Made by a program: the position numbers and the translations under genes. The notes under the pieces were generated by a model. The model was given only the letters and a program-made list of their open reading frames with translations, was not told the origin of the DNA and made no database searches. DNA of 64,000 bases from an uncultured Chloroflexia bacterium (GTDB lineage: Bacteria; Chloroflexota; Limnocylindria; Limnocylindrales; CSP1-4), in NCBI GenBank assembly GCA_963767945.1, contig CAVYGH010000011.1, forward strand, positions 98,896-162,895. The letters run 5' to 3'. Positions 1 to 64,000 of the stretch are shown piece by piece. Each line of letters begins with the position of its first letter. Position 1 is the first letter of the stretch.

Positions 1-768
1 GCTGACCTTGGTGCCCAGGCGATCCCGCAGGTCCGCCTCGACCCGTTCGAGATCCGCGTCGAGCCTCGAGCGCTTGGCGGGCTCCCTGGCGGTTCGCGGC
101 TCGCGGAGCCGGCGCACGAGCTCCTCGGTCTGGCGCACGGACAGTCCCTGGCCGATGACCGTGCCGACGACGTGCGATTGGCCGTCCACCGGCAACCCGC
201 CGAGCGCGCGGCCGTGGCCCTCGGTGAGCCGGCCGTCGGCGATCGCCGCCTGGACGTCGGGATGGAGGTCGAGGAGCCGGAGCGTGTTCGCGACCGTCGC
301 GCGGGCCTTGCCGACGCGTTCGGCGACGTGCTCCTGGGTCAGCCCGAACTCCTCGATCAGCTGGCGATAGGCGAGCGCCTCGTCGATCGGATCGAGATCG
401 GCGCGCTGCACGTTCTCGACGAGCGCGACCTCGAGCTGCGCGCGATCGGCGAGCTGGCGAACGAGCGCGGGGATCCGTTCGAGGCCGACGAGCCGGGCCG
501 CACGCACGCGCCGCTCGCCGGCGACGAGCTGGTAGCCGTCGAGGGTCTCGGTGACGAGGACGGGCTGGAGCACGCCGTGCTCCCGGATGCTCGCTGCGAG
601 CTCCTCGAGGACGGCATCGTCGATGCGGTGCCGGGGCTGGTAGGGGTTGGGGGAGATCCGCGCCAGCGGCACCTCGACGATCGAGCCCGATCCGGCCGGT
701 CGCTGCGGGATGAGCGACGAGAGGCCGCGCCCGAGCGCCGGCGCGTTGCGATCCGTCTTCAGCGTCAT
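1..768 (-). CDS. parB: Chromosome partitioning protein ParB/Spo0J (3' end runs off window)
   Basis: Manual translation from ATG at 768: ALGRGLASLIP...PNPYQPR...HGVLQPVLV...LVAGERRVRAA...VENVQRADL...HTH TQEHVAERVGKARATVANTLRL; ATGA overlap with parA stop. Confidence 0.95.
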   Translation of the reverse strand, partial: MTLKTDRNAPALGRGLSSLIPQRPAGSGSIVEVPLARISPNPYQPRHRIDDAVLEELAASIREHGVLQPVLVTETLDGYQLVAGERRVRAARLVGLERIPALVRQLADRAQLEVALVENVQRADLDPIDEALAYRQLIEEFGLTQEHVAERVGKARATVANTLRLLDLHPDVQAAIADGRLTEGHGRALGGLPVDGQSHVVGTVIGQGLSVRQTEELVRRLREPRTAREPAKRSRLDADLERVEADLRDRLGTKVS

Positions 769-1640
769 GCGCCGATCCCCGCGAGCTGCGTCGCCGGGCG
801 GTCGTCCGCTTGCCGGTTCACGTCCCCCGTGTGATCGGGCTGGTGGGCCGATCTGGCCCCGTCGCGGTTGGCGGCCACGGCGCGACGACCCCGGACCTCG
901 AGGGCGAGCGCCCGATACGCCTCCGCACCCTTCGACTCGGGACGGTAGAGCGCGATGGGCAGCCCGTGGCTCGGGGCCTCCGACAGGCGGACGCTCCGCG
1001 GGACCACCGTCTGGAAGACGGCCTCGTGGAGGTGTCGACGGACCTCGGCAGCGACCTCGGTCGACAGGTTCGTCCGCCCGTCGAACATCGTCAGCACGAC
1101 GCCGGTGATGGCCAGGTCCGGGTTGAGGTGGTCGCGAACGAGGTTGATCGTGGCGATCAGCTGCGTGAGGCCCTCCAGCGCGTAGAACTCGCACTGGATC
1201 GGGACGAGCACCGTGTCGGCGCCGGTCAGCGCGTTCACGGTGAGGATGCCGAGCGACGGCGGGCAGTCGATGAGGATCCAGTCCCAGGCGTCCCGCTCGG
1301 CCTCGAGGGCCCGCGCGAGTCTCCGCTCGCGCCCGTCGACGCCGGCCAGCTCGACCTCCGCGCCGGCCAGGGCGATCGACGACGGGACCAGCCGAGCGCC
1401 CTCGACGGGCGTCGCGACGTGGACGTCGGCCAGCGGAGCTCCGTCGACCAGGGCGTCGTAGATGGACCTGTCGAGGGTCGCGCGATCGACCCCGAATCCG
1501 CTTGTCGCGTTGCCTTGGGGATCGAGATCGATGACGAGGACGCGGTCACCGAGGAGAGCCAGATAGGTTGCGAGATTGACCACCGTAGTGGTCTTCCCGA
1601 CGCCGCCCTTTTGATTGGTGCAGGCGATCGTCTGGCCCAC
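765..1640 (-). CDS. parA: Chromosome partitioning ATPase ParA/Soj
   Basis: NQKGGVGKTTT deviant Walker A, DLDPQGNAT, IDCPPSLG, QCEFYALEG; AGGAGG RBS upstream. Confidence 0.97.
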   Translation of the reverse strand: MGQTIACTNQKGGVGKTTTVVNLATYLALLGDRVLVIDLDPQGNATSGFGVDRATLDRSIYDALVDGAPLADVHVATPVEGARLVPSSIALAGAEVELAGVDGRERRLARALEAERDAWDWILIDCPPSLGILTVNALTGADTVLVPIQCEFYALEGLTQLIATINLVRDHLNPDLAITGVVLTMFDGRTNLSTEVAAEVRRHLHEAVFQTVVPRSVRLSEAPSHGLPIALYRPESKGAEAYRALALEVRGRRAVAANRDGARSAHQPDHTGDVNRQADDRPATQLAGIGA

Positions 1641-1802
1641 TCAGCCTCCTGTTCCACGGACGCGCATCACACTGAATTCTAGCATCGGAGGGCCCGAATC
1701 CCGCGGTCGGGTGGGCTGGACACGCACAGCCTGACCGCTCGGCGCTTATCCGGGACTCAACGCGCGGGTGCGCGCCCGGTCGACTCGCCGCTCCACCATC
1801 GA

Positions 1803-1818
1803 TGTTTCACGTGAAACG
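1803..1818. promoter_or_regulatory. parS centromere site 1
   Basis: TGTTTCACGTGAAACG, 15/16 match to canonical TGTTTCACGTGAAACA, upstream of parAB. Confidence 0.92.
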
Positions 1819-1885
1819 GGACGCGAGCGGAGGTCGAACCTCCTCGCGACGGATGGGCTTTCCGCTCGGGGCCGCGATCGGTCGA

Positions 1886-1901
1886 TGTTTCACGTGAAAC
1901 G
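1886..1901. promoter_or_regulatory. parS centromere site 2
   Basis: Identical TGTTTCACGTGAAACG, 83 bp from site 1. Confidence 0.92.
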
Positions 1902-2118
1902 CCGCGCCGGTCGGGCGCGAACGGCTAAGGGTGGGCTGAGCGACGGGCGCACCGCACCGAATCAGATGTCGGCGCGGCGGCGAATGGCCCCCTCCGCACG
2001 ATTGCCCGTTCGGGGGGCCCATGGGATACTTGCGCGCGAGTTTGCTGTCACTCCGTCGTCGCGGCCGCCTCGCGTCCGGGCCCGACCGTCGGCTCGTCAG
2101 CCGAGGATCGATCGCCTG

Positions 2119-2619
2119 ATGAAGTTCACCATCGCCGCGGCGCTGGCCGTGGTGACCGCGCTCATCGAATTCACCGTTGTCCCATATCTGAAGATCGGCG
2201 ACGCCGTCCCGCACCCCGTCCTCGTCTTCGGCGTCATCACGGCCATCGTCGGTGGTCTCGAAGTCGGTCTCACGTGGGCCTTCGTCGGAGGGCTCGCACT
2301 TGACATCGTCACCCAGCGACCCCTCGGCTCGACCTCGTTCGCCCTTCTCGTCGCAATCGGCGTGGGCTACCTCGTCGGGACCTTCCTCGGCCGGATCCGG
2401 ATCCTGGCGCCGGTGGGCGCCACTGCAGTCGCGAGCCCCCTGTACTCCATGCTGATCATCCTCACGAACACCGCGTTGACCACGGCCCCGCTCTCGTCGG
2501 CCGCGGTCGCATCGATCCTGCCGTCGACCGTGTACGACGTGGTCCTCGCCGCGGTCGTCGGGCCGCTGGCGGTGGCGATCGCCGCGCGCCGGCGTGACGT
2601 CGAGCGCGTCGCATGGTGA
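2119..2619 (+). CDS. mreD: Rod shape-determining protein MreD
   Basis: Small multi-TM protein (MKFTIAAAL...PHPVLVF...WAFVGGLALD) overlapping mrdA start. Confidence 0.85.
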   Translation: MKFTIAAALAVVTALIEFTVVPYLKIGDAVPHPVLVFGVITAIVGGLEVGLTWAFVGGLALDIVTQRPLGSTSFALLVAIGVGYLVGTFLGRIRILAPVGATAVASPLYSMLIILTNTALTTAPLSSAAVASILPSTVYDVVLAAVVGPLAVAIAARRRDVERVAW

Positions 2620-4517
2620 ACGAGGACCTGCTCGCCCCGAACCGCGAACGCGACCGCCGCCCCATCCGCTTCCTGACCTTCGGCATCGTCATGGTGTTGG
2701 TGTTCGGCGTCCTCGGAACCCGGCTCGCCTACCTCCAGATCGATCGCGGCGAGGCCTACGCGGCCCGCGCCGAGGCGAACCGGACCGTCCAGGAGTCGAT
2801 CCCGGCCCCGCGCGGCCTGATCTTCGATCGCAAGGGTCGCGTGTTGGTCAACAACATCGCGACGTGGGCGGTCAAGATCGTCCCCGCCGACCTGCCGTTC
2901 AGCCGCCGCGACGACGTCGCGCAGCGTCTCGGGACCCTCGTGGGCATGCGGGCGTCCGAGATCCTGACGATCCTCGACTCCGCCCCGGGATCGCGCTTCG
3001 AGCCCGTTCGCGTGGCGCAGGACGTTCCCGAGAAGATCGCGCGCATCGTGTCGGAGTCCGTCGAGGAGCTGCCCGGGGTCCACGTGTCGGTCGAGACGAG
3101 ACGCGAGTACCCGGACGGCCCGCTCATGGCGCACATCCTCGGCTACACGGGCGCCATCGACGGGGGAACGTACGACCGGCTCAAGGAGAAGGGCTACCTG
3201 TCCGACGACCTGATCGGCAAGACGGGCGTCGAGTCGAGCTTCGAGTCGGAGCTGCGGGGGACCTACGGCAAGGAGCTCGTCGAGCGCGATGCCACCGGGC
3301 GGGACGTGCAGGTGCTCCGGACGATCCAGCAGGCCGTGTCCGGCGCGTCGCTGACGCTGACCATCGATCGCACCGTCCAGCGGGAGGCGACGGCCGCCCT
3401 CAAGTGGGGCATGCGTGCCGCGGGGCTGAAGCGGGGCGTCTTCATCGCGATGAACCCGCAGACGGGCGAGGTCCTCGCCCTGGTGAGCCTCCCGAGCTAC
3501 GACAACAACCAGTTCTCGCGCGGCATCTCGTCCAAGGACTTCAAGAAGCTGGTCCAGGACAAGAACGAGCCGCTGACGAACCAGGCCGTCCAGGGCAACT
3601 TCCCGCCCGGATCGACCTACAAGCTGGTCACCGGCACCGGCGGCCTCCAGGACAAGGACATCACGCCGACCACCCTGGTCCGCACGCGCGGCTACCTCAC
3701 CCTCGGCGGCACGCGCTTCTACGACTGGAACCGCGCCGGCTTCGGCCTGTGCAACATCAACTGCGGCTTCGGCCACTCGTCGGACACGTTCTTCTTCCAG
3801 GTCGCCGGCATGCTCGGCGCGGACCGGCTCGCCTACTGGGCGCGCCAGTACGGGTTCGGCGCACCGACCGGCATCGACCTGCCGGGCGAGGTCCGGGGCA
3901 TCGTTCCCAACAACAGGTGGAAGATGGACGCGTTCGGCCAGCCGATGTTCGAGGGCGAGACGTACCAGGCCGGCATCGGCCAGGGCTACGACGTGGTCAC
4001 GCCGATCCAGCTGGTCAACGCCTACGCGGCCCTCGCCAACGGCGGCAAGCTGTACCGGCCGCAGGTCGTGCGCGAGGTCATCGGGCCCGACGGCAAGGTG
4101 GTGAAGCGGTTCAAGCCCGACCTGATCCGCAAGCTGAACGTCTCCCAGGCCACCATGCGCACGATGCGCATCGCCGCGCGCCACGTGGTCACGCTCCGCC
4201 ACACGTACAACCTCGTCGACATGCCGATCAAGGTCGCCGGCAAGTCGGGTACGGCCGAGTTCGGGCTCCGCGACAACAAGGGCCGCCTGCCGTTCCACTC
4301 CTGGTTCGCCGGGTTCGTTCCCAAGAACCCCTACAAGGGCAACTTCGCGAGCGCCGACTCCAACCTCGTGTTCCTGGCCTTCGCCTACGACTCGCGAACC
4401 GTCGGCAATGCCGCGACCGAGATCGCCAAGGCGTTCCTCCAGTACCACTTCCACATCAAGAAGGACTACCTGAACCGCGACCTCCTGATCCGCGGCAACC
4501 ACTACCAGAGCAACTAG
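2613..4517 (+). CDS. mrdA: Penicillin-binding protein 2
   Basis: N-terminal TM, PRGLIFDR, GKTGVE, PGSTYK (SxxK), SSDTFF, KSGTAE; precedes rodA. Confidence 0.95.
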   Translation: MVNEDLLAPNRERDRRPIRFLTFGIVMVLVFGVLGTRLAYLQIDRGEAYAARAEANRTVQESIPAPRGLIFDRKGRVLVNNIATWAVKIVPADLPFSRRDDVAQRLGTLVGMRASEILTILDSAPGSRFEPVRVAQDVPEKIARIVSESVEELPGVHVSVETRREYPDGPLMAHILGYTGAIDGGTYDRLKEKGYLSDDLIGKTGVESSFESELRGTYGKELVERDATGRDVQVLRTIQQAVSGASLTLTIDRTVQREATAALKWGMRAAGLKRGVFIAMNPQTGEVLALVSLPSYDNNQFSRGISSKDFKKLVQDKNEPLTNQAVQGNFPPGSTYKLVTGTGGLQDKDITPTTLVRTRGYLTLGGTRFYDWNRAGFGLCNINCGFGHSSDTFFFQVAGMLGADRLAYWARQYGFGAPTGIDLPGEVRGIVPNNRWKMDAFGQPMFEGETYQAGIGQGYDVVTPIQLVNAYAALANGGKLYRPQVVREVIGPDGKVVKRFKPDLIRKLNVSQATMRTMRIAARHVVTLRHTYNLVDMPIKVAGKSGTAEFGLRDNKGRLPFHSWFAGFVPKNPYKGNFASADSNLVFLAFAYDSRTVGNAATEIAKAFLQYHFHIKKDYLNRDLLIRGNHYQSN

Positions 4518-4527
4518 GGATCGATCG

Positions 4528-5691
4528 ATGCGCGTGATGCGGGCCGAGCCAAGCCGCTTCACCGATGCGACCGCAAGGTCCGTCGGGGCGGTCTGGCGCG
4601 CCTACGACCTGCAGCTCACGACATATGCCGCCCTGCTGGGCGTGTTCGGCCTGGTCATGGCCTACACGAACAGCGTCGAGGCGGGCCAGTCGATCATGGC
4701 CAACGGGACGGTCTTCTCGCGGGCCCTGATGTGGTCGGGCCTCGCGATCGTCGTGTTCATCGTCGCGACCGCCTTCGACTACCGCTGGTTCAAGACGCTC
4801 GTCTGGCCGCTGTACGCCCTGAACATCGGCCTGCTGCTCATGACGCTCGCGATCGGCGACGGGGTCGGCGGGTCGGCCCGCTGGGTCTCGATCGGGCCCC
4901 TGACCTTCCAGTTCTCCGAGCTCGCCAAGATCCTGATGATCACGGTGCTGGCCGTGTACCTCGGCAACCGCGAGGGCCGCCTCGACTCGCTGCCGTCGGT
5001 GCTCGGCGCGTGCGTGCTCACCGCCCCGGCCGTGATCCTCGTGATGATGCAGCCGGACCTCGGCTCGTCCCTGGTGTTCGCCGCGATCCTCGCCGGCATG
5101 CTGTTCATGTCGGGGGCCAGCCTGCGCTGGCTGATCGCCATGGGGATCGGGGTCGCGGTCGCGGTGCTGCTGTCGTGGACGTACGTGCTGCGCGACTACC
5201 AGAAGGACCGGATCCTGTCGTTCTTCAGCGGCGCGACCGACACGCAGGGCTCGGGCTGGCAGGTCCTCCAGTCCCAGATCACCGTCGGTTCGGGCGGGCT
5301 CATGGGGACCGGGCTCACGAACGGTACCCAGAGCCGGGGCGAGTTCCTCCCGGTCCAGGAGAGCGACTTCGTGTTCGCCGTGCTCGCACAGGAGCTCGGC
5401 TTCATCGGCGCGCTCGTCGTGTTCCTCCTGTTCGCGGCGCTCCTGTGGCGGATCCTGTCGTGCGCGTGGCGCTCCAAGGACCCGTTCGGGACGCTGTTCG
5501 GCGCCGGGCTCGCCACCTTGCTGCTGTTCCAGGTGTTCGTGAACATCGGCATGGTCATCGGGATCATGCCGGTGACGGGCATCCCGCTCCCGTTCATCAG
5601 CCACGGCGGCGCGTCGCTGGTCAGCATCGCGATCGGCCTCGGGATCATGCAGAGCGTCAACATCCGCCAGACCACCAAGGCGGACTGGTAG
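4528..5691 (+). CDS. rodA: SEDS peptidoglycan polymerase RodA
   Basis: ARWVSIG, QFSELAK, QPDLG, GSGG, SDFVFAV, PVTGIPLPFISHGG. Confidence 0.95.
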   Translation: MRVMRAEPSRFTDATARSVGAVWRAYDLQLTTYAALLGVFGLVMAYTNSVEAGQSIMANGTVFSRALMWSGLAIVVFIVATAFDYRWFKTLVWPLYALNIGLLLMTLAIGDGVGGSARWVSIGPLTFQFSELAKILMITVLAVYLGNREGRLDSLPSVLGACVLTAPAVILVMMQPDLGSSLVFAAILAGMLFMSGASLRWLIAMGIGVAVAVLLSWTYVLRDYQKDRILSFFSGATDTQGSGWQVLQSQITVGSGGLMGTGLTNGTQSRGEFLPVQESDFVFAVLAQELGFIGALVVFLLFAALLWRILSCAWRSKDPFGTLFGAGLATLLLFQVFVNIGMVIGIMPVTGIPLPFISHGGASLVSIAIGLGIMQSVNIRQTTKADW

Positions 5692-5701
5692 CGACCGACG
5701 A

Positions 5702-6454
5702 TCAGCGGCGGCGGAACAGGCCCCGGGACTTGTCCGGCGCGGGAGGAGCGCTGACGCGCCGACCGTGCGACCGCAGCAGGTCGTCGAGCTCCACCTGGTA
5801 GATCCGGCCGATCGGCGTCCGGTCCAGCCACTCGATGTACTCGAGGTCGCGACGGGCGATCTCGCCCAGCGACCACCCGAGATAGCGGCCGAAGTTCAGG
5901 ACGCTGCCCGACGGGTTGCCCGGCGGCGGACCGGCGCTGCCGACCCCTTGCCCCGTGGCCATCGTCGTCGGGTCGAACCCGCCGCCGGCGTTGGAGCGAC
6001 CCGACGTCCAATCCGTCGAGACGTACTGCGGGTCGGGTGCGGGCTGCGCGCGAGGTGGCGGAACCGGGTCCGGCTGCGGCGGCCGCTCGGGCGGCGGGGC
6101 CGGGCGATGCACGGGCTGGGGCCGGTAGTGGTTGCCGGGGTCGTATGTCGACCCGGGCGGCGTCGCCGGGTGACCCGCCGATGCTCGAGCCCTCGCGTCG
6201 GCCGCGGCCACCTTCGCGGACGTTCCCGTCGTCCTGGTTCTCGCGCGGTCCACGGCGGCCCGCTTCGTCGCGTCGCGCAGCAATTCCCACGCCTGGTTGA
6301 TGCGGACCATCCGTTCCTGCGACTCGGGATCCGGCGAGACGTCGGGATGGTACTTTCGGGCCAGTCGCCGATAGGCCGCCTCGATGACCTCGAACTCGGC
6401 CTCGGAGTCGACCTGGAGCACCTTGTAGGGATCCGGGACGCTCACCGGCGGCAC
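5702..6454 (-). CDS. J-domain protein with Pro-rich linker and C-terminal DUF3820/ExoX-C-like module
   Basis: DPYKVLQV...AYRRLARKYHPD J-domain; C-terminal LNFGRYLGWSLGEIARRDLEYIEWL. Confidence 0.85.
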   Translation of the reverse strand: MPPVSVPDPYKVLQVDSEAEFEVIEAAYRRLARKYHPDVSPDPESQERMVRINQAWELLRDATKRAAVDRARTRTTGTSAKVAAADARARASAGHPATPPGSTYDPGNHYRPQPVHRPAPPPERPPQPDPVPPPRAQPAPDPQYVSTDWTSGRSNAGGGFDPTTMATGQGVGSAGPPPGNPSGSVLNFGRYLGWSLGEIARRDLEYIEWLDRTPIGRIYQVELDDLLRSHGRRVSAPPAPDKSRGLFRRR

Positions 6455-6513
6455 GGTCCTTGGGTTCGGTATTGGGTTGGGCGCGCGCCTGACATCCCCG
6501 GCAGACTAGCATC

Positions 6514-7320
6514 GTGCCGGAACCCGCCGAACCCCCCGTCCGTCACCCCGCGGTCCCGCTGCGCGAGCCGGTCCAGCGGTGGCGCCTCGTGCTGCGGCGC
6601 GGCCGGCTGGAGGCCGACCAGGTCCAGCGCGTGCAGCAGTCCGCATGGGAAACGGCGCTCCGCGCGTCGGGCCTGCCGCTCGTGGGCCTCGACGCCGAGT
6701 CCGGCCGCCTCCGGTTCGCGATCGCGGCACCGCTGTCGCCGTCCATCCCGGGCGAGGCGGAGCTCGCCGACCTGTGGCTGACCGATCGCGTCGCCCGGTG
6801 GACGGTCCGCGACGCGCTGTCGGCCGCCTTGCCGGAGGGTTCGACGCTGGTCGACCTCTACGACGTCTGGCTCGGCGAGTCGCCCCTGCCAGGGCAGGTC
6901 GTGGCGTCCGTGTACCGAGCGACCGCGACGGTCCCCCCGGACGACGCGGCCGCGATCGCCTCGGCCGCGTCCGCGGTCGTCGCCGCCGAGACCGTGCCGC
7001 GCGAGCGCCTTCGGGGCGACCGCGCGGTCGCCTACGACCTCCGCCCGTACATCGACGACCTGACGGTCGAGTCGCGCGCCGACGAAGCCGAGATCCGGAT
7101 GGTGCTCCGTCACGACCCGGAGCGCGGCGTCGGACGACCGGACGAGGTGCTCGCGGAGATCGCCCATCGCTCGGGTGTCGCCGTCGAGGACGCGGCGGTC
7201 GTCCGGGAGCGGCTCGTGCTGGCGTCGGAGCGCGCCCCCGTGGTCGATCCCGATGCGGCGCGGCCCGCGTCCCCCCGGCGTCAGGCCGTCGCCGCCTCCA
7301 GCAGGCGCGACAGGAAGTAG
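6514..7320 (+). CDS. TIGR03936/DUF2344-like radical SAM-associated protein
   Basis: WETALRASGLPL...RFAIAAPL...GEAELAD, YDLRPYI, GRPDEVL; canonical position between rodA and rplU. Confidence 0.75.
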   Translation: MPEPAEPPVRHPAVPLREPVQRWRLVLRRGRLEADQVQRVQQSAWETALRASGLPLVGLDAESGRLRFAIAAPLSPSIPGEAELADLWLTDRVARWTVRDALSAALPEGSTLVDLYDVWLGESPLPGQVVASVYRATATVPPDDAAAIASAASAVVAAETVPRERLRGDRAVAYDLRPYIDDLTVESRADEAEIRMVLRHDPERGVGRPDEVLAEIAHRSGVAVEDAAVVRERLVLASERAPVVDPDAARPASPRRQAVAASSRRDRK

Positions 7321-7724
7321 TCCCAGCCCTCCGCGTGTCCGGCGACCTCGGCATCGTCCGGGAGCCCGGAGTGGCGCAGCCGGAGGCGCGTGCCGTCGCC
7401 GTCGGGCGTCAGCTCGACCTCGACGACGCTCCCGCCCGGGCGCACCGCCTCGGCGGGGTCCTCCCAGCCCCAGGTGAACACGAGGCGCGCGGGTTCGACG
7501 AGCTCCACGAACCGGCCGCTCACCACGTTGCCATTCCCGTAGTCGATGCGGAACACCCCACCCGGCCGGGGCTCGAGGGTGGCCGACCGACCCATCCAGC
7601 GGACGATCCTCGACGGATCGACCCAGAAGGACCACACGACCTCGGGTCGCGCCTCGATCCGGATCTCGCGCTCGACGGCCCCGCTCGTGCCGGTGCCGGC
7701 GGCCGACGGCGCGCGCTCGCTCAT
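7281..7724 (-). CDS. SRPBCC/AHSA1-like protein
   Basis: VEREIRIEARPEVVW...RWMG...RPGG...RLVFTWGW...TRLRLRHSGL...GWDYFL; ATGA overlap with arsR. Confidence 0.9.
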   Translation of the reverse strand: MSERAPSAAGTGTSGAVEREIRIEARPEVVWSFWVDPSRIVRWMGRSATLEPRPGGVFRIDYGNGNVVSGRFVELVEPARLVFTWGWEDPAEAVRPGGSVVEVELTPDGDGTRLRLRHSGLPDDAEVAGHAEGWDYFLSRLLEAATA

Positions 7725-8032
7725 CGATCGCGCTCCGCTTCGGCCTCGGCGGCGATCCGGAGGCGCTCCAGGCCGTCGTCCCAGAACCGATCGAGCCACG
7801 CACGCAGCGGCCGCAGCGCCGCGGGTCGCGCCCGGTAGAGGCGGCGCGTGCCGTCCCGCCGCGCGGAGACCAGCCCGGCCGCGCGCAACACGGCCAGGTG
7901 CTGGCTGACCGCCGGCCGCGTCACGTCGAACCGGGCCGCGATCACGCCGGCGGCGAGCTCGCGATCGGCGAGGAGGCCGAGGATCTCCCGGCGGCGCGGC
8001 TCCGCCAGGGCCTGGAGGGTCTGGTCGATCAT
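7721..8032 (-). CDS. ArsR/SmtB family transcriptional regulator
   Basis: ALAEPRRREIL...TRPAVSQHLAVLRAAGLV...GTRRLY; typical ArsR-SRPBCC pair. Confidence 0.92.
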   Translation of the reverse strand: MIDQTLQALAEPRRREILGLLADRELAAGVIAARFDVTRPAVSQHLAVLRAAGLVSARRDGTRRLYRARPAALRPLRAWLDRFWDDGLERLRIAAEAEAERDR

Positions 8033-8040
8033 GGCCAGAG

Positions 8041-8072
8041 GTTAGCCACGCCTAACGTAAGTGTCAACTAAC
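8041..8072. promoter_or_regulatory. Tandem palindromic operator (probable ArsR autoregulation site)
   Basis: GTTAG-N6-CTAAC directly followed by GTAAG-N6-CTAAC, starting 9 bp upstream of arsR and overlapping its -10 (TAACCT). Confidence 0.55.
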
Positions 8073-8171
8073 GCGATGGCGAGGTCGCGAGGCGAGGTTC
8101 GGGGCCGAAGCGGAGGTCCGGGGCCGGTGACGCGTGACGCGGGCGTGTTCGCCGACACCGGCCGCCGTTCG

Positions 8172-8201
8172 TTGACGCGTTCGAACGATCCGCCCTACAC
8201 T
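8172..8201 (+). promoter_or_regulatory. Sigma70-type promoter of rplU-rpmA-rpmE
   Basis: TTGACG-N18-TACACT. Confidence 0.65.
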
Positions 8202-8287
8202 CTCCGTTCGCGCCCGCGAGTGTCGCAGGCGTCCCTCCATGTCCAGACAGCGGTCGTCCGTGGCCGCCACGCTTCGTTCGAGGATCC

Positions 8288-9055
8288 ATGTACGCAGTCA
8301 TCGAGACCGGCGGGAAGCAGTACCGCGTCGAGGTCGGCACCGAGCTCGAGGTGGAGCTGCTCGACGTCGAGCCGGGCCAGTCGATCACGCTGGAGCGCGT
8401 GCTCCTCGTCGCCGACGGGGCCGAGGCCACCGTCGGCACGCCTGTCGTCGACGGCGCGGCCGTCGAGGCCGAGGTGGTCAGGCGCGATCGCGGCGACAAG
8501 GTCATCGCGTTCAAGTACCGCCCCAAGGCCCGCCGTCGGGTCAAGAAGGGCCACCGCCAGGAGCTGACCGTCCTGCGCATCGCCGATATCCGGTTCGGCG
8601 GCAAGAGCGCGGCCGAGTCCGAGGGCAAGGCGAAGCAGCGACAGCAGACCGAGCGCCAGCGACTCGAGGAGGCCGCCGCCCGACAGGCCGCCGAGGACGC
8701 GGCGCTCGCCGCGAAGCTCGCGGTCGGGGCGGAGCCGGCCGAGTCCACGGCGAAGTCCGCGAAGACGACCCCCACCAAGGCGAAGCCGGCGAAGGCGGAC
8801 ACCGCCAAGGCCGCACCGAAGGCGAGCACCGCGAAGGCTCCGGCCAAGGCGGAGACCGCGGAGGCGCCGGCGAAGTCGACCCCGGCCAAGGCCGCGGCGA
8901 AGGCCGCGCCCAAGACGACCAAGGTGGCCCCGAAGGCCTCGGCCTCGAAGCCCGACGCGCCCGCGAAGTCGTCCACGAAGGCGGCGGACGCCAAGGCCGA
9001 CGACGCCACCCCCGATGCGGCGCCCAAGCGCTCGCGGACGAAGAAGGACGAGTAG
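8288..9055 (+). CDS. rplU: 50S ribosomal protein L21 with long Ala/Lys-rich C-terminal extension
   Basis: [14 protein letters not shown]...KKGHRQELT core, then ~150 aa low-complexity tail. Confidence 0.96.
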
Positions 9056-9057
9056 CG

Positions 9058-9339
9058 ATGGCGCACAAGAAGGCGGGCTCGAGCTCGAAGAACGGCCGCG
9101 ACAGCGTCGGCCAGCGACTGGGCGTCAAGGCCGGTGACGGCCAGCTCGTCACGGCCGGATCGATCATCGTCCGCCAGCGCGGGATGACCTTCGCGGCGGG
9201 CGAGGGCGCGGGCCTCGGCCACGACTACACGGTCTTCGCGACCGTCGACGGGAAGGTGCGCTTCGAGCACGCCACCCGGAACAAGAAGCGGATCCGGGTC
9301 ATCCCGGTCGCGGACGAGCCGGTCGCCGCAGAGGCGTAA
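9058..9339 (+). CDS. rpmA: 50S ribosomal protein L27
   Basis: [31 protein letters not shown]. Confidence 0.97.
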
Positions 9340-9406
9340 CGGCGCGATCCCACAGCGGCGGCCACCGGCGGGCAGGACCCGAGCGGACGGCGTCGAAGGA
9401 GCACTC

Positions 9407-9619
9407 GTGAAGAGCGACACCCACCCCAAGTACTTCCAGGCCAAGGTCCACTGCGGCTCGTGCGGGACCGAGTTCGAGGTCGGCTCGACCCGCGAGGAGC
9501 TCCGCGTCGACGTGTGCAGCAACTGCCATCCGTTCTTCACGGGCAAGCAGAACATCATCGACACGGCGGGCCAGGTCGAGCGCTTCCAGCGCCGCCTCGA
9601 GCGCCAGGCCCGCGCCTGA
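9407..9619 (+). CDS. rpmE: 50S ribosomal protein L31 (Zn-binding type)
   Basis: HPKY...CGSCG...DVCSNCHPFFTGKQ; AAGGAG RBS. Confidence 0.96.
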   Translation: MKSDTHPKYFQAKVHCGSCGTEFEVGSTREELRVDVCSNCHPFFTGKQNIIDTAGQVERFQRRLERQARA

Positions 9620-9657
9620 CGCGCTCCGGCTCGCCGGCCGATCCCGGACAACCCACG

Positions 9658-9683
9658 ACGGCGCCCGACCCGGGCGCCGTTTC
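9658..9683 (+). terminator. Probable intrinsic terminator after rpmE
   Basis: ACGGCGCCCG-ACC-CGGGCGCCGT stem-loop followed by TTC; between convergent genes. Confidence 0.6.
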
Positions 9684-9688
9684 AATTC

Positions 9689-10456
9689 CTAGAGCTCTCG
9701 ACGACGGAACGCGAGGAGCGATCCGGAGAGGCAGATCCCGATCAGCACGACCGTCCCGACGACGGCGGTCGCAAGCGCGGCTCCATCGAGCTCGCCGCCC
9801 GACGCCAGGCGGATCCCCGGGGCCGCCAGGCCCGTCGGCAGGAGGCGATCGACCGCCGGGAGGATCGCGCCCAGCGAGATGACGACGAGCGCGACGAAGC
9901 CGAGGCCGGCCGCTGCGGTCGTCGACCCGGTGGCGGCCGACGCGAGGAACGTCAGCGAGGCCCACGCGCACAGGGCGAGCCAGGACAGGAGCGTCATCGC
10001 GACCCAGCCGCCGACCGGCTGGGGCTCGAACAGCACCGCCGTATAGGTCCACGCGCTCGCCCCGGCGAGGGCGACGGCCACCCCGAGCACGACGGCGATC
10101 GACGTCAGCTTGGCCGCCAGGAACGACGTCCGGGTGACCGGCTGGGCGAGCACCAGCGACGCCGTGCCACGATCGAGCTCGCCGGACACGCTGCCCATCG
10201 CCAGCGCGATCGCCACCAGCGCACCCAGCTGCGCAAGGTTCTTCTGCAGCTGCTCGACCGCCATGACCGCCGTCGGCTCGGGGATCGGGACCGCGAGCTG
10301 GTCGCCGAGGGCGGCCTGCATGATCTCGCGCAGGTAGCGGGCCGTCAGCGGCGAGAGCATCCCCACCACGATGAACAGGCCGGCCACCACGGGCAGGCGT
10401 CGCGTCCGCCACGCCTCGTCGAGCTCCTTGCGAAGCAGCACCCCGAAGCCGGTCAT
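9689..10456 (-). CDS. ABC-2 type permease (YxlG-like)
   Basis: MTGFGVLLRKEL..AWRT.RL, SGELDRGT, FLAAK; multi-TM; coupled to ATPase. Confidence 0.88.
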   Translation of the reverse strand: MTGFGVLLRKELDEAWRTRRLPVVAGLFIVVGMLSPLTARYLREIMQAALGDQLAVPIPEPTAVMAVEQLQKNLAQLGALVAIALAMGSVSGELDRGTASLVLAQPVTRTSFLAAKLTSIAVVLGVAVALAGASAWTYTAVLFEPQPVGGWVAMTLLSWLALCAWASLTFLASAATGSTTAAAGLGFVALVVISLGAILPAVDRLLPTGLAAPGIRLASGGELDGAALATAVVGTVVLIGICLSGSLLAFRRREL

Positions 10457-11763
10457 GCGGCCGCTCCCGGCGCGTCGTCCTCGGTCAGACGGAGGAAGAC
10501 GTCCTCGAGGGTGGGCCGCGCCCGGGCCACCGACACGACGGCGACGCCGGACGCGGCCATCGCCGGGAGGATCTCGCGGCCGGCCCGATCGGGGTCCGAG
10601 ACGGCGACGGTGGCGACGCCGTGGTCGACGCCGACGCCCGTGACCCAGGCCTGGCCGCGCAGCGTCGCGGCCAGGGCGTCGAGGGCGTCGCGCTGGCCGG
10701 GCTCGGCCTCGATGCGGTACACGGGGAGGGCGTAGCGATCGAGCAGGTCCGCCAGGGGGCCCTCGACCACGAGGCGCCCGTGGGCCAGGATCCCGACCCG
10801 ATCGCAGATCCGCTCCACGTCGGCCAGCACGTGGGTCGAGAACAGCACCGTTGTCTCGCCGCGCAGCGCCGCGATCAGGTTGAGCACGTCGCGCCGGCCC
10901 TCGGGATCCAGCGAGCTCACGGGCTCGTCGAGGATCGCCACCCGAGGTCGATGCACCAGTGCGCCGGCGATGCCCAGCCGTTGCCGCATCCCGCCCGAGT
11001 ACGAGCCGGCCCGGCGGTCCGCCGCGGCCCCCAGGTCGACGCGAGCCAGCGCGTCCTCGACGGCGGACTCCAGGGATGCGCCGCGCAGGCCGTGGAGTCG
11101 GCCGAGCAGCCGGAGCTGCTCGCGACCGGTCATCCACGCATAGGCGCGGGGATCCTGTTCGAGGTACCCGAGCCCGCGCCTCGCGTCGACGTCGTCCGAC
11201 GACACCTCGGCGCCGGCCAGCCGTGCGCGTCCAGCCGTCGGCCGGGTCAGCCCGGCGAGCAGCCGCAGGGTGGTGGTCTTGCCCGCGCCGTTCGGCCCCA
11301 GCAGCCCGAACACCGATCCGGCCGGCACCGTCATCGTCAGCCCGTCCAACGCGAGGACGCCGCCCGGATAGCGCTTGGTGAGGTGATCGATCTCGATCGC
11401 TGACGGGGCGGCGGGCGGGGGCGACGGCGCGCGCGGCGCGACCGCGACCGCATCCGCGCCGGCCGGTGGCGCGACGAGCGGGGGGTCGTGCGGGCTCCCC
11501 CAGCCCGGCATGGCCCCCGGCCCGGGCTGCGCGGGCTCGACCGGATCGTCCGAGCGTCCGACGAGGAAGTAGAGGATGGGCCCGAGCAGGCTCACGAACA
11601 CGATCACGACGGCCCACACCCCCTTGTTGCCGCCGCGGACGGCGCGATCCTCACGCAGGAGGTCGAAGATCGCGAGCAGCATCAACCCGATCTGCACGAT
11701 CACCAGTGGGGCGATGAGCAGCAGGGTCTGCGGCGTCAGGGACTCGAGCCCGTGGACGTTCAC
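10453..11763 (-). CDS. ABC ATP-binding protein with N-terminal PLDc_N membrane domain
   Basis: LAIFDL..VRGGNKGVWAVVIVFVSLLGPILYFLVGR, then GPNGAGKTT, YSGGMRQRL, ILDEP; start (GTG 11763) uncertain. Confidence 0.88.
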   Translation of the reverse strand: MNVHGLESLTPQTLLLIAPLVIVQIGLMLLAIFDLLREDRAVRGGNKGVWAVVIVFVSLLGPILYFLVGRSDDPVEPAQPGPGAMPGWGSPHDPPLVAPPAGADAVAVAPRAPSPPPAAPSAIEIDHLTKRYPGGVLALDGLTMTVPAGSVFGLLGPNGAGKTTTLRLLAGLTRPTAGRARLAGAEVSSDDVDARRGLGYLEQDPRAYAWMTGREQLRLLGRLHGLRGASLESAVEDALARVDLGAAADRRAGSYSGGMRQRLGIAGALVHRPRVAILDEPVSSLDPEGRRDVLNLIAALRGETTVLFSTHVLADVERICDRVGILAHGRLVVEGPLADLLDRYALPVYRIEAEPGQRDALDALAATLRGQAWVTGVGVDHGVATVAVSDPDRAGREILPAMAASGVAVVSVARARPTLEDVFLRLTEDDAPGAAA

Positions 11764-11911
11764 GCGATCAGCATCGCCCGCCGCCGGCCGGAGCGAAAGG
11801 CGCTGAGGCACCGAACACGCGGGCCGGACGGACGGAAGTGGGCACCGACCGAGACGCTAGACTCGAACCCCGGCCCCGCTCCGTCGGGCCCGTCATGCTC
11901 CGGAGGACCCC

Positions 11912-12733
11912 ATGGCTGACGACCGTGAGCGCTGGGCGCTGATCCTCGGCGCATCCTCCGGCATGGGCGAGGCGACGGCGCTCGCGCTCGCCGCTGCAGG
12001 CTACCGGATCTGCGGCATCCACCTCGACTTCCGCGCGGCGCTCGCCCACGTCGACGAGGTCAAGGCGAAGATCGCCGCCGCCGGGTCCGAGGCGCTGTAC
12101 AGCAACATCAACGCGGCCGACGACGGGAAGCGAGCCGGCGCGCTCGCGGCGCTCGGTGAGCGCTTCGACCGGTCCCGCGCCGAGGGCCGCCACCCCTACG
12201 TCCGCGTCGTGATGCACTCGCTGGCCTTCGGGTCGCTGGTGCCGTTCCTGGCCGAGGACCCGAAGGGCGCGGTCGACCGCAAGAAGATGGAGATGACCCA
12301 GGACGTCATGGCGAACAGCCTCGTCTACTGGGTGCAGGACCTGTGGCGCGGCGGGTTCCTGGAGCGCGGGTCGAAGATCTACGCGATGACCTCCGAGGGC
12401 TCGTCGCGGGTCGTGCCCAGCTACGGGGTCGTGTCGTCCGCCAAGGCCGCGCTCGAGTCGCACGTCCGGCAGCTCGCGATGGAGCTCGCCCGGCTCGACA
12501 GCGGCGTGACCGCGAACGCGATCCGGGCGGGCGTCACCCTCACCCCGGCGCTGATGAAGATCCCGGAGTCGGCGGCGATCATCGAGGCCGCGACCCGCCG
12601 CAACCCGACCGGCCGCATGACGACGACCCAGGACGTCGCGAACGCGATCCTCGCCCTGTCGGGCGAGGGCACCGAGTTCATCAGCGGCGAGGTGATCGGC
12701 GTCGACGGCGGCGAGTTCGTCACGGGGTCGTGA
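11912..12733 (+). CDS. SDR oxidoreductase, enoyl-ACP reductase FabL/FabI-like
   Basis: GASSGMG Rossmann motif, SYGVVSSAKAALE (Yx6K), NAIRAG..LTPAL, VDGG. Confidence 0.8.
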   Translation: MADDRERWALILGASSGMGEATALALAAAGYRICGIHLDFRAALAHVDEVKAKIAAAGSEALYSNINAADDGKRAGALAALGERFDRSRAEGRHPYVRVVMHSLAFGSLVPFLAEDPKGAVDRKKMEMTQDVMANSLVYWVQDLWRGGFLERGSKIYAMTSEGSSRVVPSYGVVSSAKAALESHVRQLAMELARLDSGVTANAIRAGVTLTPALMKIPESAAIIEAATRRNPTGRMTTTQDVANAILALSGEGTEFISGEVIGVDGGEFVTGS

Positions 12734-12779
12734 CCCGGACGACGATCGCTGAGCCGGCGAGCGCCGCGCGAGGTCGCCG

Positions 12780-13745
12780 GTGAGCGGCCGGGTCATCGTC
12801 GTGGGCTCGGTCAACGTCGACCTCGTCGTGCAGGCGGATCGGCTGCCGGCCCCGGGCGAGACGGTGCTCGGCGGGACGTTCGATCGGTTCCACGGCGGCA
12901 AGGGCGGCAACCAGGCCGTCGCCGCCGCGCGTCTCGGGGCGCGTGTCGCACTGATCGCCGCGCTCGGGGACGATGCCTTCGGGGACGAGGCCGCCGCCGC
13001 GCTCGACGGACAGGGTGTCGCGACCGACGAGGTCGCCCGCCTCGGCGGCACGCCGACGGGTGTCGCCCTGATCCTCGTGGACGCCGCCGGCGAGAACCTG
13101 ATCTCGGTTGCGCCGGGGGCGAATGCGCGGATCACCGCCGCCCAGGTCGACGACGCGCTGGTCCGCCTCGAACCGGTGCCCGCCGACATCGTGCTCGTCG
13201 TGCACGAGATCCCCACCGCGGCCGCGCGCGCCGCCCTCCGCGCGGCCCGCGACCGAGGGGCGACCACGGTGTTCAACCCCGCCCCCGCGACCGGGCTCGA
13301 CCGGCCGTTGCTCGCCATGGCGGACGTGCTGACCCCGAACCGCGGCGAGCTGGCCCGGCTGGCAGCCGACGATGCCCGTCGATCGGGTCGATCGTCCTCG
13401 GGCGACGGGGACCCGGTGCGAGCGGCGCGGGCCCTGCTCGAGGGGACCTCCGAGGGGCCCGGTATCGGGCGCGCGATCCTGGTCTCGCTCGGCGCGGCCG
13501 GGGCCGTGCTCGTGCCGCGCGACGGCCCGGCGGTCGACATCGCGTCGCCCGCGGTCAGGGCGGTCGACGCCACGGGCGCCGGCGACACCCTGAACGGCGC
13601 CCTGGCGGCGGGGCTGGCCGATGGACTGGATCTCGGGCTCGCGGCGGCGCGGGCCGTGGTCGCCGCGAGCCTCTCGGTCACCCGCGCCGGCGCCCGCGAG
13701 GGCATGCCGACGCGCGAGGAGCTGGAGGCCGCCCTGGCCGAGTAG
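12780..13745 (+). CDS. rbsK: Ribokinase / PfkB family kinase
   Basis: VVGSVNVDLV, GGKGGNQAVAAARLG, NPAPA, TPNRGE, DATGAGD. Confidence 0.85.
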   Translation: MSGRVIVVGSVNVDLVVQADRLPAPGETVLGGTFDRFHGGKGGNQAVAAARLGARVALIAALGDDAFGDEAAAALDGQGVATDEVARLGGTPTGVALILVDAAGENLISVAPGANARITAAQVDDALVRLEPVPADIVLVVHEIPTAAARAALRAARDRGATTVFNPAPATGLDRPLLAMADVLTPNRGELARLAADDARRSGRSSSGDGDPVRAARALLEGTSEGPGIGRAILVSLGAAGAVLVPRDGPAVDIASPAVRAVDATGAGDTLNGALAAGLADGLDLGLAAARAVVAASLSVTRAGAREGMPTREELEAALAE

Positions 13746-13776
13746 GCGGCCCGCGTCGCGTCGCGAGCTCGCCCGG

Positions 13777-14716
13777 CTAGGAGCCGACGGCCTCCGCCAC
13801 GCGGTCGGCGTTCCAGCGCATCATCCCGGCGTAGGTGTCGGCGGGCGGGTCGCCCAGGGTGTCGTCGTACAGGTCGTTGACGACGATCGCGCCGGCGTCC
13901 GCGGCGATCGCCTGGACCAGCGCGTCGTTGAACTGGGCCTCGGAGAAGATCACCCGCGCCCCGGAGGCCCGCATCTCGCGGATCAGGTCGCCGATCGCCC
14001 CCGCGCTCGGGTCCTGGCCCGGCGCATCGACGACCGTCCCGACGATCGTCAGGCCATAGGCGTCGGCGAAGTACGGGAAACGCGTCGTGGAACGAGACCA
14101 CGTTGCGGTTCGCCGCGGGGATCGCCGCGAGCCGCTCGCGGATCACGCCGTCCAGCGTCGTCAGCTCCGCCCGGTACGCGTCCGCGCGGGCGCCGAGGTC
14201 CGCCGCGTGTCCGGGGTCGGCCGCCGCGAGCGCCGCCTCGATCCGGTCCACGTAGCGGACGCCGTAGGCGACGTTCATCCAGACGTGCGGGTTGATCGAC
14301 CCGGGTCCGCCCTCGCCCTCGAGGTACGTCACGCCCTCGAGGTTCTCGCCCAGCGCGATGACCGGCGCGGACGTCCCCGCGTCCTCGACCAGGGCCGCCA
14401 GCCAGTCGTCGAGGCCGAGGCCGTTGCGGACGATGAGGTCGGCATGGGCGATCCGCTCCACGTCGGCCGGGGTGGGATCGAACGTGTGGACCTCGCCGCC
14501 CCTGGGCACGAGGCTGTGGACGTCGACCCGGGTGCCCCCGACCCGGGCGACCATGTCCGCGAGCACCGTCGTGGTGGCGACGACCGCGATCGCGTCGGGG
14601 TCCGGGGAGGGCGTCGGCGACGAGGCGCCGGAGCGGGCGCCGCAGCTCGCCGTCACGAGCGCGACCGCCAGGAGCGCCAGGACGGCGCCGGCGCGCAGCC
14701 CGCGACCGCGCCTCAC
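13777..14716 (-). CDS. Zn/Mn ABC substrate-binding lipoprotein (one frameshift near 14078)
   Basis: Lipobox VTASC, VVATTTVLADM, HTFDPTP, NGLGLD, NPHVW, FHDAF|PYFA across an extra T, then IFSE and YAGMMRWN. Confidence 0.85.
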
Positions 14717-15174
14717 GCCGGCGGGGATCCGCCGGGCGGCTGGACGGCCGCGGACGCCCGACACGCGGCGCAGACGCCGAACAGCTCCAGCCGGTGGGAC
14801 GTGACGCTGAACGACAGCCGGTCGCCGACCTCGGCGATCACGGCGCCGAGCCCGAGGTCCTCGATGTCCTGGGAGCGACCGCAACGGGTGCAGATCGCGT
14901 GGTGGTGATGGACCGGGTCGCAGCCGACGTAGGCGTGGTCGCCGTCGGGCAGGTCGATGCGCTCGACGAGCCGCAGGTCGGCGAACGCGTCCAGCGTCCG
15001 GAAGATCGTCGCGCGGCCGATCCGCAGTCGCCGTCGTCGGGCGTCCGCGACGAGGTCGGCGGCCGTGAAGTGGCCCTCGCGGGCGGCGACGAGGCCCGCG
15101 ACCGCGCGCCGCGGCTCCGTGAGCCGGTAGCCCGCCTCGTCGAGCGCCGTCACCAGCGCGGTGGCGTCGGTCAC
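14713..15174 (-). CDS. Fur family transcriptional regulator (Zur-like)
   Basis: GYRLTEPRRAV, HFTA, ATIFRTL, HHHHAICTRCG, FGVCAAC; GTGA overlaps at both ends. Confidence 0.93.
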   Translation of the reverse strand: MTDATALVTALDEAGYRLTEPRRAVAGLVAAREGHFTAADLVADARRRRLRIGRATIFRTLDAFADLRLVERIDLPDGDHAYVGCDPVHHHHAICTRCGRSQDIEDLGLGAVIAEVGDRLSFSVTSHRLELFGVCAACRASAAVQPPGGSPPA

Positions 15175-16028
15175 GCGATGGCCTCGAGGGCGAGCCCGCT
15201 CGCGCGCCGCCGGGCCAGGATCCCGCGGGGTCCGAGGACCATCGCGACCAGGAACAGCCCGGTCTGGACGAGGACGATCGTGGCGCCGCTGGCGACGTCG
15301 AGCCAGTAGGACAGGTACAGGCCGAGCACGGCGCTCGCGATGCCGACCAGCGCGGCGACCGCCATCAGGCGGGTGAAGCGGACGACCAGCATCTGGGCCG
15401 TCGCCGCCGGCGTGACCAGCATCGCGACCACGAGGATGATCCCGACGGCCTGGAGGCTGACGACGATCGTGAGGGCAACCAGCGCGAGGAACAGGTACTC
15501 GAGCCGCTCCACGGGGATGCCCGACGCGGCGGCGCCGAGCGGGTCGAACGTCGAGTACAGGAGCTCCTTCCACAGCAGCGCGACCACGAGGATCACGCCC
15601 GACCCGAGGAGCAGCAGCGCCACGAGGTCCTGGGGACTGATCGCGAGCACGTTGCCGAACAGGAAGCTGAACAGGTCCGCGACGTAGCCCTGGATCGCGC
15701 TGAACATGAACACGCCCAGCGCGAAGGTCCCGGCGAACAGCACCCCGATCGCCGTGTCCTGGCGGATCCCCGCCCGCTTGGTGACGTAGCCGATGGCGAG
15801 CGCGGTGCCCACCGCGGCCACCGCCGCGCCGAGATAGAACGGGACGCCGAGCAGGAACGCCGCCACGACGCCGGGGAACGAGGCATGGGCGATGGCGTCG
15901 CCGATGAACGCGATGCCGCGCAGGACGACGTACGTGCCCACGACCGCGCAGACCAGCCCGACCATCGCCGACGCGACGAGCGCCCGGACGAAGAAGCCGA
16001 GCGTCAGCGGCTCGGTGATCAGCTCCAT
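15171..16028 (-). CDS. Zn/Mn ABC permease (ZnuB-like)
   Basis: GDAIAHASFPG, DTAIG, LFGNVL, TFDP, VGIILV..MLVTPAA. Confidence 0.93.
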   Translation of the reverse strand: MELITEPLTLGFFVRALVASAMVGLVCAVVGTYVVLRGIAFIGDAIAHASFPGVVAAFLLGVPFYLGAAVAAVGTALAIGYVTKRAGIRQDTAIGVLFAGTFALGVFMFSAIQGYVADLFSFLFGNVLAISPQDLVALLLLGSGVILVVALLWKELLYSTFDPLGAAASGIPVERLEYLFLALVALTIVVSLQAVGIILVVAMLVTPAATAQMLVVRFTRLMAVAALVGIASAVLGLYLSYWLDVASGATIVLVQTGLFLVAMVLGPRGILARRRASGLALEAIA

Positions 16029-16927
16029 CAGCCGCCCCGGTCGTGTTCGTGGAAGTGCCGCTCGCCGGGCGCGGCGTCGTCGTGGTGGTGGGCGTCGTCG
16101 AGGATCACGGTGCGGCCCTCGAGGACCAGCAGGTGCCCGCCGTAGGCGCTGGCGAGGACGTCGGCGTCGAGCACGATGTTGGACGGCCCGTACGCCACGA
16201 CCGTGCGATTGACCGCCAGCACCTGCTGGAACCGCTGGGCCGCGCAGGCGAGGTCGTGGGTGGTCGCGACGACCGTCTTGCCCCGCTGCGCCTGGGCCTC
16301 GAGGAGGTCCATCAGGAGCTCCTGCGTCGTCGCGTCGATGCCGGTGACGGGCTCGTCGAGCAGGAACAGGTCGGGCTCCGCGGCCAGCGCGCGGGCGAGG
16401 AAGACGCGCCGTCGCTGGCCGCCGGACAGGCGGCCGATCTGCGTCCGCAGGTGGCGATCCATGCCGACCTGCGTGAGGGCGTCGACGACCGCTCGCCGAT
16501 CGTCGCGACCCGGCCGGCGCACGGGCCCGAGCCTCGGGAACCGGCCCATCAGCACGACGTCCTCGACGGTGACCGGGAACGCCCAGTCGACCTGCTCCGC
16601 CTGCGGGACGTAGGCCACCCGCTTGGCCTCCCGGCCGGCGGGCGCGCCCAGGACCTCGATCCGGCCCGACCACGGGGCGATGAGCCCGGCCATCAGCTTG
16701 AGGAGGGTGCTCTTGCCGGCTCCGTTGGGTCCGACGACGGCGAGGAGGCTGCCGGGCTCGACCGCGACGGTCACGTGCTCGAGCGCGACCCGCTCGCCGT
16801 AGCCCGCGGTCACGTCGCTCAGCCAGACGTCGGCATGCGCGTGGGCGTGCGCCGCGTCCAGCTCGCGGTCGTGGCGATGCGCGGCGGGCGGGTCCTGGAC
16901 CGGGGGCTCGGGGATCGGGGAGGTCAT
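16028..16927 (-). CDS. Zn/Mn ABC ATP-binding protein (ZnuC-like) with His-rich termini
   Basis: GPNGAGKSTL, YVPQ..VDWAFP, LSGGQRRR, LLDEP; AHAHAHA N-terminus and AHHHD..HFHEHD C-terminus. Confidence 0.93.
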   Translation of the reverse strand: MTSPIPEPPVQDPPAAHRHDRELDAAHAHAHADVWLSDVTAGYGERVALEHVTVAVEPGSLLAVVGPNGAGKSTLLKLMAGLIAPWSGRIEVLGAPAGREAKRVAYVPQAEQVDWAFPVTVEDVVLMGRFPRLGPVRRPGRDDRRAVVDALTQVGMDRHLRTQIGRLSGGQRRRVFLARALAAEPDLFLLDEPVTGIDATTQELLMDLLEAQAQRGKTVVATTHDLACAAQRFQQVLAVNRTVVAYGPSNIVLDADVLASAYGGHLLVLEGRTVILDDAHHHDDAAPGERHFHEHDRGG

Positions 16928-16928
16928 G

Positions 16929-16943
16929 TGAGACGCAGTATCA
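16929..16943. promoter_or_regulatory. Possible Fur/Zur 7-1-7 box
   Basis: TGAGACG-C-AGTATCA imperfect inverted repeat 1 bp upstream of the operon start codon. Confidence 0.4.
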
Positions 16944-17052
16944 ACTACATGGCGTGCCGAACGCAAGGGATCGATCGATGCGCGCTGGGAAGCGGAGGCG
17001 GCCGGCCACCCCGCCCGGGCCCGGAGGAGTGTGGGCCCGGACGGGGAGGCAG

Positions 17053-18066
17053 CTACGTCCTCGGGGCGGCCTCCAGGCCGTGCGCGGCTCCGTCGAGCCG
17101 GCCGGCGGCGGCCAGGTCCTGGTAGATGGCGACGCTCTCCCGGACGCCGTCCGCGAACGCGGTGAGCGCGACCGGGCCGATCGCCTCGATCCCGTCGTGG
17201 TCGATCGCCGTCGGGAACGGCAGGCTCACCGGCTCGAAGTCGACCAGCCCGCGCGAGGCCGGGACCGCGGCCTCGATCGCGTCCACGAGCTCGCGCCCGT
17301 CGGCCATCGTGCCCGGCATGTTGTACACGTTGGCCTCGGCGCCCTCGCTCCGGCTCGCGGCGACCAGCATCCGGGCCGCGTCCTCGGCGTACTGGAACAG
17401 CGTCGGGCCGCCGAAGCCCACGGTGTACGGGCGGCCGAGCACGGCGGCGACGATCGCCTTGGTCGGGCCGCTGGTCATCCCCTGGTCGCGCCCGACGCCG
17501 TAGACGGTCATCGGGCGCAGCCCGACGCTCGCGAGGCCGTCCTCGAGCCAGTAGACGCGGGCGTTGCCCTCGTTCGCCAGCTTGAACACGCCGTAGTGGT
17601 TGAGCGGGTGAGGGCGGGCGTCGGCCGTGAGGCGGCCCGTTGCCGGATCGGCGTCGTCCGCCGCGTACATGCCGACCGAGCTCGTGTAGACGATCGGCGC
17701 CATCCCCGGCGCCGCGACGCTTCGCCGCCTCGAACACGTTCACCGTCCCGACCACGTTGACCATCGCGCCCCGCGGCGGGTCGGCGCGGCAGAACGGCAC
17801 CTGCAGGGCCGCGAGGTGGATCACGTTGGTGATGCGCCTTCGCGTCGAGCGTGGCGCTGACCGCGCCGAGGTCCGTGATGTCGCCCTGGACGACGTCGAC
17901 GGTCGGCGAGCTCGTCCGGGGTCATGATCTGGGCGAGGCGGCGCGTGTCCGACCCCAGGTCGAACGCGACCACGGCGGCCCCTTCGCGGACGAGCGTCCG
18001 GACCGTCCAGGCGCCGATGCAGCCCATCGCGCCGGTGACCAGGAAGCGCTCCCCCGTGGCGCTCAC
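17053..18066 (-). CDS. NAD-dependent epimerase/dehydrogenase, extended SDR (several frameshifts ~17700-17900)
   Basis: LVTGAMGCIG, VIHLAALQVP, VNVVGT, YTSS, HYGVFK (YxxxK), LRPMTVYG distributed over three frames. Confidence 0.8.
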
Positions 18067-18988
18067 GACACGGCCGCCGGCGCGGAGGCCTCCGCCGGAC
18101 GCGACGGCGACCCCGTCGTGCCGGCACGTGTTGCGCAGCCGCCCGATCCCCTCGATCGAGACCGTCACGACGTCGCCGTCCCGCAGGACGACCGGCGGGT
18201 CCCGGAAGATCCCGACGCCGCCCGGCGTGCCGGTCGCGATCACGTCGCCCGGCTCGAGGGTGAACGCCATCGAGCAGTGGCTGATGATCTCCGCGACGCC
18301 GAAGTACATCTGCGCCGTGCTCGCGTGCTGCATGACCTCGTCGTTGACCCGGCACTCGATCTCGAGCGCCTGGGGATCGGGGACCTCGTCGGCCGTCACG
18401 AGCGCGGGGCCCATCGGGCAGAACGTGTCCAGCGACTTGCCCCGGGTCCACTGGCCGTCGCCGAACTGGAGATCGCGCGCCGAGACGTCGTTGAGGCCCG
18501 TGTAGCCCAGCACGTGGTCGAGGGCGCTCGCGACCGGCACGCGACGCGCCGTGCGGCCGATGACGACGGCGAGCTCGGCCTCGTAGTCGACCTGCGCGGT
18601 CAGCGACGGGTCCCAGCGGATCTCCGCGTCCGGCCCGACGATCGCGCTCGGCCACTTGGCGAAGATCAGCGGCGCGGGCGGCGTGTCGACGCCCTCCTCG
18701 TCCGCGTGCTCGCGGTAGTTGCGGCCGATGGCGACGACCTTGGCGGGCCGGCCGACGGGCGCCAGCAGCTCGGCCTCGGCGAGGGGGCGGCCGTCGCTGG
18801 CCACGCGCCCGCTCGTCGGCGGCGGCGCGGAGTCGATCCAGCGTGCCCGGCAGGCCGTCGATCAGGTCGGCCATCGTCGCCGGGCCGTCCGGGAGGAGCT
18901 CCGTGGCCGGCAGCCAGCGGTCGCCGACCTGGACGCCCAGGCGCGCTTCCGACCCGTCGCGGACCGAGATCAGCCGCAAAACCCGCAC
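18063..18988 (-). CDS. Fumarylacetoacetate hydrolase family protein (frameshift near 18800)
   Basis: KVVAIGRNYREH, IFAK, DYEAEL, NDVSARD, GKSLDTFCPMGP, GDVIATGTPGGVG. Confidence 0.88.
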
Positions 18989-18992
18989 TCCC

Positions 18993-19008
18993 GTTCAGTA
19001 TACTGACC
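18993..19008. promoter_or_regulatory. Probable IclR-type operator between divergent FAH and AKR genes
   Basis: GTTCAGTATACTGACC with perfect core palindrome TCAGTATACTGA; similar site at 21890. Confidence 0.6.
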
Positions 19009-19068
19009 CGTGGCCGACTGATTGAACGATACGCTAGGCTTCCGACCAGCGTCAACCGAGGGAATCGA

Positions 19069-20108
19069 GTGCCGTACGAGCCGTTCGACCGCGTTCCACT
19101 GGGGCGGACGGCGCTGCGGCCGACGCGCCTCGGACTCGGCGGCGCCTCGATCGGGGGCCTGTACCGGCCCGTGGCGGACGCGGACGCGACCGCGGTCGTC
19201 CGGCACGCGTGGGAGCTCGGCGTCCGCTCGTTCGACGTCGCGCCGCTCTACGGCTATGGCGCGGCGGAGACGCGGATGGGCGCCGTCCTGGCCGATCGGC
19301 CGCGCGACGCGTTCGTGCTCTCGACGAAGGTCGGCCGCCTCGTCGTCCCGACCGCGGCGCTGACCGGCGACGAGGACCTGGACCGCCAGGCGGCCGACGG
19401 CCGCGAGGACGCGTTCTACGCCGGGCACGGCGGGACGGCGTGTCGTGTTCGACTACTCCGGCGGACGGGGTCCGACGGTCGATCGAGGCGAGCCTCGAGC
19501 GGCTCGGGCTCGAGCGGATCGACATCGCGTACATCCACGACCCGGACGACCACTGGCCGGCGGCCATCGACGAGGCGATCCCCGGCGCTGCACCGGCTGC
19601 GCGAGGACGGGCGTCGTCGGGGCGATCGGCGCCGGGATGAACCAGTCGGCGATGCTCGCCCGGTTCGTCCGCGAGGCCGACATCGACGTGATCCTGCTCG
19701 CCGGCCGGTACACGCTGCTCGACCAGGACGCGCTCGCCGGACCTGCTGCCGGCGTGCGTCGAGCGCGGCGTGGCGGTCTGGTCGGCGGCGTGATGAACAG
19801 CGGCATCCTGGCGGATCCGCGACCGGGCGCCGCGTTCAACTACGCGGCGGCGCCGCCCGCGGTCGTCGCTGCGCGCGCAGGCGCTCCGGGACGCGTGCGC
19901 ACGGCACGGCGTGCCGGTCAAGGCGGCCGCGATGCAGTTCCCGCTGGCCCACCCGGCCGTCGCGGGCCTGATCGCCGGCGTCCGCACGATCCCGCATCTC
20001 GACGAGTACGCGGAGCTGCTGCGGCTCCCGATCCCGGCCGCGCTGTGGGACGACCTCCGGGCGTCGGGGCTGCTCCCGGGCGACGCGCCGGTCCCGGGGG
20101 CGGCATGA
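19069..20108 (+). CDS. Aldo/keto reductase, L-fucose/D-threo-aldose 1-dehydrogenase-like (multiple frameshifts)
   Basis: LGLGGASIGGLY, FDVAPLYG, LSTKVGRL, FDYS, IHDPD, GAGMNQ, LAGRYTLLDQ, NSGIL, QFPLAHPAV spread over three frames. Confidence 0.82.
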
Positions 20109-20960
20109 CCGACGCCCGTCGTCGACGCCCACCACCACCTCTGGGATCCAGCCCTCGCCGACTACCCGTGGATGACCGACGAGCTCGCCGCCATCCGCCG
20201 CCGGTTCGACGTCGACGACCTCGTGCCGCTGCTGGATGCCGCCGGCGTCGACGCCACGGTGCTGGTCCAGGCGCGCTCGTCGGCCGAGGAGAGCCGCGAG
20301 CTCCTCGCGACGGCCTCGGGGTCGGAGCGGATCGCCGGCGTCGTGGCCTGGGTCGACCTCGCGAACCCGGCGGTCGGTGACGAGCTCGCCGCGCTGCGCG
20401 ACGGACCGGGCGGCGATCGCCTGGTGGGCATCCGGCACCAGGTCCACGACGAGCCCGACCCCGATTGGCTCCTCCGCCCGGACGTCGTCCGGGGCCTCGT
20501 CGCCGTCGAGCGCGCGGGGCTGGTCTACGACCTGCTCGTGCGGATGCGGGAGCTGCCGGCGGCGCTCGAGATCGCGCGCACCCTGCCCGGACTGCGGCTC
20601 GTGATCGACCACCTCGCCAAGCCACCGATCCGCGACCGGGCCCTGTCGCCGTGGGCGGACCGCCTCGCGCCGGTGGCCGCCCTGCCCAACGTCTGGGGCA
20701 AGCTGTCCGGCCTGGTGACCGAGGCCGACTGGGCGTCGTGGACGGTCGACGACCTCCGCCCGTTCGTCGACCGGGCGCTCGAGGCCTTCGGGCCGGAGCG
20801 GCTGCTGTTCGGGTCCGACTGGCCGGTCTCGCTGCTCGCGGCGCCGTATCCGCGCGTCGTCGCGACCGCCAGGCTGCTGATCGAGGATCTCGGCGAGGCG
20901 GAGCGCGACGCCGTGATGGGCGGGACGGCGGTCGAGGTCTACGGCCTGCGGGTGCGCTGA
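20105..20960 (+). CDS. Amidohydrolase, L-fuconolactonase-like (frameshift in first codons)
   Basis: VDAHHHLWD..YPWM, VLVQA, GIRHQV, IDHLAKP, KLSGLVTEA, LFGSDWPV. Confidence 0.85.
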
Positions 20961-20967
20961 CCGCTGC

Positions 20968-21765
20968 CTAGTTCCGGTGGAGCGGGTCCGACAGGGCTCC
21001 GGCGAGCCAGCGCAGGTCGTCGATGAGGGCCGGGACGCGCTCGGGCGTCGCCCGGACCTTGAGCAGCGTGATGCTCGCGGCGCACGGACCCTCGCCCGGC
21101 TGGCGGGCCGGGATCATCATCCCGTAGCAGACGACGCCCTCCATCGTCTCCTCGTCGTCGATCGCGTAGCCGCGCTCGCGGATCTGGTCGAGGTCCGCGC
21201 GCAGCGACGCGACCGACGCGTGCGACCGCGCCGCCGGCTGCGCCAGCATCGTCAGGCCGTCCAGCCGCCGATCGAGCTCGGCGACCCGGGAGCGACGCCA
21301 GCGCGGCCTTGCCGGTCGCCGTGGAGAAGGCCGGCAGCCGGCGGCCGATCCCGGAGGTCAGGCGCACCGGCTGGCGCCCGTCGTGCCGCGCGAGGTAGGT
21401 GACCTCGAGCCCGTCGAGCACCGCGAACTGGACCGTCTCCTCGGAGGCGGCGGGCAGCTGGCGGGTCACGTCGTAGAACTCCTGGACCTGGTCCACCGAC
21501 GCGAGGTAGGCGCCGCCGAGCTCGGCCAGGCGTCGTCCCAGCGAGAAGCCCGTCCCGATGCGCCGGACGAGCCCGGCGTCGGCGAGCGCGCCGCAGATGT
21601 TCGCGATCGACGACTTCGGCAGGCCCAGACGCCGCGCGAGCTCGCTCGGCCCCACCGCGTCCGACGGCGGTCTCCGCGAGGACGTCGAGGATCAGCGGCT
21701 GCGCGGGTCACCGCCGGCGCGAGCGACTCCGGCTCCGTCTCGCGGTCGACCGTCGTGTCCGTCAT
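20968..21765 (-). CDS. IclR family transcriptional regulator (frameshifted)
   Basis: APAVTRA, GPSELARRLGLPKSS, ETVQFAVLDG, TATGKAAL, IRERGYAIDDEE over three frames. Confidence 0.85.
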
Positions 21766-21889
21766 CGGGCTCCGTTCCGCGCGGTCACCGCGGGCGCGGC
21801 GGGCTGGCGCCGGCCAGCAGGATGGACCGCGTACAACATATTGACTTCCGGGCTTGGCGGTCCCTAGACTGTTCAACCTACCGCCGGTC

Positions 21890-21905
21890 GTTCAGTATGC
21901 TGGAC
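21890..21905. promoter_or_regulatory. Probable IclR-type operator upstream of sugar ABC operon
   Basis: GTTCAGTATGCTGGAC, just downstream of TTGACT-N18-TAGACT promoter (21841-21870). Confidence 0.6.
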
Positions 21906-21937
21906 GAACCGGGCGGCGGTCAAGAGGAGGAGAGTGC

Positions 21938-23531
21938 GTGTCGCGGTTCAAATCGATCGCGCCCGCGGTCGGCATGGTTCTCGTGCTGGCGGCCTGTACA
22001 GCCCAGTCCCCGACGCCATCGCCCGCCGCATCCACCCCGGCATCGGCGCCGGCTCCGGCGTCCGCCGCCGCCCCGTCGGAACCCGCCGCCTCGGCCGAGG
22101 CGCCATCCCAGGCAGCGGCCTGCGCCACGGACGGCAAGTTCGCGGGCGCCAACGTCAACATCCTGACCTTCAACGGCCCGCAGGTCGCGGAGCCGCTGCA
22201 GCGTCGGGCCCCGGACTGGGAATGCCTCACCGGCGGCCACGTCAACGTCGTCGCGGTCGGCTTCCAGACCATCTACGACAAGGCGCTGCTCGACGCGTCG
22301 ACCGGCACCAACGCCTTCGACGCCTACGTGTTCAACCCGCAGTGGCTGGGCGACTTCGTCGGCCCGGGCTACCTGGCCGACCTGACCGATCGCGTGAACA
22401 ACGATCCCCAGCTCGACTGGCAGGACATCGGTCCCGTTCTTCCGGGACTTCAACGCGACCTACAACGGCAAGGTCTACACGATCCCGCTCGACGGCGACT
22501 TCCACATGGTCTATTACCGCAAGGACATCCTCGACAAGGATGGCGTCGCGGCGCCCAAGACGTGGGACGACTACCTGACCATCGCCGAGAAGTACAACGG
22601 CCAGGACCTCAACGGCGACGGCGAGCCCGACTACGGCTCGTGCATCGCCAAGAAGAAGGGCGCCCAGAGCTACTGGTGGATCATCTCGATCGCCGCCGGC
22701 CTGCTCCAGGGCAAGGGAACCAACGACGGCGCGTTCTTCGACACGTCGAACATGAACCCGCTCTTCGGACCCAACGAGGCGATGACCAAGGCCCTCGAGA
22801 CCTACGCGAAGACGGCGACCTTCGGCCCGCCGGACGAGCTGAACATGGACGTCGGCGGCACCCGCGGCCTGTTCACGACCGGGCGCTGCGCCCTGTCGAT
22901 GGACTGGGGCGACATCGGGACCCTGACGCCCGGCACGTACGCCCAGGACAAGACCGGCGCGACGATCACGCCGGGCTGGACGCAGGTCCTCGACCGCGCC
23001 ACGGGCAAGCTCGTGGCCTGTGACGCGACCACCTGCCCGAACGCCGTCGACGGCGTCAACTACGCCCCGTTCGCCTCGTTCGGCGGCTGGTCCGGCGCCC
23101 TGAACGCCGCATCGCCGAAGGAGAACCAGGACGCCGCGTACGACTTCCTGTCGTACATGAGCTCACCCGCGATCTCGGGCGAGGACGTCACGCTCGGCAA
23201 GACCGGCTACAACCCGTACCGGACGTCCCACTTCAGCAACCTCCAGCCGTGGATCGACGCGGGCCTCAGCGAGGAAGCCGCGACGAACTATCTTGGCGCC
23301 ATCAAGGCCAGCCTCGAGAACAAGAACATGGTGCTCGACCTCCGCATCCCGCTGACCAAGCGCTACGAGCAGGACGTGCTTGACACGGCCGTCTCGCAGT
23401 ACCTTGCCGGCGAGCTCGATGCCGCCGGCACCGAGCAGGCCATCGCCGATGGCTGGAACGCCATCACCGACGAGGCAGGCAAGGACCAGCAGCTCGCTGC
23501 GTACATCGCCAGCCTTGGCGTCGCGCGCTAG
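21938..23531 (+). CDS. Sugar ABC transporter substrate-binding lipoprotein (frameshift ~22433)
   Basis: GAGGAGG RBS, lipobox LVLAAC, Pro/Ala linker, PLDGDFHMVYYRKD, PKTWDDY, FGGW. Confidence 0.87.
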
Positions 23532-24664
23532 CGCCAACAGCCGCATCTCGCGCCGGGCGTCCACGACGCTCGGCGCGGTTCGTTCCGACGGCGCGGCCAG
23601 GTGGCTCTTCATCTGGCCCACCGTCATCGTCATCCTGTCGCTGTCGCTGTTCCCGCTGATCGCCTCGGTCGCCCTCTCCCTCTCGCGGCTCGCGTTCCGC
23701 AAGGGCGGCGTCGACCTCAAGTTCATCGGGTTCGCGAACTACCAGGACCTCCTGTTCGGCCTCGAGCGCAGCCACTTCCTGGGCGTGTTGAAGCCGCCCA
23801 ACGTGGTCGGCTGGCTCGTCGTCGGCGCGACGATCGTCGCTGGTGACCATCGCCTGGACGCGGGCGGTCCGCGGCGGCCGGTACGGGCCGTTCGGGCTCG
23901 TGCTGCGCCTGTTCGCCGGCCTGCTGCTGATCGGCTTCGTCTACGTCCTGGTCCAGGCGCTGCTCAGCGAGGGCGGCCGTCCCGGCGCCCTGATCGTGAC
24001 CCTGATCTTCGTGTTCGCCGGGATCGCCCTCCAGCTGACGCTCGGGCTCGGCCTCGCCCTGCTGGCGGTCCAGCAGGTGCCGTGGCGGAAGTTCTTCCGG
24101 GTCGTGTTCCTGATCCCGCTGACGATCACGCCGGTCGGCGTCGGCTACATGTTCCTGATGATGACCGACACATCGAAGGGTCCGCTGGAGCCCCTGTGGG
24201 TCCAGCTGGGGCTGCGCAACTTCACCTGGGTCACCGACCCGTGGCTCGCCCGGGCGGCGGTCGTGATCGGTGACACGTGGCAGTGGACCCCGTTCGTGTT
24301 CATCGTCCTGCTGGCCGCGCTCGAGGGCCTCGACCAGGAGGTCCACGAGGCCGCCCTCGTCGACGGCGCCAGCCGCTGGCAGTCGTTCCTGCACATCACG
24401 ATCCCGTCGCTGCTGCCGGTGATGACCACGATCGTCCTGATCCGCCTGATCGAGGGCTTCAAGATCATCGACATGCCCAACATCCTGCTGGGCGGCGGCC
24501 CGGGCACCGCGACGCAGTCGATGACGCTCCAGGCCTGGATCGACTGGAACACGCTCAACCTCGGGCGGAGCGCGGCCGTCGCCTACCTGCTGCTGATCCT
24601 CGTCACGATCGTCGCGACGCTCTACGTGAGCTACGTCCGGCGCCGGGTCACGACCCTCGCATGA
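23515..24664 (+). CDS. Carbohydrate ABC permease 1 (frameshift ~23840; start uncertain)
   Basis: WLFIWP, FIGFANY, DTWQWTPF, HEAALVDGAS (EAA), GGGPGTAT. Confidence 0.85.
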
Positions 24665-25686
24665 GCAACCCGTTCCGCCGCAAGTCCACGTCCGACCTGT
24701 CGCCGCCCGCGAAGTTCGTCGCGTTCCTGGCGCTGCTCGGCTGGACGTTCGTCGTCCTGTTCCCGATCTACTGGCTGTTCGTCACCTCGTTCAAGACGCC
24801 GTACCAGGTGGACAAGGGCCCGTTCTACATCCCGTTCGTCGACTTCGCCCCGACGCTCGACGCCTGGCGCTACATCCTGGTCGAGCTGGGCAACGACACC
24901 CTTCGGCCGTACGTGAACACCGTGATCGTCGGGCTGACGAGCTCGGTCATCGCGCTGATCCTGGGCTCGCTCACGGCGTACGCCCTGGTCCGGTTCACGT
25001 ACCGGCCCAAGGTGGCCCTGATCGGGCTGTTCATCCTGTGCGTCGCGCTGGCGTTCGTCGGGATGCTCCTCGGCGGGCCGCCGCCCCTGATGCTGGTCGC
25101 CGCCGGCGCGGTGTTCGCGATCCTCGCCCAGGCGGTCGGCCGCCGGTTCACGTGGGCCCTCGCGAACAGCGACATCGCGTTCTGGCTGATCTCGCAGCGG
25201 ATCCTGCCGCCGATCGCGATCGCCGTCCCGCTGTACGTGCTGTTCCAGCAGGTCGGCCTGATCGACAGCCTGCCCGCACTCATCGTGACCTACGTCGCCG
25301 CCAACATCCCGATCGTGGTCTGGCTCATGCGCGACTACTTCGCGTCGCTGCCGCGCGAGCTCGAGGAGTCGGCGGCGGTCGACGGGGCGTCGATCTACCG
25401 GATCGTCCGCTCGATCGTCCTGCCGATCTCCGTCCCGGGACTCGTGGCCACGTTCCTGATCGTGCTGATCTTCTCGTGGAACGAGTTCCTGATCGCGCTC
25501 GTGCTGACCAGCGCCGACGCCCAGACGATGCCGCTCCAGGTCGCGGCGCAGAACGCGACCCGCGGCCCGCAGTGGTGGGCGATGTCGGTGCTGATCCTGA
25601 TCATGATCGCGCCGGTCGTGGTCATGGCGATCCTGCTCGAGCGGTTCATCACGCGCGGCCTCCTGGTCGGCGCGCTCAAAGGCTGA
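24661..25686 (+). CDS. Carbohydrate ABC permease 2
   Basis: FPIYWLFVTSFK, LEESAAVDGAS (EAA), FSWNEF, RGLLVGALKG. Confidence 0.92.
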   Translation: MSNPFRRKSTSDLSPPAKFVAFLALLGWTFVVLFPIYWLFVTSFKTPYQVDKGPFYIPFVDFAPTLDAWRYILVELGNDTLRPYVNTVIVGLTSSVIALILGSLTAYALVRFTYRPKVALIGLFILCVALAFVGMLLGGPPPLMLVAAGAVFAILAQAVGRRFTWALANSDIAFWLISQRILPPIAIAVPLYVLFQQVGLIDSLPALIVTYVAANIPIVVWLMRDYFASLPRELEESAAVDGASIYRIVRSIVLPISVPGLVATFLIVLIFSWNEFLIALVLTSADAQTMPLQVAAQNATRGPQWWAMSVLILIMIAPVVVMAILLERFITRGLLVGALKG

Positions 25687-25707
25687 CCGGAGGTTGGACA
25701 CGGCGCA

Positions 25708-27003
25708 ATGACCCGGATCACCGAACTCGAGGTCGTCGACCTCCGCTTCCCGACGTCACGGGCGCTGGACGGCTCGGACGCGATGAACCCCGATCCGGAC
25801 TACTCCGCGGCCTACGTGATCCTCCGCACCGACGCGGGCGACGGGATCGAGGGCCACGGGCTCACGTTCACGATCGGCCGCGGGACGGAGGTGGTGGTGG
25901 CTGCCGTCGAGGCGCTGCGACCGCTGGTGGTGGGCCTGGACGTCGAGGCGACCGAGTCGGACCTCGGCGGGTTCTGGCGGGCGATCGTCGGGGACAGCCA
26001 GCTGCGCTGGATCGGGCCGGAGAAGGGGGCGATCCACCTCGCGACGGCGGCGGTCGTCAACGCGGTCTGGGACCTGGTCGCCAAGCGGGCCGGCAAGCCG
26101 GTCTGGCGCCTGCTCGCCGACATGACGCCGGCCGAGATCGTGGCGCTGGTCGACTTCCGGTACCTCACCGACGCGCTCACCCCGGAGCAGGCCCTCGCGC
26201 TGCTGGAGGACGCGGCTCCCGGGCGGGCGGCCCGCACCGCCGAGCTGCTGGCCGGTGGCTATCCCGCCTACACGACGTCGGTGGGCTGGCTGGGCTACGA
26301 CGACGCCAAGGTCCGGCGACTGGCGCGCGAGGCGCTGGCCGAGGGCTGGACCCGGTTCAAGATGAAGGTCGGCGCGGACGTCGAGGACGACGTGCGGCGG
26401 GCCGCGATCCTGCGCGAGGAGCTGGGGCCGGACCTCATGCTCGCGGTCGACGCGAACCAGCGCTGGGACGTGGGCTCGGCGATCGCGTGGATGGACCGGC
26501 TCCGTCCGTTCGACCCGTACTGGATCGAGGAGCCCACGAGCCCCGACGACGTCCTGGGGCACGCGGCGATCGCGCGCGGCGTGGCGCCCATCCGCGTCGC
26601 GACCGGCGAGCACGTCCAGAACCGGATCATGTTCAAGCAGTTCCTCGCGGCCGGCGCGATGGCCGTGTGCCAGATCGACGCCTGCCGGCTGGGCGGCGTC
26701 AACGAGGTGGTCGCCGTGCTGCTGCTGGCGGCGAGGTTCGGCGTGCCGGTGTGCCCGCACGCCGGCGGCGTCGGCCTGTGCGAGCTCGTCCAGCACCTCG
26801 CGGCGTTCGACTACATCGCGGTCAGCGGCTCGCTCGACGGCCGGATGATCGAGTACGTGGACCACCTGCACGAGCATTTCCTGGACCCGGTCGTCGTCCG
26901 CGGCGGCTCCTACGTCCTGCCATCACTGCCCGGCTATTCAGCCGAGATCCGGCCCGAGACGCTGGCCCGGTTCCGCTTCCCCGACGGGCCCGAGTGGGCG
27001 TGA
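25708..27003 (+). CDS. L-fuconate dehydratase (enolase superfamily, ENOSF1-like)
   Basis: [77 protein letters not shown]. Confidence 0.93.
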
Positions 27004-27323
27004 GGCGGGTCGGCCAGGTCATCCGGGTCCGGCCGGAGGCGATCGACGAGTACGAGCGCCTGCACGCCGAGCCGTGGGATGGCGTCCTCGCGACGCTCCG
27101 CGACGCCAACATCCGCAACTACTCGATCTACCGCCACGGCGAGGTCCTGTTCGCCTACTTCGAGTACGCGGGCGACGACTTCGCGGCGGACATGGCGCGG
27201 ATCGCCGCGGATCCGGTCACCCAGGCGTGGTGGAAGCTCACCGACGCGATGCAGGAGCCGTACCCCGAGCGCGCGGAGGGCTCCTGGTGGCTCGACCTCC
27301 CCGAGGTGTTCCACCTGGACTAG
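27000..27323 (+). CDS. L-rhamnose mutarotase family protein
   Basis: EYERLHA.PW, IRNYSIY, LFAYFEY, TQAWW, EVFHLD; GTGA overlap. Confidence 0.88.
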
Positions 27324-28465
27324 GGCGCGTAGCCCGTCAGCTCGACGTAGGCCTCTCCGCCAAGCGGCGCGCCTGCTCGAGTCGCCGTCACGACCTGCGA
27401 GCCCTCCCAGTACACGACGCCGGTCGACGCGCGCGTGTCGAGCTCCTGCTGGGCGACGGTCGGCCGGAGCTCGATCTCGAGGTCCTCGCCCGGCATCCGG
27501 ACCCGCCAGCCGGCGGGCCAGGTCGCGCCCGTCGCCGGGCTCGTCCAGGCGTCGGTCACCGCCACGGTGAAGTCGTCCGCACCCAGGCGGCGAGCCGTGC
27601 CGTCGGGATCGACGAGCGTCCCGTAGGCCAGCGGGTACGTGCCGTCCTCCGCCCGCACCAGCGACAGCGTCAGGTCCGTGCCGTCGTCGAGGTTGACGGC
27701 GAACCAGTCCCAGCCCCCGCCGCCGACCGAGATGAAGTCGCCCCACTGGTGGTCGAACCAGGCGTCGCCCTCGACCTCGAGGGTCTCGCCGCCCAGGGTC
27801 ACCGTCCCCGTCGCCGCCATGTCGGTGCGGCTGTAGTAGTACGACCCGCCGGCCGGCCCGAAGTCGATCCAGCCGTCGCCGTCGTGGAGCGCGGGCGGCT
27901 TGCGCGCGGTGAGGGCGAGGTCGAGGCCGAACCCGTCCACCGGGTCGCCGCCGACCTCGATCGCCGACGCCGTCGCCTGCAGCCGGTCCCGGCCGTCGCC
28001 GCCGGCCATCGTCCAGGGCGAGGCGCCCGCGTCCGTGCCGCCGACCGCGAACGAGAACCCGGGCTTCCCGTCGCTTCCCGTCGGCGACCGGTCCACCTGC
28101 GTCCCGATCTCGCTCCGCTGGGCGTAGTGGAACGCGCCGCCCGTCTCGTCGGTGAGTGCGACGTGCGACGCCCACGAGACGGGGAACCCGCCGCGCTCGG
28201 CGCGGAACACGACCAGCTCGAACCCGAACCGGCGCCCGTCCGCCGCCCGCAGGTGGCCGGTGTCGTACCACCACTCGGTCAACCGATCGTGCGGGGCGTC
28301 GTCAGCGGGCAGGACGACGGGACGAGGGTCCGCGGGCCTCGTGGTGGGCGTGGGCGCGGGTGTGAGGACCGGGTGCGCGGGCGGCGGGTTGGCGAGGACC
28401 GGGCCGCCGCAGGCGGCCACCACGCCGGCGAGGGCGAGCAGGGAAGGGAGCGCGCGCAGCCTCAT
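27320..28465 (-). CDS. AttH/CrtC-like lipocalin-fold lipoprotein
   Basis: Lipobox VVAAC, LPADDAPH..TEWWY.TGHL, SYYYS, AWFDHQWG, GWDWF, YWEG, AYVELTGY. Confidence 0.87.
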   Translation of the reverse strand: MRLRALPSLLALAGVVAACGGPVLANPPPAHPVLTPAPTPTTRPADPRPVVLPADDAPHDRLTEWWYDTGHLRAADGRRFGFELVVFRAERGGFPVSWASHVALTDETGGAFHYAQRSEIGTQVDRSPTGSDGKPGFSFAVGGTDAGASPWTMAGGDGRDRLQATASAIEVGGDPVDGFGLDLALTARKPPALHDGDGWIDFGPAGGSYYYSRTDMAATGTVTLGGETLEVEGDAWFDHQWGDFISVGGGGWDWFAVNLDDGTDLTLSLVRAEDGTYPLAYGTLVDPDGTARRLGADDFTVAVTDAWTSPATGATWPAGWRVRMPGEDLEIELRPTVAQQELDTRASTGVVYWEGSQVVTATRAGAPLGGEAYVELTGYAP

Positions 28466-30762
28466 CGCGCGGCCGCCTCGGCGTCGGCCTCGGAGCGCGG
28501 CAGCAGCCGGCCGATCGCCCGGTCGAGCCGCGCGGGCATCCACCAGTTCCAATGGCCGAGCAGGCGCATGGTCGCGGGGACGAGCAGGGCCCGGACCACG
28601 GTGGCGTCGAGGGCGACGGCGATCGCGATGCCGATCCCGAGGGCCTTGATCAGCACCATGTCGGCGAACGCGAACGAGCTCGCGACGACGATCACGATCA
28701 GGGCCGCCGACGACACGATCCGCCCGCTGCGCTCGAGGCCGCGCGCCACGGCTTCGGTGTTGTCGTGGGTCCGGTCCCAGGCCTCCTTCATCCGGCTGAG
28801 CAGGAACACCTCGTAGTCCATGGACAGGCCGAACAGGACGCAGAACAGGATCACCGGCTGGGTGGTCTCGACGAAGCCCAGGGGCTGGAAGCCGAGCAGC
28901 GCCGACAGGTTGCCGTCCTGGAAGATCCAGACCAGCGCGCCGAAGCTGGCCACGATCGAGAGCGTGTTCATCACGAGGGCCTTGATCGGCAGCACCACGG
29001 ACCGGAGGAGGGCGAACAGCACGAGAAACGTGGTCACGACGATGAACAGGGCCGTCCTCGGGAAGTCGGACCACACGCGGGACACGACGTCGTCGACGTC
29101 CGCCGCCCCGCCGCCGATCTGCACGGTCATCCCGGGTGGCGGCGCGAGCGGACCGGTCGGATCGCGCAGCTCGCGGACGAGCGTGCGCGCCTCGTCGCGG
29201 TTCGGCCCGTACGGCGTGTAGACCGTGAACGCCGTGAGGTTGCCCGTCGTCGTCGCGGCGAGGGCCGTCGCCACGAACCGGTCGGGCGGTCCACCGGGCG
29301 ACCCGTACAGCAGCTGGTACTGCTCGAGCGTCAGCCGCGGGTCGACGTCCACCAGCCCGACGACGCGGCTGATCCGCGGGTCGGCCTCGAGCCGCCGGCT
29401 GTACGCGTAGAGCTGCGCGACGTTGTCCGGGCTCGTCGCGTCGCCGGTCGTGCGGATCGCCAGCGCGAGCGGCGCGAACGCGCCCTCGCCGAACTCGCGG
29501 GCCAGGATGTCGTAGGCCTCGCGCGAGGGCACCGACGGCGGCAGGATCGTGGAATCCGGGGCGTTGAACCGGACGTGCAGGAAGGGCACGCCGAGGAGGA
29601 GCAGCAGCGACAGGGTCGGCACGAGCACCGCCACCGGGTGGCGCATCACCTTCCGGGCGAGCCGCGCCCACGGGCCGTCGGCGCCCGGCTCGGCGGTGAC
29701 GCCGCGGATGGCCAGGGCGTCGATGCGGCTGCCGACGATCGCGAGGATGGCGGGCAGCAGCGTCAGGGCCGACACGACGGCGAGGCCCACCACGATCGCC
29801 CCGGCGATGCCCACCGATCGCAGGATCATGAACTCGAACAGCACGAGCCCGAGCAGGCCGAGCAGGACCGTGAGGCCGGAGAAGAACACGGCCCGGCCGG
29901 CGGTCGCGACGGTCACCCGGACGGCCTCGGCGACCCGGTCCGGTCCCTCGCGGTGCGCCAGCTCCTCGCGGAAGCGGCTGGTCATCAGCAGCGAGTAGTC
30001 GATGCTCAGGCCGAGGCCCAGCAGCGTGGCCAGGTTGAGCACGAAGATGCTCATCGGGACCACCGACGCGACGAGGAAGATTCCCGCCAGGGCGACCACG
30101 ACCGCTGCGCCGCCGACCGCCAGCGGCACCCCCGCGGCCACCAGCGAGCCGAACACCAGCACGAGGGCGAGCGCCGCGAGCGGCAGCGAGATGACCTCGG
30201 ATCGCTGGAGGTCGGCCTCGGTCACGTGCTGGACGTCGCCGTAGAACGCCGGGCCGCCGCCCGTCCGGACGGTGAGGCCGGGAGCCTCGTGGAGCCGGGC
30301 GAGGACCTCGGGGATCGCGTCCGGCGAGTCGTCGGGCGGCAGGTCGAGGAAGACGATGTCGTACGCGGTGTGTCGGTCGGCGGAGACCTGGCTCGGGGCG
30401 AGGACGTGCGGCAGGATGCGGGTGACGTGGGGGGCGCCGCGGACGTCGCGCGTTGCCGCTTCCACCGCCGCCTGCCACTCGGGCGTGCCCGCGGTGAGGG
30501 TGTCGGAGGTGTACAGGAGGACGAAGGCCGAGGCCTCGACGCCGAGCTCGTCCTGGAGCACCTGCTTCGCCCGCGAGGACTCGAGGTCGTCGAGGATGAA
30601 GCCACCGGGCGAGAGCGCGGCCGGCGCCTGCGGCGCGAACGGGAGCGCGGCCAGCAGCACGACCGCCCACGCGGCCACGATCGGCCAGCGGCGGCGCACG
30701 GCGAACCGCCCGAGGGCGTCGAAGCTGGGCGACCGGCGTAACGTGCGTGTCACAAGTAGCAT
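28462..30762 (-). CDS. MMPL family (RND) transporter
   Basis: LVFGSLVAAGVPL, GLSIDYSLL..RFREEL, TAGRAVFFSG, FGLSMDYEVFLLSR, DATVVRALLVPA. Confidence 0.93.
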   Translation of the reverse strand: MLLVTRTLRRSPSFDALGRFAVRRRWPIVAAWAVVLLAALPFAPQAPAALSPGGFILDDLESSRAKQVLQDELGVEASAFVLLYTSDTLTAGTPEWQAAVEAATRDVRGAPHVTRILPHVLAPSQVSADRHTAYDIVFLDLPPDDSPDAIPEVLARLHEAPGLTVRTGGGPAFYGDVQHVTEADLQRSEVISLPLAALALVLVFGSLVAAGVPLAVGGAAVVVALAGIFLVASVVPMSIFVLNLATLLGLGLSIDYSLLMTSRFREELAHREGPDRVAEAVRVTVATAGRAVFFSGLTVLLGLLGLVLFEFMILRSVGIAGAIVVGLAVVSALTLLPAILAIVGSRIDALAIRGVTAEPGADGPWARLARKVMRHPVAVLVPTLSLLLLLGVPFLHVRFNAPDSTILPPSVPSREAYDILAREFGEGAFAPLALAIRTTGDATSPDNVAQLYAYSRRLEADPRISRVVGLVDVDPRLTLEQYQLLYGSPGGPPDRFVATALAATTTGNLTAFTVYTPYGPNRDEARTLVRELRDPTGPLAPPPGMTVQIGGGAADVDDVVSRVWSDFPRTALFIVVTTFLVLFALLRSVVLPIKALVMNTLSIVASFGALVWIFQDGNLSALLGFQPLGFVETTQPVILFCVLFGLSMDYEVFLLSRMKEAWDRTHDNTEAVARGLERSGRIVSSAALIVIVVASSFAFADMVLIKALGIGIAIAVALDATVVRALLVPATMRLLGHWNWWMPARLDRAIGRLLPRSEADAEAAAR

Positions 30763-30877
30763 GTTACACGGGACGCGATCCGGGCGCCCGTGGACGGAAG
30801 TCCCGTTCTGCTAGGATCGATCGGCCAGTCGACCTGGCCCGCCGACACGCCCAGCCATCCCCGACCGAGGCCTCCGC

Positions 30878-31213
30878 GTGACCGTCTTCACGATCTGGTT
30901 CCAGAACTTCCCGAACAACTTCGTGATCCTGATCGCAGCCTCCGCGATCTCGGCGGCGTTCATCTTCATCTTCCTCAAGTCCGCGATGGTCGCCGAGGGC
31001 GGCCGGCCGGGCTGGGTGAAGAAGGTGACCGGGCCGAACTCCAAGATCCTGTTCACGGTCCTGCTGATCCTGTGGGCGCTGGTGTTCGGCATCGGCCTGC
31101 AGCTGGTTCCCCACGAGGGCGCGAGCTCGCCCTACGGCGGCCTGGGGCTGATCTCGCTGTTCAGCGGGTTCTTCATCTTCATGGGCCTGATCTGGAGCGT
31201 CATCGGCGACTGA
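30878..31213 (+). CDS. Small 3-TM membrane protein
   Basis: Three hydrophobic segments, GC3-rich codons, GAGG RBS. Confidence 0.7.
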   Translation: MTVFTIWFQNFPNNFVILIAASAISAAFIFIFLKSAMVAEGGRPGWVKKVTGPNSKILFTVLLILWALVFGIGLQLVPHEGASSPYGGLGLISLFSGFFIFMGLIWSVIGD

Positions 31214-31260
31214 TCCGCGGCGTCGTCACGCGCCGCGCCGCTCCCGTGACCCAGGTCCCA

Positions 31261-31317
31261 TAGACGCCGTTTCCGGGCCTTCGGTATGATCCGGATCCAT
31301 TCACAGTGAATAGGATC
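31261..31317 (+). promoter_or_regulatory. kamA promoter with downstream palindromic operator
   Basis: TAGACG-N18-TATGAT followed by GATCC-ATTCAC-A-GTGAAT-A-GGATC. Confidence 0.5.
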
Positions 31318-31318
31318 T

Positions 31319-32935
31319 ATGCATCGGAGGGCCTGGATGGAGTCGGAGGCGCGCGTGCAGCACGAGCCGCGTTCGCTGGCGGCGGCGGACGAGACGCCGT
31401 TCGTCAACCAGCGCGACCCCGCGCGCAAGCTCGGGCCGGACGGCAAGCCGGCGGTCAGCCGGCGAGCGCCGCTGTGGGCCGACGTCCCCGATGAGAAGTG
31501 GAACGACTGGCGCTGGCAGCTCTCGAACCGGGTCAACGAGCTGGAGGAGATCGAGGGGATCCTCGAGCTGACCGACGAGGAGCGCGAGGGCCTGTCCGCA
31601 CCCGACAAGTTCCGGGTCGACGTCACGCCCTACTTCATCAGCCTGATCGATCCCAAGGACCCGGACGATCCGATCCGGCGCCAGATCATCCCGCTCGGGC
31701 GCGAGCTCACGAGCTTCACGGGGATGATGGAGGACAGCCTGGCGGAGGACCGGCACTCGCCCGTCCCCGGGCTCGTCCATCGCTACCCGGACCGCGTCCT
31801 GATGCTGATCACGACGCAGTGCGCCAGCTACTGCCGCTATTGCACGCGGAGCCGGATCGTCGGCGACCCCACCCAGAACTTCAACCGCCGCGAGCACGAG
31901 GCCCAGCTCGACTACATCCGCCGGACGCCCCAGATCCGCGACGTGCTGATCTCGGGCGGCGACGGCCTGACCCTCGCTCCGAAGCTGCTCGAATCGGCGA
32001 TCCGCGGCCTGCGCGAGATCCCCCACGTCGAGATCATCCGGATCGGCTCGCGCGTGCCGGTGTTCCTGCCGCAGCGGATCGACGAGGAGCTGGGCGAGAT
32101 GCTCGCCAAGTACCACCCGCTGTGGATGAACATCCACGTCAACCACCCCAACGAGATCACGCCCGAGCTCGCCCGCGCCTGCGACACGCTGAGCCGGGCC
32201 GGGATCCCGCTGGGCAACCAGTCGGTGCTGCTCGCCGGGGTCAACGACTGCGTCCACATCCAGCGCGAGCTCGTCCAGCGGCTGGTCGAGATCCGCACCC
32301 GGCCGTACTACATCTACCAGTGCGACCTGGTCGAGGGTGCCGGCCACTTCCGGACGCCGGTGGGCAAGGGGCTCGAGATCATCGAGGGCCTGCGTGGCCA
32401 CACGTCGGGCTACGCGGTCCCCCAGTTCATCGTCGACGCGCCCGGTGGCGGCGGCAAGATCCCGGTCATGCCGAACTACCTGGTCAGCTACTCGGACCAC
32501 AAGGTGATCCTCCGCAACTACGAGGGCTACATCACCACGTACGAGGAGCCGGCCGAGTACACGCCGCACGACAGCGCCCACTGCACGTACTGCCAGAACC
32601 CGCGGCCCGAGCCGGGCCAGGAGGGCATCACGGGCCTGCTCGACGGCAAGCGCATGTGGATCGAGCCCAAGGGCTTCGAGGAGGTCCACACCCGCGGCAC
32701 CGACGAGATGCACCGTCTCAAGGACCCGGCCAAGTGGGTGCCCTACGGCGTCGGCGCCATCGAGGGCCAGGCGACCGAGGCCGGCCGGGCGCTGCCCGTG
32801 CTCGAGCCGGGCGTCGCGGCGTCCGAGGCGAACGGCGGCAGCGGCGCGGCGCCCAAGCAGGTCTACGGCCCCGGCGAGGAGCCGCGGCCCGCCGAGGGCC
32901 TGCCGACCGCCAGCGCGAACCACGAGCTGCTCTAG
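31319..32935 (+). CDS. kamA: Lysine 2,3-aminomutase (KamA family radical SAM)
   Basis: WNDWRWQL, HRYPDRVL, CASYCRYCTR (CxxxCxxC), NQSVLL.GVND, GLRGHTSG, DAPGGGGKIP; true start may be ATG 31337 after GGAGG. Confidence 0.92.
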   Translation: MHRRAWMESEARVQHEPRSLAAADETPFVNQRDPARKLGPDGKPAVSRRAPLWADVPDEKWNDWRWQLSNRVNELEEIEGILELTDEEREGLSAPDKFRVDVTPYFISLIDPKDPDDPIRRQIIPLGRELTSFTGMMEDSLAEDRHSPVPGLVHRYPDRVLMLITTQCASYCRYCTRSRIVGDPTQNFNRREHEAQLDYIRRTPQIRDVLISGGDGLTLAPKLLESAIRGLREIPHVEIIRIGSRVPVFLPQRIDEELGEMLAKYHPLWMNIHVNHPNEITPELARACDTLSRAGIPLGNQSVLLAGVNDCVHIQRELVQRLVEIRTRPYYIYQCDLVEGAGHFRTPVGKGLEIIEGLRGHTSGYAVPQFIVDAPGGGGKIPVMPNYLVSYSDHKVILRNYEGYITTYEEPAEYTPHDSAHCTYCQNPRPEPGQEGITGLLDGKRMWIEPKGFEEVHTRGTDEMHRLKDPAKWVPYGVGAIEGQATEAGRALPVLEPGVAASEANGGSGAAPKQVYGPGEEPRPAEGLPTASANHELL

Positions 32936-32995
32936 GCGCGACCTTCGGACCGGCGCTCGCCCGACGCCTGAGGCGCCGCCTACAATCCCTTGCCC

Positions 32996-34291
32996 ATGGC
33001 CATCGCGACTCCCGCCGCGGTCCCCGAACCGGCGACGGTCGACACGGGGCGCTTCCGGTACGGCTGGATCGTCCTCGTCGTCGCCGCCGCGGTCATCCTG
33101 CTCGGTGCCGGCACCCGCGCGGCTCCGGGCGCCCTCCTCCTCGGCATCCAGGCCGACACCGGGTGGTCGGTCGCCCAGGTCTCGCTCGCCGGCGCGGCCG
33201 GGCTGCTGCTGCTCGGCCTGGGCGGACCGGTCTCGGGCGTCCTGATCGATCGCTTCGGCATCCGCCGGCTCACCGTCGGCGCGCTGCTGCTGACGGCGTT
33301 CGGGATGGGGGCGTCCTCGTTCTCCCGCGAGCTGTGGCAGCTGGTGCTCCTGTTCGGGCTGGTCGCCGGGTTCGGAGCGGGGCTCGTGGCGAGCTCGCTC
33401 GGCCCCGTCATCGCGAACCGCTGGTTCCTGCGCGGCCGGGGGGTGGTCGTCGGCCTGTTCGGGGCGAGTGCGAGCGCCGGGCAGCTCGTGTTCTTCCCGC
33501 TGCTCACGGTCATCGCCATCTCGTTCGGCTGGCGGGAGGCGACCCTCGTGCTGGCGGTGCTGCTGCTCGTCGCCATCGTGCCGGCGGCCCTGCTGCTCCG
33601 GGAGCGGCCGTCCGACGTCGGCGAACGGGCCCGCGGCGCGACCGCCGAGACCCCCGTCGAGCCCACGCATGCTGACCCGGGGATCATGCGTCGCGCGACC
33701 CGCTCGTGGGAGTTCTGGATCCTGGCCGGGACGTTCTTCATCTGCGGCGCGACGTCGAACGGGGTCGTCGGGCAGCACTTCATCGCGCATGCGGTCGATC
33801 ACGGGTTCACGCCGGTCACGGCGTCCGGCGCGCTGGCGGTGATGGGCGCGTTCAACTTCTTCGGCACGATCGCGTCCGGCTGGCTGACCGACCGCGTCGA
33901 CCCGCGGAAGCTGCTGCTCGTGTACTACACGTTCCGGGGCCTGAGCCTGCTGTACCTGCCGGCGATCCACGACAACGTCGACATGGTCGGGTTCGCCGTG
34001 CTGTTCGGGCTCGACTACATCGCCACCGTGCCGCCGACCGTGGCCCTCGTCGCGGACACCTTCGGCCGGCGCAACGTCGGCATCGTCTACGGCTGGGTGT
34101 ACTTCGCCCACATGTTCGGGGCCGCGATCCTCGCGGTGGTGGCGGGCGTGATCCGGGACAACGCGGGCACCTACACCGCGGCGTTCGTGTTCGCCGGCTG
34201 GCTGGCGGTGGTCGCCGGCCTCGCGGCGCTGGCCATCCGGCGACCCGGTCCCGCGGCGCCGGCCCCGGCGATCGGCATGGGCGCGGCGTGA
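32996..34291 (+). CDS. MFS transporter
   Basis: GVLIDRFGIRR motif A, NRWF..RG, FFICGATSNG, GWLTDR, GLDYIATVPPT; ~12 TM. Confidence 0.92.
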   Translation: MAIATPAAVPEPATVDTGRFRYGWIVLVVAAAVILLGAGTRAAPGALLLGIQADTGWSVAQVSLAGAAGLLLLGLGGPVSGVLIDRFGIRRLTVGALLLTAFGMGASSFSRELWQLVLLFGLVAGFGAGLVASSLGPVIANRWFLRGRGVVVGLFGASASAGQLVFFPLLTVIAISFGWREATLVLAVLLLVAIVPAALLLRERPSDVGERARGATAETPVEPTHADPGIMRRATRSWEFWILAGTFFICGATSNGVVGQHFIAHAVDHGFTPVTASGALAVMGAFNFFGTIASGWLTDRVDPRKLLLVYYTFRGLSLLYLPAIHDNVDMVGFAVLFGLDYIATVPPTVALVADTFGRRNVGIVYGWVYFAHMFGAAILAVVAGVIRDNAGTYTAAFVFAGWLAVVAGLAALAIRRPGPAAPAPAIGMGAA

Positions 34292-34485
34292 CCGCGCGCA
34301 AGAAGCCGCCGCTCGGGCAGTCGATCGGCGGCGTGCTGTTCGGCTTCGAGCAGCAGGTGTTCCGCAACCAGCCGCCGCCGCACGAGCTCGTGCATCACGC
34401 GCGGCCCGACTCGGCGGTCGCCGCCGGCGACGGGTCCGTGCTGACCATCGAGCTCCCGGGGACCGAGGACGACAGGAGGACGACC

Positions 34486-34977
34486 ATGACCGACATGCAG
34501 CTCCGCGAGCTGACCGAGCAGCGGACCGTCGCCGTCCGGGTGCAGCTCCCGATGGCCGAGGTCGACATGGGCGCGCTGTTCGGGCGCTACCTGCCGCTCG
34601 TGGGCGAGCGCCTCGGGGCGGCCGGCGTGACGCCCTCCGGGGCGCCGTTCGGCCGCTACCACCGCTGGGACGACGACGTCGCGGACGTCGAGATCGGGAT
34701 CCCGGTCGCCGAGGCGCCCGCCGGGATGCCCGCGCTGGCGGACGTCCAGCCGGGCGAGCCCGGCACGTCGACGCTGCCCGGCGGGCTCGCCGGCGTGGCG
34801 TTGCATGTCGGCTCGTACAACCGCCTGAAGGCCACCTACGACGAGCTCCACAACTGGATCCACGCCCAGGGGTACGAGGAGGGCAAGGGGCCGTGGGAGT
34901 CGTACATCGACGATCCGGCGGGCGCAGACCCGGCCACCCTCCGGACCGAGGTGATCTGGCCGACCGCAATCAGGTAG
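34486..34977 (+). CDS. GyrI-like small-molecule-binding protein (66-codon in-frame upstream extension from GTG 34288)
   Basis: AGGAGG RBS; GAPFGRYH, VEIGIPV, LPGG..LHVGSY..L..TY..L..WI, PWESY, LRTEVIWP. Confidence 0.85.
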   Translation: MTDMQLRELTEQRTVAVRVQLPMAEVDMGALFGRYLPLVGERLGAAGVTPSGAPFGRYHRWDDDVADVEIGIPVAEAPAGMPALADVQPGEPGTSTLPGGLAGVALHVGSYNRLKATYDELHNWIHAQGYEEGKGPWESYIDDPAGADPATLRTEVIWPTAIR

Positions 34978-35071
34978 GAGGATCGGGTATCTCCCCGATG
35001 GCGGCGAGGGCCCGTCGGACGAGCCTGTGCGTAGCCCGGTCGCCCGACCGGCGAGCACGCGGAGGCCCACG

Positions 35072-35311
35072 ATGCATCCCCTCGGCCTGTGGTTCGCGAT
35101 CCTGTTCCACCAGCGGCGCGCCCTCGAGCGTTCCCACAGCCTGCCGCCCGAGGAGCCCCTGCCGCCCGTCGACGACGCGACGCTCCGAGCCTGGCGCGCC
35201 TGGGCTCGCGGCGAACGACCGACCGCGCGACCGACCGCCGACCAGCGCCGCCTCACCGACCCGGCACCGGTCGCGCTGGCCGCGGACTCCCGCGCGAAGC
35301 AACCCGCCTGA
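35072..35311 (+). CDS. Small hypothetical protein (79 aa)
   Basis: GGAGG RBS, ATG, followed by a terminator-like hairpin; no recognisable family. Confidence 0.55.
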   Translation: MHPLGLWFAILFHQRRALERSHSLPPEEPLPPVDDATLRAWRAWARGERPTARPTADQRRLTDPAPVALAADSRAKQPA

Positions 35312-35333
35312 CCGCACCCGCCTCGAATCGAAA

Positions 35334-35357
35334 CGGCGCCGGGTCGCCCCGGCGCCG
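35334..35357. terminator. Bidirectional terminator hairpin
   Basis: CGGCGCCGGG-TCGC-CCCGGCGCCG between convergent genes; T-run on minus strand. Confidence 0.6.
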
Positions 35358-35381
35358 CCGATGCCCTGGAACCCGCCTGGG

Positions 35382-36248
35382 TCAGCCGACCGCGACGGGC
35401 TGGTTGACCTCGATCGGCACCCCGACCATCGAGCCCCACTCCGTCCACGAGCCGTCGTAGTTCCGGACGCGGCCGAAGCCGAGCAGCTCGTGCAGGACGA
35501 ACCACGAGAGCGACGACCGCTCGCCGATGCGGCAGTACGCGATCGTGTCCTTGTCGGCGGTGATGCCCTTGGCCTCGTAGAGCGCGGTGAGCTCCTCGGC
35601 GCTCTTGAACGTGCCGTCCTCGCGGACCTGCTGGGCCCACGGGATCGACGCCGCCCCGGGGATGTGCCCCGCGCGCTGGGCCGTCTCGGTCATGCCGGGC
35701 GGGGCGATGACCTCGCCGTTGAACTCGGCCGGGCTGCGCACGTCGACCAGCTGGAGCGAGGCGTCGCCGACCCGCGGCAGGATGTCGTCGCGGAACGCGC
35801 GCAGCGAGAAGTCGGCCTCGGGGAGCTGGTACCCGGACGCCGGGTACGACGGCACGTCGGTCGACAGCGGCAGGTTGTTGTCCAGCCAGAACTTGCGGCC
35901 GCCGTTGAGCAGGCGGACGTCGCGGTGCCCGTACAGCAGCAGCTGCCAGTACGCCCACGCGGCGAACCAGTTGTTGTTGTCGCCGTACAGCACGATCGTC
36001 GTGTCGCGCCCGATGCCGCTCTGGCTGAGCAGCTCGCTGAAGTCTTGGCGGGTCGCGATGTCGCGGCGCACGCCGTCGGACAGCTGGCTGGTCCAGTTCC
36101 AGCCGACGGCGCCTGGGATGTGGCTCTGGTCGTAGGCGGTGGTGTCGACGTCGACCTCGACGAACCGGATCGACGGATCGTCCAGGTGGGCCTTGGCCCA
36201 GTCGGCCGAGACGAGGACGTCGTCCTTGGCGTAGCCGGAAACGGTCAT
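35382..36248 (-). CDS. Double-domain thiosulfate sulfurtransferase (rhodanese, CysA/SseA-like)
   Basis: LVSADW, HIPGA, YGDNNNWFAA, DVRSPAEF.G, YCRIGERS active site, NYDGSWTEW; CAGGAG RBS. Confidence 0.93.
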   Translation of the reverse strand: MTVSGYAKDDVLVSADWAKAHLDDPSIRFVEVDVDTTAYDQSHIPGAVGWNWTSQLSDGVRRDIATRQDFSELLSQSGIGRDTTIVLYGDNNNWFAAWAYWQLLLYGHRDVRLLNGGRKFWLDNNLPLSTDVPSYPASGYQLPEADFSLRAFRDDILPRVGDASLQLVDVRSPAEFNGEVIAPPGMTETAQRAGHIPGAASIPWAQQVREDGTFKSAEELTALYEAKGITADKDTIAYCRIGERSSLSWFVLHELLGFGRVRNYDGSWTEWGSMVGVPIEVNQPVAVG

Positions 36249-36434
36249 GGGTGAGAGCTCCTGGTGGGACGTGGGGACGGGATCGGGCCCGGTCGGGGGT
36301 TCCGCGGACGGTCGGGCGCCGCGTCGCGGAGCGGGCGAGGTGTCGGCGGGCGGGCGGCCTAGACGGACCGGGCCCGCCACGGACACGCGCAGCGGCCCGG
36401 GGCGGAGGCGTCGAGTCGGATCGGCGGCGGCAGG

Positions 36435-36890
36435 TCAGCCACCGCTGGCCACACGGTCCCGCCGGGCGAACTCGTCGAGCGCGCGGCGGCACTCGTCGGC
36501 GGCACGCTGGGCCTGGCTGACGATCCAGGGATCCACCCGGCTCGAGTCCTCGATGGTGACCGTCGGGCCGGACGGCCCGTCGTCGAGGACGATCCCCGAC
36601 GCGTTCCGGTAGTCGGTCATCCAGTTGGCCTGGAGCGCGATCAGCGCGTCGGTCACGACCGCCCGCGTGAACAGCCAGTCGGTCCACGCCGCGTTGAGCC
36701 GGTCGACGACGTCGTCGAGGCGGATCGGCCGGCCACGTTCGAGGCGGGCGACGAGGTCGATGACGCGCACGGCCGCGAACGGGTCGCCGGTCTCGGCGAT
36801 CGTCGGGGGCTGGATCCGCGGGTCGGGGAGGCCGGTCGGGGCGGGGCGCCGGTCGTGCGTCCCGGGCTCGACGGTCGTCGGGGTCGTCAT
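36435..36890 (-). CDS. Hypothetical protein (151 aa), possibly winged-helix-like, upstream of rhodanese
   Basis: GC3-rich ORF, ordered-looking core GDPFAAVRVIDL..WTDWLF..LQANWMTDYR. Confidence 0.7.
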   Translation of the reverse strand: MTTPTTVEPGTHDRRPAPTGLPDPRIQPPTIAETGDPFAAVRVIDLVARLERGRPIRLDDVVDRLNAAWTDWLFTRAVVTDALIALQANWMTDYRNASGIVLDDGPSGPTVTIEDSSRVDPWIVSQAQRAADECRRALDEFARRDRVASGG

Positions 36891-36893
36891 CGC

Positions 36894-36918
36894 ATATCCG
36901 AGCGGAAAAGTCGGGATT
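36894..36918. promoter_or_regulatory. Rrf2/IscR-like 25-bp operator (copy 1)
   Basis: Minus strand AATCCCGACTTTTCCGCTCGGATAT between -10 TAGCCT and ATG. Confidence 0.7.
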
Positions 36919-37082
36919 GGAAGGCTAGCACAGCGATCCGGCGCTGGGAACCGGGACGAGCCGGCGCGTTTCAGGTAGCCCGTCAGGTCGTCGTCAGGCA
37001 CCCGCCCGATGGAGCAACCGGGCCGCGGATCGATGCTGCGGTCATCGCCGGAGGTACCGGCCAAGCCCCGAGGAGTGGACCG

Positions 37083-37292
37083 ATGCATGCAGATGCGATG
37101 TACGAAGAGGCGACCGCGAGGATCGCCGAGCACCACGCCTACGCCGCCCGGCAGCGCCTGGCGAACGAGGCTCGCGAGGCCCGCAAGCAGGCCATGGGCG
37201 CCGAGACCGATCCGTCGTTGCTGGACCGGATCCTGACGGCCCTGCGCAACGCCGCCAAGCCGGCGTCGCGGCCCACGACCGGAACCGCGTGA
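37083..37292 (+). CDS. Small hypothetical helical protein (69 aa)
   Basis: GAGGAG RBS, MHADAMYEEATARIAEHH..RQRLANEAR. Confidence 0.6.
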   Translation: MHADAMYEEATARIAEHHAYAARQRLANEAREARKQAMGAETDPSLLDRILTALRNAAKPASRPTTGTA

Positions 37293-37369
37293 TCGGGTGC
37301 GACCGCAAGCGCAGGACGCGCGGGCGGTCGCACCCCTTCAGCTTCGGGTCGGTCGGGCTGTCCGACCCG

Positions 37370-38221
37370 CTACAGGAGCCCCGGATTGGGCAGCTTGTGC
37401 AGCGGGTCGACGAGGTCGGCGGACGACGCCATGTACTGGTCCCGGTCGACGACCAGGAACCGGCGCTCCAGGAGGGCCTGGAGCAACGGGTTGGGCCCGG
37501 GGATGACGGCGTGGACCGGGCCGCCGCGGCCCGTGCGTCGGAGGGCCTCGAGGGCGGGGCCGACGAGGTCCGCGTCCGGCCGCACGACGAGTCGATCGAG
37601 CGCCCGGGCCTCGGACGCCTGGCGGGCGCGACCGTAACCCACGGCGACAGGCCCGGCGCGGTCGGACACGAGGAACGGATCGGCGTCGGCCTGCGTGGCC
37701 CAGAACTCGTGGTCGACGGGGCGGAACGCGCCCGTCCACGCCCGCTCGAGCTCCGCGAGCTGTGCCGGCTCCGCGGGCTCCACGTCGAGTCCGGGCTGGG
37801 GCTCGATCCCGCTCGACGGGCCGTCGAGATACAGGCACACCCAGCGCGGCGACATCCCGGCCCGCGCATACAGCGGCAGCGCCCGCGGATCGTCGGAGGC
37901 GAACGTCGTCCGGTTCGTCGTCCCCTCGTACAGCGCCGTCAGCAGCGGCCGGCCGATGCCCTGGCCCAGGCGGTCCGGCGCGACGAACAGGTCGCCCAGC
38001 TGGGCGGCGACCACGGCGTCGACCACGGCGCCGTACGCGACCAGGACGCCGTCGATCGTCGTGACCAGCGCCCGGTGGTGCGCGATGAGGTGGCGGACGT
38101 ACGGCCCGACGATGTCGGCGCCGTCGATCGGTCCGTCGTTGTGGTACGCAGCGAGCAGCCGGCGGATCGCCGGCAGGTCGTCGACCGTCGCGGACCGGAT
38201 CTCGGGCTCGCCGGCGATCAG
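37370..38221 (-). CDS. GNAT family N-acetyltransferase
   Basis: IRSATVDDLPAI, LGDLFVAPDRLGQGIGRPLL, ALPLYARAGM; the only coupled start seen is CTG overlapping the upstream TGA. Confidence 0.8.
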   Translation of the reverse strand: MIAGEPEIRSATVDDLPAIRRLLAAYHNDGPIDGADIVGPYVRHLIAHHRALVTTIDGVLVAYGAVVDAVVAAQLGDLFVAPDRLGQGIGRPLLTALYEGTTNRTTFASDDPRALPLYARAGMSPRWVCLYLDGPSSGIEPQPGLDVEPAEPAQLAELERAWTGAFRPVDHEFWATQADADPFLVSDRAGPVAVGYGRARQASEARALDRLVVRPDADLVGPALEALRRTGRGGPVHAVIPGPNPLLQALLERRFLVVDRDQYMASSADLVDPLHKLPNPGLL

Positions 38222-39420
38222 GTGCCCCTTCCGGCCCGCGGCCCGCGGTTGTAGCGCGCCAGCACGTCGAGCAGCCGCTCGTGGTCGAGGGCATGCGCCG
38301 TGATCCCGTCGCGGCCCGTCAGCGTCTCGGCCGCGAGCAGCGCGTTCACGACGGCGGCCTCGGTCGCCTCGACGGTCGCCTGGAAGAGCGGCGTCATGCG
38401 GTCGTCGAGCACCATCCGCACGTCGTGGGTCACGGGCGCGCCGTCGCCGGCCTCGTCGGTCGTGGTGAGTCCGCGGTTGCCCGTCGCGAACGCCAGGACG
38501 AGGTCGCCCGACGAGTGGTTGGCGGTGCTGCCCATGCGGGCGAGGCCGAGCCCGGCGCGCTGCGCGAGCCGCTCGCACTGGTGCGGCAGCAGCGGCGCGT
38601 CGGTCGCGACGATCACGATGATCGAGCCGGCCCCGGGCTCGGCCCTCGGTCCGCGGCCGGCCGCCTGCGCCGCCACCCGGACCACGTCGACCGCCGCTGC
38701 CTGCGCGTAGGGCGTCGGGACCGCGGTCGCCGGCAGCTCGATGCCGACCGGGACGCCGTCGACGCGCAGCTGCTCCCGCTCGCCGTAGTTCGCCTGGACG
38801 AGCACGCCGACCGTCCAGCCGCCGGCCGCGACCGCGACGACCCGCGACGCCGTGCCGATCCCGCCCTTGAACTCGTGGCAGACCATCCCCGTCCCGCCGC
38901 CGACGTTGCCCTGTTCCACCGGCCCGTCGTGCGCGCGGGCGATCGCGGCATCGACGTGCGCCGGCCGGACGTGGAGGCCGTCGATGTCGTTGAGCAGGCC
39001 GTCCCACGTCTCGCCAACGACCGGCAGCGACCACAGCCCGCCGCCCTTGCGCCGGTGGGCGATGGCGTTCGCGACGAGGGCGTCGCGGACCACGCCCACG
39101 CTGTGCGTGTTGGTGATCGCGACCGGCCCGCCGAGCAGTCCCGCCTCGCGGATCCACTCCAGGCCGGTGAGCTCGCCGTTGCCGTTCAGACGGTGGCAGC
39201 CGGCGAACACGGGCTCGGCCCAGACGTCGCCGTCGTGGGGCATGACGACGGTGACGCCGGTCCGGATAGGCCCCCGCCCGACTTCGAGCTCGCCGTCGCC
39301 CTCGATCAGCGTCTCGTGGCCGACGCGCAGGCCCCGCACGTCGGTGATCGCGTCGTGCTCGCCCGGCTCGAGGCGACCGATGCGGATCCCGAGCTCCCGA
39401 GCGGGCACGTTCCCTCCCAT
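38218..39420 (-). CDS. P1/S58 family peptidase (DmpA/BapA-like)
   Basis: AITDV.G..VGH, RTGVT, NGNGELTG, TNTHSVG, PVVGETWD, GGGTGM, QANYG, GSII, SGD..LAF. Confidence 0.92.
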   Translation of the reverse strand: MGGNVPARELGIRIGRLEPGEHDAITDVRGLRVGHETLIEGDGELEVGRGPIRTGVTVVMPHDGDVWAEPVFAGCHRLNGNGELTGLEWIREAGLLGGPVAITNTHSVGVVRDALVANAIAHRRKGGGLWSLPVVGETWDGLLNDIDGLHVRPAHVDAAIARAHDGPVEQGNVGGGTGMVCHEFKGGIGTASRVVAVAAGGWTVGVLVQANYGEREQLRVDGVPVGIELPATAVPTPYAQAAAVDVVRVAAQAAGRGPRAEPGAGSIIVIVATDAPLLPHQCERLAQRAGLGLARMGSTANHSSGDLVLAFATGNRGLTTTDEAGDGAPVTHDVRMVLDDRMTPLFQATVEATEAAVVNALLAAETLTGRDGITAHALDHERLLDVLARYNRGPRAGRGT

Positions 39421-39463
39421 ACGGTGCGACGCCGGTGCGGTGCGGCCCCCATATCATCGCCTC

Positions 39464-40912
39464 GTGTTCAACTTGCCGGAGGCCCGTCTCGCGCGCCGCG
39501 GCGCCCGCGTGGCGACGCGGGTGGCCGCGCTCGACCGGGTCGCGCCCATGGACGCCGCGGAGGCCTTCCGCGACCTGCCGGGCCTCGCGCTGCTCGAGAG
39601 CGCGCGCCCCGGCCGGACCGGCCGCTGGAGCTACCTGGCGGCCGACCCGCTGGCCGTGGTCGACGCCCCGGCCGACGGGCCAGACCCGTTCGCCGAGGCG
39701 AGGTCGATGCTGGCGCGCATGGCGGATCGCGATCGCCCCGACGGCGAGCCCGCCCCGGCGGTGCCCCCGTTCGCCGGCGGGCTCGCCGGGTTCCTCGGCT
39801 ACGACCTCGGCCGGCGGTTCGAGCGGATGCCGTCGATCGCCCGGGTCGACCAGCACCTGCCGGTGCTCCGGCTCGCGCTCCACGACTGGGTGCTCGCCTG
39901 GGACCGGCGCAACGGCGAGGCGTGGCTGGCGGCGCGCGTGGTGGACGGCGATGGGCGGCGGCTCGATCGTCGCCTGGCGGAGGTCGGCGCCCGCATCGGC
40001 GCGCTCGTGCGAGGGGAGGTCGCACGCGCCACCCCGGTGACCGACGACGTGCCCGCGGCGTTCGCCTCGCTCACGCCGCACGACGGCTGGTTGCGGGACG
40101 TCGAGGCGGTCCGCGACGCGATCGGCCGCGGCGAGATCTACCAGGCGAACCTCACCCGCCGGCTGTCCGCCCCGTACGCGGGCGAGCCGTGGCCTGTCTT
40201 CCGGCGCCTCCGGACCGGCGACCCGGCCCTGTTCGCGGGCTTCCTCGATCTCGGTCCCTCGCCCGCCACGGGCACGCCGCGGGCCCTGCTGTCGGCCTCG
40301 CCGGAGCCGTTCCTGTCGGTCGGCGCCGACGGCGTGGTCTCGACCGACCCGATCAAGGGCACGCGCCCGCGCGGACGGACCCGGGAACAGGACCGGGCCC
40401 TCGCCCGCGAGCTGCTGGCCAGCCGCAAGGACCAGGCCGAGAACGTGATGATCGTGGACGTGCTGCGCAACGACCTCGGTCGCGTCTGCGAGCCCGGCTC
40501 CGTGCAGGTTCCGCGTCTCCTGCGACTCGAACGCACGGCCGCCGTCCAGCATCTCGTCACGACGGTGACCGGGCGCCTCCGCTCCGACGCCGATGCCTTC
40601 GACCTGCTGGCGGCCGCGTTCCCCGGGGGCAGCATCACGGGCGCCCCGAAGATCCGGGCGATGGAGCTCATCGAGCGCCTCGAGCCGGTCCGTCGCGGGC
40701 CGTACTGCGGGTCGATGCTGTGGCTGGGCCCCGACGGGCGGATGGGGTCATCGATCCTCATCCGGACCTTCGTCGCCGACGGCGAGCGGCTGACGCTCCA
40801 CGTCGGCGGCGGGATCACCTGGCGCAGCGATCCCGAGGAGGAATGGGACGAGACCGTCGCCAAGGCGCGCGGGCCGCTGTCGTCGATCGGGGCCGTCGAG
40901 GCCGAGGCGTGA
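39464..40912 (+). CDS. pabB: Aminodeoxychorismate synthase component I
   Basis: LLES, GFLGYDL, GEIYQANL, SASPE, PIKGTRPR, ENVMIVD..RNDL, FPGGSITGAPK, SSILIRT. Confidence 0.88.
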   Translation: MFNLPEARLARRGARVATRVAALDRVAPMDAAEAFRDLPGLALLESARPGRTGRWSYLAADPLAVVDAPADGPDPFAEARSMLARMADRDRPDGEPAPAVPPFAGGLAGFLGYDLGRRFERMPSIARVDQHLPVLRLALHDWVLAWDRRNGEAWLAARVVDGDGRRLDRRLAEVGARIGALVRGEVARATPVTDDVPAAFASLTPHDGWLRDVEAVRDAIGRGEIYQANLTRRLSAPYAGEPWPVFRRLRTGDPALFAGFLDLGPSPATGTPRALLSASPEPFLSVGADGVVSTDPIKGTRPRGRTREQDRALARELLASRKDQAENVMIVDVLRNDLGRVCEPGSVQVPRLLRLERTAAVQHLVTTVTGRLRSDADAFDLLAAAFPGGSITGAPKIRAMELIERLEPVRRGPYCGSMLWLGPDGRMGSSILIRTFVADGERLTLHVGGGITWRSDPEEEWDETVAKARGPLSSIGAVEAEA

Positions 40913-41820
40913 CGGCCGGCGGCGGGCCGGGCCACGTCTGGGTGAACGGCGCGCTGCTCGCGGCCGATGAGCCGCACCTCTCGGCGTTCGACCGCGGCTT
41001 CCAGCTCGGCGACGGCATCTTCGAGACGCTCCGCGTGCGCGGCGGCCACGTCACCGAGCTCGCGGAGCACGTCGCCCGGCTGCGGGGCTCGGCCGATGGG
41101 CTGGGCATCGAGCTGCCCGACGCCCTCGAGCGGATGGTCCCCGCCGCCATCGCGGAGCTGCTCGCGGCGGAGGGCCTGGGCGGCCCTGACGGGGACGCCT
41201 CGGTCCGGATCACCGTCTCGCGCGGGTCGTGGGCGTCGCGGGGACTGCTGCCGCCGCGGAACGAGCGGCTGCAGGCGACGATCGTGATCCAGGCCTGGCC
41301 CGTCGTGCCGCCGCCCGCGGACCACCTCGAGCGTGGCCTGTCGCTGGTGGCCTCGTCCGTGCGCCGCGATCCCCGGAACCCGATCGTGACGCTCAAGACC
41401 ACGAGCCGCGCGGACTACGTCTTCGCCCGCCTCGAGGCCCGCGGCGAGGGCGCCGACGACGCCCTGTTCCTCACGCTGTCGGGCACCCTGTCGGAGTCGA
41501 CGACCGCCAACCTGTTCCTCGTCCGACGGGCGGCCGACGGGGTCACCGAGCTGGCGACGCCGTCGCTCGACTGCGCGATCCTCCCGGGCACGACCCGGTC
41601 GTGGCTGCTCCGCTGGGCCGATGGCGCCGGCCTCCGGGCCGTCGAGGCGTGGCTGACGCCCGACGACCTCGCCGGTGCCGACGAGGCGTTCCTCTGCTCC
41701 TCGGTCGCCGGCGTGCTGCCGGTCACCCGCTTCGGCGGCCGCCCGATCGGCGGCGGCGTGCCGGGTCCATGGACGCTGCGCGCGCGGGCCGACCGGGAGG
41801 CGTTCATCGCGGACGGCTGA
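40909..41820 (+). CDS. pabC: Class IV aminotransferase / aminodeoxychorismate lyase
   Basis: DRGFQLGDGIFET, H.ARL, RITVSRG, LKTTS, ESTTANLF, ILPGTTR, DEAFLCSS; coupled to pabB. Confidence 0.8.
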   Translation: MTAGGGPGHVWVNGALLAADEPHLSAFDRGFQLGDGIFETLRVRGGHVTELAEHVARLRGSADGLGIELPDALERMVPAAIAELLAAEGLGGPDGDASVRITVSRGSWASRGLLPPRNERLQATIVIQAWPVVPPPADHLERGLSLVASSVRRDPRNPIVTLKTTSRADYVFARLEARGEGADDALFLTLSGTLSESTTANLFLVRRAADGVTELATPSLDCAILPGTTRSWLLRWADGAGLRAVEAWLTPDDLAGADEAFLCSSVAGVLPVTRFGGRPIGGGVPGPWTLRARADREAFIADG

Positions 41821-41845
41821 TCCGGCGTGGGCAGCGTGATCCCGC

Positions 41846-42454
41846 TCAGGTCGCCGCGTCGGCCGAGCGGGCGGTGCCGGTGAGCTGCGGCAGGCGCCGG
41901 CCCGCGGCACAGGCCTCGACGAGCTGCTGCAATCGCCGCTCCCGGGTCTCGGGGCGCTTCGCGCTCATGACCCAGGTCGTCCCGAGCCGGCGGTAGCCCC
42001 TGGGCTGCGCCTCCCAGAACGCCCAACCGTCCGCGTCGGCTCGCAGGGCCGCTTCGGCCGCATCGTCGAACGCCCAGCTCCCGTCGAACGAGTAGATCGC
42101 GGTCCGGTCCTCGCGCCGGGCGGTGAACGCCGCCTCGCCCGCGGGCCGCATCCGGCCCTCGGCACGCAGCGCCTCGACCCGCGCCACGTTCCGGGCGCTC
42201 CAGTTGCTCCCCGTCCGGCGCGGCGTGATCCGCTGCGCCGAGCCGCCGTCCACCCGCTTGCGGATGCCGTCGATCCAGCCGACGCACAGCACCTCGTCGA
42301 CGATCTCCTCCCACGTCACCGACGGCAGCCCGGTGGCCTTCGGACGCGTGCCGACCCACTTCTCGGGTGCCGTCGCGTGGTGCTCGGCGAGCCAGTCCCG
42401 GAGCTCGCCCGCAGACTCGAACCAGCCGATGTCGTGCGGCGTCAGGTCGACCAT
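41846..42454 (-). CDS. YdeI/OmpD-associated family protein
   Basis: LRDWLAEHH, LCVGWIDG, TPRR.GSNWS..N, AKRPETRERR. Confidence 0.88.
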   Translation of the reverse strand: MVDLTPHDIGWFESAGELRDWLAEHHATAPEKWVGTRPKATGLPSVTWEEIVDEVLCVGWIDGIRKRVDGGSAQRITPRRTGSNWSARNVARVEALRAEGRMRPAGEAAFTARREDRTAIYSFDGSWAFDDAAEAALRADADGWAFWEAQPRGYRRLGTTWVMSAKRPETRERRLQQLVEACAAGRRLPQLTGTARSADAAT

Positions 42455-42506
42455 GCCGACAGGCTACCGTCCGGCCGGCGGACCGGGCCTCGGTAGACTC
42501 GGACGC

Positions 42507-43067
42507 GTGACGCGCGACGAGCTGATCCTCCGCACCCGCCAGCTGATCGCCGAGGGCGACCGCCTCCGCGCCCAGCCGTCGCTCACGGCGCTCCAGACCT
42601 GGCTGCAGCTCTCGGACGACCTGCTGGCGACCGCGTGGGGGACGATGGACCGCTATCACCTCGCGTGGCTCATGGTCGGCAAGCCGAAGGGCCTCGTCCG
42701 GGGCCGGGAGATGACCGCCGAGGAGGAGGCGGCCTACGTCCGCGAGGTGGCGGACCAGAAGACGGCGGCGCTGCGGATGAGCCTCGACGCCGTGGAACGC
42801 CAGGGCATGCCCTTCCGGGGCGAGACCGGTGGGGTCGGAGCCGGGCAGGGGATGGGCGAGGTCCCGGCCGCCGACGCAGCCGAGGCCGCCGACGACGACG
42901 CGGCCGGCGCTGCCCGGGCCCAGATCGCCCAGACCACCCGCCGGTCGATCCCGCTCGACCCGGAGATGCAGCGCCGGCTCGAGGAGGCGCGTCGGGCGGC
43001 GGCCGATCACGACGCCCACGAGCCGGGCAGCCGTCAGGCCCCACGCAACACCCGGCTCGAGCGTTGA
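42507..43067 (+). CDS. Hypothetical protein
   Basis: GC3-rich ORF from GTG 7 nt after TAGACT; TTGA overlap with next gene. Confidence 0.7.
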   Translation: MTRDELILRTRQLIAEGDRLRAQPSLTALQTWLQLSDDLLATAWGTMDRYHLAWLMVGKPKGLVRGREMTAEEEAAYVREVADQKTAALRMSLDAVERQGMPFRGETGGVGAGQGMGEVPAADAAEAADDDAAGAARAQIAQTTRRSIPLDPEMQRRLEEARRAAADHDAHEPGSRQAPRNTRLER

Positions 43068-44392
43068 CCCGCGCCCGCGTCCCGGCGGTCGGGGGCCAGC
43101 GCGACGTCCCGGCGCCGGACCCCGTCGCGCGCGACTACCTCCTGCTCGGGCTCCGGCTCGACCAGCATCTGCCGGGGACCGTCGACGGCTTCTACGGCCC
43201 GGCCGAGCTCAAGGCCCGGGTGGACATGGAGCCGCTCCGCAAGCCGGCCAGGCTGGCCGACGATGCGGTCGAGCTGCGTGCGCGCCTCGGGACCGAGGTC
43301 GCCGAGCCCGAGCGACGATCGTGGCTGGATCTCCAGCTCGTGGCACTCGAGACGCTCGCGCGGGTCGCGGCCGGCGAGCCGATCCCGTACCTGGAGCAGG
43401 TGGAGCGGTGCCTGACCCTGCGTCCGGAGCGGCGGCCCGATTCGCAGTTCGACGAGGCGATTCGCGAGCTCGACGCGCTGCTCCCCGGAAACGGGAGCCT
43501 CGCCGACCGGCTCGCGGCCAATGACGCCGAGTGGACCGTGCCCCCGGAACACGTCGGGGCGGTCGTCGAGCTCCTCGTCGCCCGGTGTCGCGAGCGCGCC
43601 GCCCGCCTGTACGACCTGCCGGAGGGCGAGGCGCTGCACGTCTCGCTCGTCCGCGGCCAGCCCTGGACGGGCTACAACTGGTACGACGGCGGCTACCGGT
43701 CGCGCTTCGACCTCAACCTGGACCTCCCGGTGCGCCTGCCGGCCCTCCTCGGCGTCGTCGCGCACGAGACCTACCCGGGTCACCACCTCGAGCACGCGAC
43801 CAAGGAGCGGGTGCTGGTCGAGGAGCACGGGCAGCTCGAGGCGTCGATCGTGCTGATCAACACTCCCGAGTGCCTGCTGTCCGAAGGCCTGGCCAACGTC
43901 GGCGTCCGCATCGCCGTCCACCCGGCGGAGGTGCCCGACCTGCTCGTCGAGCTGGCGCCGATCGCCGGGCTGGCGCTGGCCGACGATCCCGAGGCCCTGC
44001 GGGACGCGGCCGCCCGCCAGGGCGCGATCGCCGACCGGCGAGCGACGCTGGGCGAGGCGCGGATCAACGCCGCCCTCCAGGTCCACGTCGACGGGGCGCC
44101 GCCCGAGCAGGTCGTCGACTACCTGGTGGACGTCGGCGGGCTCAGCCCGGCGAGCGCGGCCAAGCGGCTCGAGTTCATCGGCCATCCGCTGTGGCGCCTG
44201 TACGACTACGTCTACACGGAGGGCGTCGCGCTGCTGGACCCGTGGCTGGACGCCGTCCCGCCCGCCGAGCGCGACGCGCGATTCGGGCGCCTGCTGCGCG
44301 AGCCGCTCACGCCGCCGGCCATCCGCGCCGAGACCGCGACAGCGCGGGCTCGCGGCGGAGGCGAGCGGGCGCTCGACGCCGGCCGGGTCTGA
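43064..44392 (+). CDS. DUF885-like putative metallopeptidase
   Basis: YL.LGLRLD..VDGFYGP, WTGYNWYDG, AHETYPGHHLEH, LLSEGLAN. Confidence 0.7.
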   Translation: MTRARVPAVGGQRDVPAPDPVARDYLLLGLRLDQHLPGTVDGFYGPAELKARVDMEPLRKPARLADDAVELRARLGTEVAEPERRSWLDLQLVALETLARVAAGEPIPYLEQVERCLTLRPERRPDSQFDEAIRELDALLPGNGSLADRLAANDAEWTVPPEHVGAVVELLVARCRERAARLYDLPEGEALHVSLVRGQPWTGYNWYDGGYRSRFDLNLDLPVRLPALLGVVAHETYPGHHLEHATKERVLVEEHGQLEASIVLINTPECLLSEGLANVGVRIAVHPAEVPDLLVELAPIAGLALADDPEALRDAAARQGAIADRRATLGEARINAALQVHVDGAPPEQVVDYLVDVGGLSPASAAKRLEFIGHPLWRLYDYVYTEGVALLDPWLDAVPPAERDARFGRLLREPLTPPAIRAETATARARGGGERALDAGRV

Positions 44393-44403
44393 CCGGTTCG
44401 GAC

Positions 44404-44868
44404 TCAGCTCCCCGAGGGCTGGGCGATCCGGAACGACTGGGTGACGGTCCCGCCGCCCACCGGCGACACGTAGCAGATCATCTCGCGGTCGCCCGAGCCC
44501 CAGTTCTCCTCGAGCGGGTAGAAGTACCCGATGTCGATGTCCTGGCGGCTGTCGAAGGGCGCCCCGACGTAGCCGGCGAACGCCGTGTCGACGCACTCCT
44601 GCTTCACCCACAGGTCGAACTCGTCGACGGTCGGGTACGTGCTGCCCGCCGGATAGTCGTGGACGACGATCACCTCGCCGTCGTGGGCCTCGGTGCACGG
44701 GGCGTGCTGGACGTCGCTGATCGAATCCCCATTGGGGACATGGAAGCAGTCGCCGACCTGCAGGTCGCCCGCGTTCGCGCTCAGCCGATCGCGGAAGATC
44801 AGCCCGACCACGGCGATCCCGCCGACCAGCAGGAGGGTCACGAGGATCCCCCGGATGTTGCGTGCCAT
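44404..44868 (-). CDS. Septum formation family membrane-anchored protein
   Basis: N-terminal TM, LQVGDCF, PCTEAHDGEV, YP..ENW..GDREMICY. Confidence 0.8.
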   Translation of the reverse strand: MARNIRGILVTLLLVGGIAVVGLIFRDRLSANAGDLQVGDCFHVPNGDSISDVQHAPCTEAHDGEVIVVHDYPAGSTYPTVDEFDLWVKQECVDTAFAGYVGAPFDSRQDIDIGYFYPLEENWGSGDREMICYVSPVGGGTVTQSFRIAQPSGS

Positions 44869-44963
44869 GCCGGGAGTTTCGCCCGAGACGCCGCCGTCGA
44901 GGAAGTCCCAGGGCGACAGGACCTTCTGGCCACCGGGCACCGTCGCGTCCGGCCGGGGCGACC

Positions 44964-45458
44964 TCAGTGGGCGCGAAGCCAGGCGACGATGGTGGCGACG
45001 ACGATGTTGAGCCAGGCCGTGGCGCCGAAGCGCTCGTCGAGGTAGGCGATCGGGTCCATCGTCCCGCCCTCAACCCGCGACCACGCCCACAGCAGGCCGA
45101 ACCCGAGGACGATCGACCCCGCGGCGAGGCCGGCCGACCACGCCCCCATCCGCCGACGGCCGCCGCGCGGCACGCCGCCCACGATCAGGGCGATCCCGAT
45201 CGCCCAGCCGATGAACCCCGACACCGCGAGCAGCCCCGCGCCGATGTCGAACGATCCGAGCACGGCGATGAGCACGGCCCCGCCGACGGCGACCAGGAAC
45301 GGTGAGGCGGCACGGATCGCCGACGAGGGACCGCGTGGGGCCGGCGCGGCGCTCGGCGCCCCCGGCAGGCCGGGTCGGGCCCGGTAGCGTTCGCCCGGCG
45401 CCCGATCGAGCTGCCCGGGCCGGGTCGGTGGCGGCGCCTGGCCCTGCTCGTCGCTCAT
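44964..45458 (-). CDS. Hypothetical membrane protein
   Basis: LDRAPGERY N-terminus then ~4 TM segments; TACGAT 6 nt upstream of ATG. Confidence 0.7.
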   Translation of the reverse strand: MSDEQGQAPPPTRPGQLDRAPGERYRARPGLPGAPSAAPAPRGPSSAIRAASPFLVAVGGAVLIAVLGSFDIGAGLLAVSGFIGWAIGIALIVGGVPRGGRRRMGAWSAGLAAGSIVLGFGLLWAWSRVEGGTMDPIAYLDERFGATAWLNIVVATIVAWLRAH

Positions 45459-45504
45459 CGCCCGATCGTACGCGCCCCAGGTCGGGACGGTATCCTCTTC
45501 CACC

Positions 45505-45987
45505 GTGACCCACCCCTCCCTCGGCCTGCCCCCGCCCAGCCTGACGGCCGGCTTCCCCGAGGCCGCGACGCGCCTCCGGGCGCAGTCCCGGCGCCTCGCC
45601 ACCCGGGCGCTCGAGGTCGCGACGCACGGCGATCCGACGTACGCCGACCGGATCGGCGACTCGGGCATGCGCAACCTGCACCAGGACGCGATGGCGTTCA
45701 TCGATCGCCTCGCGCTCTCGGTCGCCGGCGACGACCCCAGCTGGCTGCGCGAGTTCGCGGACCAGACGGCGACGGTCTACCGCCGGCGGGGCGTCTCGCT
45801 GGACGACGTGATCAAGCTGTTCGAGGGCATCCGCGCCAGCATCCGGGGCGTCATCGACGCGCGCGAGCTCGTGCCCGCCGACGCGGCGCTGGACGCGGCG
45901 ATCGAGGTCTACCGGTTCCACCGGCGCCTGGCCGGCGACGCCCGCAAGCGCAACCCGATCCTGGCCGCGATCTACAAGGGCGGGTGA
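45505..45987 (+). CDS. Hypothetical all-helical protein, globin/phycobiliprotein-like
   Basis: QDAMAFIDRLALSVAGDDP..L......VYRRRGVSLDDV pattern; fold is an inference. Confidence 0.7.
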   Translation: MTHPSLGLPPPSLTAGFPEAATRLRAQSRRLATRALEVATHGDPTYADRIGDSGMRNLHQDAMAFIDRLALSVAGDDPSWLREFADQTATVYRRRGVSLDDVIKLFEGIRASIRGVIDARELVPADAALDAAIEVYRFHRRLAGDARKRNPILAAIYKGG

Positions 45988-45994
45988 GCGCGCC

Positions 45995-46321
45995 ATGACC
46001 ATCAAGTGGGTCAATATCGATCCGCTGGTGATGAACGGCGAGCCGTTCTGCTACGGCACGCGCCTCACCGTCCGCCAGGTCCTGGAGCTGCGCGCGAACG
46101 GCTACACGGTCGTCGAGCTGCTCAAGGACCACCCCGAGCTGCGCCTGGTCGGGATCGCCGAGGCGTACGCGTATGCCGCGGCGAACCGGTCCCGCTACCC
46201 GGACTTCTTCGCGGCCGACGGCTCGCTCGAGGGACCGGGGTTCACCGCCGACGAGGCCGCTGCCCTGCCCGACCGCCTCCGCCTCCCGGGCATCGTCGTG
46301 CAGGGCGCCGCCACGGCCTGA
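45995..46321 (+). CDS. DUF433 domain protein
   Basis: IDPLVMNGEPFCYGTRLTVRQVLE...G.TV.ELL.DHPEL. Confidence 0.85.
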   Translation: MTIKWVNIDPLVMNGEPFCYGTRLTVRQVLELRANGYTVVELLKDHPELRLVGIAEAYAYAAANRSRYPDFFAADGSLEGPGFTADEAAALPDRLRLPGIVVQGAATA

Positions 46322-46344
46322 CCGCCCGGCCGCCCGCCGGGGCG

Positions 46345-46833
46345 CTACTCGAAGGGGCGATCGGGCGGCCAGCTCGGCCCGCACACGACCACGTCGGCCG
46401 ACCGCTCCGTGCCGTCTGCGTCGCGCAGCAGGTACGAGTGGTGGATCTCGAGCATCCCCGACGCGAGCGTCGAGCCCACCGAGCAGTACTTCGTCGCCGA
46501 CAGCTCCACCGACCGGCGGACCGCCTCCGGGTCGATGCCCGTGCCGTCCACGATGTGGACGACGTCGAAGCGGGTGAACGCGTGCGGCCGCTCGCGCATC
46601 TGGTGACCCTCGACCCGGATCTCGTAGCCCGAGACGGCCTGGCGCTTCTTGCGCAGGATCGAGATCACGTCCATCGCGGTGCACGCCGCCAGCGCCACGC
46701 CCAGCAGCTCCGCGGGCCGTGCGCCGGAGTCGCGCGCCGAATCGTCGAGCACGAGCGTGTGGCCGCTGCCCACGGTCGCCTCGAACTGGAGGCCGTCGTC
46801 GGTCAGGCGCAGGTGCGCCGTCTTGGTGCCCAT
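46345..46833 (-). CDS. OsmC family protein
   Basis: GSGH..LD, RPAELL..LAACTAMDV, VELSATKYCSV. Confidence 0.9.
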   Translation of the reverse strand: MGTKTAHLRLTDDGLQFEATVGSGHTLVLDDSARDSGARPAELLGVALAACTAMDVISILRKKRQAVSGYEIRVEGHQMRERPHAFTRFDVVHIVDGTGIDPEAVRRSVELSATKYCSVGSTLASGMLEIHHSYLLRDADGTERSADVVVCGPSWPPDRPFE

Positions 46834-46876
46834 CGGCCCCATCGTGCGGCCCGATGGCAGGGCGGCGCAAACGGCT

Positions 46877-46901
46877 ATTTCCGAGCGTGGTGCTAGGATT
46901 T
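46877..46901. promoter_or_regulatory. Rrf2/IscR-like 25-bp operator (copy 2)
   Basis: ATTTCCGAGCGTGGTGCTAGGATTT overlapping -10 TAGGAT of the DUF59 gene. Confidence 0.6.
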
Positions 46902-46908
46902 CTCGACG

Positions 46909-47238
46909 ATGACCGATACGCAGGACGCTCCCGCGACCGAAGCCGCGCCGTTCGACGCGCAGCGGCGCGCCACCGAGCTCGCGATCCTCGACGCGCTGCG
47001 CGCCGTCGTGGACCCCGAGATCGGCATGAACGTCGTGGAGCTGGCGCTGATCAAGCAGATCATCCTCGGCCCCGATTCGACCGAGATCAAGATGATCCTC
47101 ACCACCCCGTTCTGCCCCTACGCCGGCGCGATGATCCAGCAGGTGACCGAGCAGGCCGAGAGCGTGGTCGATCATCCGGTCAAGGTCACGCTGCTGGCCG
47201 AGCGCTGGGACCCGCGCGACGCGGGCCTGATGTGGTGA
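46909..47238 (+). CDS. Metal-sulfur cluster assembly factor (DUF59/SufT/PaaD-like)
   Basis: ALRAVVDPEIGMNVVELALI, MILTTPFCP. Confidence 0.9.
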   Translation: MTDTQDAPATEAAPFDAQRRATELAILDALRAVVDPEIGMNVVELALIKQIILGPDSTEIKMILTTPFCPYAGAMIQQVTEQAESVVDHPVKVTLLAERWDPRDAGLMW

Positions 47239-47251
47239 GCGCCGATCGCGA

Positions 47252-47923
47252 ATGACGCGCTCGACCCTCTCGTTCGACAGCGCCGTGGCGACGGGGCGCG
47301 GCGACGACGGCACGACCGGGCTCCTGTTCGGCGGCGATCGCGTGCGCAAGGACGACCTGCGGACCGAGGCCTACGGCACGGTCGATGAGGCCGTCGCCTG
47401 CCTCGGCGTCGCCCGCGCCGACCTGGGCGTGCGGGCGCAGCTCGGCGTGCTGTCCGCGAACTTCGGCAGCCTGTCCGACGTGATCCTGCGGCTGCAGCGC
47501 GAGCTGTTCACCGTGGGCGCCGAGCTGGCCACCAACCCCGACAACCGCGACCGCCAGCAGGACGGCGCCACGCGCGTGTCGCGCGAGATGGTCGACGGGC
47601 TTGACGCGCTGGTGCGCGAGACCGAGGCCGCGATCGAGCTGCCGCGCGAGTTCGTGGTGCCCGGCGAGACGCGCGTCAGCGCCTCCCTCGAGGTGGCCCG
47701 GACCGCGGTCCGCCGCGCCGAGCGCCGGACCGTCAGCCTCGCCGCCACCGACGCCGCGATCGCCGACGGCCTCGTCCTCCCCTACCTGAACCGTCTCGCC
47801 GACCTGCTCTGGATCCTCGCCCGCGTGGCCGAGCAGGCTGAGGCAAAACCGTCCACCATGGCGCGGGCCTCGAAGGCACGCGGCCGATCGAACGCGGCAG
47901 CGCCCCAAAGGAGCGAATCGTGA
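47252..47923 (+). CDS. PduO-type cob(I)alamin adenosyltransferase
   Basis: TGRGDDGTT.L, AYGTVDE, FVVPG, ARTAVRRAER, YLNRLADLLW..AR. Confidence 0.92.
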   Translation: MTRSTLSFDSAVATGRGDDGTTGLLFGGDRVRKDDLRTEAYGTVDEAVACLGVARADLGVRAQLGVLSANFGSLSDVILRLQRELFTVGAELATNPDNRDRQQDGATRVSREMVDGLDALVRETEAAIELPREFVVPGETRVSASLEVARTAVRRAERRTVSLAATDAAIADGLVLPYLNRLADLLWILARVAEQAEAKPSTMARASKARGRSNAAAPQRSES

Positions 47924-48654
47924 CCGATCAGACGACCACCCGACCCCCGCTGCCCCCGTCGCAGGCGCCGCTGTCGCCGTCGCAGCTCGGCGTCCGGCCG
48001 GCGCCGGCGCTCGTCCAGCAGCTGCTCCTCGGCGCCTTCGGCTGGATGTTCGCCGGCCTCCTGCTGACGGCCGGCATCGCCTACCTCGTCGGCGGCAACC
48101 AGCAGATCATCGACACCGTCGGCCAGTACTGGTTCCTGATCGCGATCGGCCAGTTCGCCCTGGCGATCGGCATCCAGGGCGCGATCAACCGGATCTCGCC
48201 CACCGCGAGCCTGGGGCTGTTCTTCGTCTACGCCGCGTCGATGGGCTTCACCATCGCGCTGATCGTCAGCTTCTACACGACCGCGTCCGTCGCGTCGGCG
48301 TTCTTCTCCGCGGCGGCGATGTTCGGGGCGGCGGCGGTCTACGGCGCCGTCACCAAGCGCGAGCTCGCGAAGCTCGGCGGCATCCTGTTCATGGGCCTGA
48401 TCGGGATCCTCGTCGCGTCGGTCGTGAACATCTTCCTCGGCTCGGGACCCGTCGGGTGGGTGATCGCGGTCATCGGCGTCGTGCTGTTCACCGCCCTCAC
48501 CGCGTACGACGTCCAGCGCATCACGCGCGGCGACTACGCGGCGTTCGCGGGCTCGATCGAGCGGGCCTCGATCATCGCGGCGCTCCACCTGTACCTGGAC
48601 TTCATCAACCTGTTCCTGTTCCTGCTCCGCATCTTCGGGGCGGGCCGGAACTAG
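47920..48654 (+). CDS. Bax inhibitor-1/YccA family membrane protein
   Basis: WMFAGL..TA, YGAVTKREL, LTAYDVQ, ALHLYLDFINLFLFLL. Confidence 0.92.
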   Translation: MTDQTTTRPPLPPSQAPLSPSQLGVRPAPALVQQLLLGAFGWMFAGLLLTAGIAYLVGGNQQIIDTVGQYWFLIAIGQFALAIGIQGAINRISPTASLGLFFVYAASMGFTIALIVSFYTTASVASAFFSAAAMFGAAAVYGAVTKRELAKLGGILFMGLIGILVASVVNIFLGSGPVGWVIAVIGVVLFTALTAYDVQRITRGDYAAFAGSIERASIIAALHLYLDFINLFLFLLRIFGAGRN

Positions 48655-48688
48655 GCAGGCCGCCGGCCAAGGCCGGCAGCGGGACGCC

Positions 48689-51600
48689 TCAGGCGGCCGG
48701 CGCGACCTCGAGCACGAGCGGCGTCTCGCCCGATCGGGCGAGCATCGCCTCGAGGTCGTCGGGGGGCAGCGGTCGCGCGAACGCGAAGCCCTGTCCCCGG
48801 TCGCAGCCGAGGTCGCGCAGGCAGGCGAGCTGGGCCGGCGTCTCGATCCCCTCGGCCACGACGTCGATGCCCAGGCCGTGGGCCAGGGAGATGACGGCCT
48901 GGATGATCGGCAGGTCCGCGGCGTCCGAGCCGAGCCCGGAGACGAACGAGCGGTCGATCTTGATCGTGTCCAGCGGCAGCTTGCGCAGGTAGGACAGCGA
49001 CGAGTAGCCGGTCCCGAAGTCGTCGAGGACGAGCTGGACGCCCAGCGCCTGCAGGCCGCGCAGCCGCTCGATCGACGCCTCCGACTGGTCCATCACCACG
49101 CTCTCGGTGATCTCGAGCTCCAGGTTGGCCGGCGCGAGCCCCGAGCGGTGGATCGTCGCCGCGACCGCCGACACCAGGTCGGACTGGGCGAACTGGCGGG
49201 CCGACAGGTTGACGCTGATCACCAGCGACTGCGCCGACGGGTACCGGCGCTGCCACGTCCGGACCTGCTGGCACGCGGTCTCGAGCACCCACTGGCCGAT
49301 CGGCAGGATCAGGCCGGTCTCCTCGGCGAGCGGGATGAACGACAGCGGCGGCACGAGGCCACGGGTCGGGTGCTGCCAGCGCAGCAGCGCCTCCAGCCCG
49401 ACGACGATGCCCGTGTCCAGGTCGATCAACGGCTGGTAGTGCACGCGGAGCTCGGAGCGCTCGATGGCCCGGCGCAGGTCGTGCTCGAGCGTCGCCCGAT
49501 CGAGCGTCTCGGCGCGCATCTCCGGGTCGAACATCACGAACTTCCGGACCGGGTCGACCTTCGCCCGATGGAGCGCGATCTCGGCCTCCTTGAGCAGGTC
49601 GCCCGCGTAGGTCATCGCCGTCCGGCCCACCGCCAACCCGAGGCTGGCGCCCACGGTGACCTCCTGGCCGTCGAGGTCGAACGGGACGGCGACCGCCGCC
49701 GTGACCCGGGCGGCCACGCGCTCCGCCTCGCGCACGCTGCGGACCGGTCCCAGGAGCACCCCGAACTCGTCGCTGCCCAGGCGCGCGACGACGTCGGTCG
49801 AGCGGGCCGTGGACACGAGCCGTCGCGCGACCTCGGCGAGGAGCAGGTCGCCGGCCGCGTGGCCGAGGCTCTCGTTGACGACCTTGAACCGGTCGAGGTC
49901 GAGCAGGATGAGGGCCACCCGGGAGCGGCTCGTCCGGCCGTCCGTCGAGGCCGGCGCGTCGAGCTGCTCGGCGAGGCGGCTCAACAGGAGGGTCCGGTTG
50001 GGCAGGCCGGTGAGCATGTCGTGGAGGGCGGCGTGGGCGCGCTGCCGGCCCTCGGTCTGGGCGCGTTCGAACAGGCGGGCGTTGTCGAGGGCGATCGAGG
50101 CCAGCTGGGCGAACCGTGACAGCGCCTCGAGCTCGCGCTCGCTGAACGGACGGCTGCGGTCGCCCGACGCGAGCCCGATCATGCCGAGGACCTCGCCGTC
50201 GGACGTCAGCGGGACCGCGCACACGGCGCCGAAGGACTGGGCGTCGAGGCCGCCGGCCGGGCTGGGGTAGGCGCCGTAGTCGTCGACGTTCATCGGCCGC
50301 CCCGACCGCACGACCGTCCAGCCGATGCCGGTGCCGTGCGGCAGCCGGTAGCCGTCGAGCCCGTCGAACAGGCCGACGCCGACCCGGCACACGAGCTCCT
50401 CGTCGGTGTCGGTGTCCTCGAGCAGGTACAGGAAGCCGCTCTTGACGCCGACCAGGCTCGCGGCCCGATCGACGATCTCGTGGAGCAGCTGCCGGGGCTC
50501 GAGGCGCTCCAGCAGGCGGAGGGTCATCTGGTCGATCGCCGCGAGGTACGGGTCACGGGTCGGGTCGTCCATGCCCAGCCGGAGGCGGTCGGCCGGCTTG
50601 GCCAGGTACAGCGCCCGGTCGGCCACCGCCACCAGGTCGTCCTTCCCCTGGGCGTCGTCCGGGTACATCGCGGACCCGGCGCTGACGGTCACGGTCGGGC
50701 CGGTCTCCTCGGTGAGCTGCACGACCGCGCGGCGGACCCGCTCGGTGACCTCGCGGATCGCGCCGCTCGAGATGCCCGGCAGCAGGACCGCGAACTCGTC
50801 GCCGCCGTAGCGGTAGACGCGGTCCCCGTCACGGAGGGCGTCCGCCATCGCGGTCGCGATCCGCGCCAGCAGCGCGTCGCCCTCGGGATGCCCGTGCCAG
50901 TCGTTGTACGCCTTGAACGCGTCGAGGTCGAGCATCAGCAGCCCGAACGGCTGCTCGCGGGCGATGAGCAGCCCGATCTCGCGCTGGAAGGCGCCGTGAT
51001 TGCGCAGGCCGGTGAGCGCGTCGTGCTCCGCCTGGGTCATCACGGCGCCGTGCGCCTCGGCGTTGCGGAGCGCGATCGAGGCCTGGGCCGCGAACAGCTG
51101 GACGAGCTCGAACTCGTCCTGCGAGAAGTGCGACTCGGCGCCGCCCATCCGGGCCACGTTGAGCGTGCCGATCACCTCGCCCGCGCCGAACAGCGGGCAG
51201 ACGAGCATCGACTCGGGCTCCTCGGGGGTGCCCGGGATCTGGACCGAGCGCGGATCGAGGTGCACGTCGTTGGCGAGCAGGGCCTCGCCGTTGTTGACCA
51301 CCCAGCCCGTGATGCCGGCGTCGAGCGGTCCCTCGTGCTGGAGGATCACCTCGGCGTAGCGATCGCGGGCGAGGACGGCACGCCGCACCCGGGACGCGCG
51401 GTCCACGCGGTAGACGGTCAGCGCGTCGTAGGCGACGACCACCTTGAGCGAGTCGGCGATCATCTCGAGCACGCCGCTCGGGTCGAGGGTCCCCATCAGG
51501 CGCTCGTTGACCTCGAGCAGGCGGCGCTGGCTCTCCAGGCGGTGGTGCAGCTCGTCCTGCTGGCGGCGCACCTGCCCGAACGCCTCGGCGTTGACGACGG

Positions 51601-52660
51601 CCTGGGCCGCGTAACCCGCGAAGATCTCGAGCGTCCGCTGGTCGTCCTCGCCGAACTGGTCGTAGCCGACCTTGGACACGACGATCACGCCCAGCACCCG
51701 CGACTCGTACGACATCGGGACGAGGAGCATCGATTCGGGCACCTCGTCGGTGCCCAGCTGCAGGCCGCGTGGATCGGCGCCGGCGTCGCCCAGGCGGATG
51801 GTCTCGTTGTGCTCGGCGACCCAGCCGGTGAGCCCCTCTCCGATCCGCAGCCGCAGGACGTCGCGGTTCAGGGTGCCGATCCCGGAGACCTCGCCGTGGT
51901 ACGCGATCGGCTCGCACGTGGCCGTGGCCTGGTCCACGTGGTACACGCGGATGGTGTCGTGGGCGATCAGGCGGTCGGCCTCGGCGACGATGGCATCGCC
52001 GATCTTCTCGACGTCCTGGATCCGGTTGAGCCGCGAGGACAGCTCCTGGATCGCGCGCAGCCGGGCCGCCCCCTCGCGGACGGTGGCGAACAGGCGCGCG
52101 TTCGCGAAGGCGGTCGCCATCTGGTTGGCGAACGTCGTGCACAGCTCCAGCTCGTCCGGCGTCCAGTCGTAGGGTGCGCGGTGGTAGAGCACCAGCAGGC
52201 CGACGTGCTCGTCACGGAACAGGAGCGGGACGAAGTTGACGGTGTGGAACCCGAGCCGCTCGTAGATCGGGCCGAACCGCGGGGCCGCGGCCGGATCGGA
52301 GAGCACGATCGGCCGGCGCTCGCGCATCGCCCGCAGGCCCATGACGTCGTCGTGCTCGTGGACCGACGCCACCACGTCGATCAGCTCCGGGCCCAGGTCA
52401 CGGCTCGCGATCAGCTCGAACGGCTGGCGACGCGGCTGGAGCTGCCACAGGCCGGCGGCGTCCGCACCGAACAGCTCCTGCGAGGAATCGAGGACGTCCT
52501 CGAGCACGTCCTCGAGCTCGAGCGTGCCGTTCACCTCGGCCACGACGCGACGCAGCGCGGACACGCGCGCCTCCTGCGACCCGACGTTCCGGACAGGCTC
52601 AGGCGGGCGTGACGTCCGGCGTCGGCGGATCGGCGTGCTGTCGTCCAGGGCCAGTGCCAT
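48689..52660 (-). CDS. Multi-GAF diguanylate cyclase/phosphodiesterase (GAF-GAF-GAF-GGDEF-GAF-GGDEF-EAL)
   Basis: [22 protein letters not shown]; [17 protein letters not shown]; [34 protein letters not shown]. Confidence 0.93.
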
Positions 52661-52894
52661 GTGACGGGTCGTGGTTACCCCCTGCGCGCCCTGCGCCCTC
52701 CCCGATGGCCCAGGGGGTGATTCGGGCTATGTCGCCACGCAACGTACGGGAGCACCGCGGGGCCGCACGATAGGACTCTCGTACCAGCGTGCAGCGGGAC
52801 TGCACGAATGGGGGCTTGCGGTGGGGTGCGGTTCGGTCTCGCGTTCCGCGCCGCGGTCCACCGCCGACGCCGGGACGCGACCGATACTCACCCC

Positions 52895-54016
52895 GTGGAT
52901 CTCGCCCGGCGCACCATCGCCTTCTCGTTCCGCCGCCAGCGCCTCGACGGCTCGGCGACGTCGGCGCTCGACGCGGTCGCGGCGGTCGTCGGCGTCTACA
53001 GCACGAACCCCACTGGACCGCTGTCGATCCATGCCCGCGCGCCGTCCGCGACCCGCGACGAGGTGCTCGCCCTGGACGCCGACCGGGCCACGGTCCGGAT
53101 GCGCGCGATGCGCACCTCGGGCTTCGCCGTACCGCGGTCGACCGCGCCGCTGGTCCGCGCGGCCACCTCCGTCCCGATGGAGCGGTTCTCGTGGATGCTG
53201 CGCGGGGCCCACGTGCCGGACGACGCCCTCGCCGCCACACGGCGGGCGGTGCTCGCCGCGGCCGACCGGCCGTCGACGGCCCAGGAGCTGCGCGCGCGGG
53301 TCGACATCGCGGGTCTGGAGATGGCGCCGTTCGTCTCGTGGCTCTCGCTGCGCGGCGATCTCGTCGCGATCGGGTCCGGCTCGCTGACGTCGAACGCCTC
53401 CCGCTACCTCTCCCGCGAGGCGTGGCTCGCGGGTGACGAGGAGCCCGACGACCCCGATCCCGCGGCGGCGAGGACATGGCTCGCCGGCGAGTACCTCCAC
53501 GCGTTCGGGCCGGCGCGCGTCGCCGATCTCGCGTGGTGGGCGGCGATGAGCGCGCGCGTCGCGGCCGACGCCATCGCGGCCCACGAGACCGTCGACGTCG
53601 GCGACGGGCTGCTCCTGCTCGCGGAGGACGTCGACGCGTTCGAGGCCGGCGAGCCGCTCGACGGCGCGCTGACGCTCGTCCCCAAGTGGGACGCGTGGAC
53701 CATGGGCTACCCGATCGACGGCCGGTCACGGTTCCTCGACCACGAGGTGCACGACCGGGTGTTCGACGGCGACGGCAACGGCCTCGGCATGGTCCTCGTC
53801 GACGGCCGAGCGATCGGGGCGTGGATCCATCGCGCGAAGGGCACCGCGATGGAGGTCGACCTCGACCTGTTCGGGCGGGCCGGCGCGAAGCTCCGGGAGC
53901 GCATCGACGCCGCGTTCGGCGACGCCGCCGCGTTCCTCGGCTACCGGCGGGCCGAGATCCGGAGCGTCGACTCCGTGATCCCGAACCGGCGCCGGCTCCG
54001 GCGGCCGCTCGCCTGA
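52895..54016 (+). CDS. HTH_42 / AlkZ-like winged-helix protein (putative crosslink DNA glycosylase)
   Basis: RQRL, LSIHAR, RMRAMRTS, EYLHAFGPA..DLAWWA, LVPKWD..MGY, LVDGRAIGAW. Confidence 0.8.
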   Translation: MDLARRTIAFSFRRQRLDGSATSALDAVAAVVGVYSTNPTGPLSIHARAPSATRDEVLALDADRATVRMRAMRTSGFAVPRSTAPLVRAATSVPMERFSWMLRGAHVPDDALAATRRAVLAAADRPSTAQELRARVDIAGLEMAPFVSWLSLRGDLVAIGSGSLTSNASRYLSREAWLAGDEEPDDPDPAAARTWLAGEYLHAFGPARVADLAWWAAMSARVAADAIAAHETVDVGDGLLLLAEDVDAFEAGEPLDGALTLVPKWDAWTMGYPIDGRSRFLDHEVHDRVFDGDGNGLGMVLVDGRAIGAWIHRAKGTAMEVDLDLFGRAGAKLRERIDAAFGDAAAFLGYRRAEIRSVDSVIPNRRRLRRPLA

Positions 54017-54040
54017 GCCTCGCCTGAGCCTCGCCTGAGC
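54008..54040 (+). repeat. 11-bp tandem repeat x3 (CTCGCCTGAGC)
   Basis: Three exact copies spanning the stop codon of the AlkZ-like gene. Confidence 0.9.
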
Positions 54041-54057
54041 CTGGTCTGCGCGATCGG

Positions 54058-54750
54058 CTACGGCGCGTAGCTGTCGACGACCACGGCGCGCTGGTTCGCG
54101 CTCGCCACGCCCAGCGGCTTCGCCTCGCCCGGCCACCAGATCGCGTACCAGCCGTTGTCCGAGGTCGCCGTGTACCACGCGGCGTCCGCGTCGAAGTTGG
54201 CGGACACGTCCTTGATGCCCTTCGGGTTGACCTGGCCGACGAGCACGCTGTACGAGGAACCCCCGGCGTCGACCACGTACATCTCGTGGAGGCCGAGGTC
54301 GCCGTCGTCGGCCGGCGGCTCCGCACCCTTGACCCCGGGGACGGGGTGGGTCTGGACGGTGATCGATCCGGCCCGGTCGTCCTGGGCGGCGCACGCGACC
54401 CCGGTCTCCGCGTCGGCGAACACGAGGATCGCCCGTCCCTCGCCCCGGGCGTCGAGCACGACCAGCGGCAGCTCGCCGACGGCCGCCTCGGCCCGGCACG
54501 CCTCCTCGACCGCCGATGCGAAGTCGGGCGTGGGCCGGATCGGTGATCGCCTCCAGGCGGCGTACGTGGCCGCGTTCGCGAACTCGCTCGGGTCGGGGCG
54601 GGCCGTCGACCTCGGCGGCGTCGCCGCCGGTCCGCTGCCGTCGCCGCCGGCGTCCCCGGTGAGGGTCGGCGCACCCTCCGCGCACGCGCCGGTCGCGAGG
54701 AGGATGATGGCGATGGCCGCGAGCAGCGAACCGTGGCGAGCGATCGTCAT
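54058..54750 (-). CDS. Hypothetical lipoprotein
   Basis: GGAGG RBS, signal with LATGAC, LDARG, C-terminal NGWYAIWWP. Confidence 0.72.
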   Translation of the reverse strand: MTIARHGSLLAAIAIILLATGACAEGAPTLTGDAGGDGSGPAATPPRSTARPDPSEFANAATYAAWRRSPIRPTPDFASAVEEACRAEAAVGELPLVVLDARGEGRAILVFADAETGVACAAQDDRAGSITVQTHPVPGVKGAEPPADDGDLGLHEMYVVDAGGSSYSVLVGQVNPKGIKDVSANFDADAAWYTATSDNGWYAIWWPGEAKPLGVASANQRAVVVDSYAP

Positions 54751-54811
54751 GTCCTCCAGTACCGCCGCGAGGTCGGCGGCGTTCAGCGACACCCGATCGA
54801 GGAGAGCACGG

Positions 54812-55370
54812 ATGCGAGGACTCGTCGCGCTGGCCGGCATCGTCGTGATCGTCGCCGCGTGTGGCGGGAGCCCCTCGCCGACGGCCTCGCCGTCGGCGTC
54901 CGCTGGCGAGTCGTCGTCACCGGTCGCATCGCCGTCCGCCCAGGCCGGCAAGAGCTACACGGTCCGCCTCCCCGCGGACGGCGGGAAGAAGGTCCGCGTC
55001 GTCGTCCACGACCCCGAGGACGCCCTCACCGGCATCCGGGTGCCGACGGCGACGCGAGGCGGCGGACGTCGGCAACACGCCGATGAGCGGCGACGCCGCG
55101 GTGAGTGACGGTCGCAACAGCAAGGCGCTCGTGGTCGCGTGGGTCGGCACCGTCTGCGATCGGAGAGTCGACGTGACCGTGCAGGGCGCGACCGTGACGG
55201 TGGCACCGGCGCCGCGCGGGCCGTGCGACGCGATGGCGCTCAACCGCGCCGTGACCCTGAAGTTCACGTCGGCCGTCGACGCGACGAAGATGCTCGTGGG
55301 CTTCATCCCGCCGCCGGAGGCGAACTGGACCAGCTCCGTCGCCGTCCCGCCGGTGAGGAGTTCGTCATGA
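54812..55370 (+). CDS. Hypothetical lipoprotein (frameshift ~55050)
   Basis: GAGGAG RBS, lipobox VAAC, Ser/Pro linker, then WVGTVCD..PCDAMA.NRAVTL in a second frame. Confidence 0.65.
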
Positions 55371-55880
55371 GCAGTTCGCTTCTCGAAGCCGCATTCGCCC
55401 ACCATGTCTGGGCGACCCTGCGCCTGATCGATGCCTGCCGGGATCTGACGGCCGAGCAGCTCGACACCAACGCCGCCGGCACGCGCGGCCCGATCCTCGA
55501 AACGGTTCGCCACCTCGTCGAGAACGACGCGTTCGACCTGTTCGTCCTGACGGGCGACCGCGCCGTACAACGTCGATGCCGGCCGGATGTCGCTCTCCGA
55601 CGCGCGCGGCGTCATGGAGCGCACCGGCCTGGGGTGGACCGAGCTCGTCTCCGGACCGCTCGACCCGGATGCGGTGGTCCGGGAGGTCGACGAGAGCGAC
55701 GGGTTCCAGCGATGGGCACCCGTCGGATACCGGCTCGCGGGAACCCTGGAACACGGCACGGACCATCGCAGCCAGATCTGTACCGCCCTCACGACCATCG
55801 GCGTCCAGCCGCCGAAGATCGCCGTGTTCGATTTCGGGGTGGACACGGGCCGGATCGTCGAGCAGATGCCGGGGACCTGA
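55367..55880 (+). CDS. DinB family protein (frameshift ~55565)
   Basis: FAHHVWATLRLIDAC..LT.EQL, ILETVRHLV, HGTDHRSQI.T.LT..GV.PP. Confidence 0.8.
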
Positions 55881-56028
55881 GCGACCCCCGGGCGTCGTCG
55901 CGATCCGGGGCCTCGACCGCTTCGCGAGCGCGTTCCACCGACCGCGTTGATCCGGTCGCGGGTGCGCGGACCCGAGGGAGCCGGGTTGCGCACTCCCTCG
56001 GGGCCTCGATCGGCCGAACCGATCGGCG

Positions 56029-57174
56029 TCAGCGGGCGAGCGCGTCCACCGGGTATCGATACAGGGCCGCGTGGTTGTCCCACGGGATCCAGATCGAGCC
56101 GAAGGCCACGACGGCGCCGTCGGGGTCGAGGCCGTCAGCGAGGGACTCCACGCGCCCGGTCGGACCCGAGGCGCCGAGCTCGACGATCCGGGAACCGTCG
56201 GTGGCGTCGGGGGCCGGCAATGCCCAGACGGTGTCGCCGATCGGGACCAGGCCGCCGATCGCCTCGTAGGGGAGCTCGAACGGGGTGCCCGCCATGCCCG
56301 TCGCGGCCTCGACCTTGACCACGGTGGTGCGGACTGGCCCGCGAGCGAAGATCCACGGGTTGCCCGCGGCGTCGATGCTGATGCCCCCTGCCGCCGCCGC
56401 CGGAACGGCGACACGCCGGCGCTCCGCACCGGTCATGGGATCCACCTCGACGGCCGCGGCTTCGAGGTCGGACAGCGTGACGTACCACAGCGCCCCGGGG
56501 GCCACGGCGTAGGCGATCGCATCCGGCAGCCGGACATCGATCTCCGCGGTCGCCGGGGAGATCCTCACGACCCCGCCGACACTGCCCTGCGCCCACACCC
56601 CGTTCTGCCACCCAAGGCCGACGGGGTGGGAGACAGCGACCTCGCCGGTGACCTGGCGCGTCGAACGATCCAGGCGGACCACACGGTTGCCGAAGTAGTC
56701 GGCCACCCAGACGGCGTCCGGCCGCGCGAGCACCCCGGTGAGCTGGATGACTCCACCGGGCACCTGGTATCGATCCGTGCTCCCGGTCGTCGGGTCGATC
56801 GCGAGCACGCCGTCTGCGGCGGTCGCCCACACGGCGTCGTCGGACGTGCTGACGAAGATGACATCCGTCGATCCGGGCAGGGCAACGACGCCCTGGAGGA
56901 CGAAGGCCGGGCGACGGAAGGCGCCCACGGCGAGCGCGCCTGCGACAAGGGCCACGAGCAGGAGCGCGCCCGCGGCCAGGAGCATCCGGCTGCGCACGGC
57001 CGGCGCCTTCGCCGGGGCGACCGTCCAGGAACCTGGGAACCACTTGGCCCAGCGACGCTGGGGCGTGTGCTCAACCACGGCAAGAACCTCCGAAAGGTAG
57101 TCGGGACCGCCGAGTCCAACGGATTCGGCGACCCACGTGGTGATCAGGAGATCGGGGTCGTGACGCAGGCTCAT
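56029..57174 (-). CDS. Putative anti-sigma factor: cytoplasmic N-terminus, one TM, extracellular beta-propeller
   Basis: TPQRRW, TM, repeated AVW.A..V.RID/LD blades; ATGA overlap with ECF sigma. Confidence 0.75.
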   Translation of the reverse strand: MSLRHDPDLLITTWVAESVGLGGPDYLSEVLAVVEHTPQRRWAKWFPGSWTVAPAKAPAVRSRMLLAAGALLLVALVAGALAVGAFRRPAFVLQGVVALPGSTDVIFVSTSDDAVWATAADGVLAIDPTTGSTDRYQVPGGVIQLTGVLARPDAVWVADYFGNRVVRLDRSTRQVTGEVAVSHPVGLGWQNGVWAQGSVGGVVRISPATAEIDVRLPDAIAYAVAPGALWYVTLSDLEAAAVEVDPMTGAERRRVAVPAAAAGGISIDAAGNPWIFARGPVRTTVVKVEAATGMAGTPFELPYEAIGGLVPIGDTVWALPAPDATDGSRIVELGASGPTGRVESLADGLDPDGAVVAFGSIWIPWDNHAALYRYPVDALAR

Positions 57175-57728
57175 GCGACGCTCCCTTCGAGCGCGGCGCC
57201 CGGTCGGGCATCGGCGTCGAGCGCGACCCGGAGCGCGTCGCGGCTGCGGGACAGCGTCGACTTGACGCTGCCCAGGGGCATGTCCAATGCGGCGGCGACT
57301 TCCGCCACGGGGAGGTCGAGGTAGTAGTAGAGGGCGATCGCCGATCGCTGGATCGGGTCGAGGCGCCGGAACGCGCGCTCGAGCGCGTCGCGATCCGCCG
57401 ACGAGATGGTCCCGTCCAGGATCGCGGGGCTGTGGAGCTCGGTGAGCGAGACCTCGACGGCATGGCGGCCACGCGTCCGCCGCAGCTCGTCGATGCACGA
57501 GCGGACGACGAGTCGTCGCAGCCATGCCTGGAACTGGGCCGGGTCGCGCAAACCCGGCAGGCCCTTCCAGGCTCGCAGCAGGGCCTCCTGGACGGCATCG
57601 CGAGCGAGGTCGGGGTCCCGCAGCGTCAGCCGCGCGACACCGTCCATCCAGGGCAGGGCGTGTCGAGCCAGCGTCGCGAACGCCTCCCGATCCCCCTCCC
57701 TGGCCCGCTCCACGAGCGCAGCGTCCAT
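57171..57728 (-). CDS. ECF RNA polymerase sigma factor
   Basis: [46 protein letters not shown]. Confidence 0.93.
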
Positions 57729-57937
57729 GGGCTCCCTGACCTGTGATCGCGGCGACCACCTGTCGCCGTCACCAGCCTTGTCGGTCCTGATGCGCGGCCG
57801 GTTCCACCTTCGCGCCGGACACGTCCCGCAATCAGCGCCCACCGCGTGTGACGCGCGGCGGCTCGGGAGCCGCCAGCATGCGTCATCGGCGACCCCGCTG
57901 ACGCCCCCCCAACCGGGTCCCCATCGGCGAAGGCTCG

Positions 57938-57967
57938 TTGACGCTTCGGCGAGGTCGGGACTAGACT
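57938..57967 (+). promoter_or_regulatory. Sigma70-type promoter of rrf2-sufC-sufS
   Basis: TTGACG-N18-TAGACT. Confidence 0.7.
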
Positions 57968-57968
57968 C

Positions 57969-57993
57969 AATCCCGACGAAATCGCTCGGAATT
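57969..57993. promoter_or_regulatory. Rrf2/IscR-like 25-bp operator (copy 3)
   Basis: AATCCCGACGAAATCGCTCGGAATT directly after the -10 element. Confidence 0.75.
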
Positions 57994-58072
57994 ACCGGCC
58001 CCCGTCGCCCCGGCGACGCCGAGCATCCGGCCCGGGCACCGTCCGCAGCTCGACCCGACGAGGACCCTTGCC

Positions 58073-58567
58073 CTGACCACGCGCGCGACCTTCCACGGAT
58101 CCGGCGCCGTCGCCTTCAGCACGAAGGGCGAGTACGGCGTCCGGCTCATGGTGCAGCTCGGCCGCCGCTACGGGACGGGACCCGCGAGCCTCGCGGAGAT
58201 CGCGCTGGACGAGGACCTGCCGCGCGCCTACCTGGAGCAGCTCGTGACGAGCCTCCGCGACGCCGGCCTGGTCGTCTCCACCCGCGGCGCCCGGGGCGGC
58301 TACGAGCTCTCCCGGCCGCCCGAGCAGATGACGATGAGCGAGGTGCTGCGCGCCCTCGAGGGCCCGCTGCAGCCGATGATCTGCGTCACCGACGACCCCG
58401 CGCACATCGCCTGCGACCGCTCGGCCCGGTGCACGGTCAACGTGCTCTGGGTGAAGGTCCGCGACGCGATCGCCGGCACCCTCGACTCCATGACCCTCGC
58501 CGACCTCGTCCCCCAGCGCCACATCGAACTCGACCCGCACCCCACGCTCACAGGAGCCACTTCGTGA
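58073..58567 (+). CDS. Rrf2 family transcriptional regulator (IscR-like, three Cys)
   Basis: [31 protein letters not shown]-x9-C-x5-C; start uncertain (CTG 58073 after GAGGA). Confidence 0.9.
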
Positions 58568-59445
58568 CCGACGCCAACGACCGCGAGCTCGTCATCCGCG
58601 ACCTGCAGGTCGCCCCCATCGCGAGCCCCGATCACGAGATCCTCCAGGGGATCGACCTCACGATCCGCAAGGGCGAGACCCACGCGATCATGGGGCCCAA
58701 CGGGTCGGGCAAGACCACGCTCGCCTATGCGCTGATGGGGCACCCGGCGTACATCGTGAAGTCGGGCAAGGTCACCTGGAAGGGCTACGACCTGCTCAAG
58801 CTGTCGCCGGACAAGCGGTCGCGGCTGGGGCTGTTCCTCGCGTTCCAGTACCCGACGGCGATCCCGGGGCTGTCGGTCGCGTCGTTCATCCGGAGCGCGG
58901 TCAACGCGAAGCTCCAGGGCATCGACAAGAACCCCGACGTCGACCCCACGGACTCGCTGCGGGGCGGCATCTCGATGCTCGACTTCCGGCGCAAGATGCG
59001 CGAGAAGATGGCGCTCCTCAAGGTCGAGGACAGCTTCGCCGCGCGGTACGTGAACGACGGCTTCTCGGGCGGCGAGAAGAAGCGGCTCGAGATGCTCCAG
59101 ATGGCGATGCTGGAGCCCGAGTTCGCCGTCCTCGACGAGACCGACTCGGGGCTGGATATCGACGCGCTCCGGATCGTGGCCGAGGGCGTCAACGCGATGC
59201 TCAACCCGGACATGGGCGTGCTGCTGATCACCCACTACCAGCGGCTGCTCAACTACATCACGCCCGACTACGTGCACGTGCTGGCCGCCGGCCGGATCGT
59301 GACCTCGGGCGGCAAGGACCTCGCCCTCCGGCTCGAGGAGGAGGGCTACGGCCCGATCCTGCGCGAGAACGGGCTCGAGACCGACGTGCCCGACGAGGCG
59401 CTGGCCGTCCCCCAGGAGCCCGAAGCGGCCGCGGCCGGCCGATGA
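58564..59445 (+). CDS. sufC: Fe-S cluster assembly ATPase SufC
   Basis: [58 protein letters not shown]. Confidence 0.96.
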
Positions 59446-60737
59446 CGACGGTGACCCGGCCCGGGTCCGACACGGCCGTCCCGACGGCGATCCGGTCGTC
59501 CGACCCGATCGATCCGGAGCGCCTGCGCGAGCAGTTCCCGATCCTCGACCAGGAGATCCACGGGCACCCGCTGGTCTACCTCGACTCCGCGTCGACCTCG
59601 CAGAAGCCGCAGGTCGTGCTCGAGGCGATGGACACCTACTACCGCCAGTACAACGCGAACGTCCATCGCGGGATCTACACGATCGGCGAGAAGGCGACCG
59701 CGGAGTACGAGAAGGCCCGCGCGAAGGTGGCCCGCCTGGTCGGCGTGGCCGATGCCCACGAGATCGTGTTCACGCGCAACGCGACCGAGGCGATCAACCT
59801 CGTCGCCTACTCGTGGGGCCGCAAGCACATCGGCCGCGGCGACGTGATCGTGCTGACCGAGATGGAGCACCACGCGAACCTCGTCCCGTGGCAGCTGCTG
59901 GCCCAGGAGAAGGACGCCGACCTCGAGTTCATCCCGATCACCGACGACGGGATCCTCCGCCAGGACGTGTTCGACGTCCTGCTCAAGCTCAAGCCGAAGC
60001 TCGTCGCGTTCACCCACGTCTCGAACACGCTGGGCACGATCAACCCGATCGAGGACATGACCCGCCGGGCGCACGACGCCGGCGCGCTGGTCCTGATCGA
60101 CGGCGCCCAGGCCGTGCCGCACGTGCCGGTCGACATCGCGGCGATCGGCTGCGACTTCTACGCGTTCAGCGGCCACAAGATGCTCGCGCCCACGGGCTCG
60201 GGCGCGCTGTGGGGCCGCCGCGAGCTGCTCGAGGCGATGCCCCCGTTCCTCGCCGGCGGCGAGATGATCCGCGAGGTCCATCTCCGCCGGTCCGAGTTCA
60301 ACGAGATCCCCTGGAAGTTCGAGGCCGGCACGCCGGACATCTCGGGCGCCGTGGGCTTCGGGGCCGCGGCCGACTACCTCCGCGACCTGGGCATGGACAA
60401 CGTCCGCGAGCACGAGCGCGAGCTCGTCGAGTACACGCTCGAGGTGCTCCCGCGCGAGGTGCCCTCGATCGAGCTGTACGGGCCGCCGGCCGACGTCCGC
60501 GGCGGCGTGGTCCCGTTCAACATCCCGGGCGTGCACCCGCACGACGTCGCGCAGGTCCTCGACCGGTTCGGCATCGCGATCCGCGCGGGGCACCACTGCA
60601 CGATGCCCCTCCACGAACGGCTCGACCTGGCCGCGACCGCTCGCGCGTCGTTCGGCGTCTACACGACGAAGTCGGACATCGACGCCCTCGCCGGCGGCCT
60701 GCGCGAGGTCGTGAAGCTGTTCGGCGTCGGGGGCTAG
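59442..60737 (+). CDS. sufS: Cysteine desulfurase SufS
   Basis: [39 protein letters not shown]. Confidence 0.96.
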
Positions 60738-60774
60738 GGCCTCCAGCACATCGTCGCCGCGCCGCCCTGGGCAG

Positions 60775-61248
60775 CTACGCGTCGCGCACGCGCAGATAGG
60801 TGTCGATGCCGGCCCGCCGGGCGATGGGGCGCATCGGGCCGAGGGCCTTGGCGGCATCCTCGAACCCGACGACCAGCGGGTCGCCGACCGGCCAGTCGCG
60901 GCCCTTCCAGGTGAGGCTCGCGCCGCCCGCTGCCAGGACGTTCTGCGTCCACTGGGTGGAGGGCCCGAACGGCATCGGGATGATGAATCCGCCCTCCGCC
61001 CGCAGGGCGACGACCGGCGTGCGCCGGACCGTGCCGGTGGTGCGCCCACGATGCTCGAGGACCGCCCACAGCGGGAAGATCCGGCGGCCGGCGAGCGGTC
61101 GGGCGAGGCCCATCGTGGCGAGCGAGATCCGGTGCATGACCGACGGTGGGCGCGGCGCGGGCTGGGAGGCGGGTCGGGTGGCAGTCGAGGGTTCCATGTC
61201 GCCAGCATCGGGCTCCGGGCCCGGGTCGTCATCGCGGATGGCGGTCAC
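60775..61248 (-). CDS. Deazaflavin (F420)-dependent nitroreductase family protein
   Basis: LEHRGRTTG..RRTPV, FG..TQWTQNVLAAG; start uncertain. Confidence 0.78.
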   Translation of the reverse strand: MTAIRDDDPGPEPDAGDMEPSTATRPASQPAPRPPSVMHRISLATMGLARPLAGRRIFPLWAVLEHRGRTTGTVRRTPVVALRAEGGFIIPMPFGPSTQWTQNVLAAGGASLTWKGRDWPVGDPLVVGFEDAAKALGPMRPIARRAGIDTYLRVRDA

Positions 61249-61288
61249 CCTCCATCACGGATTCCCGTGAGCCGGACCTGCACAGGCC

Positions 61289-62380
61289 TCACGCGACGCC
61301 CCGACGCAGGGCCCAGGCGGTCGCGTCGGCGCGGCCGCGGGCGTCGATCTTGCGGTAGACGTTGGACACGTGGCGCTCGACGGTGTTCACGCTGATCCCG
61401 AGGCGCGCCGCGATCTCGGCGTTGGACTCGCCGCCCGCGACCGCGGCCAGCACCTCGAGCTCGCGCGGCGTGAGACCGCCCGGCCCGGCCGATCCGGGCG
61501 CCGGAGCCTCGCGCGACCGGCGGGCCGGGCGCTCGGCATGCGCGTGTGCGGGCGCCGCGGTCGAGGGTGCCAGGGCGAACGTCGCGATCCGCTCGGCGAC
61601 CTGCTCGGGATCCTCGAAGAACAGGCTGGCCGACGTGCCCGGCAGGAGCTCGAGCCGGGCGTCCGGGAGGGAGGCCGCGAGCTCGCGTGACAGCTCGAGC
61701 GGGATCACCGACGCGCCGGCCCGATGGAGGACCAGGACCGGGCACGAGATCGACGGCAGCTCGGGCCGCACGTCGATCGCACTCGCCTCGCGCATCGTCG
61801 CCCGCGCGATCGCCGGCGTCGTCGCGGTCCGGAACCACTCCGTCGCCAGGCGACCGACCTCCGGATCGGGCCAGCCGAGCCAGGCGTGCGCCGCCGACTC
61901 CACGAACGTGTCCCAGTCCTGGTCGATCAGGCTGAGCAGCGCCTGGGTTCCGGGCCCGCTCATCGGACCCCAGCCGCGCGCGGAACCCCCGAACAGCACC
62001 AGGCCCGCGGCCCGGGACGGGTGGCGAGCGGCCCACGCGAGCGCGAGCATCACCGAGTGGTAGAAGCCCAGCAGCACGACGCGCCCGACCCGCTCGGCGT
62101 CGAGCACCGCGTCGAGGTCCAGCAGCATCGCGTCCAGCGAGAGGTCGTCGACGTCGCGCTGCGACTGGCCGGAGCCGCGACCGTCGTACTGGAGGAACCG
62201 GGTCCGCGCGCCGAGCTGCCCGAACGCGCGCTGGAGGAGCGGGATGCGCCACTCGGCCGCCGTGTTGCTGAACGGCACGCCCGGCATCAGCACCACGACC
62301 GGACCGCCGGCCGTCCCCGACACCCAGTACGCGATCTGGACGCCGTCATTGGTCCGGGTGCGGCGCGGGGCGGGCTCCAT
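61289..62380 (-). CDS. Alpha/beta-hydrolase-fold sensor fused to LuxR HTH
   Basis: DGVQIAY, YDGRGSGQS, CPVLVLH; LTPRELEVL..G.SNAEIA..L.IS.NTVERHVSNVYRKI. Confidence 0.9.
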   Translation of the reverse strand: MEPAPRRTRTNDGVQIAYWVSGTAGGPVVVLMPGVPFSNTAAEWRIPLLQRAFGQLGARTRFLQYDGRGSGQSQRDVDDLSLDAMLLDLDAVLDAERVGRVVLLGFYHSVMLALAWAARHPSRAAGLVLFGGSARGWGPMSGPGTQALLSLIDQDWDTFVESAAHAWLGWPDPEVGRLATEWFRTATTPAIARATMREASAIDVRPELPSISCPVLVLHRAGASVIPLELSRELAASLPDARLELLPGTSASLFFEDPEQVAERIATFALAPSTAAPAHAHAERPARRSREAPAPGSAGPGGLTPRELEVLAAVAGGESNAEIAARLGISVNTVERHVSNVYRKIDARGRADATAWALRRGVA

Positions 62381-62439
62381 GGCGAGATCGTCGCGCAGCC
62401 GGGCCTGTCGCGTCGAGCTCGCTCGACCCCATTCCGGCT

Positions 62440-62464
62440 AATCCCGAGTCCGCTGGTCGGAATT
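62440..62464. promoter_or_regulatory. Rrf2/IscR-like 25-bp operator (copy 4)
   Basis: AATCCCGAGTCCGCTGGTCGGAATT over the -35 region of sufU (-10 TACACT at 62477). Confidence 0.72.
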
Positions 62465-62493
62465 AGACCCGCGCGCTACACTCCGAAACGAGC

Positions 62494-62892
62494 ATGGACG
62501 ACCTCTATCGCGACTACATCCTCGAGCACTACCGGCAGCCCCACAACTTCGGTGTGCTCGATCAGCCGTCCGCCACCTACGAGGGCGCGAACCCCCTGTG
62601 CGGCGATCGGATCACGATGCAGCTGGCGGTGCGCGACGGCGTGGTGAGCGACGTGGGCTTCACCGGCCGGGGATGCGCGATCAGCCAGGCCTCGGCGTCG
62701 CTGCTCACGGACGAGATCAAGGGCAAGCCCGTCGCCGACGTGGCGGGCTTCGGCGCCTCGGACCTGCTCGACCTGCTGGGCATCGAGATCAGCCCCGCGC
62801 GCCTCAAGTGCGCGATGCTCAGCTTCGACTCCCTCCAGCACCTGCTCGACGAGGTCGGCGCGAAGCCGCTCCTCGCGCAGGAGGCCAGCTGA
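62494..62892 (+). CDS. sufU: SufU/IscU-type Fe-S assembly sulfur-transfer protein
   Basis: ILEHYRQPHNFG, NPLCGD, GCAISQASAS, RLKCA. Confidence 0.9.
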   Translation: MDDLYRDYILEHYRQPHNFGVLDQPSATYEGANPLCGDRITMQLAVRDGVVSDVGFTGRGCAISQASASLLTDEIKGKPVADVAGFGASDLLDLLGIEISPARLKCAMLSFDSLQHLLDEVGAKPLLAQEAS

Positions 62893-63012
62893 TGGGCCGC
62901 TGCGCCTGTCGCCGGCCGGCCTGAGCCGGCACCTCTCCTCCCCGGGCGTCGACCCCGTCGCCCGGCGTGACCTGACCTTTCGCCCGTCGAACACCGGAGC
63001 ACCCTTCCACCG

Positions 63013-64000
63013 ATGCCCAAGACCTATGCCGAGCTCCTCCGCTCCGCCCGCGAGGAGATCCCCGAGATCTCGCCCGCCGAGACGGACGCCCTGCGCCAGC
63101 GTGGCGGCGTGGCGCTGATCGACGTCCGCGAGGCGTCCGAATGGGACCAGGGCCACGTGCCCGGCGCCGCCCACGTCTCGAAGAGCTACATCGAGCAGGA
63201 CATCGAGGCGGCCGCGCCCGACCGGGACGCGCCCGTCGTGCTGTACTGCGCGGGCGGCATCCGCTCGCTGTTCGCCGCCCAGACCCTGGCCGGCATGGGC
63301 TATGCCGACGTCCGGTCGATGAAGGGTGGGTTCCAGGCCTGGAAGAGCCAGGGCCTCGAGTGGACCCAGCCCGTTCGCCTGACGGACGAGCAGAAGACCC
63401 GCTACAGCCGCCACCTGCTGATCCCCGAGGTGGGCTCGGCCGGGCAGGCGAAGCTGCTCGAGTCGAAGGTGCTCCTGATCGGCGCCGGCGGTCTGGGCGC
63501 ACCCGCGTCGTTGTACCTGGCGGCCGCGGGCGTCGGCACGCTCGGGATCATCGACTTCGACGTCGTCGACCTGTCCAATCTCCAGCGCCAGATCATCCAC
63601 ACGACCGACCGCGTCGGCGAGAAGAAGGTCGAGTCCGCGCGCAAGACGCTGACGGCGCTCAACCCCGACGTGAAGGTCGTCGCCCACGAGGAGATGCTGG
63701 TCGCCGACAACGTCGACCGGATCATCGAGGGCTACGACGTGGTCCTCGACGGGACCGACACGTTCGAGACCCGCTACATCCTCAACGACGCCGCGGTCGC
63801 CGCCGGGATCCCGGTCGTGCACGCGTCGGTGTTCCGGTTCGAGGGCCAGCTGACCACGTTCGTCCCGTACGAGGGCCCGTGCTACCGCTGCCTGTACCCG
63901 ACGCCGCCGCCGCCCGAGCTCGCGCCCGGCTGCTCGGTCGCCGGCGTGCTGGGCGTGGTGCCCGGGATCATGGGCCTGCTCCAGGCGAACGAGGTCCTCA
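63013..64000 (+). CDS. moeB: Rhodanese-MoeB/ThiF adenylyltransferase fusion (MoeZ-like), runs off window
   Basis: IDVREASEW..GHVPGA, LYCAGGIRS, then RYSRHLLIPEVG..GQ, GAGGLG, DLSNLQRQ, CYRC, PGIMG. Confidence 0.92.
   Translation, partial: MPKTYAELLRSAREEIPEISPAETDALRQRGGVALIDVREASEWDQGHVPGAAHVSKSYIEQDIEAAAPDRDAPVVLYCAGGIRSLFAAQTLAGMGYADVRSMKGGFQAWKSQGLEWTQPVRLTDEQKTRYSRHLLIPEVGSAGQAKLLESKVLLIGAGGLGAPASLYLAAAGVGTLGIIDFDVVDLSNLQRQIIHTTDRVGEKKVESARKTLTALNPDVKVVAHEEMLVADNVDRIIEGYDVVLDGTDTFETRYILNDAAVAAGIPVVHASVFRFEGQLTTFVPYEGPCYRCLYPTPPPPELAPGCSVAGVLGVVPGIMGLLQANEVL

Follow-up and report, generated by a model that had tools for sequence, protein, structure and literature searches.

A predicted Rrf2-type regulon of SUF and sulfur-supply genes marked by 25-bp palindromes in an uncultured Chloroflexota bacterium

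Results and Discussion

Genes and palindromes of the window

The window, that is the whole stretch of 64,000 nucleotides that was analysed, belongs to an uncultured Chloroflexota bacterium (Ca. Limnocylindria) with a genome of 3.98 Mb and a GC content of 72.5%, the assembly being 80% complete. Four 25-bp palindromes had been claimed in it by a sequence-only reading, and all four were found at the claimed coordinates with the letters as claimed. The gene content assigned to them was likewise borne out: the 151-aa protein and rhodanese, an OsmC gene divergent from DUF59/SufT-PduO-BI-1, Rrf2-SufC-SufS and SufU-MoeZ/MoeB. The features are listed below, where the bit scores of the predicted operators are those of the matrix trained on the four sites themselves.

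35382..36248, minus strand: two-domain rhodanese of the thiosulfate sulfurtransferase type (Pfam Rhodanese, 113.5 bits, 2 stretches)
36435..36890, minus strand: unknown 151-aa protein (AlphaFold2 model, pLDDT 86.9)
36894..36918, no strand assigned: predicted operator 1, reading AATCCCGAC-N7-CTCGGATAT on the minus strand (30.2 bits)
36922..36930, minus strand: candidate extended -10, TGcTAGCCT, 3-4 nt before operator 1
46877..46901, no strand assigned: predicted operator 2 (31.8 bits), the sufT ATG lying 7 nt downstream
46909..47238, plus strand: DUF59/SufT-like Fe-S assembly protein (PF01883, 48.8 bits)
47252..47923, plus strand: PduO-type cobalamin adenosyltransferase family protein (PF01923, 160.7 bits)
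47920..48654, plus strand: BI-1/YccA family membrane protein (PF01027, 171.5 bits)
57938..57967, plus strand: rrf2 promoter TTGACG-18-TAGACT (promoter scan: 1 found, 0.0 expected)
57969..57993, no strand assigned: predicted operator 3, read as autoregulatory (33.9 bits)
58073..58567, plus strand: Rrf2-family regulator, 164 aa (PF02082)
58564..59445, plus strand: SufC ATPase (TIGR01978, 317.9 bits, cut-off 212.8)
59442..60737, plus strand: SufS cysteine desulfurase (TIGR01979, 580.7 bits, cut-off 475.1)
62440..62464, no strand assigned: predicted operator 4 (30.9 bits), at the -35 position relative to TACACT
62494..62892, plus strand: SufU sulfur-transfer protein (TIGR01994, 111 bits, cut-off 92.5)
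63013..64000, plus strand: rhodanese-ThiF adenylyltransferase/sulfurtransferase of the MoeZ/MoeB type (NF006444, 560.6 bits, cut-off 449)

Rarity of the palindromes

A degenerate 25-mer allowing up to 3 mismatches matched at these four places alone in the window (8 matches strand-wise), while 100 shuffled windows gave a mean of 0.61 and a maximum of 4 matches and none reached 8. The GC-rich core alone also gave 8 matches in the window, a number equalled by 7 of 100 shuffles and hence non-significant; the AT-rich ends therefore supply the specificity of the site in this 72.5% GC genome. The genome of 3.98 Mb was then scanned with a log-odds matrix trained on the four window sites, which themselves score 30.2-33.9 bits. 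Six sites exceeded the maxima of five local whole-genome shuffles (16.6-21.7 bits), namely the four training sites and two independent ones at C9:691655 (27.6 bits) and C7:116837 (23.1 bits); the next-best match stood at 17.3 bits. The rarity expected of a true operator is thus seen genome-wide, with two extra sites above shuffle level. The first independent site lies on another contig in the sufB-sufD promoter, so the matrix reaches a fitting target beyond its training sites. The second is located between convergent genes, with no fitting target gene there.

Position of the sites relative to promoters

In all cases with a readable promoter, the site lies over or directly beside the -35 region, the -10 or the transcription start, and the -35 and -10 hexamers are conserved together with the operator while the spacers vary. 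At sufB the site overlaps the tool-called promoter TTGACG-17-GATAAT. At rrf2 both hexamers are kept in 22 genus loci while the spacer between them varies, and operator 3 starts 2 nt past the -10, which puts the likely transcription start inside it. The right arm of operator 2 holds a candidate extended -10, TGcTAGGAT (46891-46899), and TGgTAGGAT is invariant in the site-anchored sufT alignment; the strict promoter scan called no promoter at this operator. The same scan called none at operator 4, where a conserved TACACT (62477-62482) precedes the sufU ATG at 62494, and none at operator 1, whose distance to the downstream ATG of the 151-aa protein gene is 3 nt. The extended -10 before operator 1 is conserved in the site-anchored alignment of site-bearing loci and is kept as a candidate because the strict scan did not call it. 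The earlier claim of promoter overlap or abutment at every site is accordingly tool-confirmed at rrf2, one of the four window sites, and outside the window at sufB; for the other three window sites, where the strict scan found no promoter, it draws on conserved hexamers.

Genes behind the sites

The 151-aa protein has no Pfam or NCBIfam family and no atlas match. In the AlphaFold2 model three helices form a winged-helix-like bundle, accompanied by a beta hairpin and a long helix at the C-terminus, and a Foldseek search with this model gave only weak matches (best E 4e-3) to PadR/Pex/MarR regulators. The rhodanese gene, with its ATG at 36248, follows 187 nt downstream. Operator 1 is conserved in 12 of the 29 genus loci which hold the 5' end of the 151-aa protein gene. 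Sites scoring 21.6 bits or more are present at 11/12 loci with the rhodanese behind and at 0/15 loci without it, and the rhodanese was found nowhere at E <= 1e-40 in the 5 genomes that have none at this place. Operator 1 tracks the rhodanese behind the 151-aa protein gene and not that gene itself.

The SufT-like protein falls below the cut-offs of the NCBIfam SUF_assoc and SufT models. The pduO gene stands behind sufT in 29/30 genus loci, in 13/13 loci of the class and in 0/16 loci of other classes; the BI-1 gene follows pduO in 27/30 genus loci and is confined to one family (f1, 4/4 loci). PduO is thus a class-wide partner of SufT and BI-1 a partner within the family only. The best reading of this arrangement is that a class-specific sufT-pduO(-BI-1) operon would also belong to the regulon.

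The sufU gene is the sole NifU_N-family gene found in the 80% complete assembly. Sites of 17.5 bits or more lie at sufU in 11/18 genus loci when the gene is split from sufS and in 1/12 when the two are contiguous, so that a separate sufU site occurs mainly where sufU has parted from sufS. The moeZ gene (MoeB/MoeZ models, 560.6 and 368.3 bits) extends past the window end and is followed by a ThiS-family gene (52.4 bits), cysM (cysK/M subfamily, 332.8 bits, slightly below the cut-off of 344.15) and a JAB gene (Prok-JAB, 41.8 and 28.3 bits, two frames). A thiocarboxylate pathway of cysteine synthesis is described for Mycobacterium tuberculosis, in which CysO, CysM, Mec and MoeZ act as ThiS-family carrier, CysM-type synthase, JAMM/JAB protease and rhodanese-ThiF activating enzyme. 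All four gene types expected for this pathway are encoded together here. MoeZ had been read as a relay of sulfur into Suf; it would fit better into a thiocarboxylate cysteine module made up of moeZ, cysO, cysM and JAB, while the other part of that claim, an Rrf2-controlled split Suf system with a rhodanese, is supported.

Conservation of the sites in relatives

Thirty genus relatives were compared together with the genome itself. The site pattern occurs 1-6 times per genome in 31/31 genus genomes, and the reversed-pattern control occurs in none of the 31. The site was found upstream of rrf2 in 22/23 genus loci (the sole miss being cut by a contig end), of sufB in 29/30 (the miss being the 3' half of a split match) and of sufT in 29/30 (the miss being a 3' fragment), the relatives being kin, so that these counts overstate the independent support. 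A sample of the phylum covering many Chloroflexota families showed the order site-rrf2-sufC in 30/30 best loci, 24 of which come from 8 families outside the order; their sites score 20.8-34.3 bits with the matrix trained on the window alone. The sister family holds a site of 19.6-26.9 bits in 5/7 loci. The sites are thus kept upstream of orthologues, as had been predicted, throughout the genus and for rrf2 also across the phylum. Genomes with an Rrf2 orthologue (n=5) carry 6, 3, 1, 5 and 1 sites and genomes without one (n=5) carry 0, 0, 1, 2 and 0, a small and weakly discriminating comparison in which both sets were hand-picked and the reversed-pattern controls gave 0-2.

The regulator protein

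The regulator is placed in the Rrf2 family by PF02082 (126.8 bits, cut-off 30, covering positions 1-131 of the 132 in the profile) and by the TIGR00738 superfamily model (118.4 bits, cut-off 73.3). Its reading frame has no canonical in-frame start codon; the start is a CTG placed 8 nt past GAGGA (58060-58064), and both GAGGA and CTG are conserved. Residues Cys104, Cys114, Cys120 and Glu20 are invariant in 24/24 orthologues, these being the ones that a pattern extracted from 30 loci, so that the protein is a three-cysteine Rrf2 in every one. The candidate cluster ligands, as read from the protein sequence, are the three invariant cysteines and the glutamate. This glutamate lies four residues ahead of an arginine, the spacing of the Asp8-Arg12 pair of NsrR (available text of PMC5411485).

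The IscR equivalogs reject the protein (TIGR02010, 91 bits against 207.55; NF008110, 71.6 against 275), as do the CymR equivalog NF047409 (130.2 bits, cut-off 195) and the Xanthomonas-type SUF regulator model TIGR02944 (68 bits against 110.65). As it falls below all three kinds of equivalog cut-off, membership of a family does not allow a function to be carried over to it. The genome encodes at least two further Rrf2 paralogues (32-34% identity), located at C7 and C5.

Proposed circuit and alternative explanations

The positions, rarity and conservation described above point with good probability to an Rrf2 repressor that senses clusters, controls its own operon and governs a scattered SUF regulon together with sulfur-supply genes, with the four palindromes and the sufB-sufD site as its predicted operators. 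Which protein binds, whether it represses and what it senses are inferred from these observations. A search for RNA data gave no usable set, the largest word share being 0.09 among runs that are kept only as contigs. A dimer of the regulator would occupy each 25-bp site, one subunit on each half-site AWWYCCKAS, and since each site lies on or beside a -10, a transcription start or a -35, the bound dimer would block RNA polymerase; the regulator would thus repress its own operon and the other units. An Fe-S cluster would most likely be held by the three invariant cysteines, with the invariant N-terminal glutamate of the other subunit as a possible fourth ligand. When clusters are plentiful the holo-protein would bind, and when they are scarce or damaged the regulator would leave the DNA and the whole set would be induced. 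The proposed regulon consists of rrf2-sufC-sufS, sufB-sufD, sufT-pduO-BI-1, sufU-moeZ-cysO-cysM-(JAB) and the 151-aa protein gene with the rhodanese, and would join the SUF machinery to genes of sulfur and cysteine supply.

It is conceivable, if rather unlikely, that the same Rrf2 protein binds the sites in the manner of CymR and senses cysteine or sulfur supply rather than cluster status, the signal possibly arriving by way of thiol chemistry on the cysteines or of a partner protein, for example a cysteine synthase. CymR is the best NCBIfam model for the regulator (130.2 bits, against 91 for IscR), the CymR structure 2y75 (106.3 bits) comes near the best PDB match 4cic (110.3 bits), and the rhodanese and moeZ-cysO-cysM here, like the cysE-cysK pair that follows a site of 24.7 bits in a relative, would suit such a role. 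However, the score remains below the CymR cut-off of 195, and in the alignments both CymR chains show a gap where they face the Cys-rich stretch of the regulator, whose three cysteines and glutamate are invariant in all 24 orthologues and in many families. The core of the regulon is moreover SUF (rrf2-sufC 30/30, sufB 29/30, sufT 29/30).

The palindromes might instead be bound by another protein, either an Rrf2 paralogue or the 151-aa protein, the local Rrf2 being merely a target; this appears improbable. The paralogues at C7 and C5 would be available, and the 151-aa protein is winged-helix-like in its model, has weak PadR/MarR matches and carries a site at its own gene. That gene, however, has the site in 12/29 genus loci and only with the rhodanese behind, whereas throughout the phylum this Rrf2 orthologue alone constantly accompanies the site (30/30), and the operator layout fits the one published for Rrf2 proteins (available text of PMC6599224).

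That the palindromes are transcribed RNA hairpins or remnants of a small mobile repeat is hardly credible. The 9-base arms are able to pair, and, provided that the -10 elements are correctly assigned, the transcripts of rrf2 and of the 151-aa protein gene would open with the site. However, among 91 distinct sites 322 arm pairs deviate; 271 of them do so on one side only, and 250 of these break pairing against only 36 compensated. The site overlaps the -10 at sufB and sufT and so is not wholly transcribed, the arm sequence itself is kept across the phylum beyond pairing, the spacers differ among sites with no flanking similarity in the alignments, and positions 34000-64000 gave no Rfam match.

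Comparison with known systems

The cluster-sensing repressor proposed here finds a close parallel in IscR of E. coli and P. aeruginosa, likewise an Rrf2-family winged-helix regulator with three cysteines, whose sites lie on core promoter elements and whose gene heads an Fe-S assembly operon under its own control. In IscR it is the holo-form that represses, as would be expected of the present regulator. The Type-1 site of IscR (ATASYYGACTRWWWYAGTCRRSTAT), a palindrome of 25 bp, lies on the promoter of the operon that IscR heads; AT-rich ends, shoulders of CC/GG and a GAC-N7-GTC core are common to the IscR consensus and the tpx site (available text of PMC6599224). The layout of the predicted operators matches this published consensus, as had been anticipated, in equal length, AT-rich ends and a GAS-N7-STC core, with one of them on the rrf2 promoter, and the window operator resembles the footprinted tpx site of P. 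aeruginosa (same source). The cluster ligands of IscR are C92, C98, C104 and H107 (available text of PMC6599224). The regulator, in contrast, has the spacing C-X9-C-X5-C and an invariant N-terminal glutamate; three residues after its last cysteine stands an asparagine, and never a histidine in the 24 orthologues. The operon also differs from an isc operon (iscSUA), as the regulator is followed by sufC and sufS and the one U-type gene found in the 80% complete assembly is SufU.

The best solved match is PDB 4CIC, a BadM/Rrf2 family regulator (110.3 bits, E 9.2e-31, nearly full length), which is similarly acidic from the first to the second cysteine position and has a histidine aligned to the invariant glutamate. 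We take this entry to be the IscR of Thermincola potens. The existence of such a structure is mentioned in the available text of PMC5411485. CymR of Bacillus subtilis and Staphylococcus aureus, the second-best PDB match, controls genes of cysteine and sulfur metabolism, some of them shared with this regulon; unlike CymR, the present regulator has suf genes as its core targets.

SufR of cyanobacteria and actinobacteria is a dedicated, autoregulated and cluster-bearing suf repressor, but it belongs to another protein family with another Cys motif and the operator CAAC-N6-GTTG (available text of PMC8593673), and is a functional analogue only. The RisR protein of Myxococcus xanthus is a three-Cys Rrf2 regulator whose holo-form represses suf through a GAC-N7-GTC-type palindrome over the promoter; RisR governs both isc and suf, and its motif as printed differs from the window operators in the shoulders (available text of PMC9973013). 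The same source states that Rrf2 genes beside SUF genes (groups IS2-IS5) arose several times and are mostly untested. The proposed circuit would thus be of a familiar kind, met here in a little-studied group of soil bacteria.

Results

The sequence-only reading had proposed that an Rrf2 regulator encoded in the window co-regulates a dispersed set of sulfur and Fe-S genes. This interpretation was supported by independent comparative evidence, namely the rarity of the site, its presence at sufB, its conservation and its neighbourhood with rrf2. The four 25-bp palindromes that had been claimed were all recovered, each with the position and sequence given to it, and the gene calls were borne out by Pfam and NCBIfam at all four window loci.

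Palindromes (proposed operators 1-4) and genes of the window loci, window positions, gene products by Pfam and NCBIfam
36894-36918, operator 1: unknown 151-aa protein (36435-36890, minus strand), then two-domain rhodanese (35382-36248, minus strand)
46877-46901, operator 2: DUF59/SufT, PduO-type adenosyltransferase-family protein and BI-1/YccA protein, with OsmC divergent from them
57969-57993, operator 3: Rrf2 regulator (58073-58567, plus strand), then SufC and SufS
62440-62464, operator 4: SufU, then rhodanese-ThiF protein (MoeZ), with two minus-strand genes inserted ahead, after SufS

Rarity of the proposed operator

The GC-rich core alone gave eight matches in the window at one mismatch or fewer, a count equalled in 7 of 100 shuffles and hence not significant, because the DNA is so GC-rich (the host assembly has 3.98 Mb in 22 contigs, 72.5% GC and 80% completeness). 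Taken whole, AT-rich ends included, the 25-mer matched only the four sites at up to three mismatches, and this count was reached in none of 100 shuffles. A log-odds matrix was trained on the four window sites, both strands. The training sites scored 30.2-33.9 bits, and the scan of the 3.98-Mb assembly returned two extra sites of 27.6 and 23.1 bits, the next-best match being 17.3 bits. The maxima in five locally shuffled genomes were 16.6-21.7 bits. Since the genome scan and the shuffles both show rarity, the frequent and random matches that the earlier reading had named as speaking against it were not seen; beyond the training sites, only the two extra sites stood above the shuffle maxima.

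The best independent match (27.6 bits, contig C9), which is absent from the training set, lies inside the tool-called promoter TTGACG-17-GATAAT, 83 bp 5' of sufB, and sufD follows sufB. With the window units, this site means that the SUF system is divided among four or more transcription units, located on two contigs, with the palindrome on every unit. The only U-type gene found in the assembly is SufU.

The sixth site (C7:116837-116861; positions 5038-5062 of slice L002; 23.1 bits) is flanked by an MFS gene and a cyclophilin gene that converge on it with their 3' ends. No target gene is evident there, and a tblastn search for TerC or CysE genes found none in this assembly. Beside the site is a stretch richer in AT that contains an 8-bp inverted repeat, and a similar spacer occurs at the TerC-fronting site of a relative.

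Conservation of the proposed operator in the genus

The degenerate pattern at one mismatch or fewer occurred in 1-6 copies per genome in all 31 genus genomes, and the reversed-pattern control in none of the 31. Conservation upstream of orthologues, which had been proposed as a check, was observed at rrf2, sufB and sufT.

Upstream site at genus loci
rrf2: 22 of 23 loci; the sole miss begins 134 bases into its contig
sufB: 29 of 30 loci; the one exception comes from a match split in two, of which it is the 3' half
sufT: 29 of 30 loci; the sole miss is a 3' fragment

At the two remaining window loci the site varied. Where sufU directly follows sufS (12 of 30 loci), just one locus had the site, and it was weak (17.9 bits); where sufU stands apart from sufS, as in the host genome, 11 of 18 loci had a site scoring 17.5 bits or more, about 30 bp ahead of the ATG. 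The gene for the 151-aa protein had the site in 12 of the 29 genus loci containing its 5' end. With the rhodanese behind it (12 loci) the site scored at least 21.6 bits in 11 and 10.3 bits in one, and at the 15 loci with full flank and no rhodanese it was present in none. In five genomes lacking the rhodanese at this locus, none was found elsewhere at E <= 1e-40. Because the sites at sufU and at the 151-aa gene vary with the sufS split and with the presence of the rhodanese, the operator tracks operon break-points and the gene for sulfur transfer rather than the 151-aa gene itself.

In the relative G009 (slice L158, 1404-1469) the rhodanese is reduced to a 22-residue C-terminal remnant beside the 151-aa gene, and the operator is absent; the locus looks like a rhodanese deletion accompanied by loss of the operator. 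Whether or not the operator is present, the 151-aa gene is conserved, occurring in 29 of the 31 genus genomes. The N-terminus of its product is rich in proline and modelled at low confidence; the remainder is modelled confidently as a fold of three helices, a beta-hairpin and a long helix. It bears a weak likeness to PadR/Pex/MarR winged-helix regulators; Foldseek returned no PDB match at E <= 0.001 and the protein atlas no usable match. The winged-helix assignment is therefore no more than a lead.

In this genome (60775-62380) as in its closest relative, two minus-strand genes stand between sufS and sufU: one has a weak F420H2-quinone-reductase-like match, and the other encodes a fusion of an alpha/beta hydrolase with a LuxR-type HTH. 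The start of the latter gene is 60 nt from operator 4, divergent from sufU, and the operator might be shared between the two.

Wider members of the predicted regulon

Downstream of moeZ, outside the window, lie three genes (slice L302, C11:161300-169300, local 1853-3565): a ThiS-family gene encoding a product with Gly-Gly and two further residues at its end, a cysteine synthase gene of the cysM type and a JAB/JAMM gene (L302 3154-3565). All three are probably cotranscribed with sufU. Of six relatives checked, two keep the order sufU-moeZ-cysO-cysM-JAB, one has it broken by 2.5 kb, and three have sufU-moeZ-JAB only. Together with moeZ, the three genes match the set for the thiocarboxylate cysteine pathway familiar from mycobacteria. 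The sequence-only reading had proposed a rhodanese/MoeZ sulfur relay; the sufU-moeZ pair held as a target of the site, and the thiocarboxylate cysteine gene set explains MoeZ better than a relay into Suf. The JAB gene here lies in two overlapping frames (N part L302 3154-3300, C part 3221-3565) and is a single frame in six relatives, which points either to a frameshift in the gene or to a mistake in the assembly.

Among the relatives G019 and G004, two genomes have the operator ahead of a gene for a TerC-family membrane protein, in one case with a TTGACG -35, and one genome has it ahead of cysE-cysK (serine acetyltransferase-cysteine synthase); in relatives it also fronts an aldehyde dehydrogenase gene. 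The TerC and cysE-cysK sites extend the regulon toward metal export and cysteine synthesis. In the sufT operon, PduO follows SufT at 29 of 30 genus loci, 13 of 13 class loci and none of 16 loci of other classes, and BI-1 comes next only within the family.

The Rrf2 regulator and its link to the site

An alignment of Rrf2 orthologues was searched against 151 Chloroflexota genomes and gave a match at E <= 1e-20 in 127 of them, a tally that includes one unpublished genome, which none of the results depends on. The best 30 loci, of which 24 represent eight families from beyond the order, all had their top matrix match within about 3.4 kb just 5' of rrf2 (20.8-34.3 bits), and sufC followed rrf2 in all 30. 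Sister-family genomes are 1.0-1.4 Mb in size, and 5 of 7 loci there carried a site scoring 19.6-26.9 bits. It is mainly because this neighbourhood of site and rrf2 is constant that the window Rrf2 is named as the binder. Five genomes with an orthologue had 6, 3, 1, 5 and 1 sites (reversed-pattern control 0, 2, 0, 1 and 2), and five without had 0, 0, 1, 2 and 0 (control 2, 0, 0, 0 and 0); this small phyletic test on hand-picked genomes points weakly in the same direction, orthologue with sites.

No ATG, GTG or TTG was found in the rrf2 frame ahead of the conserved N-terminus, and at window 58060-58075 a genus-conserved GAGGA is followed after 8 nt by CTG. Because a canonical start is absent and this arrangement is conserved, the CTG at 58073 is the likely start of a 164-aa product. 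A canonical start is also absent in four of five representatives of the host's family; orthologues of other families have ATG or GTG 12-15 nt ahead of the STKG motif.

Cys104, Cys114 and Cys120 (C-X9-C-X5-C) and Glu20, which is four residues ahead of an Arg, were invariant in the 24 orthologues extracted by pattern from the 30 loci. In NsrR the partner subunit supplies the fourth cluster ligand, Asp8, which pairs with Arg12 (PMC5411485); by analogy we infer that Glu20 corresponds to Asp8. The third residue past the last Cys is Asn, whereas IscR has His at that position. NCBIfam recognised the protein as Rrf2 with no equivalog cut-off reached (CymR 130.2 against 195, IscR 91 against 207.55). 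The nearest solved chain was 4CIC (110.3 bits), followed by CymR chains and then E. coli IscR (about 56 bits).

Promoter arrangement and nature of the operator

The site had been described as overlapping or abutting a promoter element. This stood at rrf2, where the strict scan called a promoter in the window, and also at the C9 sufB site; at sufT, the 151-aa gene and sufU the strict scan called none, so the promoters there are tentatively assigned from alignment. Across 22 aligned rrf2 loci, GTTGACG, a variable spacer and TAGACT are followed after 1-2 bases by the operator, which therefore spans the likely transcription start. At sufB the -10 lies within the operator. At sufT the right arm is an invariant TGgTAGGAT, by its form a putative extended -10, and since the ATG is 7-8 nt further on, the leader would be very short or absent. 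At the 151-aa gene, TGcTAGCCT lies 3-4 nt ahead of the operator. At sufU a conserved TACACT or TATAGT occurs 12-13 nt past it, which would place the right arm at the -35 position. All five arrangements suggest repression by promoter occlusion. The largest word share among 24 RNA runs was 0.09, all of them in contig form, which does not reveal transcription starts.

A palindrome in these positions could also act as an RNA hairpin. Among 91 distinct sites pooled from all sets, 322 arm positions were off consensus; 271 deviations were one-sided, of which 250 break pairing, and 36 were compensated. C5, C6 and A8 are conserved at 93-97% across the phylum in the same sites, and an Rfam search of 34000-64000 returned no family. 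Rrf2 proteins form dimers, and this pattern of deviations is the behaviour expected of two half-sites read by a dimer rather than of an RNA hairpin. A mobile-repeat origin was rejected, as the spacers differ and the flanks are unrelated between sites.

GC-rich hairpins, kept in the genus, lie right after the operators in the rrf2 leader (57994-58045) and the sufB leader (slice L001, 5026-5070). The 3' side of the rrf2 leader hairpin is similar to an operator half-site. No compensatory change was seen in any of its pairs; covariation evidence is absent because the outer stem never varies.

Discussion

The regulon is unusually clean and dispersed. On the comparative evidence, the window Rrf2 very probably binds the predicted sites and is quite likely to act there as a repressor, with an Fe-S cluster as a reasonably probable signal. 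In the most likely mechanism, holo-Rrf2 would repress by promoter occlusion, and the holo-repressor would thereby provide negative feedback on Fe-S supply.

A broader joint reading is offered tentatively and is rather doubtful as a whole. The regulator would represent a Chloroflexota-wide, SUF-dedicated Rrf2 lineage between IscR and CymR, with its cluster held by three Cys and, in the manner of NsrR, by a carboxylate that the partner subunit contributes. Fe-S assembly would be tied to a CysO-type thiocarboxylate cysteine pathway and to rhodanese; the PduO-type protein (in the Limnocylindria class) and BI-1 (in one family) would be true Fe-S homeostasis factors, not passengers of the sufT operon; and the conserved CTG start in the host's family would throttle the amount of repressor.

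For one large, mostly uncultured phylum the analysis gives a concrete predicted operator, promoter geometry and regulon, in which operator copies track operon break-points and SUF is linked with genes of sulfur and cysteine supply. The SufT operon partners PduO and BI-1 are unexpected and conserved, and may have a role in Fe-S metabolism. No published description of such a circuit in Chloroflexota was found in the literature searched; it may already be listed in the supplementary tables of PMC9973013 or in curated databases of regulons. A review (PMC8593673) states, in the section concerned, that suf regulation is unknown in most SUF-only bacteria without SufR, and the text of PMC9973013 bearing on Rrf2 genes that adjoin SUF genes groups them and calls most of them untested.

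By analogy the proposed circuit is of a known kind, because the IscR Type-1 and RisR systems share its features. In M. xanthus, suf and isc are repressed from a GAC-N7-GTC palindrome by the holo-form of RisR, an Rrf2 protein with three Cys (PMC9973013). PMC6599224 prints the consensus for IscR Type-1 sites together with a P. aeruginosa site mapped by footprinting, and states that only cluster-bound IscR represses from such sites; these sequences match the window sites in their length of 25 bp, in having AT-rich ends and CC/GG shoulders, and in their GAS-N7-STC core.
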